Assembly: GCA_030141605.1 (NCBI GenBank)
Contig: JAQGDQ010000118.1
Coordinates: 496,001 to 560,000 of the forward strand
Source: Tubiluchus corallicola
Lineage: Eukaryota; Animalia; Priapulida
DNA: 64,000 nt
Direction of reading: 5' to 3'
Both the position numbers and the translations under genes were made by a program. The notes below the pieces were generated by a model. That model was not told the origin of the DNA. It worked only from the letters and a program-made list of their open reading frames with translations, and searched no databases. This document shows positions 1-64,000 of the stretch, piece after piece (positions within the stretch are counted from its first letter, which is position 1; every line of letters starts with the position of its first letter).

Positions 1-2591
1 AAAAGCTGTCTGATTTGGAAAATAGGGAGCAGCAGTTTAGAAGAGAATGGAACAGCTGTTCCACCTTACAAGAAAAGATTTGATAGATGACAGGTTATTT
101 TATGTTGAGATTAGGATGAACTGCTTTTCTATAGATGCTGCTCTTACCATTTGCCAAACATTCTTCTTAGTTACTTGTGTTAATGGTACGATGAAGATGT
201 TGTAATAATGCGTAGAGAATTGTCTAATACAGTAGCTACATAAATGAACACTACTTTGCGATTGAAATTTTGTGAAGCAATTTTTGATTTTAAAGATTTC
301 ATTCCTATTTGATGTAATCTGATTTTTATGTTATAATAATTATCATATCAGTTAAATCTAGTTTCATCTAATTATCAAAGACACGTTTGGATCTGCACGT
401 CAACAAAAAAAGTATTGGGACTCTCACGATGTGTGATAAATTTTTGCTGTACTCCTTTGAACATGGTGTAGAACACAGAGAATGGGAGATCTTTATTTAA
501 AAATGCAATTATGGCCAATTGATAAGAAAAATGGTTGTTGATATGCATATATCGAATATTTTTCTGTCCCACAGACAGGCTCTGTTCTTTTTGCTGTGTC
601 CCCGAACACCAATACTGCATACACGCAACTAGCAATAATAACAATAATTTATTCTTTAATGAAAGGACAAATCACTTAGCATGTTGGGTTTATTTACTGT
701 TATTATTTAAACTGAGAATAATGCAAGAAAGAAGTTTGCAAAAAAAATTTCATGTCTTGAAGCATAAAGTTTATTTATACTATCACTGCATAGAAATTTT
801 CAAGCGTGGCAGCAACTAATATTCGCACAAAACTAGCTATCTAATTTTTTTATAAAAGGTAATACTTTTGACGGAAATTGACCTTGCCTTGCTTTTCTAC
901 ACCGACTTCAGTGGTGGAAGAGTAAGTGTTCAAAATGGGAGCACCTAACCGTGAGTTGGTCAGGGCTTTAGAGTAATTTTACTAATTATACGAAATACTT
1001 ATCACAGTTTTAACTAAGTCTTTCTAACACTTCTCACAAACATTGAAATAAGCCTAATATAGCTGAATGATGGCCTTTCCTTTAAGGAAATATAGCCCCC
1101 AAGCGACTGCCAGTGTTGAGCAAGTGCGATGGGACTTGAAATTAGATCATTATAAGAATAATGCTCTGAAATAACTGAATGGGTAGATGGAAGTGTCCAC
1201 ATAGGGAAAGCAGACGATAACCAGAATTACAGATAATATCTCCAGAAAAAGTTTTAGTGGCAGTCGCCCATTCGTTTTTTATAATCGGACATATTGCACA
1301 CATATCACGACCTGCCTAACTTTCATGCCTAAGTGCATCTTGCAGCTTGTGACATTGCGGTCATTCGTCAATTAAAGATCTCAGCTACTACTGGTTTATA
1401 ATAACTATTGTGATTGTCTCCTCTTAAATTTGTCATGTGCAATTACCGTTACCGTCGAATGATAGAGGTTAAGCTTACATAGCTTATAAACCTCTCCATT
1501 CTTCCTTGTTTTCTTTCACTATTTAAGAATATGTTAATGAGTGGCGACGCTGCGATCACGAAGCGACATTACATAGGGTTTCTTAGGTTATTTCAATTCC
1601 AGAATTGAAGAAAACTGCATATATAACAACAATTGTTATTATAATCGTTTATTTTTTTCCAAACAGCGTTTCTAAGCCGCACCTTCCTGAGCTGAGGTAG
1701 ACAGAGTGGTAAGGGTAGGTCTGAGTCAGACAAATAATGCGAAATTACATACCCGATCGGTTTGCTCGCTATGAAGGTACACCGTATTGTCGAAGTGAAA
1801 ATTTCCAAAATCTGGAAAGATCGTCAAAGAAGTGTAACTTGGGAATGAGAAATTCAATTTGTTGTCCATAAATTTTAAAAGTGATTTATAATTTTTTGAT
1901 TGTTTGCAAAGTGCAAAGGTTCGATCGAAAGAACAAAATCTCATTGTGCTATAAATTGTTTGTTATCTGCAAAGACAGAGCCTAACTTGGCTAAGGTATG
2001 TCTGATGTTACTCTTAATTATTGTCTGACCGGACGATTAGCTTTTCAAAATAATGTAGGCGTCTAGAAGTAGAAGGGCATAATAGGATACCACTATGTAT
2101 TGGGCAGCAATGTATGACTTAGCATTGAGACCCTCTTGGATTGGAAGGTTAATCTTTATTACTAATTATTATAATATTAATAAGTTTGCTGCTTTGGTTA
2201 GTAGTAGTATTATACCTTGTGTATAACCAGTTGACTTCCGTTGTGTAAAGATCGTACCAGATAAAGGCAGACTTGGGATCAGAATAGATTCTTTAACAGA
2301 GTGATTTTCTGACTGCTTGAGAGAGTTCGAGAAAAAACATATTTACTGTTTCCATTATTTCAGTACACGATGAAGAAAATGTGCCTTTGTAGTAAGTTCT
2401 CACATAAGGTTTGAACCGTTTTTTAAAATGACCAGTAGACAGTCGAGGTGCATCTTTGAATATATTTATTACATCTAATGCAATTTTTTCCATTTAAGTA
2501 CTTGTAACTCGTACACGTCTCTGGACGCAACTCAGTTGCATAACATAACCACAGGCACCTGTCTTGAACTTTCTGGAGCTGCGATGCTTGG

Positions 2592-2836
2592 TAGGGCTGA
2601 GCATTCTCTACCAGAAAACGAATTCGAATCGAAAAATTAGTCTTACAAAGATCATGCATATCACTAGATTTTGTTCTGCAATAAAACGACTAGTAATTTG
2701 TTTAAAATTGTGCACAGAAATCACTGCTAAATTACGCTAATTGCATGATGTTTCAATCATTTTAGTGATCAGGAACATATGTGATTGAAGTGCTGAATTA
2801 TTCGAATCGAATTCGAACGTTCGTTGCTCACCCCTA
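2592..2836. mobile_element. hAT-type MITE family C (TAGGG..GAGCA termini, TTCGAA-rich)
   Basis: Termini tagggctgagca / tgctcaccccta; perfect 8-bp TSD atgcttgg; same family at 39862 and 55510. Confidence 0.8.
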
Positions 2837-4530
2837 ATGCTTGGACGTTAGATTGTAATGATAAACTCACCTGGGTGGTGAGCAGTACAAAGTTCATGCA
2901 GCTCCAATTTAAGTTTACTGGTATTGGTTGTCACCATAAATGGTGATCATTCGATGCTGGAATATATTTCAATAATGTGTGCACAAAAGCTTTGGGGGAG
3001 AGTTAACACCTGTTTAGGATCATGATAGACAAAAATGCCTTTTAATAAGTCCTTTAGTCTGATACAACTTCATCTGATATGCGTTACAGTTCCTTTGATA
3101 TACTTAGGGATGTACCGAATATTCGGATCGCCAAATTTTTTCCCTGTATATCAGTATAAAAATCTGGTCAGGTAAACTTTGGTTGGAATCACTAAAAGGT
3201 AAGTTAATAATTGTCGTATTCGGTGAAAACCATATTAAACAAACCGAATATTTCCCCATGGTGCTTGTAAAAAGTTACCCGAAAAAGGTGTTAGTAAACA
3301 GTGAACATGACATAAAGTCCGACATCTTTCTTTCTCTCTGCGTGACAGAAAATGTGATGCACCGTCAGTACACAAGTTTTGTCAGTGCACAATAGCGTTA
3401 GTATTTAGTAGTAGTATTAGCATTAGTATTTGCAAAAGCATTAAATAGCTTTAAACTAGCATGTTTGTAGATGTTTTTTTTTGAAATTTGAATCTTAATT
3501 AGCGTTATGTATCTGGAAACACAAAATGCTGTTAAGCAAGGGAAAGCTTATGGCTTAAATTGGAATGCTGTTAAAAAGTTCTCTGCGGAGCCTTCTAAGC
3601 TTGTATTTATATAGAAACTTACAAATAGCTAAGATTGCTAACTTTACCAAACAAAAGAGGGCAGAAAATGATAAAGTGATCAACAATATTTTTTCTGTAA
3701 CAGTATTTATTTTCAATTACACAAATTATAATGATCTTTGCTGTACATACAAGTGAAAGTCGTGTGTAATAAGTGAAACCAATAAAGTTATATGACAATA
3801 GGTTTGCTGTCCAGCAGTAGCCTCACGCCAAGTCAACATTTGGTAATAGTTTACAAGTAAATCTATTCAAAGATCATGCCGTACTTCTGGGACTTATAAC
3901 CTTTTGTTATTTCTGCCTTAAATTGTGTCAGTAATCATTATAAGATATATTATTAAGCACACTACAAACAGTTTCGTGCAATGGTATGTAATGTGGAACA
4001 ACACATTGAAACTCCAATCATCCGGATTGTACTGTACTTTCAATCAACATTTTTTATGCGTACCTACTTGACATTCCACTGCCTGTTTTTAGTCTGATTA
4101 GTCTGGTGCTTCCATTCCTGAATCTGGTGCTAGGCCAAGGTTTACCCCAAGGTAAGGTTCTTGAATAAACTCTTGAAACTCTTGAAGGTTATTTCCATCC
4201 CTGAATCTATAAGCCTACTTTAGACTTAGAAACTGTCGAAGATTTAAATTGTCACTTCCCCGAAGCAGTATTGAGTGAGCATCGCAATAGGTATCTTATT
4301 TCTTCAGACTGTTGCATTGAGGACTGCCACGTATATAGCCACTTCACATACATACACATATGTACATAGTAAACTACATACACAGTAGTGTACATAGCGA
4401 ATTTCTGTCACATTCATATTTAATTTCACAACTGACAAATAGCCATAGTGCATTGTATTTGTGGTGTACCGGTTTTAGTGGCAAGTTTCGTTAGCCGAAA
4501 TTTTTGCATTTGTATAAATAAAGTGTATTT

Positions 4531-4828
4531 TTCGCGTTTAATCGAACAAGACTCTCTGGCTGCCTTCCTAAGTCTACTCAGCCTCTGCCTTGTCCCAGTC
4601 TTACTTAGCCTTAGTTAGGTCATGTACTGGTGAAAGGCAGCTCTGTAATGTGCCAGCCACTTATCCTCCTTGTGTGCTGTTCGCATTTAATCAAACAAGA
4701 CTCTCTGACTGCCTTCCTAAGTCTACTCAGCCTCTGCCTTGTCCCAGTCTTACTTAGCCTTAGTTATGTCATGTACTGGTGAAAGGCAGCTGTGTAATGT
4801 GCCAGCCACTTATCCTCCTTGTGTGCTG
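4531..4828. repeat. Tandem duplication, 2 x 149 bp
   Basis: 4531-4679 is repeated almost identically at 4680-4828 (ttcgc.tttaatc...ccttgtgtgctg). Confidence 0.9.
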
Positions 4829-4880
4829 AAGCTTGCACAATAGGGAAAATAAGTGAGTTGACTAGAAAAAGTGCAAACTA

Positions 4881-6057
4881 ATAAAATCCAGCTCTCTGAC
4901 TTACTACAAATGTATGATTTGTTTAGAATGTTTAATGACTGAAGAAGTCTTATTTAATCGCACAAAAACTTGGCTTTGCAAAGTACTAATCGGTGTAGGT
5001 TGTGACTCGGAATATCAGTTTACATAGATGCAGTGGGTGTTATGAACATTGAAGTGTTGTGGAGATCACTGACGTCAAGTAGAATTGCACGGGGAACATC
5101 GTAGAATGTTCCGTCGGAATGAACGCCTTACCGTCTGGATTGTTCTCGAACATTTCTTCGAGAAGTTTTTCCAGCGCGCTGTATAAGGCGAAGCAGGCTG
5201 CCGACACTGGATCGCAGATCACGAATCGTACATAGCACACAGATCTAACACGAACTTATAATTACGCTTTTATAATGATATAAACGTTTTCCAGATTTTA
5301 CGTTTATTGTAATCATTTCAAAGTTCCTTCATACGTGTGTTGTAACAATTCTCGGTCAATAAAGTAATAACATTTAACGGCGTGTTTTCTGGTTTTCTCT
5401 ACGAGCCTTCCGAGAGTAACAAAACACAACATGAAGTTGATTCGGACTGTGAATTGTTTTCTGAACATTTGAGAGATTTGAAGGCTGCCATTGATAGCAA
5501 CAAAATAGGTAACCGTCTTGAATTTGATGAGATGGGCGATTAAATGTACATGCTCCGGTGACGTCAAAGTAACGCGTCAGATATTGCCCAACAACGCACG
5601 CGACATGGTAGGTCAGGTGCGGACCCAAAAACTTTTCTCGAGTAGGCACAGATGCCATACATCAGAGCATGGGTACTTTAGATATGTCCCAAGAAGATCC
5701 ATCATTCGGTAATAGAATGCTGTACTCATGTTTTACAAAACAGGTTTATTTTATGGAGTAGTGGCAGTCAAGACTGCATTGCAAAGGAATACGAACATAA
5801 ACGATCCTGTAGTTCATTTACTCTTACAAAAAGGAAAGGTTTGGGAAGCATTGTCAAGAGTGGAAACCTTCGGCAATAATCTGGAAAATGCGTTTCCAAC
5901 ATGCGAGCAAGTTTACTTGTCAGATTTGCAAATAAGAAATGTCAGAATGCACTTAATCTCCTTCATCAATCATATGTGAGATCATACGAATGCAGAACTT
6001 GTGTGGAAAGCATTTCTAGCGCATCGTTCACATGAAGTGTCATTTAAGTTTGCATGT
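4881..6057 (+). pseudogene. Decayed eighth copy of the C2H2 zinc-finger family, interrupted by a solo LTR
   Basis: From 4881 reads IKSSSLTYYKCMICLECLMTEEVLFNRTKTWLCKVLIGVG (ATG->ATA, both His lost); 5912-6057 has frameshifted FTCQIC..KKCQNALNLLH..SYECRTCGKHF*RIVHMKCHLSLH. Confidence 0.85.
5055..5431 (+). mobile_element. Solo LTR family B
   Basis: TGTTGTG...CACAACA termini, 5-bp TSD tgaag, internal TATA-like tataagg and AATAAA. Confidence 0.8.
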
Positions 6058-6368
6058 TGAACACAAACAGTGAGCTTATAGTGATCGGCTGATTAGAGAT
6101 AAGTGACACAGGAGCTTGTGCTAAATGAACACAGGGAAATTTTGTGGAGTAACTTTTTATTGCATCAAAAAAAGTGACAACTAGGTGCACTCTTTTGTTT
6201 TAAGAGTATTTCATCAATTTTCATGGGGTCTAGTATGATATTGTTTCCGGAGCATGCAGCTGAGCACTGAAGCTATATAAACTGTTAGTATGTACATGTC
6301 AGAGGATACACAGATATAGCCTCCTTAATATAATGAACAAAGTATTTAAACTGAAATATCTGCTAGAA

Positions 6369-6819
6369 CAGGGGTGTGCAAATTATCTGACTAGCCAGGC
6401 CACATTAAACTTTCCCACAACTCCTGCGGGCCACAGACAGTTTGATCAAGGAGCCAAGTACAGAAAGGCCTAATAACGATTTTTATTTTGCATCCGACCT
6501 GCGTACATCATTACTACAACACTCAAGAAACTATTTTAGAAGTTATTTAAATTTATATTACAAACCATTCAGGACAGATAGTGGTAATTTCATTACAATG
6601 CATATTAGCAATGTGTATCACACAGTTTGTGTAGTACAGTGATATTAAGCTACAACCGTCTTGTAAGGGTTAATGACATCCGATCTAGTAGAAAAAACTA
6701 ACCGCACTGTCTTTGGGATCGTGGCACAGACTTCAGCTTGATACACTCAATTAATCGCCCGGGCCGCACTTTCATTAGGTTGACAAATCTCCTCACGGGC
6801 CGCAATTTGCACACCCCTG
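6369..6819. mobile_element. hAT (Charlie/Buster-like) MITE family A
   Basis: TIRs caggggtgtgcaaa / tttgcacacccctg; degenerate 8-bp TSD with central TA; five copies in the window. Confidence 0.8.
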
Positions 6820-7179
6820 TACTAAACCAAATGTTGCTATCGATATTGTAAAATATAAGCTTATGCAGTTTAATTTGCTCTTGACTGTTGAGTATGACAA
6901 TAAATCTTTCATTAATTGGATTTTTAACTTTGTCGGTAACATAAAACGAAAGTTGAAAAACCTGTTAGCTACTTTTTTATTATTACACTCTTCAGAAAAC
7001 TGTTTTAACTGGCACATGTTACGAAGTCTTTATTCCTGATTTGTATTGTAGTATGGTGCCATGGGTATCCTTCAAGCCGTTTGTTTTTCGTTTTTTAAGA
7101 ATAGTCAAGGAAGCTTTTGATAGTACATGTAATGTAAATATTTTTGTGCTTGGTCGAAAATGAATGGTGGTACTGAATA

Positions 7180-7633
7180 CAGTCTAACCTCGTTGTCTCG
7201 CCCCTCGTTATGCCGCCAAACTCGTCTCTCGCCATAGAAAGTACCAGGACGGATTTCCTGCTTTGATATTTACCTCGTTAAGTCGCCACCCTCGCTTCTC
7301 GCCCTCGCCACGTCATGCTAGGATGAGTGCTCATGTAAACTATATTCGTTATGTCGCCAAACAGACAAACTCAGAGGTGAATCGATCAATACATATACCG
7401 CGTGTCGATCAATATAACCACGGTATGTAGACAATGCTGCTGTACTCGATAGACAGACATAATTAATCTAGTGTGTGTCTCTCCAGGATTGGATTAGGAG
7501 TGCTGTGGTTGGTTAATGCGCAGAGAAACTTATGTATATACATATAGACTAACTTCATTATATTCCCGTTATCTCGCCATACTCGCCTCTCGCCAAAAAT
7601 TTGCCCTAGATGGACAGTAACGAGACTAGACTG
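7180..7633. mobile_element. pogo/Tigger-like MITE
   Basis: TA|cagtctaacctcgtt ... aacgagactagactg|TA; internal ctcgcc repeats. Confidence 0.7.
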
Positions 7634-8226
7634 TAGTTTGTTTTTAAATCATTGCTCTCAGTCCCTATAAACTATCTCAATTCTAAGCGATCAAACCTCA
7701 GGTACCTTTTATTAGACAGGAAGGTAGTGATTTATGAAGTTTACAATCTGAGAAATTTAAATTGCTAGTGCAAAGTTGTAATATAGGCCTAGAATAATAA
7801 AGCGTATATCATTACAAAGCTTTGAGTTATTGTTCATTTGCTTTTTGCTGGCACTGTTAGCTGAGGATGCACGTAAGGTAACGTACGTTTACAAAGAAAT
7901 TAAGAAATTAACAATCACCGTCTGCAACTGGAAAAGTAACATGTAGTTTGAAATAAAAGACGAATACATTTAATCTAGCTAAGTAATGTGTGCAAGAAAT
8001 TAAGAAAGTAAATGTAGTGAAAAAATGTTCGTATGTACAGTATTAAAAAAAGTTTCTTAAAATGGCATTACTAGAAAAGATGGTCTGTTTCTTATTTTAT
8101 TAGTATTTGTGTTGAAATTTCAAATTCTGTTAAGGGTGTTATTGTGAGATTGGAAGAATCACAAGCTAAGTTTGCCTAGTAAATGAAGTGCTGTGAATTT
8201 TAGGTGTTCTTGTCGATGAGAAGATA

Positions 8227-8979
8227 ATGGAAGCCGAGTCATTGATCTACTACAAGTGTACAGCCTGTTCAGAGTGTTTCATGACTGAGGAAGTGTTCTT
8301 TGCTCACACAAGAACCTGGCATTGTAAGATTTTAATCTGCGAAGGCCACGATTCATCATCTAATGACACAAGCAATCTGATCGTGAAAACCGAGCCTACT
8401 TTGGGATTTAAGTTCCACGCCGAGTATTCAGCAGATTCGGAGGCAGCAACCAGTGAGACATACGAAGAGCAATCATTAATGGATTATAATGCCATAGTCG
8501 AAGCTATACCTTTTGGTGATCGTAATAGTGATGTGAAAACAACAGATGTTGGTCAGGATGTACTTGCAGTTATTCCAGGATCAGAAAACACGTCACAACT
8601 GTGTAGCGAGTCGGCTCTCCCTGATAACTATCCTGTTAATCATCAAGCAGTGTCCGTGCACTCTACATATCAGAGATCAAGCATTTTTACTTCTATTCGA
8701 AATAAGATCAGCAGAACTAAATCAAACAACGGCAGAAGCGGCTCCTTTTCGAAACCGAAAAAAATGGCGGCAGGTTTCTCTGACAGTGATCCACACTCGC
8801 AGCGCGTAGTTGGCTTTGCTTGCAAATTTTGTAAGAGAGTTTGCCAAAATGTGTTTGTGTTAAAACGCCACGAACTAATCCATACGGGAGAACGTCCCTA
8901 TGAATGCAATATGTGCAATAAACGCTTTCAACGTAAAGATCACTTACAAGTACATCTTGCAAGACATCTTAGATATTGA
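8227..8979 (+). CDS. C2H2 zinc-finger protein ZF-1 (N-terminal atypical finger + 2 C-terminal C2H2)
   Basis: 250 aa; CTAC..HTRTWHC module, VKTEP, TGERPY linker; acceptor gctgtgaattttag ends 8203; AATAAA at 9234. Confidence 0.92.
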   Translation: MEAESLIYYKCTACSECFMTEEVFFAHTRTWHCKILICEGHDSSSNDTSNLIVKTEPTLGFKFHAEYSADSEAATSETYEEQSLMDYNAIVEAIPFGDRNSDVKTTDVGQDVLAVIPGSENTSQLCSESALPDNYPVNHQAVSVHSTYQRSSIFTSIRNKISRTKSNNGRSGSFSKPKKMAAGFSDSDPHSQRVVGFACKFCKRVCQNVFVLKRHELIHTGERPYECNMCNKRFQRKDHLQVHLARHLRY

Positions 8980-9831
8980 CTCAAGTATGGCAATAATTTA
9001 AGAAAACTTCTCATGTATACCTGCAGCCTAACATCGGTGATATTTATCTCAAACTGTTCGTGTTGATCTGTTTCGTTTTTCGTTTAATAATGTTTGCGAT
9101 TTTGGTATGCCAAAGTAAGGTCTAGCTGTGTTTCCGATTATAGATTTATGGCAGACTTTTTTTTTAATTTAAATTTTGGGAGCGTATTGATTTGCCTGTG
9201 AATTTTTGTACTTGGTTTTTGTCCAACTTCTTGAATAAAGTGCACAATTTTGCATTTGAGAAACTGTAGGTACAAAATTCGATTTAGGTGTACACAAACT
9301 GTTGTACGTAGCTATGCAGTTATCGTTGCAGTTTACTCTGTTCATTAAAATTTTTACAACAAGCCTATTGTAACAACTGGTGCAATAATTTCGATTAGAG
9401 ATATTGAATTGTAGATCTGTACAATGAATTTGTCTCTTCGAAATCTTGACTTTAAGATAAATAAAAGAACTACAGTAATATATATATATATATATATGTA
9501 TGTTCAGTTGTATGCTTGTATCTACTCATGCATGACCAGCTGAAAGATTTTCTAAGAAAATGCTAATTCATGATCTTGATATTGTACCTTACGAAGATCT
9601 CAACTGTTCACTACTGGGATTTTTTATCTCACCTTTTCAGCTGTATGTACGGTAACATTTTTCCGACTGTCTGCCCGGTTACATAGACAGTAGCGTCGAA
9701 TTTCAACTATTATTTATTCATTTTCGCACAGTCAGGCAGGCCTGTTAAGTGCCAGAGTTGTTTACTAAGTAATTATGCTGTAAATTTTAGGTTGAGAACT
9801 GAATTTTGAAGATCGCGGTGATTTAAGAGCA

Positions 9832-10590
9832 ATGGAATCCGAATCGCTTATTTACTTCAAATGTACGGCCTGCTCTGAATGCTTCATGACTGAGGAAGTG
9901 TTCTTTGCTCACACAAGAACCTGGCATTGCAAGATCTTAATCTGCGAAGGCCACGATTCATCATCTAATGACACAAGCAATCTCATCGTCAAAACCGAGC
10001 CTACTTTGGGATTTAACTTCCACGCCGAGTATTCTGCAGATTCGGAGGCAGCAACTAGTGAGACATACGAAGAGCATTCATTAATGGATTATAGTGCTGC
10101 TGTTGAAGCTATACCTTTTGCTGATCATAATAGTGATGTGAAAACAACAGATGTTAGTCAAGACGTGCTCAGAGTTATTCCAGGATCAGAAAACACATCA
10201 CAACTGCGTAGCGAGTCGACTGTCCCTGATAACTATTCAGTTAACCATCAAGCAGTGTCTGTGCACTCTACACATCACAGATCAAGCATTTTTACTTCTA
10301 TTAGAAAAAAGATCAGCAGAACTAGGCCTAAACCAAAGTACAGCAGAACTGGCTCCTTTTCAAAACCGAAAAATTTAACTACTGGTTTCTTGGATAGTGA
10401 TCCACACTCACAACGTGTAGTTGGTTTTGCTTGCAAATTTTGTAAGAAAGTTTGCCAAACTGTGACACTCCTGAAACGCCATGAACTTATTCATACTGGA
10501 GAACGCCCTTATGAATGCAACATGTGCAATAAACGTTTTCAACGCAAGGACCACTTACAAGTGCATCTTGTAAGACATCTTAGACATTGA
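9832..10590 (+). CDS. C2H2 zinc-finger protein ZF-2
   Basis: 252 aa, close paralog of ZF-1; acceptor gctgtaaattttag ends 9790; AATAAA at 10824. Confidence 0.92.
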   Translation: MESESLIYFKCTACSECFMTEEVFFAHTRTWHCKILICEGHDSSSNDTSNLIVKTEPTLGFNFHAEYSADSEAATSETYEEHSLMDYSAAVEAIPFADHNSDVKTTDVSQDVLRVIPGSENTSQLRSESTVPDNYSVNHQAVSVHSTHHRSSIFTSIRKKISRTRPKPKYSRTGSFSKPKNLTTGFLDSDPHSQRVVGFACKFCKKVCQTVTLLKRHELIHTGERPYECNMCNKRFQRKDHLQVHLVRHLRH

Positions 10591-11335
10591 CTCGAATGTG
10601 GCAACAATTTAATAAAAATCACTTTATGTATGATACAGTTTAATATCAATGATATTTAACCCAAAATATTCTTGTTACTGTTTCAGTTGCTGATGATGGC
10701 ATTCTTGTCATTTTTGTTACATACGCCGAATTAGGTTTTAGTTGTACAGCAGACATGTTTTTTTAATTTAAGTTTTCTGTACCGGTATTACGATTTTCTT
10801 TTAAACTTTCAAACGACTTCTTGAATAAAGCGTATAGTACAATTTGCTTCTAAAAAATTGTACACAATAATTCTGTTTGATTGTATGCGATGTTCTGTAT
10901 ACGGCTACTTAAAAGATATTTTGTTATTTTTGGTATTAAGTGTTTTACCTGATAATTTTTGTGACAAGAACATTGTGTTAAGTAAGAAATGCAAGTTTTT
11001 TTATGAAATTGTCTATATGTAATGTGTGTACCCTAAATGTGTTGATCTGTGCATGTGAGGCCTCACAATTTAGGATGACTAGCTAAAAAGATTTTGTATG
11101 AAAAATGCTAATTAGTGATTTTAATTCTATCTGATGAAGATCACATCTTTCAGCTGTAGGTAGAGTAGCATTTTAATCTGCCTGCACCCTGTGTAACTTC
11201 TCTATTAGGCTTAAAATTTGATTCATTATTTCTCTTTTTAGGCGTGTCTATAACGCCTACATTTTTTAGTAAAATTTTATGCTATAAATTTTAGGTTGAG
11301 AACCAAACTTTGAGGAACCTACTCATCTCAGAACA

Positions 11336-12211
11336 ATGGAAGCTGAGTCACTTATTTACTACAAATGTACAGCTTGTTGTGAATGCTTCATGGCTGAGGA
11401 GGTGTTCTTTGCTCACACCAGGACCTGGCACTGTAAGATACTTGTGAGTGAAGGTCACGGCTCGGAAGATGAAGCCCCTGATCCTAGTAGCTGCATTGTG
11501 AAAACTGAACCTACTTCTGAACTTGATTTTTACGTTAGGCCTGTAAATCTTACGGGATCAGATGGACCAAATGACCAGTATAAAGAACAGTCAATAATCC
11601 CATTTGACACAGTTGTGGAAACAAGGTCGTACGACGGTAGTGATGATATAAAAATACTAGATGATGTTTGTCATGATGTGCCACATCCTACACATGGATT
11701 TATGGACCTAGAAAGGGCAGACAGAAAGTTGGTTATACATGCAAGGCAAGGATTTTCCTGGATAGATAATTTGCAGGTGGACAACAGAAGGTTTTGCAGT
11801 GAAACTATTGCAGAGAATAGGGTCAGGAACAATGCAGACAGTGAAATAATCATTAGAAGTAAGAGTTGTTCAGTGACTAATCAAGGAGTTTTGATACCCA
11901 CACCAAGGAAAACAGCCGTAAAAAGTAACACTACATGTAGCAAGTCAAGGAGCAGCAAATGTGGCTCTTTTCCAAAACTGAAGAGCAATCTTATTGGAAG
12001 TGCTAGTAGTGATCCGCAACTACAGCGTGTAACTGGTTTTGCTTGCAAATTTTGTCAAAAGGTTTGCCCAAATGTGTCTAAGCTGCAGCGTCATGAAAGA
12101 ATTCATACAGGAGAAAGGCCTTGGGAATGCAGCATTTGTAGCAAACGTTTCCAGCGATCAGACCACCTAAAACAACACTTAACATGCCACAGCACACAAC
12201 CTGTTGTATGA
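11336..12211 (+). CDS. C2H2 zinc-finger protein ZF-3
   Basis: 291 aa, same architecture; acceptor gctataaattttag ends 11294. Confidence 0.92.
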   Translation: MEAESLIYYKCTACCECFMAEEVFFAHTRTWHCKILVSEGHGSEDEAPDPSSCIVKTEPTSELDFYVRPVNLTGSDGPNDQYKEQSIIPFDTVVETRSYDGSDDIKILDDVCHDVPHPTHGFMDLERADRKLVIHARQGFSWIDNLQVDNRRFCSETIAENRVRNNADSEIIIRSKSCSVTNQGVLIPTPRKTAVKSNTTCSKSRSSKCGSFPKLKSNLIGSASSDPQLQRVTGFACKFCQKVCPNVSKLQRHERIHTGERPWECSICSKRFQRSDHLKQHLTCHSTQPVV

Positions 12212-12389
12212 TATGGCAGACACGCATGTTTGACTCACTTTTAATGTTTTAAAACTGACTGGAATGGCAAAGTGTTTGAACTAGATGGTAGCTACCTGCA
12301 GCATGTATGCGCAACTTTCCTTACACTTGTCTAAGTCTATAAATCATGTGTACTACTGATAGTGTTTAAGTTTCTTTTATGCCTTATAT

Positions 12390-12809
12390 CAGGGGTGTGC
12401 AAAGTGCGGCGCGCAGCCGAGAGATCTTCTGCGGCCCGCGAAGACGTTTGTCAACGTAATGAAAATACGGCACACGCAATCCAGCTGAAGTCTGCGCCAA
12501 TATCGCAAAGATAGTGCGGGTAGTTTTTTCCTCTAGATCGGATGGCATTAACCCTTACAAGACCGTTGTCACTTAATGTCACTGTCGGACATGACAAAAT
12601 ATATGGTTTTTAATATAAATTTTGATAACTTCTAAAATAGTTTCTTCAGTGTAGTAGTGCAGTAGTGATGATGTGCGCAAATCGGATGCAAAAAAAACTG
12701 GTTATTAGGTCCTACTGTACTTGGCTCCTTGACCAAACTGCCTGTGGCCCGCAGGAATTGCGGGGATGCTTTATGTGGCCCGGCTAGTCAGATAATTTGC
12801 ACACCCCTG
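12390..12809. mobile_element. hAT MITE family A
   Basis: 14-bp TIRs; perfect TSD ccttatat. Confidence 0.88.
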
Positions 12810-13425
12810 CCTTATATTATTATATTGTCACTGTTTTTAAGCACTGGGTATAGCAGTCTGCTGTCTTCTTGGTTAACACATGTATTTTGTTATTTGAAAC
12901 CTCAAATAATTTAATACGCCAAGTGCAGTTTACTGATTTTAAGCTAGTATAGAAAATTTTGTATTTACGTAAATTATCTGTAAATCGTGATAACTGATAC
13001 TTTTTCTGGTGCAGAAATATTGCAATTATTAACTCAAAGTATGGAATTTGTTCAGTTTTGTTTTATATCTAGTACATATGTATAGCGGTTTTAGTATCGT
13101 TACATTTTTTAGCATCTTTTCGGTGTTTGTTAGACATTAGTACACGTTATTAATTAACATTCCAGTAAAGAATGTTGTAATACTGGTTACAAAACATTTA
13201 ATTTACTTTTTGCTTGTATTGTAAACTAAGGCATTTTTGTGACAAATATATTTTTATGTAGATATGCCTCTTTACCTGAGACATATGTTGTTTGTTGTAA
13301 AACATTACAAAGTATGTAAAAATAAATAAAAAAGCATTTGCGATGGGAAGTGTTGTCAGCAAATCTATGGCTCTGGCACTATTGGGGAGCGGGGAACATT
13401 CTTTTAGCATAACATCAGCAGCATC

Positions 13426-13835
13426 TGTTGTGGAGATCGCTGACGTGGAGTAGAATTGCATAGAACATCGCAGAATGTTCCGTCGGAATGATCGCCTTAG
13501 CGTCTGGATTGTTCTCGAACATTTGTTGGAGAAGTTTCTGCAATGCGCTATATAAGGCGAAGCAGGCTGCCGACACGGGATCGCACATCGCACGCAGATC
13601 TAACACGGACTTATACTTACTCTTTTATAATTATTTAAACATTTTCCAGATTTTCACGTTTAGTATAATCTTTTATAATTATTTAAACATTTTCCAGATT
13701 TTCACGTTTAGTATAATCATTTCAAAGTTCCTTCATACTTGTGTTGTAAGAATTCTCGCTCAATAAAGTAATAACATTTAACGGCGTGTTGTCTAGTTTT
13801 CTCTACGAGCCTTCCGAGAGAAACAAAACACAAAA
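13426..13835 (+). mobile_element. Solo LTR family B
   Basis: tgttgtgg...cacaaaa, 5-bp TSD gcatc; internal ~49-bp tandem duplication at ~13621-13718. Confidence 0.8.
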
Positions 13836-14914
13836 GCATCGAAATTTATAGCACCTCATTACCAGTAAACTTAGCACTCATGACTTATTATTTTAATTTT
13901 TAATTGTGAATTTAGTTCATGAACTTGATGACTTGATATCAAAGTGCAGTTAAACTTGCTGATACCACCAACTTTGACACTACTGCAAAAAAGTTGGCAT
14001 TAAGTGAGTTTGGCATTATAAAGAAGAGAATTGACACAATTGCATGTCTATGCAAATATAGACATTTTGTTTTGCCAAAAATATGGGCGTTTAGTAAGGT
14101 TGGCGTTATAAAGAGGTGCTTTATATCGAGGTTATGTGTTTTGCAATGTGAAATTAAAACTGTTGCCTGTTGTGTAAAATTGCCTGAAATTAACGTGTGA
14201 AACACAACGTAGTTAGACGTAAATGGACTATATATGACATAAGGGTTGTTTATTAGAGGCGTTAGACTGTGAGCCGTTTTGCCTCATGGTTTCTGTCAAT
14301 TTGGCATGTTTTCTAAAATTATGAATTCATTTCATGGTTTTGGTATAATCAGTTGAGATGACGTATTCAGTAGAACTTACACGGTACCAATTCATTGGAA
14401 AACTGAGCGGTGTTAGACCAGGTATCAGCAGGACATGTTAGGTACCGTCATAGCCATGTTTTAAGAGTTTGCACTTATTTTTGCAGATTTTGGTTCTTGC
14501 TCGTATATGAATATAAATATATATGTATATGAATTATATGAGTATATGAATTCTAGTATTCGCGTGATAGGCATTCTGTTGCGATGTACAGTGTATAGTG
14601 CACTACACATTTACAAGTACATTTGCATAATCCTTTTTGTATCTAGATGTAGCCTTTTCTTCATTACTGTTATTTGGATGAATAATGAATGATATAAAGT
14701 TTAGAATTCTCTAAATAAACGCATTTTAGCCACAGCATAGCTACAGCAAATTGACAATGACAATTATAATATCAAAACCCAAAGGAATTCGTTAGCTTGC
14801 AAATGTAAGCCAAACAGAAGCTCAAAACTTCATCGTGTGATTTGCTTGTAAACGATATGCTGTAAATTTTAGGTTGAACGACTGTTGAGAGAAGAGTGCA
14901 ACTAACTGAAAATA

Positions 14915-15685
14915 ATGGAAACATATTCACTGATCTACTACAAGTGTACAGCATGCTCTGAATGTTTTATGGCAGAGGAAACGTTTTTTGCTCACACGAG
15001 AACTTGGCATTGCAAGATACTAATTAGTGAAGGTCACGACCCAGTACCAAGTGATAGTGATGTAAGTGGTTTTTACGTCAAAACCGAACCTTCGTTTCAG
15101 TTTGATTCGCATGTTGAACCTGAGTGTTCAAAAGATTTGGAAATGGAACCTGTATTTGGAAGAACCGGTAACGAGCAGTTGGAATTTGATGCTCCATTTG
15201 ATGGAAGTAGCGTTAACGTGAAAAAAGTGGATGTAGTTAAAGATGGACCTGATGTTGCTTCACAGCTAGGCACACCATTTATGACCGTACTTGATGAAGG
15301 CCGGGATAGACTGTGCTTAGTAAAGCAGGGCTATTCTGTGACTAAGAAACTTGAAGAAGAGCCTTTTTTTGCAAATCAAAGGCAAAATATGATTGCTGGT
15401 GTGAAGCTGAAGACCAACAGAGCTCTATGGAGGAACACTAGAACAAGTACTCTTTCAAAGCAAAAGAATTTAAGTGTTGACCACTCAACCCGTGAACCGC
15501 AATTGAAACGCATAACTGGTTTTGCTTGTGCATTCTGTAAAAAGGTATTCACATCAGTATCGCTTCTGACACGCCATGAAAGAATTCATACCGGCGAGCG
15601 TCCGTATGAGTGTAGCATATGTCACATGCGTTTTAAACGAACAGATCATGTACAAGGACATATGAGACGCCATTTTAGAGAATAG
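14915..15685 (+). CDS. C2H2 zinc-finger protein ZF-4
   Basis: 256 aa, same architecture; acceptor gctgtaaattttag ends 14872; in-frame TAA in the leader. Confidence 0.92.
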   Translation: METYSLIYYKCTACSECFMAEETFFAHTRTWHCKILISEGHDPVPSDSDVSGFYVKTEPSFQFDSHVEPECSKDLEMEPVFGRTGNEQLEFDAPFDGSSVNVKKVDVVKDGPDVASQLGTPFMTVLDEGRDRLCLVKQGYSVTKKLEEEPFFANQRQNMIAGVKLKTNRALWRNTRTSTLSKQKNLSVDHSTREPQLKRITGFACAFCKKVFTSVSLLTRHERIHTGERPYECSICHMRFKRTDHVQGHMRRHFRE

Positions 15686-15888
15686 AAATCTGCCCAACCT
15701 ACTTAAAAAAGTATATTGTTTTTATTAGAGTTGAATTTTAAAATGCTGAGTTAATGACATTCATTAGTATTGAACTCATCCGCATCATATTGAGTTTGAA
15801 AAGGCACTGAAAATTACTATGCAGCACAAATTCTTCCAGTTTAAATCCAACCTCGCAAAATAATTCTGTACAATAAAAACTTTAATGT

Positions 15889-16261
15889 ACAGCCAAACCC
15901 TCTTTTCAGAACAATGTCTACATTTGCAGACATTAATGCGCCCGATTGTAATGCCAAACTCAGTTAACACCAAAGTTTTTTGGAGTCGCAAAGTAGGTGG
16001 TATAAAGAGGTTGACCTCTTTTCAGAACAATGTCTACATTTGCAGACATTAGTGCGCCTGATTGTAATGCCAAACTCGCTTACACCAAAGTTTTTTGCAG
16101 TCCTAAAGTAGGTGGTATAAAGAGGTTGACCTCTTTTCAGGACAAAATGTCTACATTTGCATAGATATTTAGGTATTAACACACCTCATTATAATGCCAA
16201 ACTTGCCTAATGCCAATTTTTTTTGTAGCCCCAATGTAGGTGGTATAAAGAGGTTTGATTG
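15889..16261. mobile_element. Old Tc1/pogo-like MITE containing ~116-bp internal tandem units (x3)
   Basis: cagccaaaccctctt ... aagaggtttgattg ends; units start ~15900, 16016, 16131; inverted diverged homolog at ~13950-14130. Confidence 0.5.
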
Positions 16262-16469
16262 CTTACGTATTTTTGTGATCTATTTATTTCAATGCACAGC
16301 TTCCAAATTCTGTTCAGTGAATAACCCACCTGAAGATTTCTTTGTTTGGCCTTAGATTTGACACAATTTTACTCCATTTTATGTAGGAATCTAGTTTAGG
16401 CAGTTTTATATTTAAAAATTTGCTATAACAATGTATTGCTTTCTGAGTTCATACTGTGTAATAATCAGA

Positions 16470-16716
16470 TACAGGCAACTACGTATGAGCATATAGAACA
16501 GGTAACTATGCATGAACATATTGAACAGGTAACTATGTATGAACATATTGAACAGGCAACTACGTATGAACATATTGAGCAGGTAACTACGCATGAACAT
16601 ATTGAACAGGTAACTACATATGAACATATTGAACAGGTAACTATGCATGAACATACTGAACAGGTAACTACGTATGAACATATTGAACAGGTAACTATGC
16701 ATGAACATATTGAACA
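16470..16716. repeat. 27-bp minisatellite (~9 copies)
   Basis: Unit acaggtaactatgcatgaacatattga. Confidence 0.92.
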
Positions 16717-18246
16717 TTGTGACAGATTAAGATAATAAATAAGTTATTTAAATTTTGTTATGGCAATAGGCGATTACTGGTGTTGTGTATGATGTTTATG
16801 ATTTTCAGTCTGTTGGCAAAACTTTCAATGATTTTAGAAGGCTCTGGCGTAAACTGTAATTGAGGTGCCCAAGACTTGAGAAGTTTCGAAATATTTGTAT
16901 TTGGTTCAGAAGACACCATGACTTCTCAAGACCGAACTAAGCAGTATCCTTCCATTTTACTGTTCTGCTGTAGTGTTGCTGCTTGATTACGGTGTTGTTT
17001 ACACAGTTTTTTCACAATGAATGTATATAATTCACCACATATAGTGAGTTTCTAGAAGAAGCGTTGTTATCGTAAATATAAGATAAGTGGGAAGTATATT
17101 TCATTTACGTTCAACTTTGTTTCTGATTAATGAGATTATAAGGACGATGTTGTATAGTCCATAAAGTGCTACAAAAATTAATGTTTAACAAAACCTCTTT
17201 AATTGTGTACTGTCATAGTGAAAGAATAGTGCAGTCTATGGTGCACTGCACTACTACACATAAGCCTGAGTGGACTGTCATAGTTTACCTCCTGACAGCC
17301 TTGAACAAACATAGCTTAATATTCTGAACTGTTCCAATCTGCAATTAAAAGCAAATGAAAGTTATTTATATTATACATATATATAAATTTTTATTTATTT
17401 AGAAAAAAACAAATGAATAAATAAATAAAATAAAAAGCAAATGCAATACAACTGCTACAACAAATTACACTGCATTTGTGCAGCAACAGTGTGTACATTT
17501 CATATTTACTTATTATATTTGTATTTCCTATTTGTATTTACTTATCATATTTACTTATTTCATATTTGTACTTATTATACAAAGTATAATACAACTGGTA
17601 TCGTACAAGTTATAATTGAACAGAAATCAGGCCTTCATGCACACTAGGTATGTGTAATAAAAATAAATTTGAAATAATACGATATTTCCAAAAGATACCT
17701 GTTTATGGAAAGTTACAATGTGGTCTCACTTCGCACAAATCAGCAGCCAAGAGTTGATAGATTCAATGTAAATGTTTTACTCAGCTTCTAAACTTAAGCA
17801 AATTTAAATATAGTTGTATAATACGCAGGAAACTGCTCTCTGACCCATGTTACGAAGAATTTGCTGTACAAGTGTAAATAAAAATTTCAAATTTGAGTTT
17901 GTGTTCGAGTGACATGACATGATCTTCGAAACCAAAATCAACCTGGCAATTAAAATGGAGTTGTTTGCTGCAACCTACGATAATGGGCTACTTAAAAAAA
18001 CAATCCAAGTTTCGCCCCAGTGACCATGTCAAAGTTTATGGGAGTGTTTTTAAGTTTAAAGTGGCATTTATGTAGCATAAGGATGCGGGTGAGGAATAGA
18101 TAAAATCAGGTCATATTATTTTCGATGCACCCATTTATGCAGCCTGCGTAAGCACTTCTTTCTGAAGCTTTTTCTTATTGATTTTTTTCCGATGGTGGAA
18201 AACGCATCTGCTAGATAAACTCCACTTAAAGGGAAACTGCTTTATA

Positions 18247-19107
18247 CTAAGTGTCAAAACAGTCCCGAGTATCTTGCTGCTCGTGTTTAGTTTTGTGATG
18301 GCTGAGTTGCCACCCGTGTTGGAAATTCTTCAAGCAGATATCACAGACAAAAGGTCTTTCTCCTGTATGAATTCTCTCATGGCGTTTCACGTGGGCAGGA
18401 CTTGGACAAACCTTCTTGCACCATCTGCAAGCATAACCACTAACACGTTCAATGTTTCCTCTAACACTTTCACTTTCAGTGTTTCGCATGGCAGTGTTTC
18501 CTCTGCCACGTGCAATACTTGTTTTTTGTATAGACTTTCGCTTAAATTTTTCTGATAGAGGTGTGCAATTATTAAATTCTGGTTTTGGAAATATGCAAGT
18601 GTTAGTTACAGAGGAAGACGTTTTGTTGCCGTGTGCACCCGGGGTTACCATATGGCACTCTCTGTTTGCTCGTAAAGAGTGTTGAAAACTGTTACTGTCA
18701 GAAACCAAATTGCTTGGATGAAATTGCAAAAGCGGCTGAACAATAGGCAGTAAATCTGTTACGCCTTGCAGAAAATTGTTGCTAAATTCCATAATTTCAA
18801 TGTCACTATTGTCGCTTTCGTTTTTTACAGCCATACGTTGTCTCTCCTCATTGACATGTTGTAAAACAGAGTACGCTTCAGAGTTTTCCTCCGAAAGTTT
18901 GGCTTCTGCGGAGCTCGGGTCTGCAGGGCTATCGGTCCCGGGCACTTCGATTTTCACAGTTGTTTGGTTGCTGATCTCCATGACCTGCCCTTCACTGACC
19001 AATATCTTACAGTGCCATGTTCTACTGTGAGCAAAAAACATATCTTCGGCGATGAAACATTCGGAACAAGCCGTGCATTTGAAGTAAATGAGAGATTCTG
19101 ATTCCAT
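18247..19107 (-). CDS. C2H2 zinc-finger protein ZF-5
   Basis: ATG at 19107 (MESESLIYFKCTAC...); two C2H2 with TGERPF linker; acceptor ttggtttcag, exon starts 19153; in-frame TGA in the leader. Confidence 0.92.
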   Translation of the reverse strand: MESESLIYFKCTACSECFIAEDMFFAHSRTWHCKILVSEGQVMEISNQTTVKIEVPGTDSPADPSSAEAKLSEENSEAYSVLQHVNEERQRMAVKNESDNSDIEIMEFSNNFLQGVTDLLPIVQPLLQFHPSNLVSDSNSFQHSLRANRECHMVTPGAHGNKTSSSVTNTCIFPKPEFNNCTPLSEKFKRKSIQKTSIARGRGNTAMRNTESESVRGNIERVSGYACRWCKKVCPSPAHVKRHERIHTGERPFVCDICLKNFQHGWQLSHHKTKHEQQDTRDCFDT

Positions 19108-19284
19108 TCTTTGTCTGGGTATTAACTTTTTCAAGCTTCAGTTTTGTACAACCCTGAAACCAACGGAGAACAAAACGTGAAACATGTCCTTTCAATCACA
19201 ACACACAAACCTACTTGATGATTGCCTATAAATGTAAGCCAACAAATTTCACGACTTGGGTAAGTAATAATTGTCACTTTAAAC

Positions 19285-19684
19285 CAGGGGTGTGCAAATT
19301 ATCTGACTAGCCGGGCCACATTAAACTTTCCCGCAATTCCTGCAGGCCAGAGGCACTTTGATCAAGGAGCCAAGCACAGAAATGCCTAATAACGATTTTT
19401 TTGCATCCGACCTGCATACATCATTACTACTACACTCAAGAAACTATTTTAGAAGTTATTAAAATTTATATTACAAACAATATATTTCTACTTTCAGGAC
19501 AGATAGTGGTAATTTCATTACAATGCATATTAGTAATGTGTATCACACAGTCTGTGTAGTACAGTGACATTAAGCTACAACCGTCTTGTAAGAGTTAATG
19601 GCATCCGACAAATCTCTTCGCGGGCCGCACAAATTCTCTCGGAGGGCCACAAGTGGCCCGCGGGCCTCAATTTGCACACCCCCG
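19285..19684. mobile_element. hAT MITE family A
   Basis: TIRs; perfect TSD ctttaaac. Confidence 0.88.
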
Positions 19685-20462
19685 CTTTAAACTTAGTGGA
19701 GACAATTAATAAAGGTGGACGATTGGTAACTCCCTAACTGCACTATCAAACATTAGGACTGAGTCTATGCTGTACAGTATCAGTTATGGAGTTTACACGA
19801 AGGTCACACAGGCAGACTCTGTATGCAAGCCCTATTGTTCGCTATTGTGTGAAAACATGTAACACCTAATTAACAACGATCGCGGCTCGTCGACTTGGGA
19901 ACAGGCTAGTCCAGATGTCAAACAAATTAGCTTCATGCTGAATTAAGCAATTAGGAATATTCATGAGAATAGATTCGCACTAATAATTTTGCTCCACGTT
20001 ACTCAAAACATTGCAAAACTGCCAAGACACGTTAAATCACCATGAATGCTCGATATAGTCGAGGTGCTCGATATGGGACCACAATTAAGTATGGCACAGC
20101 AATTAGGGTTAAAACTGTGTTGTTGTCCATTTCTCAAGTGCAAATTTGGCGCCAAAAGAACAAATATTTATAATAAGCCTCAAACAGGCCATTTGCTACA
20201 AATGACCAAATTCCCCAATGCCAATTGTAGTGCTGAAAATGAGCAGACTTAATAACGAACACGAAAACGCAACAGCTCAGCAGTATTGTCAGCCACCATA
20301 AGAGCTAGCTAGCGGTGGATAATCCAGCACGAATACCGCTTTTGTTATTAGTTAATTGGTTAGTGGCCGGATTCAAAGCATGCTTTTATGTAAAGTCAGT
20401 GAGCAATCAAATGCAAGTCGAATCGAATTATTGGCTTGCAAATTCAAATTGAACATTTAAAG

Positions 20463-20893
20463 CAGGGGTGTGCAAACTGCAGCCCGCCGAGAGATCTTGT
20501 GCGGCCCGCGAAGAGGTTTGTCAACGTAATGAAAGTGTGGCCCATGCGATCCAGCTGAAGTCTGCACCATTGTCGCAAAGATAGTGCGGGTAGTTTTTTC
20601 CTCTAGATCGGATGGCATTAACACTTACAAGACCGTTGTCACTTAATGTCACTGCCGGACATGACGAAATATATGGTTTTTAATATAAATTTTAATAACT
20701 TCTAAAATAGTTTCTTGAGTGTAGTAGTGCAGTAGTAATGATGTGCCAGATCAGATGCAGAAAAATTATTATTAAGTCCTACTGTACTTGGCTCCTTGAT
20801 CAAACTACAAACTGCAAACTCCATTGACCGGCCCACGGGAATTGCGGGAAACTTTGATGTGGCCCGGCTAGTCAGATAATTTGCACACCCCTG
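20463..20893. mobile_element. hAT MITE family A
   Basis: TIRs; perfect TSD atttaaag; opposite orientation to the 19285 copy. Confidence 0.88.
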
Positions 20894-21422
20894 ATTTAAA
20901 GCCTCTGAATAATACTAATAATGTATGCAAAAAAATAAAATTTTGTCAGAAAATTCCGCACAGACATAGTCATTGAATTATGCTGATTGCATGACGTTTG
21001 AAACATTTTAGTAATAAAAAACGAATGCAGTTATGCAATTGAAGTGCTGAATTACTCGGAATTGAAATAAAATTAAAAAAACTTATTCAAGTCGAAGTCG
21101 GACATCTGATGTTCATCCTTAACTGACATTTCAACAAAAATAAAACATCATAATGTAACATAAATATATCAATCATCAAGTAAAAATAATACATCTGTCA
21201 GTGTGGATAACTTCTTATTATTACAGCCAGATATTGAGCTGCTAGAAGATATAATACAATAAGCAAAAAAATTAAAAACAACTTCATGAGGCTGTACGAT
21301 TAAGGTGGTTTTGTCGAGATACTTAACACAAGAAACAGATGATAAAATATCGCAGTTACAACAAAGTATTATTTACATTAAACAGCCTTTGAAACGAACT
21401 TGCATGTATTGAAAAAAAGCTT

Positions 21423-22304
21423 TTATCTTTTATGCGTTGCGTATATATGTGACTTGAGCAGCCAGCCATGTCGATAGCTTTTCAAGCAAATTTCACAAAC
21501 ATAAGGTTTTTCACCGGTGTGGATGCGTTCGTGGCGTTTCACGTGCGCTGTGCTGTTGAAAACTTTCTTACACCACCTACAAGCGAAACCTGTGACACGT
21601 TCTATATCACCTTGAACACCTGAAATGTCCGTGTTTGGATTGGTTGAAGTGTTTCCTTTGCCACTCAGAAAGGGTCTTTTGGAAGTAGCGGCACGCGCCG
21701 TCTGTTTTTGTTTAAGTTTACCCATTAGAGGTCTGCAATTCTGCGATTTCGAAAATTTGTTCACGTGGCTACTTTCAACTGTTTTGTTATCACCTGATGC
21801 GTATTGGTTCCTTGATTGGCTGTTTAACACGCTTGTTCCAGGTAATGTACCACAAGACGTTGAAGGATATTTTGACAAATCGAAGGGAGAAAAACCACCG
21901 AGAAATGAATGAGAGAATGGCAGAGTATCTGGCATCCTCACGGCACTTTGCATGAGATTATCATTAAATTCACACATAATTTCAATGTCATTGTTGTCAT
22001 TTTCAGGTTTCAAATCAACTGTTTGAGCTTCTGTTTCCCCGCCTTGTGGATCATTTGATATTTCCAGGTCGTCATCTGCAAGTCTGTAATGATGTGTGGC
22101 TTCTATGGAGTTGAGATTCGAATCACTGTCAGCTGCTGTTTCTTCTTTCACTGGAATTATTTGGTCTTCAACGTCCACGACTTGACCTTCGCTGATTAGA
22201 ATCTTACAGTGCCAGGTTCTACTGTGAGCAAAGAAAACCTCTTCAGTCATGAAACATTCAGAACACGCTGTGCACTTGAAATAAACGGTAGACTCAGACT
22301 GCAT
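21423..22304 (-). CDS. C2H2 zinc-finger protein ZF-6
   Basis: 293 aa, same architecture, TGEKPY linker; acceptor ttgtttctccattag, exon starts 22353. Confidence 0.92.
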   Translation of the reverse strand: MQSESTVYFKCTACSECFMTEEVFFAHSRTWHCKILISEGQVVDVEDQIIPVKEETAADSDSNLNSIEATHHYRLADDDLEISNDPQGGETEAQTVDLKPENDNNDIEIMCEFNDNLMQSAVRMPDTLPFSHSFLGGFSPFDLSKYPSTSCGTLPGTSVLNSQSRNQYASGDNKTVESSHVNKFSKSQNCRPLMGKLKQKQTARAATSKRPFLSGKGNTSTNPNTDISGVQGDIERVTGFACRWCKKVFNSTAHVKRHERIHTGEKPYVCEICLKSYRHGWLLKSHIYATHKR

Positions 22305-23748
22305 TTTTCTGTTTTGTGCTGATGGTTTAAGCTCCTGGCTAAAATCCTGTAACCTAATGGAGAAACAAGCCTTAAAGTCTACAGTATATAGTATATATAT
22401 ATATATGTATAACGTTAATATTTTATAGTTTTCTGAAATATAATGTACAACACAATGATAGGAAAAAAATTCTAATTTGTCAATAATGACGGCACGTTTG
22501 ACGACATTTAAGAGTCACAAACCAAACTTTAAAATTTAAAAATGCACCCATACTGCTACTAGTTAAATAACCAGCTACGAATGCTTCAAATGCAGCTATC
22601 AACATTGCATATCGTGCAAGCAACTGAGGCTAATGGAAGCTGTAAACGATTTGCAGAACGAACAGAATCCGCAAGCAAAAGCGAATAAAGCTGCAAATCA
22701 TGCACGTGCTTGCCTCTATATTAATACCTGGACAGTTCTCACACTACTACAAGTCTTCACACTGTGCAAAGTAAAGTGACGAGTTGACAAACAATTTGAA
22801 CATCTACAATTAGTAATATATAATATAGTCTATTAGTGTATACAGGTTGGTCATTGCTCAAAAGGACAAGTAAACACTCTTCATAAATAAAAATTCATCT
22901 CAAAATTTTGCGTCACTTACTTGGTGTCTTACTGCATACAGAGCTTGTCAGCTATGGGCTTTGTCACACTTTAAAAAAATTGATGCACAAGCAGTTAGGG
23001 GGTCTGGGGGAGCGCTGTAAGCTCCACTAACAGGTTCCGGGGCAGAGCCCCGGGCCACCAACGCATTTTCCTGTATTTAAGCACATTTTGGAGGCCCCAA
23101 ATGAGATCTAAATTCTGGTACATAGACTTCTTCAAACGTGCTAAAATTCTGTTTTAATAACATTTAGTTAGGTAATATTCATTGTATTCTATTGTAGTAG
23201 TCATATATCAAGATTATCTACCCAGCAAAATGTGGAAATGTGGATAGTCAAGCATAAAACTGATCACACAGCTCAGCCACTGTTCATACAAAAGTTGGCG
23301 TGCGTGCTAATTTTTTCCACCGGACACAGCTAAACGTCACGGCCACACATGCATTTTACTGCATTTCAGACCATTTTGTGGTTGCTAGAAGCTATTTCCT
23401 CAGGCAAGTTCACTAGCCTAAAATTCATTACACAAACTCATTGTGCAAACAAACAAGGGTTGGTGTGTTTCTTGGTTTGCTGCTAAAAAATTTTACTACT
23501 CATAAAAAAATTTAATTCAAAAAATTCTGTGGATGCATGTGCATCCGTGACGTTAGCAGTAATATTGCATAAAACTTTTAAATTTAAACTCCTGCAATGA
23601 CCGTTAGGTGCAACCATCTTAATGGTAAATCGTTTGAAATATTTTGAAACAAGTTTTGATAACATTGCATATTGTTTGAAAAAATAAATATCTAGAGTAT
23701 TCATAGCACACTATTTAGTAACTAAGCAAAAATTTAAATTACTGTGTA

Positions 23749-24139
23749 CAGGCAACCCTCGTTAAACCGGACTAATTGGGGGGTGGGTGTTCCGGTTTAG
23801 CCGATTGTCCGATTTATCCGATACGCCTATATATGGTCCATATTATACAGAAATAATCACCTTAATACGGCCTATATACATTGCACTATATACAATGCTG
23901 TATATTACTTTAAAATAGTTAATCTGTGAAGATAAAAAAATTAGCGAGTGCTTTCGATGGGGTAAGCAAACTGAATTTTGGCGGGAATAGTAAGGCGGTA
24001 CCGCGAGCCGCTTCGGCCCGTCAGTGGGTCGTCGTGAGTTGGTAGGCCGTGTTGTGTTTAGCGCTCCGGCTCGGTCGGAAATCGGTTAGTCTTATCCGAT
24101 ATCCGGGCTAAAAGGGTCTGGTTTAATGAGGGTCGACTG
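23749..24139. mobile_element. pogo/Tigger-like MITE family D
   Basis: TA|caggcaaccctcgttaaaccgga ... ggtttaatgagggtcgactg|TA; second copy at 30083. Confidence 0.82.
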
Positions 24140-26047
24140 TATTATCAATAGGATCATTAATGTATTATTTTGGTGAACCAGTTTGCACACTGGAACGGTG
24201 ATACAATGATATTTTCTCAAACAAGTGAGCATAATGCTAAGCAAAATAACCTGGGGCATATCAAGAAATTATGACGCCCTAGGCCAAAGTTGACAGTTCA
24301 GTCCCACCACAACAAACAAACAAAAAAACAAATCTTGTGGTGTATTAGTAGCACCACCGTTACATTATATGTAGTTATTGTTATTGACATATATTTGCAT
24401 AGCAATTATATCTGAGAAGGCTTGCGGTCTCTCAGGTCTCTTTCAGGCAATAATTGTGGCGTTTACATAAAAACCGACTGAATATAGACACAGACAAACT
24501 TAGGCAAAATTTTAATTATCATTACATAGATGTTAGGCTGCATAGGCCTAAATGTGTGTTAAGTAGCTAATTAATCAGTGATTACTTTTTAACTGGCGTT
24601 AATAATAGTGCATTTATCCAACTCAGAATCCGATTAAAAGCTAATTTCACAAAATCCAAGTGTTTTAAAATTAACTCGCAACTCTTGTCATAGACTCACA
24701 GTGAAATATTCAAGGAAGCACTGGAAATCTTCTGAATTCGACAAAATTTCGGGAGTTTTGGCTTTTGCTAGTGCCTGGCAGAATGCGCGCACAGTGTTAA
24801 CAGTTTAACAACGTGCTATCTCAGATTGACTCGTGATCTAAAAACTCCAAAAGTTTTATGATTTTTGCCATATTATACGTACTTGTAGCAATCTTAGAAG
24901 TTTTAGTCGATGTCATAAAGAAAACAGGATATAATGGCATGTGGATAAAGTTTTGCTAAAGCCTAAAACTTCTTGTTGTTTCTGCCAAAACTAAGCAGTG
25001 CATATAAATTGACTCACTGGCTAGGCATTGTTAGAAATTGAAATATGTTAATGTCGCAACATAAAACCTGGGCCGATTTAATTATTGATAAACTGAGTCA
25101 AATGATTCACTCACGGCAAATGTGTTAAAGATTCCAATGATTATTATGTTGTGTGCTGTATGTTATCAAATGAACGGTGTTGGTTTACAATCTACTGATG
25201 ATGCTAACTGCAAAATTATTGTAAATAGCAACTTTAACAGCACAAGTTTTTAGCTAAATTTGGAAGCATTTTGGCACAATTTACTTAAATGTAGGATATC
25301 TCTGTTCAACATGTATTGCTGCGGGTTTGTATGAAAATACATGTAATAGTGCATTTATTTATAATAACGTGCAGACAAAGAAAATTTTAATAACGTCAAA
25401 GAAGCCTGCACACAAGGTCATAGGCTAGATGTTTCAGTGTACAAAACAAAACTTTCGTAAACAAAAGTCCAAAAAAGAAGTTATTATGTCGCTTAATATA
25501 ATGTAAATTTAAACTGAAAGAAAATTGTTTTGAAAATTATCTTTGTCATAAATATATATATCTTTTGATCTTAACTGTCAAAAGTTAGATAGAGGTGCAT
25601 CTTCTAGAACATATTCGTGTGTCACCATGTAATAATCATTTTTATCGTGTTATTGTCGTGACTTATTGACTGTATGACGCGATTGTCGGGACGTACACAT
25701 ATTACTGAATAATGCATGCTTTCATTACAGGTTAGTGTGGCGTGAAAGAAATCGGCAAAATGTGGAAATTCTGTAATAGCCGGACTACTGCAGTACCAAC
25801 ATAAAATCGTCACTATAATTGCAGTCAGTGCATTGACTGTAGTTATACATGCAGTGCAGACATTACCAACAGTGTTAATGATCAACTTAGAGGTGTTGCA
25901 TTAAAAGGACACTGTGAACTCGTGTAGCATGCACAGTATTTTGAAGATCACAATCGCTGAGCTTTATATCCAGTATTGATGGTGTGTGGACCCTTGCAAA
26001 CTATTGGCCAAAATTTCATAAACAAGAAAGATTCACGTGCAAGAAGC

Positions 26048-26866
26048 ATGAACACACGTGTAACAGAAACTTTAGTGGATGTTTCAACATGGCAACATTT
26101 AATAAAAACAATTTTGGGTGCACAATACATGAAACATTCTGATGGTATTATTTTTAATGTCCTTAGCATTTCTTGTGGGCTGAAACCATCATTTTTATTT
26201 GATTATGGTGAACCTGAAGCAGCGCAGTTGAACTTGTTTGTGCATAAACTATATGAGCATAAAGCAACTCTCATATCATTACAAATCCTTGTGGCAGGTC
26301 AGAATTTGTTCATTGCAAATTTACAGAAATTATGTTTATATCTTGAGAAAATTCAAAAGACAGAGGCACACAGTGAGCCCATACTAATAAATGTTTCAGA
26401 ATGTCTCGATCGTCCAAGCTTGGCTGGAAGTGATATCGTTAAGAATACTATTTCGAGCATGACATCAATTTATGATGAAATAAAAGCTGCTCACACTCAG
26501 AATAAGGCAGAAGAACTTCATTTAAAACCATCCCCTAACGTGAATATGTCAACTTTATATGGTCTCCTACTTGGTTTTCCATTTGTTTACTGGTATGACC
26601 AGAATTCGAATTCGAACTGTTTGTCCTTCATACCGCTCTGTGTGTATGAACTACAAGCAAAATTGGACGTTGGACATGTTCGTGGAAGGTTGCCTCTCCA
26701 ATACTGCTTTAGCTCATTCAGTGTACCAGCGGAATTGGAAGATCAGGGCAAAGAAAGCATAAACCAATGGGAAAATGATGCACGAACTGCACTAACATGT
26801 CAATCTTTATTCAGTGATATTATCATAACAAAAACTGTTAAAGTGCTACCACAAGTGGTCTTGTGA
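26048..26866 (+). CDS. C1orf74: UPF0739 / DUF4504 protein, C1orf74 homolog (single exon)
   Basis: Motifs GLKPSFLFDY, NMSTLYGLLLGFPFVYW, FSSFSVP recalled from the C1orf74 family; alternative ATG at 25979. Confidence 0.8.
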   Translation: MNTRVTETLVDVSTWQHLIKTILGAQYMKHSDGIIFNVLSISCGLKPSFLFDYGEPEAAQLNLFVHKLYEHKATLISLQILVAGQNLFIANLQKLCLYLEKIQKTEAHSEPILINVSECLDRPSLAGSDIVKNTISSMTSIYDEIKAAHTQNKAEELHLKPSPNVNMSTLYGLLLGFPFVYWYDQNSNSNCLSFIPLCVYELQAKLDVGHVRGRLPLQYCFSSFSVPAELEDQGKESINQWENDARTALTCQSLFSDIIITKTVKVLPQVVL

Positions 26867-27204
26867 GGTTCTGGTATCAGTACGCTTAATGCATGATTAG
26901 ATGTGTTAAGGAAATGATTTAAAATTTATAAAGAATCGCTAATATTATTTTCATGAATTGTGGTATGATTTTCGTAAAATTCCTTTGCAAAGGATCAGTT
27001 TACATGCTTCTTTCTTGTCAACAGATATTAGCAGTACATGCTAATGCTAGTAGCATTTGCAGCATCTCTGCTCTCACTTGCTAACAATTACTGTACCTCT
27101 GATGTCCAAAACAATTACCACAAACCACATTGTATCGTGACTGTATCTTTTATGTTTGTCTTTACATTAATAATATCAATGTTGTTCCATTAATTTGGAT
27201 AATG

Positions 27205-27736
27205 GTTGGCATCCTTATGCCTCGGAAGACAATGGAGTGTGCGCCAAGAGAGTCAGTTATTGATCACATTGATGGAGCTGCAGCGTCGACTGTGGCTGAG
27301 CAGTCCGATCCTTGAACGTCTCCAGGGCGCACACCTGGGCAAGGTGTATGGAGATCCTGAGTTGCCCAGACAACAAGAACCCCCTCCCTTCCTTGCTGGT
27401 GTAGTCCAAAGGAAAGCGGAGCAATAAGGTTAGCTGTAGGAGCTGCCGGAGTCAGTGAGCATGCTGCACTGGTCCACCTTCAGGGCTCCACTCCTGATTT
27501 GGAATGTTTACTCCTGTACACATGGCCGTTGGGTCACTTGACCTCCTCCGCCCTCTAGCCGATGGCTGCTTGTGCAGCTCCTCCGCCTAGTGTCGAGATG
27601 CAGTGTAGGCATCCCGCAAGCCTACAACACCTCTTATTCCTAGGAGGTCACCCATCCAAGTACTAACCAGGCTCTACGTTGCTTAACTTCGGTGATCAGA
27701 CCAGAACCAGTGTTTTCAACGTGATTTGGTCGTAGT
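27205..27736 (-). mobile_element. 5S rRNA-derived SINE (SINE3), 3' tail not evident
   Basis: 5S-like head ~27618-27736 (-), followed by a GC-rich body shared with the 46 kb copy. Confidence 0.8.
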
Positions 27737-28024
27737 CATAATTTGAATAATAGTAATAACTTAATGGTAGGATACATTCTCTACACATATACCAGGTATT
27801 AATAATTCTAGAGTTTTATAGCTGTCCAGACTTCAGATTGAAATTGGTTGTACGTAAGAGAAAGGTAATTGAACTTACAACAATATACAAAGCAATGCTC
27901 ATTTATTACAAACTTGCTCAGTCTTGAAGAAGTACCTTATCTACTTTAAATGGATTAGGCATTAAACAGCTGCCAAAGTAGAATATCCGAAAAATGCTGC
28001 TACTGAATAATGACAGTATTCATG

Positions 28025-28396
28025 TGTTGCGTTTTGTTTCTCTCGGAAGGCTCAGAAGAGAAAACCAGAAAACACTTTGTCAAATTAAACTAGTTTATTA
28101 AGCGAGAATTCTACAACACAAAAGTATGAAGGAACGCGAAATATTTACACTAAACGTGTAAATCTAGAAAATGTTTAAGTGTATCTGAAAATGCAAGTAT
28201 ACAAGAGAATGTGTAAGTGTTGCGTCCGTGTGAATCTGCGTGTCTCGCTCAGCGGCCTGCTTCGCCTTATATAGGGTGCCGGGGAACATTCCAGATGTTT
28301 CTTTCCAGAACATTCTACAAGATAAGACGATTATTCTAACGGAACATTCTACAATGTTCTATGTAATTCTAATAGATGCCAGCGATCTCCACAACA
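28025..28396 (-). mobile_element. Solo LTR family B
   Basis: Reverse-oriented copy, perfect 5-bp TSD tcatg. Confidence 0.8.
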
Positions 28397-28525
28397 TCAT
28401 GCTTGTCAAAAATTGTAACAAACATGCTCCTGTTGGTCTATTGCATCGAAGTTCATTAATAGTTCGCATTGTATTGTTACTATTTATCGTACATTCTATA
28501 CATAAAATATATCGCTTTAAAATAT

Positions 28526-28885
28526 TGTTGTGGAGATCGCTGGCGTCTATTAGAATTACATGGAACATTGTAGAATGTTCCGTTGGAATGATCGTCTTAC
28601 CGTGTGGAATGTTCTAAAAAAAACTTCTGGAAGCTTCTTGGGCACGCTATATAAGGCGATGCAGGCCGCTGAGACAGGAGCACACGGACGACACTTACAC
28701 ATTGTCTTGTATACTTGTATTTTCAGATACACTGAAACGTTTTCCAGATTTTCACGTTTAGTGTAAACATTTCGTGTTCCTTCATACTTTTGTGTTGTAG
28801 AATTCTTGCTTAATAACCTAGTTTAATTTGACGAAGCATTTTCTGGTTTTGTCTACAAGTCTTCCGAGAGAAACAAAACACAACA
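28526..28885 (+). mobile_element. Solo LTR family B
   Basis: tgttgtgg...cacaaca; TSD aatat/aatac. Confidence 0.8.
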
Positions 28886-30082
28886 AATACATATACATAA
28901 AATATATAAAGTATATTGCTTTAATACAGAAATTTATTTATTTTATTGCTCTGAAACTGAAAGGTTTAAATTACATTAATGAATCACATGAAACGAAATC
29001 AAATTTTTTTTATTGTAAAATAATTATTTTGTTTCTCATGCAAATAATGCCTAGAAAATTGCAATGATATTTTCCTAAAGTTTTGTGATTTTTTTGTTGA
29101 TCAAAATTTTTGCAGCAATCACAGGAAAATGTCAATGAAAAAACACAATGCCGTATCTAAGTGCACAATGTGACAAATTGCAGGGGTGTCGCGGGAGAAT
29201 CTCCGAGAATGGAGCTCAGATAGACTTAAATGAGACATGTTGATTACTTTTTGCTGGACAAGCTTAGTAAATAAAAAGGCCTGTCTATACCTGTAACAAA
29301 AAGACATTGGTGTTTTACAAAAATATTTACAAATGAAAAGATGCCATTATGGAACTTAACTATATTCCAGTTCAAGTGGTTTACCTCAATAAGCCTTTTC
29401 ACAGTTCCAGCGATTGATGATGCTCGTGAAATGTCAAATGTTAAATGTACGAGACAATGCATTTGTGTACATTTGACAACGCCTTGCTACCCATGCTATT
29501 GTAATAGTAATAGCATTAACAGCTAGCTAGAACCTTACGTAGTCCATTAAATCTTGTTCCCAAGCAAGATCCTGCTAGTAAATCACTCTAAGCACAGACT
29601 TATGCATAACTAAGTAAAGTCCACATAAAACAACTGAACTGAGTGGCAGACTACTTTCTTTACCCACACGTCACGTGACGGTTGTAGTTAAGACGCATTG
29701 TTGTGGTACACTTAATCTTTGACCTACAGTACACCATGAAACTGTTATAAACACCTGGAACATTTATATGAAACTGCAATAAATATTAACAGAATAATAA
29801 CAGTACATACATATAGAAAAAAATAAGCCGACAAAACAAGGAGATGCCAATACGCTTTAGATGTTTCAAATAGTGACTACAAGTGTTATGTAAAGCATGT
29901 GCAATATTATCAACCTCTTTTACTGGCACTTAGAAAGCAGCAGATTATCTGGAACTTCAAATAAGCTCATATTAGAACTTAAAAGATCTAATAACTAGGC
30001 TCTTTTGAATATGTAGCCATATAGGGTCTAAATATTTTTGCAAAGCCAACCGTGAATGCATGTATGAATTGTGATGTTAATA

Positions 30083-30450
30083 CAGTCGACCCTCGTTAAA
30101 CCGGACCCCGTTAGCCCGGATATCGGATAAGACGGATGTCATCCGTGGTAAAGGAAACTGACCGATTTCCGACCGAATCGGAGCGCTAAACACAACACGG
30201 TCTACCACCTCACCACGATATACGTATACTGTACTTTTTTATTATTTAAACTGTACAATAATTTCTTTATCCTCACAGGTTAACTATTTTAAAATAATAT
30301 ACAGTATAGTATATAGTGCAATGTATATAGGCCTTATTAAGGTGATTATTCCTGTATAATATAGACCATATATAGGCATATCGGATAAATCGGACAATCG
30401 GCTAAACCGGACCCCCCCCCCAATTAGTCCGGTTTAACGAGGGTTGACTG
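30083..30450. mobile_element. pogo/Tigger-like MITE family D
   Basis: TA|cagtcgaccctcgttaaaccgga ... tccggtttaacgagggttgactg|TA. Confidence 0.85.
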
Positions 30451-30507
30451 TATATTCAACATAAACCCAAACAAAACTGATGAAAATAGGTTTGGGTGCT
30501 TTATGTA

Positions 30508-31013
30508 CAGGGTGCATAAGATTATGGATATGTATAAAATAAATAAAATAGCTTATTTTATGGATTTTTGAAATTTTATTTTATGGATATCAATAAAATA
30601 AGAAGTAGACTATATCTGGAATGAGATGCCCAGGGGGAAATCAATTAAAAAGTAAAAACAGGAGTGCTTGAAATGTGTTTTTAAACACGCAGGACTTAGT
30701 TTTAATTTTATCGGTTTAGTTTTAATTTATCGGTTTCATACCACTTCAAGTTTAATCAAATTTTACGAGACAATGCCTTGTAATTCATCACTTCAGTTCA
30801 AATAATTCATCTATTTGGTACGAATGTAGAATGCCCTCTAGGCTGAAGTTTCCGATCCAATGCCTGTATTCAGTTTTGATTGCCTTATTTTGTACAAAAA
30901 ATACAAAAAAATGTTTTTTTATGTTATGCATTTCTTATTTTATGGATGTTTCAAATTTTATTTTATGGATTTTTGGTCTTATTTTATGGATATCCATAAT
31001 CTTATGCAGCCTG
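30508..31013. mobile_element. hAT-type MITE family F, just 3' of ZF-7
   Basis: TIRs cagggtgcataagattatggata / tatccataatcttatgcagcctg; TSD tttatgta/tttatgca; near-identical copy at 51008. Confidence 0.85.
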
Positions 31014-31069
31014 TTTATGCATGACACTTGAACATAATATAAGAAGTGCATTAAAACAAAATCCTTTTA

Positions 31070-32020
31070 TCAAGAGGAATGGAATCTGTTGTTGTGCATT
31101 TTTAACTGCCATCCGTAGCGAAAAGGTTTAGGACAAATTTCGCACAAATACGGTTTTTCGTCGGTGTGTATTCTTTCATGACGTCTGACACGATACATCG
31201 TAGGATAAACCTTGTCACACCACTTACAAGCAAAACCTGTCACAACACGCCTGGAAGAGTCATCGTTGCCGCCAGAGACAGCTGGGGATGCTCTTTGCAT
31301 AGCACTAGAAGAAAAAGGCTTACCAAATGATTTTACGCTTGCTCCTCTTCTGGACATGGTGTATCCAAATGGCCCACGATGTCCGGCTGACATTTTTTGT
31401 GATATACTTGAGGACGCTACATTAGCATGTTTTAATCTTTGCGAATCGGCAACGAGCCTAGGTCGTCCTCTTTTAGCCGACTGACGTACAATGTTACTAT
31501 TAAATTCTGCGTGGCTATTGCCACCTCCAAACCTCGGAATTGGAGCTTGCAACATGCAGTTTGTAAAAGGGTCATCGGAAGCGAAAACAGGAAAGCTATT
31601 GTCCGGTACGAGTTCAGCAGATGGTTCGCCAGCACGGGATACCGTATCACCGGTCAAGTTTTCAATAATGATTTCCAAATCACTGTCCTCAGCAGACGGA
31701 ATTGTCGGTTCTGTTTTAACCACGACTGACTCTTGTTGGTCAGACTCAGCACTCGGTACACAACCATTATTTACACTTGCTTCGTCATCACAGGTAGATG
31801 GTTCGTCTACATGAGCTCTAAACACACTGGAAGTGAGTTCGCTCTTTATGGGGATACTTGCAATCTCCGAATCGATGTCAGTATTAAAATTTGGATTATG
31901 CCCTTCGCTAATCAGTATTTGACAGTGCCAGGTGCGCGTGTGGGCAAGGAATACTTCTTCCGCCATAAAACACTGGCAGCATGCTGTGCACTTGAAGTAG
32001 ATTAAAATGTCTGATTCCAT
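31070..32020 (-). CDS. C2H2 zinc-finger protein ZF-7
   Basis: 316 aa, same architecture, KRGRPR AT-hook/NLS-like motif; acceptor attatttatag, exon starts 32046. Confidence 0.92.
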   Translation of the reverse strand: MESDILIYFKCTACCQCFMAEEVFLAHTRTWHCQILISEGHNPNFNTDIDSEIASIPIKSELTSSVFRAHVDEPSTCDDEASVNNGCVPSAESDQQESVVVKTEPTIPSAEDSDLEIIIENLTGDTVSRAGEPSAELVPDNSFPVFASDDPFTNCMLQAPIPRFGGGNSHAEFNSNIVRQSAKRGRPRLVADSQRLKHANVASSSISQKMSAGHRGPFGYTMSRRGASVKSFGKPFSSSAMQRASPAVSGGNDDSSRRVVTGFACKWCDKVYPTMYRVRRHERIHTDEKPYLCEICPKPFRYGWQLKMHNNRFHSS

Positions 32021-32082
32021 AGTATTTGTAAGACAAGCGATGAAACCTATAAATAATGCAATAAATGTTCTAAAGTCAACAA

Positions 32083-32084
<2 letters not shown>

Positions 32085-32132
<48 letters not shown>
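32085..32132. repeat. (TA)n microsatellite
   Basis: Pure TA run just upstream of the ZF-7 acceptor. Confidence 0.95.
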
Positions 32133-32134
<2 letters not shown>

Positions 32135-32781
32135 TTGTATACTATACACACACACGCACACGCATAAGTCTCTTACTTTACAAACAGTTGAATTTAGTGA
32201 ATAAATATACAGATACACAACAAAGCAAAAAAGATCAAAACAAAAAATTCCAATTTCTTATCAATTGATATTATCATTTGCATACGAAATCTAGTGCACT
32301 GGATGCGATGATTTATACAAAAGACATATATAAAAAGTATATAATATTCACAACATTATATAGTTGTGTTTTAGCCATATTTTTCAAACATTGCACCACT
32401 GAAACATAGTCTATAAACTTTTTCAGGGCTTTTCTGTCTGCCATTTTCGTACTCGCAAACTATTTTTATAGACACGTACATTCATTAACTACTCTGTTAC
32501 TGTGTCAACTACAGTAGAACCTGTGTCAATAAGAACCACAGTTTGCAACACTGTAGCTTGCAATTGTGTGCATTGTGTAATGTGAGAAAAACGAAGAAAA
32601 TTGCAAGAATTCAGTTTGTTTGTGCTAAAACACTGCCTTTTGGTCACATGTTACACATACATTATGTTCTCGATTAACTGAATTACTGTTCAATAACCGA
32701 CTATATCGATTTATACATGATTGTAGTCTCAATTAATTCAATTAATCTATTAATTGCCCATCAGCAATAATTTTTCCACTA

Positions 32782-32970
32782 CACAGAACACTTGTTTGTC
32801 CACATATTGAATATGTCATGCAGGTATAGGACCCTTACTATCTCAGAGATATTTGTGCTCTAGAACAAGTACAAGCATGAACTGTTGACATGATCGTAGG
32901 TCTTAAAGGACTTACATATTCTCAGAAACTAGAAAAATTAGATCTGTATCGGCTTTTTATTAGAAGACGT
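32782..32970 (+). mobile_element. CR1-clade LINE ORF2 fragment (decayed)
   Basis: Reads RTLVCPHIEYVMQV*DPYYLRDICALEQVQA*..GLKGLTYSQKLEKLDLY..RRR, matching the CR1 post-RT pattern (LVRPHLEY..VW.PY...DI..LE.VQ). Confidence 0.7.
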
Positions 32971-35616
32971 ATGGGAACTCCGTGAAAGGAACCTCCTGTT
33001 CTAATACCTGTAGGTATAACAGGAGGAGAGTAAACCAGTGACGCACATCAGGACAAGGTTCCTGTTGGGTTGTTTCATCATACTTGAGATGGGAACAAAT
33101 AGCACAAATCAGAGTTTACTCACCATGAGGGCGTTAAGAAAGTCTGTGTGGTACCGATAGCATAAAAATGTGCAGGCTTTGCATTAAAACAGGCAAGAAA
33201 ACACTTTGAAATGAAGGCTACAGACAACTTCCTTTAAAATAAAAATATGAAAATAATAATTGCATATAACTGACATTCGCTACCTCATTAACTTGCGGTA
33301 GAACATCATAAAATGCCCTAAGTTTGATTGTAAGCTTTCTCGCCATACTATAGTATTATAGTATTATACTATAGTATTAGTATTAGTTACAACTATCCTC
33401 TAGGTGGCACTTCCACTTAACAGACAACTTTAGAGAGAAAACTAAATGTAAAACGCGTGAGAGAAAACGCGTGTTAAAACAAGTAATAGAGGGTTAATAA
33501 GAGAGACAATTACGGGCAAAAAGCCTATTTATACAGTTATAGGCTTCACCATGTAGATCTACAGTAATCCACGTAATTCAACAGTAAAACTCTGTTGAAA
33601 TGTCGAGTATTCGAACACACAGAAACACCGCTATCAGTTCCTTCTTAGTTTTTTATATATTAACAGTTTATTATTTTTAAGGCCACATCTAAACAGATAT
33701 TCTTGATATTTAACTTTACTTAACAAGTACGATGCTTAATCGTGACGTTTTATTACTAGTACGACACACTGGCAAGAGTGGAAGCTGCAACAGTTTCAAT
33801 ACTCACTATTTTTCAAAAGTACAAAAAACTTTTCGTAACTTGTATTTACACACAAAATGTTCTTTAATTATTTTGTTTTAATAAAACTGAGTAAAGCTAC
33901 ACAGGCACAATGAGAAATCTTTCAGGAAGGGACTTGAAACAAAGTGCAAAAATTTATAACTGTGACTGCCACCCGGAAAAGCGTTCCGTGAAGCTGGGAA
34001 TTTGTAGAGACGTTGACGAAACGAAACGAAACCTCTTCCTGTTGTGAATTTCAGCGCTCAGAGTTGTTTACAGACATGGAAGTTTATTTTCTCCAATAAT
34101 GTGTCACAAACTCCATTTTGCAAAAAAAGCTTACTTTGTACAAGGAGATTGGGTGAGGAAAGACCGTCGGCCATTTAGTCACTCATTCCATAATAATTTA
34201 ACATTGTAATATCCGAAAAAAGATGACACTGGCTGCAGCTTTAGTTAGTTTCTTAAAGGGAATAATAAAAACAAAACAATAAACAAAAGAAAAAATATAA
34301 AACAAACACAACAAAAATATAATAATAAAAATTTCGGCAATTAATGTCAATGTGAAAAAGGCTAAAATGCGAATCACTGAAACTTGGCAACAGGATTACG
34401 AATTGTTATTGTAAATATTTCTTTGCTCAGTTGCTCACTAGAGGCATTTGGCATTAATTGCAGCTGTTGAGCAACTGCAGACTTACCAAGACAATACATG
34501 TCATTATTTTATAGTTACAACAAACGAAGCGAAACTACACCAAGAGACACCAGGAGGGATCTGACCAAGATACGGGTTTTAACTAATTTTCCAAATGGAT
34601 GATAAGTTATTAAGTTTCTAGTGGCAAAGAAATATATCTGACCAATAATTCTTGTCAGTGGGTAAGAACGTTAAATTCAAATACCATTCCGGCTTTGAGT
34701 TTAAATTACACAACAGGTGATCTTTAAAGGACAACAAAAGGGATACATAAAGTAGGTTTCAGAAAAATTGCCTTAAAATTATATTACGTTACAGCAATTA
34801 ATTTTATGCATACATCTTCCTCGCATTAAGAGGAATTTTTATTTGTTTTCATTTTAAATCCCCGTAATACTATACGTTCTGACGGCGCCATTGCATGACG
34901 TCGATCACCTACGCAAACGTAAATCAGGGGAAGAAAAGGCAATGTTAAATTATGTTTTAAAAAGCTTTCTATGCAAATGTATATTACCTAGCATTTCGCT
35001 TACTTTCTGGAAAGACTCAAGTAACTAGAAATAATAATTTCAAATGTCGGAACCAAAACGTGTTTTTATCTTATTGACAAAATACAGTGATTTGAAATTT
35101 TATTTAGTATCATCTGTGCTACGAATACTCTGATTATTTTTTCAAACTTCACGCGCAGTGCTATCCAAACTTGTTTCTAAGGACCTACCATTAAACTGGC
35201 TGCGCCTAATGGTCGTCGACGCAAGCCCTACATGAAAAAAGGCAGTATGCAAGTGGTATGGAATTTCAAGACGAATTTTTAAGCTTATTGTAAGTGGAGG
35301 GTTTTCTTGTGCTTTAAGTAATTTTTTAAAACTATAGAAATTTGCTACACGTGTCGTGATTCCATAATTTTAATCGAGGAAATGCAATGAAAGTGCAGCT
35401 GTAGTAATTCTGCAGAAATAAACATTAAATTCATTCAATCTGTTATCAAACAGTTCACATTGAATTTTAAAGATTAATAAAAATTTTAGAATTTGTACGT
35501 AAACAAATAGATGATGTATTTAGTTATGTCTTTAACTGGGAGTATTTTAACATTTTGAAATGAAAGCAGGAAACTCTGCTGATAGATATATGGACAGTAT
35601 TAAATAATCATAACTC

Positions 35617-35814
<198 letters not shown>

Positions 35815-36489
35815 TTATTTCACTCCAGCAATACATACACAATACAACAACATACAATATTATTGAAACAAAAAAAAACAGTATAGGTAAAAAAACGTTG
35901 ATGAAGTCAAATTAACCAAATAAAAGAGTTGCTGTATGACACCTTGAAAGCTCGGCTTGTTAAGGTGGCACAAATGAGTGAATGAAAGAATGGATTGGGT
36001 CAGAAGAAATGATGGAATGGAAAAAATAGTAAGATTACGGATAGGAAGAAGAAAGGGAGGGGAGGATGAGTGAATGAAAAAATGGTTAGGGTTAGTAGAC
36101 ATGATGGAATGGAAAAAATAGTAAGATTAAGGATAGGATTAAGGAAAAGAGTAGAAGAAACGACCACAGTGTATGTTTAATTTACATAGCGGTATATTAA
36201 AATAGCATTATAATTGATTGGAGGCCATATATTGCGACTGCATGACTCTTAACAACAAAGCCTGCGAAACTACACCAAAGCAACTGCGGACCGGCGTTAC
36301 AGCAGCTGGCAGCAAACAATAGAACGTGTACAATATGTGTTGATATATACCCATTACTGCAATCGGCCAGCCACTCTAAAATAGAAATAGAAAAAGTAAA
36401 TAATTATCCATATATAACTCAGCCTGTGATTATTCTGTTTTATTTATAAAAATATTATAAAAACCATACCATACCATACCAATATATAC

Positions 36490-36940
36490 GTATACGGCAC
36501 ACGTTATAGACTTAACTCTCACTACATACAGTGCAACACTAATGTCAGAAAATTTTCTATTAAATACAATGGCCCTTACATATGGAATTCAATTGCTCCA
36601 GCTATTAAAAATGCCAACTCGCTGTCCATATTTAAAAAAAATTATAAATGAAACTTACTTGAAACATATAACTGATCACTCAATCATGATTTGTTGTTTT
36701 TCATTTTCAAAAACTTGAATTTGAATTTATATTTGTATATATTGTAATATTGTATCTGTATATATTGTAATTTTTTCGTAACTAATTCTAGTGGCCTACC
36801 ATAAGCTAGCTTCTTAGGTCTCTAGCGCAGAATTCATGAATTGTATCATAATTTTGTATTAACAAAAACTTATTATCGATGCACACGTAATGTATGTATA
36901 TGTTTATTGCGAAATAAATCTATTAAATCTAATCTAATCT
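36490..36940 (+). mobile_element. L2/CR1-group LINE 3' end
   Basis: YGTR..NTNVRKFSIKYNGPYIWNSIAPAIKNANSLSIFKK, then UTR ending aataaa + (tctaa)n. Confidence 0.7.
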
Positions 36941-39861
36941 ACCTATAACCCGTCATAAATTATGCCACATAACTGGAATATCACAGCGTTGGAGTAAGGC
37001 GTAATAGGGATTTTTATTCATCTTCGTACATTTCGCTCAAAAATGGCTGAAAGTGGCAGCTGTTCACAGTATTAACAGTCTGATCATTAATTTTTGTTCT
37101 AAATGCCATTTAAATGTTTAATAAGAATTAACAAAATTTGCATTGTGTTTACAATCTGATGGCGCGTTCAGACGTAAGTTGCCAAGCCGTTCACACGAGC
37201 GACTTTACTCTCAGAGAGCGGTTGCACAACAAGTTGCGAGATAAGTCTCAACGTCTGAACGCCCCATCAGAGAGAAGTTGTGCATCAGTAAGAAACAAAG
37301 CTAATCATTGGCTTTCAGTTTGGAAACAAAACGTTCAGACGAATTTAGGAAGTAATCAACACTCATTCCTGGCATGTAGAACGCCAGGTGTTACAACAAA
37401 ACTTCCTTCTTTCTTTATGGTCAGAAAATGAATAGTAAATTAATGAATGAGTCAATCAACGACTGTTTTGTTGTCTGCAAATTTAAACAAAATGATAGAT
37501 CTTACCTTCCTTGATGTTTTACTATATTAGTATTGCTTTCTAATGATCTGCAATATGTGGTCGTTGCCGCTTTGGGTATCACCAAAACTCTGGCAACTGA
37601 CACGGGTTGGAGCAGGTCACTTTTATGCATCATGGGCTTAACAGTAATGAACTGACAGTTCATTAAAGGTTTAAATTCACATAACGATTAAATTTCTCTA
37701 CTAATAACAAGTTTGTACTGAACAGTCATCTTAGGAACACGCCCTTTTTCGCTCTCGTTCTTGAAACATCAAGGAACTTATACACCACTGAGGTCCTGAT
37801 AATTCTTTGCTCAATAAGTTACCATAATTTGGCCTAAACCCTGAACTTCGCCATAAAGGTCGCGTGGTTTGTGTAATCAGAGCCTGCTTCTGCTATTATC
37901 TGCTCTTACGTGTCCTGTTTCGCGAAGCCCGTTAACAACATGTATTTTGTTGCAAATTAACTGCAAATTATAACTGTTGTTGCAGCCATTCGTTTGTTAT
38001 TACTTGCGACCATGAGGTCTTTCACACTTCTTACAGTTATCTGGCTAATGATAATAATGATGGGCCACTGTAGCGATGCTTGGCTGCATGTCTGTAAAGC
38101 TGTGTGTGAATGTCATGCAGTTGACGTCTCATTTGATTTCAATAGATGTCGAGAGATTTGTAAAAGGCTTAATCGAAAAGAAATAATATTTATACTAATT
38201 ATACTTTCGTAATTATATTTATACTTTCCCGGACCCAACTCGCGATTTTTTCGAAATTTTGACCAAACAGCATGCGAAAAAAACGTTCTAGCGGCGCCTG
38301 GTTGCACTCTCAGAAGAGATATATAGCTGTTTAGAAAGAGGAAGAACAGGGCTACACGATGATGTCGGCTATATTTTAGGATAGGTCCACCAAAAGGAGT
38401 ACCGACGAGTTAATTAGATTTTCTATTTTCGGTAATTTCTGCTTAGAAAACTGCTGGCGCAAAGCCATTGTTGTGACGTCATCCATTATACTCTGCCTTT
38501 AACCTTATAACCTTAATTCAGTAAAAGCTGCTACTGGCTATGCGTTAGATAAACAGACAAACACTAGGTAGGATGTTCGCGCACTGTTGATTATAAGTGT
38601 ATTTATACGCAAAATTTTTTGCGGGGCCTTTGCTAGTTTATACTAATTTTACAATTTAATTTTACAATTTATTTATAATTTATTGGCTGTGCAAACGTAG
38701 AAGAGCACAAGCTCATTAAGTATAAAATACCAAGAAGAAATATAAGAAGAAAATGGCACCAAAAACACTAAAAACACTAAAAACAACGTCAAACCCCCAT
38801 AAAAATTTGCACACCTAAAAAACTCCTTGAATAAAATCTGGATAAAATGATTTGGATTTGTTATAACTTGTGTCACTGGCATATCTCACAAAAGCTGTCA
38901 TCAATAAACAATTATTACTATCATTCCAACGAGCAAAAACAAAAAAAGCATTGTTAGAATTCTTTAAGAACTTATTTATTTATTATTCGCAATGACACTA
39001 ATAAAGACACAAAATTTACAACGTAACTGAACGTAAGAATTACTTCCGTCTCATAAGGAATTAGTAATTTGATGAGTCTAAAGTCTGCTGCATGGTGACT
39101 AAGAGGACGACCTTGTCAAATCCCCATGATAAATTACGTAGTGGTTAGTTGAACGGAATCGAGAAGAGAATATAATCAGTAAAAAGCCAGGGCCATTTTA
39201 CCGTAATGCTTTTTTGCGATAATTCTGCGGGTTGTGCAGAATAAGGCTGAGGCTCTTAGTTAATGATTCCCACTGATATGATGGTATTTTAGAACAGCAA
39301 TATCGGTAATGATCTTATCGATCAGTGTAGCACTTGATTCAAAAATTCCGCGTAGACTTAATTTTGATGATAAAATGACATACTACTCGGCACCCATTTG
39401 TTAACTGCCCGTGTTTTTTTCTTTCCTCAAATGGCAAATGCTTAAGCCAGAACATTTTCCAGAACAAGTTTAACCTGCTGGAAGAGCAGAATCGTATTGC
39501 TCAATCAGCAGGGTGATTACAGCGCTTCGGGGTAGGTTATGCAACAGTGTAAAAACCTATAATAGATGCAACGAGACAGTTGTGACATTTAGTTTGTAGG
39601 CACTGTTAACAATTGCAAAGTTCAGAATCGCCATTTATTGTCACTTTTCACCACAAAAGCTGCCCGAGTGACTAAGTACAGGTGTATACTTGCTGAGCAT
39701 GGTAAGAACCAAGAATTATTTTTTAAATACATTTATTACAAGTTATGTATATATTAATTCTACTGATATATATATATATAAGATTCGAGGCTACAGCTTC
39801 GACGACGGCACCATTTGCGGCGATTTATACATTAGACGAATGGTCTCGATCTAGTTTTAAT

Positions 39862-40305
39862 TAGGGGTGAGCATTAGGGCTCTACCAGAAAGCGAATTCG
39901 AATCGAACAGAATTTGTGACTTTCGAATTCGAATCGAACCGAACTTCAGTGTTTCAAATTCGAACCGAATTCGAATTGAGATTGAACGATTTTCGAACAA
40001 GTTTTCGAACCACCAGTAAAAATTAGTCTTACAAAGATCATGCATGTCACTAGATTTTGTTCTGCAATAAAACGACTAGTAATTTGTTTAAAATTGTGTG
40101 CAGAAATAACAACTAAATTATGCTAATTGCATGTTGTTTCAATCGTTTTAGTGATCAGGAACATATGTGATTGAAGTGCTGAATTATTCGAATCTATAGT
40201 TTTGGATTCGAATCGAGTTCGAACTAAAAAAACTCGTTCGAATCGAATTCGAGCGTTCGAATTCGATTCGAATGTACGAACTCGAACGTTCGATGCTCAC
40301 CCCTA
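39862..40305. mobile_element. hAT-type MITE family C
   Basis: taggggtgagca / tgctcaccccta; perfect TSD gttttaat. Confidence 0.88.
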
Positions 40306-42192
40306 GTTTTAATATTCCTATAATTACAGAGAAAGAGCTTTCTCTGTGTAGACATGCCAAAAGTAGATGTATGTATAAAGTTGTTTTGGATCGTGTGTGA
40401 TGAGTGTGTCTGCATCTGCACATATATACGCCATAATGTCAGTGGTCGAATTGTTCAAGTTACAGGAAAATACATCTTTATTATAAAATACTCTTGAAAA
40501 AGTAATTTACACGTGTAACAATAATGTATATACCTTATATCTTAACTGAGACAGTAACAGAACTTAATTTATATATTCCAGAACAGTCTTGTGCAGAGAT
40601 CTTAGTGCATATTCTTTCATCCCATCACAGGTTTCCCAATTATCAAATGCCCGATACTGTGGGTTTTTATCCCTTCTCTGTGGGTCTGAGCTACTGAAAT
40701 TTAGTTAGAGGCGGATACTAATTTGTTTTGTCTAACCGCCAAAATTTTGTGAGGAAACTTCACTGATACTGTTAACATCTATATAAGCGATACAAATAGG
40801 CCATCGACTTGCTGGCTTCTTTGCCCTATTCGTGTACAACATACCACCACATAATATAGATTTTAACAGTAAAATTTGCAAGACTGCTGTTCTATAAATA
40901 TATGAGTAAAGAGAACCTGTTAAGTTATGCTAAAAGCAGCAGATTATGATAAATAATTATGTTGATAGATGCTGGTATGATGAAGCCAGTTAAGGAGTGG
41001 TGTCACGTGATTACGTGATCTAGGAATTGAGGTGCCGGGGCACCGCGCACGATATATAAAGTGTGCGAGGCCTCCAGCTGGGGAAATTAGTCTTAGATTG
41101 AGTCTGGGAGCCGGAGGGTACAGATCAGGGGCTTTTGGCATTGCTATCTATTATATTTATTGTGTTGATGTTTAATAAACGTGTCATTTTATAATCAGAC
41201 TCTTGATAGCTTTGCCATTCCTCAAGCTTCAATAAGCAGCTACACACAACCAATACAACGCAATATCCACTATACAACCAAATTAATTTTACTATATGCA
41301 GTCGTGACTGTTAGGAGGAATGGGTGGGGAGGTACGGTGTGCACTTTCTTCTGTAATAATACAGTGCGTTTGATGCAATTATCGTGTTGCCTAGATTAGA
41401 ATCATCATTAAGTCTCGTGTCATGTTGACACAGTCAACATGCGAACCAATAACTCCATGATCGACACTCACAAATATCGTGACTAAACAGAAGGCTGTAT
41501 CATCACGCTAAAGATGGCACCACTGGAATCACAGAGTTTTTGATAACGCTTGAATTTTTTTTATTTAACGCAGCAAATTTGAAAAATTCGGCATATCATT
41601 TACAGGATCTTTGGTAGCTGACTTGGTTTAATGAAACAGTCGCTTAAACAATTAATGCTACATATTAGTATTTTATTTATCGTGTTCCAACGTGCAATGT
41701 GTCAACAGAGACTTACCGCTTTGAAACTGATTAAATTTGCCACAAGTGCTTTGGCGGTAATAAATTTGCATGATAATGAAGCTGTGCTGGGATACAAACA
41801 CATAAATTGACACGGCTGCGATAAGCTGTCAAATTACGGCAAATTATGGGCTTCTAGCTAGCATACAACCCTTAAGGTACTGAAATACGAGAAACCAACG
41901 ATTTTTGATTCTCGCTATTAAGAATAAGCCGTAATCAATAGCGGCGACGACGACACTGCTGACAACGACGACGACCATGTCAACGCCAACGCTAATGCTA
42001 ATGCTAACAACAATGCCAACACCAACGACAACGACAACAGTTGCAGAAACAGCAATAACAACAATAATAACGATAACATCACCAATAAACAACATTGCAC
42101 ATAATGGAGAACCTCTTTGGTCTAACAAATACGGGGCTGTCTGCTCAATTCGTATTCGGCTCTATGCCAGCACAAAAGAAAAAGTATAATAT

Positions 42193-43789
42193 TGTTACGA
42201 AGGCAGATTTTGACCAACCCCCTAATGTTAGTAATGGGTATGGTTGAGAAGCCCAGTAATGCAAATGTACCTGTATAAAATAGAATGCATGCCGTAATTT
42301 GACGATTCCAACCTGGCCTTTCTGTCTGCAAGTGTGAATCCTGTAGGCTTGCTAATTTTTATACAAAAGTCTGTTCACATGTCATGGAGCCACTGGTTGT
42401 GCATTAAAGTTTATTTTACATTCGTATTCTTTTTACTTTTCTCGTCTGCTGTAAAGTATTTCATAACTTGTATGCCGCTCTATACATCCTGAGACGGATC
42501 CGCACTGGAACCCGGATCCGTTACACTGGTGTCAGAAGTGGGATCCGAAATTGCCACTTGGAATGGATCGACATTATTGGGTGTAGTAAGTGCTGCATTT
42601 TGCTTTAGGCAGACAGCTTGTCTGTACTACTCGGCGTGTTTTTTGTGTTTTTGTAGACAGTTTCGTGTTTTTACCTTTTATGTTGAAAGGCAATTGAACG
42701 GCCTTTGTGCGACAGGCAGCATCGGCCTTAGCTTAAACAATTCTACGTTTTTATCAGGTTTCCAATGAGGCGATAATAGCCCGTATTTAGGAATAGGCGA
42801 CGTACAGCCATTTTGTAACTTTGCATGTAAAGCGAGTCACCGTAGTTTTCGCGTGTTCTGTAATGGCTAGAGATGCCAGAATACGCTTTTCAACATAGGG
42901 CTATGTTGCGTTCAGTCAGCTAAGATTATGCAGTTGTGAACACTTGATGCTCGTCTTTTAACTGTATGTCACTGGTCAGAGTTGAACCAGTTTTCGGTAG
43001 CTTTTGTCAAAGCCAGAACGTTGAAGCAGTTAAAATCGTTTTCCTCTACTTTGCTGTACAGCAGTACCTTGTCTGTAAATTTGTTGCGTCTTTATTCCTC
43101 TTTATGTGCCGAGTCTGTTGCAGTAATCTTGTCAGTAAGTCTATCTCGTCCACTCAGGAAAGTCAAGTTCGAAACTCGATTGCCACACGAGTCCATTATG
43201 CAGTACCGCCAAAGAAACGGCTTATGGCTGGGAGTACAATACAGTTGTTGTAGCAGATGGCTGGAGTACCTACAGTTTCACGATGGAGAAACCTTCGCAA
43301 GTATCGCAAGACAGATGGTTCGAATCCCTACCAACACCCCAGGAGAACTTCTATAGTGGAATGCTCTTCAATTTTGATTATTTTTGATGTGATATTTTTT
43401 CGGTTCAACTGGAGTGTTTAATTGCATTTGTTGTAACTCATTTGTGGACAAATGTTACGAAGGCAGATTATGACCAACCCCCTAATGTTAGTAAATGGGT
43501 ATGGTCGAGAAGCCCAGTAATGCAAATGTATCTGTATAAAACAGAATGCATGCCATAATTTGACGATTCCAACCTGGCCTTTGTATAACACAAAGTCTGT
43601 TCACATGTCATGGAGCCTACTTTTCTCGTCTGCTGTAAAGTATTTCATAACTTGTATGCCGCTCTATACATCCTGAGACGGATCCGCGCTGGAACCCGGA
43701 TCCGTTACACTGGTGTCAGAAGTGGGATCCGAAATTGCCGCTCTATACATCCTGAGACGGATCCGCGCTGGAACCCCGGATCCGTTACA
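42193..43789 (+). mobile_element. Non-autonomous Gypsy-like LTR element (TRIM/LARD-like)
   Basis: LTR1 42193-42525 and LTR2 43453-43709 (tgttacg...cgttaca); PBS tggtgtcagaagtgggat (tRNA-Leu 3' end); 4-bp TSD atat; no recognisable internal ORF. Confidence 0.85.
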
Positions 43790-44968
43790 ATATTGTAATT
43801 TCATAATTTACAACGTGCCGGTTGTCAGCAGATTAGATTAGATTAGATTACATTAGATTAGATTTATTCGTCTGATTTAAATTTACACATATAATAAGAG
43901 ATAAACACTCCGATGATAAACGCTACATTGACACAGTAGCACAAGACTTTTAACAGTTAACAAACTGAAAAATCAATCAGTCACAGTTTTACAACATTTA
44001 CAACAATAGTGTAATAATATAGCGTATTAAAATCGAGATGTAGTAAGTAGTTATGCCAATTATAGTGCTGCATTATATCCAATTGCTGTGATGAATAACC
44101 ACAATTAGCAGACCAACAAAAAATACAAGGCATACAAACGATTTAAATTTTTGAAAGCAATTTTTCAATCACAATTACCTATATAATAATTACTCAGACG
44201 TTGTGTATGTGTATTTTCTATTCTGTGGTTCAGTCTCAAGTGGCGTGTATGTAGCATTCAGAATGCGTATGGGTTAATGGGAGGGGGAGGGGGGCTTTGT
44301 ATATAAACATGATTTATATTGTCTTCAATGTGGCCGTTTGTCAGACCTGCGTTGTGCGGTATTTTGTTCTGCAGGTATTTTCTGTTGATTTCGCAGCTAT
44401 TCTGCAGTTGGATAAGAAGGCATAACGCGTTCCGGATGCTACTATGGGCAATGGAATAGGTGGGAGAGCTGTTACTGAATTAAACTTTGCCCACAATTAT
44501 TAAGCCTGTTAGCTTTTTCAATCAAATAAAAAAACAATCATTAACAAATCACGAGGAATTATATTATAACATCTATACTATCAGGTACATAGATAACATA
44601 ATTATCAATAGTGAAATAACATAATTATAAATACTGAAAGAGCACTATACTAAAACACAACGGAACATAGCCTGGCTAGCTCACAGGTCTAAATATTCAA
44701 GGCAGACCTGTCATACACAGCTTAAATACAGAAAACTAGAACACTATTAATGTAAAAGGTCATTCAGAAGCAAATAAGTACAGTAAGTTAGAGGGAAATT
44801 TAAGCTATATCATTGCTGTTACAAGCCTAAAAAAGGGGAGAAATGAGATGAAGAGATGAGCAAGAAGATACGATGTAATATTTAAGAGTTAATCGACGCG
44901 AAGTAATTAAGGCGAACTTGGCGACATCCTACACAAACGCCATTTAAGGCGCAAAAACGTACCCTGCG

Positions 44969-45081
44969 CAGGGCCTATTTCAGGGGGTAGTGGGGATACT
45001 TCCCCGGGGCCTCACCTTCCAGGGGGCCTCGCGTCAAGGTAACTTTTGCTTTAAGCGAACATACTGCCTCCCTGGAACATA

Positions 45082-45177
<96 letters not shown>

Positions 45178-45416
45178 CGCACGCGCGCCGTTTACCAGTA
45201 TTGACAAGTATTAGAACTGATGTTAAGAATAAAGCAGTTTTTCTTTCAATTGTTCTTTCCATTAACAACTGTATAACTTCATATTTTCTCTTCGAAAACG
45301 CTTCTCGGCGTTCTAGCAGTTCAAAAATTTTCTGGGCGCCAACCATGGTGGCGATCCCGAGGGAGGGCCTCACGCGCCCACTTCCCCGGGCCTCGCTTAG
45401 GCTGAAATAGGCCCTG
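44969..45416. mobile_element. hAT-type MITE with internal (CT)n
   Basis: TIRs cagggcctatttcag / ctgaaataggccctg; TSD accctgcg/accttgcg; (CT)n at 45084-45175. Confidence 0.82.
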
Positions 45417-46083
45417 ACCTTGCGATCATCATAATAATGCTCCAAATTCTACAGTAAATATAGTATGACGTGACGAAACTTTTGCAGTCAGTTGATACGG
45501 ATTTTCTACACTAACCTTCATTCAGAATTCGAATAACTAGTTAAGTGAAAAGGAGATGCTAAGTTTAATCAGCCAGCGAGCTAATTAGTCGGTCAACTAA
45601 TAACTAGAAAGTCGATAGATTAGTTAGTAAGTTAGCTAATCAGTGAGTATCCAGTCAGTTGTTAAGTTAGCTGTTCAAGCGAATCGCGCCAGTTCATCAG
45701 CTAGTGGTTTGCTAAACAGACAGACAGACAGACAGACAGACACTAAAACACTCCATGAAAGCCAGTCAGTTATGGCAGTCTACCAGACTATCACTTACTG
45801 TTAAGCAAGTCGTGTGTGTGGACGTACCGTCTATTAGCAGTCATTGCAAATTACTGGGCTAATCAACGAAGCCAACAGAGACATGAAACTACTAATGACT
45901 ATTTGGTCGTGCATTTGGCAATTTGTGTGGTACAATATCGTTCTGGCCCTGAGGTGTTTTACCACTCCAGACATTGATCCGTCATGCATAGTGACTGTCC
46001 ATCACACGAATCAATTTTATAATATAATGTAACATTATAATATAATTTTCATATTTAAATATCGTAGTTTAGTTTGTGGTACA

Positions 46084-46795
<712 letters not shown>

Positions 46796-47464
46796 TATAT
46801 ATATATATTGTATGATTTAAAATTTGTTATCGTCATCTAGCTTCTCTTGTACTGCATTGTATTGTATTCCGTTTGTAATGTATTACAATTCATTGTATAA
46901 TTTTAGGGTGGTGGATCGTCTAAAATTGATAGACGTTCTCTTTATCAGTATCAGTTATCAGTATTTGTTATCAGTGTCAGTATTGATATACTGATAGTAC
47001 TTCTCGAGCAAACGTTTTTATTCATACTCTAAAACCAGTTTGAGCTAATATAGCAACGTTGTACAATGCAATCCAGTTTTTAAGGACTGAATCTACATTA
47101 TGTAGGTAGCTGTGTGTGGCAGGACTGGAATATATCTGATTGGCATGATCTTCAGCGGACTGGATTAGGCATCTGAATCAGGTTCCTATGTGAAAAAACC
47201 CCAGCATACGAAACAGAATCAGCACAGTGAATGAAACCGCCCACCAGGGGCCGATTATGTCCTTTTGGGGCACATGTAGCCTAACGAAATTGTGGGATTC
47301 CCTCAGACGGAGGCACTCTCCAACTCGTCTGCTACCTGTCTTGAATAGTTTTTACTCGTGATATATTTTAGCAACATTTACATACCTTGAAGCAAACTTA
47401 TTGAAAATTATTTAATTAAACTAAAATAGATATATTTTGTTTGTCAATAAAACATTGTTTGTCA

Positions 47465-47510
<46 letters not shown>

Positions 47511-48006
47511 AGACTACAGATAAAACCGTCTTGGTGGGTTAATCACTGAAATATTACCATCACATAATCTGCAGCATGTATATACATATTTCGATTTTTT
47601 AGTAGACAGTTTAAAAACTTAAACGTTAGTAGTAGACATAACTGGTAGATTATCCTTACTTTTTTCACCGCGAATTTAAACTTTTTTAATTATTTTTTTA
47701 TACTTTCTACTCTAAACGAATTTAATTGTTTTTTTATGAGCAACAGAATAATAACAGAATATCAACAGTATTTTCTTGTATATAGTTTTAGTGATATGTT
47801 TGGAAATGTCATAATGTATAAGCTTGTTACGTAATAAGAAAGTGAAGGTTGGCTGATTATAATAATCTTAAGGCTAACGACAAGTAATGTTAATTCAGTA
47901 ACGTAAGATTGCATCGGCCTTGTTAACGGCTAACGAGTCATAATCACTTAGTGAGTCAATCAGTGAGTCATGGTCAACAGTGTCCACACCTAATGTTACT
48001 TTAGAG

Positions 48007-48505
48007 CAGGGGTATGCAAATTGCGGCCCGCGGGCCACTTGCGGCCCGACCAGAGAATTTGTGCGGCCCGCAAAGAGATTTGTCAACCTAATGAAAGTGT
48101 GGCCCGGGCGATTAATTGAGTGTATCCAGCTGAAGTTCGTGCCACGATCCCAAAGATAGTGCGGGTAGTTTTTTCTACTAGATCGGATGCCATTAACCCT
48201 TACAAGACGGTTGTAGCTTAATGTCACCTTACTACACAGACTGTGTGATGCACATTACTAATATGCATTGTAATGAAATTACCACTATCTGTCCTGAAAG
48301 TAGAAATATATGGTTTGTAATATAAATTTTAATAACTTCTAAAATAGTTTCTTGAGTATAGTAGTGATGATGTACGCAGCTCGGATGCAAAAAATTGTTA
48401 TCAGGCCTTTCTGAACTTGGCTCCTTGATCAAACTGCCTGTGGTCCGCAGGAATTGCGGGAAAGTTTAATGTGGCCCGGCTGGTGAGATCATTTGCACAC
48501 CCCTG
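48007..48505. mobile_element. hAT MITE family A
   Basis: TIRs; perfect TSD ctttagag (Charlie-like). Confidence 0.88.
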
Positions 48506-48720
48506 CTTTAGAGAGTGACCATGGAGGACAGCGAAGGAAAATACTAGCGACACTTGTAGAAACAAACAAACCATGTATTACAGGCGGCAAATAACCGCTC
48601 TGCTTTTGTCAATACGTCCTGATCAGTTAGTTTTAAATTTTCATGCAGAGACGAACTTCATACAGCCGCGATAGGCGCAACGACTTTGTAACCTGCCCGT
48701 TAAACTGTCTCGACCTATAA

Positions 48721-49180
48721 CCCTTTCATACCCGTTGTATCCCGTGGGATACGAGAATATTTTCTGCCTTTAAAATTAATAAAATTTTAAAACTGACAGT
48801 TATTTGATCTGTTAATAGTTATTTTGATTTAAGACAATAACAATAGACTATAAATGGTGATAAAATGGCAAACTAGAAAATCTACATAGCATAAAAAACT
48901 GTGCAAGGTACAGTACTTTAGAGACGACTTTGTACAGATCAGTATAGCATGCATACTAAATGTCTTAAATACTTTAAAAAATTATCAGCAGTTGCAAAAT
49001 GAAGCACATTTTATGCTTCCATTGAATCCCAATGTATCCCGTGGGATACAGGCTATGTTTAGCACGCGGCACAAGTAGAAAAATAATAATTATTATGTGT
49101 AAACAAGATGGACATACTGAACAAAAGTACTAAATCAAAATTTTTTTTCTTTTTAAAAAAATAATTTGGGACTGAAAGGG
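48721..49180. mobile_element. piggyBac-like MITE
   Basis: ataa|ccctttca ... tgaaaggg|ttaa; internal palindrome gtatcccgtgggatac present twice. Confidence 0.65.
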
Positions 49181-49499
49181 TTAAGCGCAGTATTCTGTGT
49201 TGAAATGATAAAAAAGAGTTTAACAATCAAGCCCAGAGACAGGTATTATCCCATAATGTTTGGCAGAGCGTGTAATTAATTTCTTATCACGTACAGCTTC
49301 AAAATCATCAAAATAATTAATAATTATATAATCAAATATGAACGGATATTTTTTATGGTACTCATTATTCCAGCAATAATAATTGACCATGACGTTTTCA
49401 GGTCAATGTTACATTCAATTTATGATACGTTTGCTACTGTAATAATAATTGCATATGGTGGTCTGCCTACAAGTGCATCAGTGGGTTAATTACTTCACC

Positions 49500-50545
49500 G
49501 CAAAATATAGATTTTGTATATGCTGGCCTGAAACCACAAACAAAAACATGAAATATGAATTTATTTCACAGCAACTCAAACATACATACAAACTGATATA
49601 ACATTGACAAAAAAGTAAATAAACTATGCGAGTTACTGTGAGGAGGGGAAGGAGCATTGAGCTTTCGAGTCCTCCTCCAGATAAGTGAAACAATTGACAA
49701 TTAACATTACGTTTTCATCAGTTATAACGTTCATTGCAACAAAATAAGTTTTGTTAGTAACTTAAGATCAGGATGAGTAAAATTGTGAGTTAATTATACC
49801 GTTGTAGTAGGTAATTCTTTGATGCTTTTTTAAACTGATAAAGATTAAGAGTTTTCATTTCACGCGGAATTGATGACCATATTTTAATAGCATTATATTT
49901 TGATGACTGTTTCATTATATTTGTTTTTGGAAGGGGGAGTACATAGTTTTCGACTGAATATCTTGTGTAATGATCATGTTGATTTGAAACTGGACTAAAG
50001 TATGACTGAAAAGCTGGTGGAAGTAGTGAATTATGACAGAGATACATGGAATGAAGACAATACATGTCATATATTTCTTTCACTTTAAGAGTTTTAACAG
50101 ATAAATAAATTATATTTGTGGACTGGTCATACCTTACATGATATATCAGTTTGAGAATTTTGTTCTGGGTAATTTGTAAAGCTTCCAGATTACTTTTATA
50201 TACACCGCCCCAAGACATGACGCCATATATTAGATATGGGTAAACTAAACTGTAATAGATTTTCATCAATGTTTCTCCATTAACAAACTTGCATAATTTA
50301 TAGATGATTCGCAAGGTTTTACTCAATTTATGCTTTATTATACTTATTTGATACTTGCAGTCTAGGTGCTCATCAAGAAATATTCCCAAATATTTAACAT
50401 GTGACTTTTTTCAACAATAACATTACTAAGAACTATGGTTATATTTCTTGATGGTGTTCTCCTTTTCTTTTTTAGAAGCATGAAGTTAGATTTATTAATA
50501 TTCAATGAAAGCTTATTGACATTCAACCATTCTGTAACAAGTAAA
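49500..50545 (-). mobile_element. L2/CR1-group LINE, 5'-truncated ORF2 C-terminus + 3' UTR
   Basis: EWLNVNKLSLNINKS, VKYLGIFLDEHL, IYYSLVYPYLIYG, LQITQNKILKLI, IWSSIP; ORF 49790-50389. Confidence 0.85.
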
Positions 50546-51007
50546 TTATATTTTGCGGAAACATATTGCCGTTGAAAAGCGGGATTATTAGTTTATTTCC
50601 TACTAATGTTCAATTTTATGCGCAACGCAAATGAACGCATGGCTGGGTTTCATATCTGCTTGGCTTCATTTGGGGAAACAAAAGCACGTAAACTGTAATG
50701 TGGTCAGATTCGTGGATGTTGCCGCGTGATAACTTATTTGGCAATTTGCTGGCATTATCTCCTTGTTGTCCGTCAGCTTCATTTATGTCGGATATAATAA
50801 GCTTTCATTGCGCTGGCTTCAATCATATTTGCGCTGCATTGTAGCAGACGAACTTTGTAATGAGTAAACCTAACGAGTTTCCGGAATCGGTGTCTCTCAA
50901 ATGAACGTGATTTTATGTTGGTATAAGTCACTGAATTGTCTTGGACTACGTCGGGCAAGTATTTAGCAAGTACGTTCAATTTTGAAGTTTCTTGCCAATA
51001 CAATTGT

Positions 51008-51492
51008 CAGGGTGCATAAGATTATGGACATGTATAAAATAAATAAAATAGCTTATTTTATGGATTTTTGAAATTTTCTTTTATGGATATCAATAAAATA
51101 AGAAATAGACTACATCTGGAACGAGATGCCCAGGGGAAAATCAATTAAAAAGTAAAAACAGGAGTGCTTGAAACGGGTTTTTAAACACGCAGGACTTAGT
51201 TTTAATTTTTCGGTTTCATATCACTTCAAGTTTAATCAAATTATACGAGACAATGCCTTGTAATTCATCACTTCAGTTCAAATAATTCATCTATTTGGTA
51301 CGAATGTAGAATGCCCTCTAGGCTGAAGTTTCCAATCCAATGCCTGTATTCAGTTTTGATTGCCTTATTTTGTACAAAAAATCACAAAAATGTTTTTTTA
51401 TTTTATGCATTTCTTATTTTATGGATTTTTCAAATTTTATTTTATGGATTTTTGGACTTATTTTATGGATATCCATAATCTTATGCAGCCTT
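51008..51492. mobile_element. hAT-type MITE family F
   Basis: Same TIRs as the 30508 copy; perfect TSD acaattgt. Confidence 0.85.
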
Positions 51493-51919
51493 ACAATTGT
51501 GTAACATAATAGGTTAACTGTCATTGGTGCGTCAAAAACTGTTTTTCACGAAGAAAAACTTAGAATCTAAAAAGAAAGAAGCAAACTGTTATTCTAATAA
51601 AATTATTAGTGAAGGATTTTATGAAGATGGGGTCACTAATTTTTTTATCCTTATGAAGAATGGTGTTTTTAACTGAAGAATCAAGTTGAAAACGAGTCAT
51701 AAACAAGTCGAAAGAAACTACACCGATTTTGTCCAGTATAATCAGTATCACTTTTTTGCGATTTTATTAAAGGAAGACCGGCCGATTGTTTAGACTCAAT
51801 CTCATTTTAATTTACTGTCCAAAATATACATTTTGTTGCCTATAAAAGTTATCAATTGTTCCTTATATTTGAATAATTAGCTTAGAAAGTTAATTAACTG
51901 CAACTGAACACAGCTATTG

Positions 51920-52205
51920 CTTACGTCAGAAACTAACCACAGTTTTCCCTTGCGCAAAAGGCGTAAGTGTATAAGTGTTGTACAAGTGTTACAGTACTGT
52001 TTAAACGCAGTACTGATGTCACAAAAAATGGGCTTTACATCATATGACGTCAGAAACTAACACTGCAGTTCACGATCATGCTTATCACGGTACCGCCTTC
52101 AATTTTCGACCACGCGAATGCGACTAAAAGGCGCCGCTGCCAATCTTAGTAGATTCACTGAGCCGCGCGTAACTTTGCAAGTTTAACGAAATTTGAGTAT
52201 CCGAG
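51920..52205 (+). promoter_or_regulatory. Candidate promoter/first exon of the GPCR with clustered bZIP sites
   Basis: TTACGTCA 51921, TTGCGCAA 51950, TGATGTCA 52014, TTACATCA 52035, TGACGTCA 52045; donor gag|gtaatt at 52206; acceptor ttttcag ends 53597. Confidence 0.35.
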
Positions 52206-52601
52206 GTAATTATCATTTAATCTAAGCTTTGATTTTAAAAAAGCTATTATAGTTTTCAATATTTTAGAGCATTCTTTACTCTGAACTAAAAAGGGAATAT
52301 GTTTTGGCAGAAGCGATTCAAGAGAGTCTTCGTGCTCGTACAGAATTATTTGAAAACTGTATAGGTTGAGTTTGATAAAACTTTGATTTATAAGTTTATA
52401 AGTTTATTTATTTCCACTCTGTATGTAACAGTTATAATAAAAATACAGATAACTTCAATGAAGTAAATATAAATGCAATATTATCCAGAAATTACAAAAG
52501 AGATTCTTATGCAGCATATACATATGCAGCAAATTACATTACAGAATAATTTTGATGCATACAGTTTGAGCCTAAAAGCATAGCTTGACAGGCCAAACTG
52601 T

Positions 52602-53005
52602 CTGTAGCGGATAGCCCTACAGGCTGAATAGGCTGAAGCCTAAGGCTCGTGATCAAAAGGGGCCCGGCAAAATAAAACGAAAAAAATTTTTTTTTGTAAA
52701 AAAAAATAAATTGACAAAAGAGCAAGGGGCCCGCCAAAATAAAATATAGAAAAAAGTTTTTTTTTCAAAAGTCAGTCACTATATTTCTAATCGGGTTTAC
52801 ACAATTCACGTTTACACAGTTTAAGTTTAAGTTCAAAATTTCAGTTTCCGAATTTTTCTGGGGGCAAAGTCAGTTATAATTTCTGAAAAGTCCATTTTTT
52901 TCAACATATCTGACACAAAAACACGTCAGCTCAGCAGTGTAGCAACATCTAAAAGGCCCGTTCCAAGCTCAAGCCTAAGGCCCATAAAATCATAATCCGC
53001 CGCTG
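52602..53005. mobile_element. hAT-type MITE
   Basis: ctgtagcggat / atccgccgctg ends; perfect 8-bp TSD caaactgt. Confidence 0.75.
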
Positions 53006-53900
53006 CAAACTGTACGTGAAAATCTTAAAGAAGTGATTAATAATTGAAATAATGATGATATATACATAAAAGTGGAGGGGGGAGTAGTGAATGAAAGATG
53101 AAATGGAGCGAGAACTAGGAAAAACTGTGATCATGATTATAAAGTGTTCAGTAACCTGTTGAGCATAGTCACGTTATATTAAGATTACCGTGGAAAAAGA
53201 ATGCAGGTGATTACCATTATCAAACTGTGTTACTCTCAATACTTTTGAAATATTTCTGTTCTGACGGTTTTTTTAAAAGTTGAAAGGGAGTGACTACATT
53301 TTGAATTGCGGCTTAGTCTATTCCATAGGACTGGTCCCATATAGGGTGATGCATTAACATGCAAAACCATGAACTGAAAACATCAGAACTTCTGCTGAAC
53401 TTTCACACAAAAAGCGATTCTGAAATTAGATTGAAGCTACACAAGATCAAAACTGCAATGAATTCATTGAAATACTTGTACAGAAAATTTCTGTGTAGAC
53501 CTAATGTTAGTGTGTACTACAGCGCTAGTGTGTGTTTTTATTCTGAGTTTAAAGTTCTCTGCTAAAAATCGCTAATTGAAATTTATTATGTTTTCAGGGC
53601 TAAGATTTCACTGAATACTCAGCGTAGGGGGAGTCAGCTTATGTACAATTGTACATAGGAGAAAATTATGTGGTTACCTTGCTGTTGGGTGCTGAAAATC
53701 TAGATTTTTGTGCTCTTAAGAGTTCGGCTCTTTCACGGCAAAAACATACGGTAACTTATTACACGATTTATCTAGAAAGAGTAGGATGATGGAGATTTTT
53801 GTTTGCTAGTGTAACAAGCAGAACTGTAGAAAAAAATAAAATGCAAAAAAGGAAACTGTTTGGGGAATTTGATTAATGTGGCGATCGTTCTGCCGTAAAG

Positions 53901-55145
53901 ATGGACTTTAATATTTCATTAACTAGAATTATCAATGAATCATTTGAGATGCTCACCACAATGGAAGCAACCACAGCACCTCCGCTCACCACAATGGAAG
54001 CAACTACAGCACCTCAGCTCACAACAATGGAAGCAGCTACAGCAACTTCTGAAGCCACCACAATGAACAGGAACATCTACTGGGGGATCATTTTCCCCGT
54101 GCTTTCCGGCGTTACCTTTGCTGGTAATGTTGTCAACGTTCTGGTATTTGGATCGAAACACATGCCCGTATCGCCTTTCAACACTCTGTTGCTAGGCCTT
54201 GCGGTCACTGAAGGTCTTCAAGGTGCATGTTTCACCATTGAAAAGGTAAGAGCTGTCTACTGCTCCAGCCCCGGGTGTGACAAGGACGATGTCCAGTTCT
54301 GCTTGACCAAATTTGGAGATCTTTTCTTCTACACCGCCAACTGGATTGTAGTTTTCATCTCCGTGTTCCGCTGCATTGCCGTGTCGCTACCACTAAGACT
54401 CAAGTTTCTGTGCACTGTGTACAGAGCTCGAGTACTCATTGTTGCCAGCTTAATAGGAAACCTAATCAAAGAGTTGCCATATTGGATACAAAAATACGTG
54501 GTGTCATTTGACGAAGAGTTGATTATAATGGAACCCATCAATCAAGTGATTGGACGCGTGATTCCCTGTTTAATTGTACTCTGTTCAACTATGTTGTCAA
54601 TAGTCGTTGTTAGAAGATTACCAAATGTCTCCCTTCCAAAGTCGTGGAGGAAACAGCGTAAAACTAGAGACGAGCAAACGATGGTCAGGATGCTCTTGGT
54701 CCTATTGATTATCTTCTTTTTGACCAACGCGTACTGCGTTTTCCTGATACTTGGTCGCATCTATGGTCTGCAGTTCATAGATCCGCTATTGTTTTCCACG
54801 CCAATAGCTTTTGGGTTCAATTCTGCAATGAACGTGTTCCTGTACTTTCTCATGTCGTCACAGTTTCGTTCCGTGTTTTGCAAATACTTCCAGTGTGCAG
54901 ACGGCAAGGAAGCGGACGCATTATCAAGCAGCACCACTTCTTCGTTTGGTTCCAACTTTAGAAATTTCAGGGCAAGCTTGTTGTCACGTGTTCGGTCAAA
55001 TAGTGCCAAATGTAATGCTTCTGGTGCCCATGCTGATATCTGTAAACCGAACGGGGTGGTTGCTTTGGCCTACCGCCCCAACAGCATAAGTAGCTCTTTA
55101 AAGAGTAATGACACCTCCTTCACTACTGACCACACAAAATTCTGA
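53901..55145 (+). CDS. Rhodopsin-class 7TM GPCR, FMRFamide/sex-peptide-receptor-like orphan (intronless)
   Basis: Seven hydrophobic segments; GN in TM1, LAVTE in TM2, SVFRCIAV at the DRY position, NSAMNVFLYFLMSSQFR at NPxxY/helix 8; Thr-rich N-terminal repeats. Confidence 0.9.
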   Translation: MDFNISLTRIINESFEMLTTMEATTAPPLTTMEATTAPQLTTMEAATATSEATTMNRNIYWGIIFPVLSGVTFAGNVVNVLVFGSKHMPVSPFNTLLLGLAVTEGLQGACFTIEKVRAVYCSSPGCDKDDVQFCLTKFGDLFFYTANWIVVFISVFRCIAVSLPLRLKFLCTVYRARVLIVASLIGNLIKELPYWIQKYVVSFDEELIIMEPINQVIGRVIPCLIVLCSTMLSIVVVRRLPNVSLPKSWRKQRKTRDEQTMVRMLLVLLIIFFLTNAYCVFLILGRIYGLQFIDPLLFSTPIAFGFNSAMNVFLYFLMSSQFRSVFCKYFQCADGKEADALSSSTTSSFGSNFRNFRASLLSRVRSNSAKCNASGAHADICKPNGVVALAYRPNSISSSLKSNDTSFTTDHTKF

Positions 55146-55509
55146 ATGATTTAGTAGAATGAAATATCTTTCAAATCGAAAATCAAAAATGGAAAAACCG
55201 GAATTTGATCAACTGCCACTTGAGCCAGAAGTAGCAATGAGAATGGCAATGCTGTTGTGTGGCACTGGTGCAAGCCGGTATAATAAATATCATTCAGCGA
55301 TGTTAAACTGCATCGAACTAATATATACTAAAGTTTGCCGATACAATTTATGGCAAAAAAGTGTATTTTCATCCATCATCCATACATAGACATTTGCTGT
55401 ATCGTATAAATTGTTTGAACGAATATATGTTTTATGCGATAAACATGCCGTCAATGTGTATACTTTTGTACTAATTATTATACAGCAGTAACTTGTGGCT
55501 AGTTTTTAT

Positions 55510-55873
55510 TAGGGGTGAGCATTCTCTACCAGAAAGCGAATTCGAATCCAACCGAACTTCAGTGTTTCGAATTCGAATTGAGATCGAAAGATTTTCGAAC
55601 AAGTTTTCGAACCACCAGCAAAAATTAGTCTTACAAAGATCATGCATATCACTAGATTTCGTTGTGCAGTAAAACGACTAGTAATTTGTTTAAAGTTGTG
55701 CGCAGAAATCACAGCTAAATTGTGCTAATTTCATGATGTTTCAATCGTTTTAGTGATAAAGAGCATACGTGATTGAAGTGCTGAATTATTCGAATCTATA
55801 GTTTTGGATTCGAATCGAGTTCGAACTAAAAAACTCGTTCGAATCGAATTCGAACGTTCGATGCTCACCCCTA
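55510..55873. mobile_element. hAT-type MITE family C
   Basis: Same TIRs and TTCGAA-rich body as the 39862 copy; TSD degenerate. Confidence 0.8.
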
Positions 55874-58046
55874 GACTTTCTTAACTACAACAATGATTAA
55901 TAAACTGATTATGCAGTCAGGGCCGGGTTATGACTTTTTAGGGCCCCTAGGCTAATGAAATTATTGGCTCCCGCAGATGGAGCCACTCTTTCACCCTTCA
56001 AATCTTGGATAGTTTTACTCGTGACATATTTTCGCGATATTTTCATTGCTTAAAGTAAACTTATTGCAACTTCTTTAACTAAACTAGAAAAGCTATCTTT
56101 CATTTGTTATTAAAGATATTATTACAAATCATAATGTTTTAAGAAATAAGATCATTATTTATTGCAAACCAAATTGACACATATTTCAACACAACCGTAG
56201 CGAAAACCGATTTTTTTAACCAAATGTTACGAATTACAGCTTCGGGGCTCAAGACCTGTACTAGCTAATAGAATAATCATTCATTCGCCCTGCATGCCGT
56301 ATGACCCCACGTTATAGTAAGTTAATTCAGTAATGTCAGGTATCCATTCATTTAGGTATTCGCTAATTCAGATGTCAGGTGTGTTTGTGAGTTCAATTTT
56401 CATTTTGTTTTCTTAATAGGTAATTTTATTCTCAATTCTCAATTGGTAATGTTCTCTTATTCTAGTTTTTAATTCAGCCTCTTCATGCTTTTTGTACCCT
56501 TCATTTTACTGACATTGACACATTTACTTTACCTGTAGTTCCATCTGTATTTTTTTATTATTGTATTTTCTTGTGCAGCTGATGAAGTCCGAGGAGAGGA
56601 CAAAAGCTCTTAAAGAAAAAACAAAGAATTTTTGAGATTTATGGGCATTTTAACTTCTTCCCTTGCGGTTATGGCAAGTCTCGGAAAAGCACTATTTTAT
56701 TTTCAAGCTAAATTAACTTGTGTTAATGTTTTAGACTGTAAATAATATAATTATCCGTTAGCAACATTGTTGTAGCATAGCATGTTGATGGTAACTCAAA
56801 AAACTATCCTCAGTAGTTAGTCATTAGTTTTTGTTTAGAATCCACTATTTTACAATTAATGATAGTGAAGTGGGAATATTCCTGCTTATCGCAGCCAATC
56901 CTGGTAACTAAAACAACGGCTTACTTTCGCATTTAAAATAATGAGGCATTAAAACAATTAAAACAATAAAACAATTAAACCAAATCTTTTTTGCTACAAC
57001 CGTGTACGAGTTTCATTATTTCTTTTTATATAAACATATTATATTTTTCATAACCTTTGGTATACAGGAAAAGCTTGATTAACATACCTCAGGAATGTGT
57101 AGGTACTCTAATAATACAGTGCTGGGACATTTACATTCAGGTGTCCACATTTTAACAGTGACAGTGCATCAGCTACAGCCATATAAAATTTATTTAATAT
57201 ATTTTACATATAAATTGTACATTTAATCTGTAATACATTAATTATACACTAAAATGTCACTAATTATACATTAATTATATATTTAATCTGTAATACATTA
57301 TTTATACATATAACTGCCATTACTGAATCGATTTGCATGTTATAAATTCCTTCGTTATATCAAAAATAGTTTTATTTTGGTCAAAATTAAAAAGTAATTT
57401 ACCGTGTAATACAATATGAATTTAGTTTCGATGCTTTATTCATTAAATCATGGTTTACTCACCACGAAGCTGAGTTACGAAGGTGAGTTATTAGATACTT
57501 AGTTTAATGTTGGAATGGTATTAATGGAGCTAATAATAATGATGACATTTTTGTAAAATTACATTTGTAAATTGTCAAGGACTACCCATCATTATTGTAA
57601 AGTTACTTCTTTTTCTGAAACAAATTTAGTTTTATGTTTCATTATGTCATAATTCCCAATTCTTGACAGATATTGCTAGTGCCTTATCTGGGCTGCCCAT
57701 ATACGACACTGTTTTCCGCAAATTTAGCTCACGCACTTTAGCGGACGTGTCCTAATTCGGCTAGTGACGTACTCCGCACCCTACAACTGCATTTTCTTTA
57801 TATTCATCATTATAGGGGCGTGAGAAACACTGAACGGGACAAACGTCGAAATCATTATGTTGCTTTTTGCGATTGCAACTGTCGTTGACGATTTCCCGTA
57901 ATGCCCAAACGGTACTCTAATCTTATACAGTGTTACTTGTCATAAGCACAAATTTCTTTTTTTATTAACTTTTATTCTGTATGCCCCATTTTTTATAGAT
58001 GTAACATGCATCTGACAGTTACGTCTGAGCCTTGCGTTGGAGTGCT

Positions 58047-58830
58047 CAATTCAATTCAATTATTTATTATCTCCGTTAGAACGATAAAAATACAGTATAA
58101 AGAATACATGGAATATTTTGAAGCAAGGGAGAAGGGCAGCGAAGAACCCGTAGGTTATCAAGTCAGCCACCCTTAAATAGTTATGATTAAATAAACTTAA
58201 TTATGGCGTCGTTATCAATTTGAATTTGTATTCAGTTGATGTGTGTTAATTTGGCAATTGAATGATAGGTATCGTAATACTGTAGAACATATAGTTTAAA
58301 TAACGAAAGATTTACAATTCTAAAATACTATAAATCATGCGAAGCAAACACAATAAAAATAACTTGAGATTTTTAAGATAACAGAGTATGCATAATTTGA
58401 GCATTAACTAAAAAATCCGGCAAAAACAAAAAACAGTAAAATGATCAACCAAAGCTGTCGAGAAAAAATATAATAGATTAAACCAAGGAAAAATAAGGCA
58501 AATATAAATCATACAAAACAAAACAAGAAACAGAAGCAAATAAGAAAAACAAAACTGAAATGTTGTAATAATAACATCAATGACTGAATTTGTTGAGAAA
58601 GAAAATATAATAAATTAAACCATCGAAAAACTACTTCAACTGTAAATCAGACAAAATGAAATCAAAATATAACAAAAACTTAAACAAAATCTTTAAGTGT
58701 CGTAGCAATGAAAAAAATATGTATAGTATTACAAGTATATAAGCAAAATATACTTGGAACATGTGTTTTCCAAGTAATTCTACTATCTATAAATATACCA
58801 AGATATTTGATTAGTGGAAGGTTTATTTTC
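58047..58830 (-). mobile_element. Decayed L2/CR1-group LINE remnant
   Basis: IKYLGIFIDSRITWKTHV at ~58760-58815; aataa + (attga)n tail at ~58047-58070. Confidence 0.5.
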
Positions 58831-60620
58831 TTATCAAAATACTGGAAATCTTTCGTCACTCCCTGCAATGTTACTACTATGCTATAGTGTTACTCTGTTA
58901 GATGTAACATGAATTCCACGTCCGCATTCTTCATGGTTAGCAAACTACAGATGCAGTAGTTTGTGGAGGTAGTGCTTTCTATAGTCTGCGAATATTAACA
59001 GCATTTCTATGTGTTCTATATTTCATACTAAAGTAAAGACTAGTTCTTGTCGTTTCATGCATCCAGGGGAGCTGTTGGCATGCTGTTAAAATTCTTATTC
59101 TTGTAGGTCTAATGATTGAATAACAATGACTTTGGTGTATTTTAAACATAACATCCTTTGTACGACCTGATGCGTTAACAAAATTTTGAATAAATTTGTA
59201 AAGTATGGTCATGTACTCTATCAGTGTCTTGAGTGGCTGATTCGATAACTAATGTTCTTTGCCACTCCTTCCCATTGTTTTTGTAATTTATACCTATTCT
59301 CTATGTATTATTTTTGGGATGAAAAATAAATGATTTGATTTGAGTGTGAGAGTAACGTCACTCTGCCACCATGTATCAATAGGAGCATGTGTTTAAAAAT
59401 AGGATGCAGTATTTTCAATGATCAGTTTTTTCGATCCGACTATTTTAATCAATAGGTGCATGTTTTGCCCATTTTCTCTGCTGAATATAAATGTTCATCT
59501 GGTCTGACGTAGTAATGGTGGAACTATTGACGAATGATTTGGAATTTGCTTGGAAAATTTGACATTAACAACTCCAAACCTCCAGCAATAATAAGTTACG
59601 GCTGCTTTGAAACTTAACAGATAAGCCACTTTTGGAGCTTTGAACCATTAATTTAAAGTCACTTTTATTACTAAAACTCCAAGTCAACATCTAGGCACCA
59701 AATTCTAATAATATGAAAATGAAAGCTATTAAAACTAACAAAATAATGTCAAAAGAACTGTCACTTAACTTTGAAAATTTTGGTCTTCCTAAAACTGTTG
59801 AATTTTTTGAGTTTGGTACTTTTGCTGTAGCTTGTACATTGTACAAGAAATGTCTAGAATTGTCCATGTACTGAGTAAACATTAGATAAAATTATTGTAT
59901 CTTGACGTATTACACATAAATAAAAATCAAATAGTTTGTGGAGTTATTTTAGCATTTAGTTATCCTAAAACTGTAGATGATAAAATACGTTTAGCATTTA
60001 TTATCAACGGCTCCATCTGTTTTTTTAGGTTTCTACTCCTCGCACAATGGATTTTCATGCAAAATTACTTCTGAAATACATTTGCTTACCTTCGACAAAT
60101 TAAAAATGGATTTTTTTAAAAAAAATTGGAAAAGCTTTCAGTAACTGGAGGTCTTGCACTATAACAATGTACAGTATCACTTGTGTGAAATCGGCAAATG
60201 CAGAAAATTTCAGCCATGTAGACTCAACACTCCAATACATTTTGGCCTCATGTCTACTCTATTTTTAAGGAGATATTTCTGTTAAAAGAAGATACGACCT
60301 TATTTTCTCCTGGCTGATCGGTTAAGTTTGCCTGGAACTCTGTACAGCATATCTCTCTTGGGCTGCAGCAAATAAGCGATCAGTAAAGCAGCGTGTACAA
60401 TCACGCAAGTGTACACCACACTAAGCTACTCAAAGTTGGAGTGTGTGAATAGGGCATGTTTTTCTTAATTTTATCCAATCAAATCACTGTGCACAATAAC
60501 AGAGAAGTCAGGTCCTATAAAACCTATTTTGAATGGTGCGGTCCTGAGGGAGTTATGCTTGAGACTATATGAACTAATGTCATTATGATCAGTGATGTTT
60601 GAATTGTTTTTATCCAGATT

Positions 60621-62489
60621 ATGAGCGCTTTTCAAAACTTTTTCATTAATAAGAAGGATTCAAGTGGGTGGACACAACTCCACTGGGCCGTTTTTCTAAA
60701 TCGAATCAGTGATGTTAAGGAATTTCTGGAAAAGGGTGCCGATACAGAAATCAGAGACAAAAAGCGCGGAAATACTGCGCTAATTTGTGCTGCTGCTCGT
60801 GGCTATACCAAAATCCTTGGTGTGCTATTAGATAATGGTGCAGATGTTACAGTGGTAAATGATGTTGGCAACACAGCATTACATGAAGCTGCCTGCAAAT
60901 ACAGTGCTACTGTTTTACACGATGCTGAAAGTGACATATTTGAAGCGAAGCGCTGCACTGTACTTGAGTTAGTGAAACATGGTATTGATATTGCCAAAAA
61001 GAATACTGACGGAAAAACCGCTGTAGAAATTTTTATTAACCAGGCAAATAACACAGGGTTCAACAAAGATTTAAGAGAGCTGATCGGGTTTTTGTTAAGA
61101 TCTTTATATGTGACCAGAAAGCTTGATGATTATTCTCCTAGTAAAGATTTGTTTTTGTCGGAACGAAGTCAGGGTATTAAAGAATGTAAATGCATTGGAG
61201 ACATCGTAACGATTCCTTCAGTTGGTCGTCTTCCTCGTACCGAAGAAAATGAAGTCATTTTAGAAAGAATTACGGCTCTGTTAAACCATGTCTGCAGAAA
61301 GATGAGGGAAACTGATGTCAGATTTGATGCAAGTCCTATTCTCGTTGGCAGTAGCTCATGTGGCATTAAGTGCGGTCTGCCAGACGAGTTTGATTTTTTC
61401 GTCGTGTTAAAAAATTTATGTGACTGCACCTTAGTTGATGGCCTTCCATCCGGTTTTGTAAAGGTGCATGTGCGTGATGAAAATAAACAAAAACTCTATG
61501 CTGAGTTTCTCGATGAAGAGTTTCTCACTATCGAAATAAAAGATTTGTTTGTTATGTTGATATGTAAGGCAATGGATGCCGCTCTTAACGACTCACAGTT
61601 TGAGGAATCACTTTGCTTAATTAATATAGAGTGGAACAAAGTCTGCACAACTTTCAAGTTTATCTATCATGGCAATCATTACAAAGCACTCTGTATTTCT
61701 CTGGATGTTTCCCCTGTATTGGAAATGCCGGAAAAACTTGGAGCCGACGCATCAGTAGAATCACTTTGTTCGGAAATTCCCTGCCATGTTGTCTGTAAGC
61801 CATACACGGATGTGTCCGATTTAACCGTCTGGACTATGTCAACAGCAGTGATGGAAAGTCAGAGAATAAAGGAGATGCCAATTTGTAAGAAACAGGTGAT
61901 GATTTTACTGAAATCATTAATGAGTGGACATTTGTACTGCCCTAGTCCAGACGTAGATATTAAGGAGCACTTGGAAGGCGAAAAATTGTATGTCAGGAAG
62001 CATCTGATAGACAAGTATCGCATCGACATTGTGAGCTTGTTTTGTGTGACAAAATTTCAACCTGGTAAATTAATCGATTCATATCTCTTGAAGACAGCTT
62101 TTCTTCATGAATCTCAGAAGTTTGCTGCTGATGAGTTTTGGGCAGCAGATAGAGTCATTGAACGGGTGTTAAGCATACTGAGTTATATCAGTGATTGTTG
62201 TAAGCAAGGATACATGCCTCACTACATTCTTAATAATGTAAATGTGCTTAGTGAGCATATACGCAAAAGCATCCTCTCTCTGCCTCACTTGATAACATTG
62301 AGTGCGGAAGCGATCTCGACACATGTTAAGAACAATACTCTGCCAACTAAAGAGGGTGTGATGACTCTGACAAGAGAGCAAATCATAGATTTAGTGAAGA
62401 AAAGTCAGCTGAGTGAAACTTGGATGGATGATGTTGCTGATCTGTGGAATTCTATTGAAGAGGTAAAATTGAACCCTTTTAATTGTTAA
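60621..62489 (+). CDS. Ankyrin-repeat cGAS-like receptor (cGLR; Mab-21 family nucleotidyltransferase)
   Basis: 3-4 ANK repeats (GWTQLHWA, GNTALICAA, GNTALHEAA); NTase motif VGSS..x..DEFD, third Asp in LDVSP; Mab-21 C-terminal SYLLKTAFLH and MPHYILNNVNVL; acceptor tttatccag ends 60617. Confidence 0.9.
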   Translation: MSAFQNFFINKKDSSGWTQLHWAVFLNRISDVKEFLEKGADTEIRDKKRGNTALICAAARGYTKILGVLLDNGADVTVVNDVGNTALHEAACKYSATVLHDAESDIFEAKRCTVLELVKHGIDIAKKNTDGKTAVEIFINQANNTGFNKDLRELIGFLLRSLYVTRKLDDYSPSKDLFLSERSQGIKECKCIGDIVTIPSVGRLPRTEENEVILERITALLNHVCRKMRETDVRFDASPILVGSSSCGIKCGLPDEFDFFVVLKNLCDCTLVDGLPSGFVKVHVRDENKQKLYAEFLDEEFLTIEIKDLFVMLICKAMDAALNDSQFEESLCLINIEWNKVCTTFKFIYHGNHYKALCISLDVSPVLEMPEKLGADASVESLCSEIPCHVVCKPYTDVSDLTVWTMSTAVMESQRIKEMPICKKQVMILLKSLMSGHLYCPSPDVDIKEHLEGEKLYVRKHLIDKYRIDIVSLFCVTKFQPGKLIDSYLLKTAFLHESQKFAADEFWAADRVIERVLSILSYISDCCKQGYMPHYILNNVNVLSEHIRKSILSLPHLITLSAEAISTHVKNNTLPTKEGVMTLTREQIIDLVKKSQLSETWMDDVADLWNSIEEVKLNPFNC

Positions 62490-63037
62490 CATCATTTACT
62501 CCTACATTTGAATTTTCATACTTTGCACTATCCATACGATATTTTAGTTTGAAATCTTGCAAGAGTTTTGGCATTTCCCTGGAAAAATACAATGTATTAA
62601 AAACAATTGGCAAAAGCCACGTCACTGTATCCTACTTGAATCCTATTTAGGCCCACTAGGCCTATATTGAATGGGTTTGTTTTTCATAATGTAGTTAGTT
62701 GCACAGCTTACTAACGTTGAGTACAGAGACATTGTTTGTTTGACAATCAAGAATATCGATTCGTTCTTTTTACTAGCATAGTGAGGCCATACCCACTGTA
62801 ATATTTTTTTATCAATATTGTAATCAGTGCAACTAATACACAAGAAATCAGACAAAACTCTTTAGCTATATGTAGGCAACACATTAAACGGGAGAAGTGC
62901 TTAGTTACTGTCAGCTTTAAAGCAAAATGTTATCAATTAATAAACTTGAGGTGTGTTTGCAGTTTGCAGTTTTTGCACCCTAAATGCAGTAGGTGAAGGG
63001 TAAGTTACATCATTGATGCTGTGCATTGGTACCACTG

Positions 63038-64000
63038 TGTTATAACCATAAATAAAAGAGAAAATGATTGGAATTGTGGCTTTATTCCAATTTAAAGAGC
63101 AGCACCATTCCAATTACAAGTTAAGGTGCACTGCTTAAAAGAATGCCAAACCAAAGTGTTGTAATAGGCATAGATGTTAATTAGTTACTCAACATAACAT
63201 TCTTCCCTCCTAAGAATTTGGGAACATTTAAAGCTACAATATCAATTATAAGTGTTATCAAATTGAACCAGACAAACAGTTCAAAGTTAACAGTATTAAC
63301 TCGGAAACTAAACAAAATTTAGTACAGTTAGTTTAAGATACTTATATAAAAGGGATTTGATAAGCAGTATACTGATTCACTGAATGTAATGTCCAATGCA
63401 TATGAATTCTAAAATTAGCAAGAGTTTGATAAAGTTACATCCAATTCAGTTCACTACAATTAATCACAATAGCGTGCTGGCATTTTCCCTTTGTTTGCTC
63501 TAGAAGACCTCCTTACAGATTCTACTTCTTCACTGTCAAGTGCAATTTCTGTAATCTCTTCCTTCCCACTAGTGAAAACTCCATCCATCTTTGTATTAAT
63601 AGTATCCTGATTTGAGACTGTTTCTGTGCGTACAACGTTATGGGAATTCACAGAAATTGCACTCCTGTGTATAATTCTGTGTATGTGATTATGATCTTGA
63701 TAAATCAATACATTATTTTGACTATTAGACATTTTATTAGCCAAAATAAAAATTTCTGCTTTTTTTCAGTCTTATAAAAAGTCGATAGGTTACGTTCAGC
63801 ACGTTAGAAGAAAGCTAGAGGATGGTAATGATAAAGAGAAGAACAACAGTTTTCACAAGTTTGATCTTCAGGAAAGTGACAGCCACCAGTTTGTTGATAT
63901 GGTAAAAGAAGAGCCTGGGGAAGTGCCGGAGAACACAAAATGCTGCCCGCCTAATAAGTGCATTTGTCAATGACAAAGGTTCTACGGACATAGCTTTTGG
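63038..64000 (-). mobile_element. 3' end of a Gypsy-like LTR element (pol tail, PPT, short LTR); continues beyond the window
   Basis: ORF 63460-63744 ends VRRSSRANKGKMPARY, typical of a pol C-terminus; PPT aggagggaagaa abuts tgttat at 63199; putative LTR ends ..ataaca at 63038 with internal AATAAA. Confidence 0.5.

What the first reader, a model, noticed from the sequence alone, without database searches (positions are those of the whole stretch)
8190..32060. Two-stranded array of whole-ORF zinc-finger cassettes, each entered through a splice acceptor (alternative last exons or trans-splicing)
Seen: all seven ORFs are intronless, with strong Kozak starts (purine at -3). Each has an AG|G acceptor 23-49 nt before the ATG: exon starts 8204, 9791, 11295, 14873 on +; 19153, 22353, 32046 on -. 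The four + acceptors share gct(g/a)t(a/g)aattttag. Leader phases differ and four leaders contain in-frame stops, so the exon spliced on must be non-coding. Only ~550 and ~465 nt separate the ZF-1 and ZF-2 AATAAA from the next acceptor, with no strong donor between. Known precedents: Drosophila lola and mod(mdg4) choose among many zinc-finger terminal exons, mod(mdg4) on both strands by trans-splicing; SL trans-spliced operons also show bare acceptors before the ATG. Inference: one or a few promoters may feed a bank of complete transcription-factor ORFs, selected by splicing/polyadenylation or SL resolution, with the common domain carried inside each cassette.
Basis: partly seen in the sequence, partly recalled or inferred. 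Interest (0 to 1): 0.85.

Follow-up and report, generated by a model that had tools for sequence, protein, structure and literature searches.

The report
Whole-gene zinc-finger cassettes, likely shared leader
Seven intact single-exon zinc-finger coding sequences and one decayed copy sit in two facing rows in what is likely a priapulid worm, each behind a predicted splice acceptor, and at least the tightly packed row is likely read from one shared non-coding leader, so that one promoter would choose among complete transcription factors predicted to pair with each other.

Summary
The anatomy is real: seven intact intronless C2H2 ORFs (four +, three -, facing each other), plus a missed decayed eighth copy (4881-6064). 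The four + acceptors score weakly, but their last 14 intron bases are 11-14/14 identical in all six pairs, five of them near synonymous saturation; the three - acceptors are strong. The shared N-terminal finger defines an unnamed family whose 12 named members (of 30 looked up) are all Priapulus caudatus, and it is predicted to homodimerise. Best outside evidence: RefSeq lists three Priapulus relatives with no shared coding sequence as isoforms X1-X4 of one series, which implies a shared non-coding exon. Against: 7 of the 12 are stand-alone genes, that locus is not shown to be orthologous, the two short spacers are one duplication and hold a conserved block that could be a private promoter, and no RNA of this species was available. 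Nothing supports cross-strand or spliced-leader trans-splicing. Verdict: cis-spliced shared leader on the + row about 0.5, ordinary separate genes about 0.38. The scan noted a similar two-cassette case in another genome (e1-9873792), not this family.

The parts
1667..4151 (+). Region with candidate shared non-coding leader exons for the + row (donors after 1708, 1995, 3198, 4151; ATG-free exon-like 1667-1708 and 4093-4151). Candidates only.
   Evidence: best pair matched by 71 of 200 simulations, second best by 16 of 200, so not above chance
4881..6064 (+). Decayed eighth cassette: N-terminal finger remnant without ATG, eroded acceptor, frameshifted C-terminal fingers
   Evidence: tblastn E 7e-15 (4881-5009) and E 5e-4 (5922-6064); flank alignment
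5055..5431 (+). Solo LTR with a 5-bp target-site duplication, inserted in the decayed cassette
8189..8226 (+). ZF1 conserved acceptor motif and 23-nt leader (exon start 8204; short upstream ATG overlapping the start)
8227..8979 (+). ZF1 ORF, 250 aa: N-terminal atypical finger, disordered linker, two C2H2 fingers
9234..9239 (+). ZF1 poly(A) signal candidate, inside a 15/15 block shared with ZF2's at 10824
9532..9661 (+). Conserved spacer block before ZF2 (counterpart 11075-11174 before ZF3): private promoter or mini-exon, or splicing element
   Evidence: 60 of 75 columns, reached by 4 of 2000 shuffles; the 27-nt part alone by 379 of 2000
9776..9831 (+). ZF2 acceptor motif and 41-nt leader (exon start 9791; in-frame TGA); ZF3-like flank
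9832..10590 (+). ZF2 ORF, 252 aa, 86% identical to ZF1
11280..11335 (+). ZF3 acceptor motif and 41-nt leader (exon start 11295; in-frame TGA)
11336..12211 (+). ZF3 ORF, 291 aa
14858..14914 (+). ZF4 acceptor motif and 42-nt leader (exon start 14873; in-frame TAA)
14915..15685 (+). ZF4 ORF, 256 aa
18247..19153 (-). ZF5: strong acceptor (exon start 19153), 46-nt leader with stop, ORF 19107-18247, 286 aa
21423..22353 (-). ZF6: strong acceptor (exon start 22353), 49-nt leader, ORF 22304-21423, 293 aa; 82% identical relative P0006
25979..26866 (+). Intronless DUF4504 gene on the opposite strand between ZF7 and ZF6 (the two close homologs start at the second Met, 26048); it would be nested if ZF5-7 share a leader
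31070..32046 (-). ZF7: acceptor (exon start 32046), 26-nt leader, ORF 32020-31070, 316 aa; 74% identical relative P0008
33124..35250 (-). Candidate leader exons and promoter for ZF7 (donors at 33124, 34135, 34487, 35189; CpG-richer 34800-35250). Candidates only.

Best explanation
Seven intact single-exon zinc-finger ORFs lie in two facing tandem rows, and the + row (ZF1-4) is likely one transcription unit in which a shared non-coding leader is cis-spliced to one of several complete-ORF last exons, each with its own predicted poly(A) site. Shown: intact ORFs under purifying selection, a conserved acceptor-like motif before each + ORF, and mixed phases and stops that rule out a shared coding exon. 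Inferred: a promoter upstream of 4881 starts a long pre-mRNA; the leader's donor pairs with one weak, conserved acceptor; cleavage behind that cassette fixes the choice; weak acceptors let proximal cassettes be skipped. The - row would have its own leader(s) and may well be separate genes. Each product carries an N-terminal finger predicted to dimerise and its own pair of DNA-binding fingers, so co-expressed products would form homo- and heterodimers, a job BTB does in lola. New cassettes arise by duplicating acceptor plus ORF: ZF2 has a ZF1-like body behind a ZF3-like flank.
For: The three proteins are 29-34% identical and share at most 7-9 consecutive residues, so a one-gene annotation implies a shared non-coding exon (inference; RefSeq's grouping rule is recalled, transcripts not seen). 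Three unnamed relatives, two grouping one-to-one or closely with that series (tree support 97/98 and 96/98), share a contig length of 7155 nt, 4122 nt of it coding: a compact array in a second lineage. A second series, XP_014670583-595, interleaves a different body (X3) among X2-X8. In the window: the acceptor is the only non-repeat flank element shared by ZF1, ZF2/3 and ZF4 in 2.5-kb flanks; best donor in the ZF1-ZF2 spacer is 1.0 bit; the + spacers have 3-7 CpG per 300 nt (window median 6) against 20-23 in hand-picked patches upstream of the GPCR and Ank-Mab21 genes. Dimer model: score 0.41, best of 3 controls 0.02, runs agree in at least 90% of contacts, pLDDT at least 73; the mark was reached by 21 of 30 solved pairs and 0 of 23 single chains (eukaryotes 17 of 29, animals 7 of 16).
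Against: No spliced read or cDNA links any two cassettes. 7 of the 12 named relatives are annotated as stand-alone genes, two of them apparent neighbours (XP_014674169, XP_014674171). The window's cassettes do not group with the Priapulus series (their own group is weak, 82/67), so that series is a family precedent, not an ortholog. The second series looks like chimeric models of near-identical copies. A 75-column block is conserved in both short spacers, with weak aligned donors 135-140 nt before the acceptors: a possible private promoter and first exon. ZF2-ZF3 has a 4.0-bit donor; ZF6 and ZF5 have their own candidate donors at 22921 and 19215; DUF4504 interrupts the - row. The window's single GPCR and Ank-Mab21 genes are also intronless ORFs behind strong acceptors, so an acceptor before the ATG is ordinary here. 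Only 1 of 7 eukaryotic pairs with no older solved relative passed the dimer mark, zinc was not in its calibration, and the single-chain model has residues 32-38 as helix while the dimer model puts them in the interface.
Confidence: 0.5

Rival explanations
1. An ordinary tandem cluster of separate zinc-finger genes, each with its own compact promoter, short non-coding first exon and one 5'UTR intron; the acceptors look alike by common descent.
For: An intronless ORF behind an acceptor is the layout of the unrelated GPCR and Ank-Mab21 genes of the window. The conserved spacer block (4 of 2000 shuffles) and aligned weak donors at 9646-9651 and 11155-11159 fit a small private first exon. 15% of model donors score 1.0 bit or less. 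ZF5, ZF6 and ZF7 have 1.3-7 kb of non-repeat upstream DNA with candidate donors. 7 of 12 named relatives are stand-alone genes.
Against: Does not explain the Priapulus isoform series with unrelated full-length coding sequences. No promoter or first-exon element was found shared among ZF1, ZF2/3 and ZF4 although the acceptor is (a 9-nt donor would be below this search's reach). The short spacers are CpG-poor.
Confidence: 0.38
2. A spliced-leader operon: one long transcript per strand is cut into single mRNAs by adding a leader RNA made elsewhere at each acceptor.
For: Acceptors lie close to the ATG in 7 of 7 cassettes, and there is no good donor in the ZF1-ZF2 spacer.
Against: Two paper searches listed no paper about spliced leaders in priapulids (listings; one paper's passages read). 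Spacers are 465 nt to several kb and hold transposons, against 3 bases at the chaetognath operon junction (PMC2481426, passages). Rfam found only two 5S-like copies and one chance miRNA hit in the window (an SL gene need not be nearby). The RefSeq isoform grouping points to a genomic shared exon.
Confidence: 0.07
3. mod(mdg4)-type trans-splicing: one leader transcript is joined to cassettes on both strands.
For: Cassettes lie on both strands within 28 kb, and lola and mod(mdg4) isoforms are made by trans-splicing (PMC11426971, passages).
Against: Each row has its own same-strand upstream DNA with donor candidates. The + acceptor motif is absent from the - row (5-8 of 14 matches). Trans-splicing would still need a promoter for each acceptor transcript, and a non-coding leader would add nothing to the protein. 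An old inversion followed by local duplication explains the layout (ZF1+ZF2 99/98, ZF5+ZF6 100/91).
Confidence: 0.03
4. The AG sites are not used: each ORF is an unspliced single-exon gene and the conserved 17-mer is a core-promoter element.
For: The + sites score weakly as acceptors; ZF3's copy contains TATAAA.
Against: The other three copies read TGTAAA or TGTGAA. Conservation ends at TTTTAG|GT with leader lengths of 23-42 nt. The - row has strong, unrelated pyrimidine-tract acceptors at the same place.
Confidence: 0.02

Closest known systems
C. elegans cha-1/unc-17 cholinergic locus (PMC3390002 and PMC11488851, passages read)
   Same: Different complete proteins share a first non-coding exon and one promoter, and splicing chooses between them.
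   Different: Two unrelated genes there; here four or more paralogous single-exon transcription-factor ORFs in a growing and decaying tandem row. Shown there, inferred here.
Drosophila lola and mod(mdg4) (PMC11426971 and PMC10551640, passages read)
   Same: A bank of alternative last exons with different zinc fingers and separate 3' UTRs; an N-terminal oligomerisation domain on every product (predicted here).
   Different: No BTB domain and no shared coding exon: the constant domain is repeated inside every cassette. No sign of trans-splicing.
Drosophila 3' variable cassette clusters PGRP-LC, CG42235, Pip (PMC6191721, abstract and one discussion section read)
   Same: One 5' splice site choosing among tandem 3' cassettes, coupled to polyadenylation; the paper notes that simple scanning can suffice without RNA pairing.
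   Different: Those share coding exons and use docking/selector pairing; no pairing above shuffled controls was found here.
Priapulus caudatus RefSeq series XP_014668407-411 (ZNF442-, 561-, 205-like isoforms X1-X4)
   Same: Same N-terminal domain family; several complete, non-overlapping ORFs filed as isoforms of one series.
   Different: An automatic annotation, not a studied system; longer proteins with 3-5 further fingers; not shown orthologous to this array.
Ordinary tandem C2H2 zinc-finger gene clusters with an N-terminal effector domain (KRAB, SCAN, ZAD types; recalled)
   Same: Lineage-specific tandem expansion, conserved N-terminal module, diverging fingers, pseudogenes.
   Different: The module here matches no Pfam effector family, and the whole coding sequence is one exon.

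Membership tests
lola/mod(mdg4)-type locus | TTK-type BTB domain in a constant coding region | tested here: not met
   Pfam finds only C2H2 families in the seven proteins; none of the 12 window ORFs of 120 aa or more is BTB-like among the 11 scanned; short exons were not scanned
lola/mod(mdg4)-type locus | Variable exons spliced in frame to shared coding exons | tested here: not met
   Leader phases 0, 1 and 2 and in-frame stops in 4 of 7; each cassette has its own ATG and full domain set
lola/mod(mdg4)-type locus | Array of alternative last exons with different zinc fingers and own 3' ends | tested here: inconclusive
   Array, differing finger residues and poly(A) hexamers are present; alternative use from one leader is not shown
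lola/mod(mdg4)-type locus | [quoted passage not shown] | not testable with these tools
   No RNA holder listed
Shared non-coding first exon locus (cha-1/unc-17 type) | No coding sequence shared between the products | tested here: met
Shared non-coding first exon locus (cha-1/unc-17 type) | One physical 5' exon joined to two or more coding regions | not testable with these tools
   Indirect only: Priapulus isoform numbering; candidate exons not above chance
Shared non-coding first exon locus (cha-1/unc-17 type) | Downstream coding regions lack a promoter and donor of their own | tested here: inconclusive
   ZF1-ZF2 best donor 1.0 bit, but a conserved block and a 4.0-bit donor lie before ZF3; donors before ZF5 and ZF6
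SL-resolved operon | Non-genomic leader on the mRNA 5' end; SL RNA in the species | not testable with these tools
   No RNA and no whole genome; no SL family in the window
SL-resolved operon | Very short distance from poly(A) site to next acceptor | tested here: not met
   465-551 nt at best, 1.5 kb or more elsewhere; 3 nt in the chaetognath example (PMC2481426)
Docking-site/selector 3' cassette cluster (PGRP-LC type) | One upstream docking sequence complementary to selectors before each cassette | tested here: not met
   Duplex hits at -15 kcal or better, real vs shuffled: 229/242, 449/450, 376/362, 281/303 (+), 469/472, 302/281, 174/185 (-); only 300 nt per cassette against about 8 kb upstream
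Classical C2H2 DNA-binding transcription factor | Tandem C2H2 fingers with a TGEKP-type linker | tested here: met
   Two C-terminal fingers in 7 of 7; Foldseek top hits are SALL4 and ZBTB7A finger pairs; DNA binding itself not tested

The most novel reading that the evidence does not exclude
Priapulids have a 'lola turned inside out': a phylum-restricted transcription-factor family whose loci are banks of complete single-exon ORFs behind one non-coding leader. Each cassette carries its own copy of an uncatalogued dimerising zinc finger, so splice and poly(A) choice sets which factors are made, and their shared interface lets them combine as heterodimers; new factors are born without needing a promoter.
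Probability: 0.35. Interest if true: 0.75.

Novelty: new variant of a known kind. Interest (0 to 1): 0.55.

Why it matters
If true, it is a route to expanding a transcription-factor repertoire without duplicating promoters: a 1.5-kb duplication of acceptor plus ORF makes a new, already expressed factor. It would also be an independent arrival at the lola logic (many DNA-binding ends, one pairing domain) in a slow-evolving ecdysozoan. It is cheap to test, because the Priapulus RefSeq transcripts of one such locus already exist. Even if the genes are separate, the N-terminal finger marks an unnamed, apparently priapulid-restricted family of at least 57 clustered proteins that I did not find described in my searches.

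Tried and rejected
No whole genome is held. Sequencing runs: no RNA holder listed. Run X1 behaves as DNA (covers intergenic single-copy stretches; repeats at depth in the thousands) and its contigs cross the ZF2 and ZF5 acceptors unspliced; none of the 15 joints shown (of 40) lies at an acceptor; X2 gave one 176-nt contig on ZF3 that does not reach the acceptor. This says nothing on splicing. JGI metagenome scans found no relative. ESM Atlas gave only unnamed or generic finger clusters. PDB sequence search matched only the generic finger core, residues 9-30. RNA docking/selector pairing was no better than shuffles. Candidate leader exons were not above chance; several higher-scoring exon-like pairs lie antisense to ORFs or in repeats. 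The CpG patches at 5560-5620 and 7150-7600 were dropped as promoter candidates: the first lies in the decayed cassette, the second has terminal inverted repeats and high repeat depth. A shared coding exon using nearby downstream AGs was considered: it would open ZF2 and ZF3 in phase 2, like ZF1 and ZF7, but not ZF4, and ZF5 and ZF6 differ in phase (and sequence). Tree: 51 of 67 rows used; 16 dropped for a truncated N-domain, fewer than three matched fingers or widely spaced last fingers. Eleven of the 68 profile hits were set aside as generic multi-finger matches. Paper searches: (listings, plus passages of six papers). None described this family, priapulid spliced leaders, or RefSeq's rule for grouping isoforms; subscription journals are not covered and no supplements were read.


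Full report
Observation. The window holds seven intact intronless ORFs of 250-316 aa with one design: a 40-residue N-terminal C2H2-like module, a variable linker and two C-terminal C2H2 fingers. Four lie on + (8227-15685) and three on - (32020-18247); the rows face each other with 2561 nt between the stops of ZF4 and ZF5. The N-module is under strong purifying selection (pN 0.03-0.16 against pS 0.50 or more in all 21 pairs). ZF6 and ZF7 have 82% and 74% identical relatives in other data. It missed a decayed eighth cassette at 4881-6064, split by a solo LTR with a 5-bp target duplication, and an intronless DUF4504 gene on + between ZF7 and ZF6.

Are the acceptors real? With a generic matrix recalled from memory, the - sites are strong (top 0.5-3.5% of 7041 AGs) and the + sites are not (top 16-23%; as good a site occurs in 41-54% of random 60-nt windows). 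The + sites rest on conservation: the 14 bases before the AG are 11-14/14 identical in all six pairs, DNA more than 60 nt upstream is at background in ungapped comparison, and synonymous sites are near saturation in five of the six pairs. Selection on an acceptor is the simplest reading; gene conversion is not excluded. An acceptor before an intronless ORF is not special here: the GPCR (53598) and Ank-Mab21 (60618) genes have one too. The open question is where the donor is.

Spacers. ZF1-ZF2 (551 nt after the AATAAA) has no donor above 1.0 bit; ZF2-ZF3 (465 nt) has one of 4.0 bits. The two spacers are homologous (255 of 437 columns): ZF2 is a ZF1-like body behind a ZF3-like flank, so they are one event. 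They share a block of 60/75 columns (4 of 2000 shuffles), followed by aligned weak donors 135-140 nt before the acceptor. That could be a small private promoter and first exon, or a splicing element. ZF1 and ZF4 flanks lack it. The + spacers are CpG-average or poor, unlike patches upstream of the two control genes, but I picked those patches by eye. ZF5, ZF6 and ZF7 have room and candidate donors of their own. Candidate leader exons exist upstream of the decayed copy (donors 1708, 1995, 3198, 4151) but do not beat simulation (71 and 16 of 200). No docking/selector pairing was found.

Family. A profile of the N-module found 68 proteins among 1.84 billion representatives; 11 are generic multi-finger matches, leaving 57. 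Of 30 looked up, 12 carry names and all are Priapulus caudatus; the rest are unnamed Logan proteins. No Pfam effector domain matches the module.

Outside evidence on the mechanism. XP_014668407 and 408 (isoforms X1, X2), 410 (X3) and 411 (X4) carry three different product names, near-consecutive accessions and one contig length (409 was not seen). The three proteins each have their own N-module, are 29-34% identical and share at most 9 consecutive residues. Filing them as isoforms of one gene implies a shared exon outside the coding sequence. This is inference: I recall that RefSeq's pipeline groups models by shared splice sites, could not confirm it in print (listing only), and could not see the transcripts. 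Three unnamed proteins with one contig length (7155 nt) group with that series, so the compact array seems conserved in a second lineage. A second series (XP_014670583-595) is similar but may be chimeric models of near-identical copies. Against generality: 7 of the 12 named members are stand-alone genes, two apparently adjacent, and the window's cassettes do not group with the Priapulus series.

Protein. AlphaFold2 with a 46-sequence alignment gives a confident finger at residues 1-30 (block pLDDT 80-94), a disordered linker and two classical fingers that match SALL4 and ZBTB7A finger pairs. Two copies of residues 1-48 scored 0.41 against a best control of 0.02, with runs agreeing in at least 90% of contacts and pLDDT at least 73. 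The mark was reached by 21 of 30 solved pairs and 0 of 23 single chains; on eukaryotes by 17 of 29 (animals 7 of 16) but only 1 of 7 without an older solved relative. The interface (5-13, 17, 21, 24-25, 28-29, 32-39) covers the residues most conserved among the seven cassettes, so heterodimers are plausible. This supports binding and does not show it.

RNA. No RNA holder was listed; the one holder behaves as DNA. No step of the splicing model is shown in this species.

Mechanism and odds. Most likely (0.5) the + row is one unit: a non-coding leader is cis-spliced to one of four weak conserved acceptors, and polyadenylation behind the chosen ORF ends the message; the - row has its own leader(s) or is separate genes. 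Separate genes throughout: 0.38. Spliced-leader operon: 0.07. Cross-strand trans-splicing: 0.03. Unspliced genes: 0.02.

Comparison. It would work like cha-1/unc-17, which share a first non-coding exon (PMC3390002, passage read), scaled up to a paralog bank; and like lola in offering many finger ends on a pairing domain (PMC11426971, PMC10551640, passages). It is not a member of the lola/mod(mdg4) family: no BTB, no shared coding exon. It lacks the pairing signal of PGRP-LC-type clusters (PMC6191721, abstract and one section). Ten searches of the held library listed no paper on this family or on priapulid spliced leaders.

Verdict. A real, partly mis-weighted observation; a new variant of a known kind if the shared leader is confirmed, an ordinary cluster of an unnamed lineage-restricted family if not. 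Interest 0.55.

Noticed in passing
window 60621-62489 (+): Intronless 622-aa ORF joining ankyrin repeats to a Mab-21/cGAS-like nucleotidyltransferase region (Pfam Mab-21_C E 3.5e-11); earlier notes on this genome report caspase-STING fusions.
   Followed up: no
window 53901-55145 (+): Intronless Srw-type 7TM peptide-receptor-like ORF with a Thr-rich repeated N-terminus; acceptor at 53598 and a CpG-rich first-exon candidate ending at 52205.
   Followed up: partly
window 9737-10633 and 18497-19271: In run X1 the contigs on ZF2 and ZF5 have depth 40-56 against about 5-10 on neighbouring single-copy stretches. Contig depth is no copy number, but extra ZF2- and ZF5-like copies in that individual are possible.
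   Followed up: no
window 27302-27736 and 46349-46794: Two 91% identical copies of a 5S rRNA-headed element of about 440 nt (Rfam 5S at 27619-27737 and 46677-46795), likely a 5S-derived SINE.
   Followed up: no
window 5055-5431, 13426-13833, 28022-28396, 28526-28888: Four solo-LTR-like copies of one family inside the cluster, two of them back to back in opposite orientation; such elements could supply promoters.
   Followed up: partly
window 8217-8229: ZF1's leader has an upstream ATG opening a three-codon frame whose stop overlaps the main ATG (and sequence).
   Followed up: no
window 9641, 9732-9736, 11154-11160, 11242: Stronger acceptor-like AGs at homologous places 94-191 nt before the ZF2 and ZF3 ATGs; using them would put an upstream ATG in the leader.
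   Followed up: partly
window 49790-50266 (-): 158-aa ORF without a Pfam match; by recall it looks like the end of a LINE reverse-transcriptase frame.
   Followed up: no
proteins P0039, P0040, P0053: Some family members appear to carry two or more N-module-like fingers near the N-terminus.
   Followed up: no
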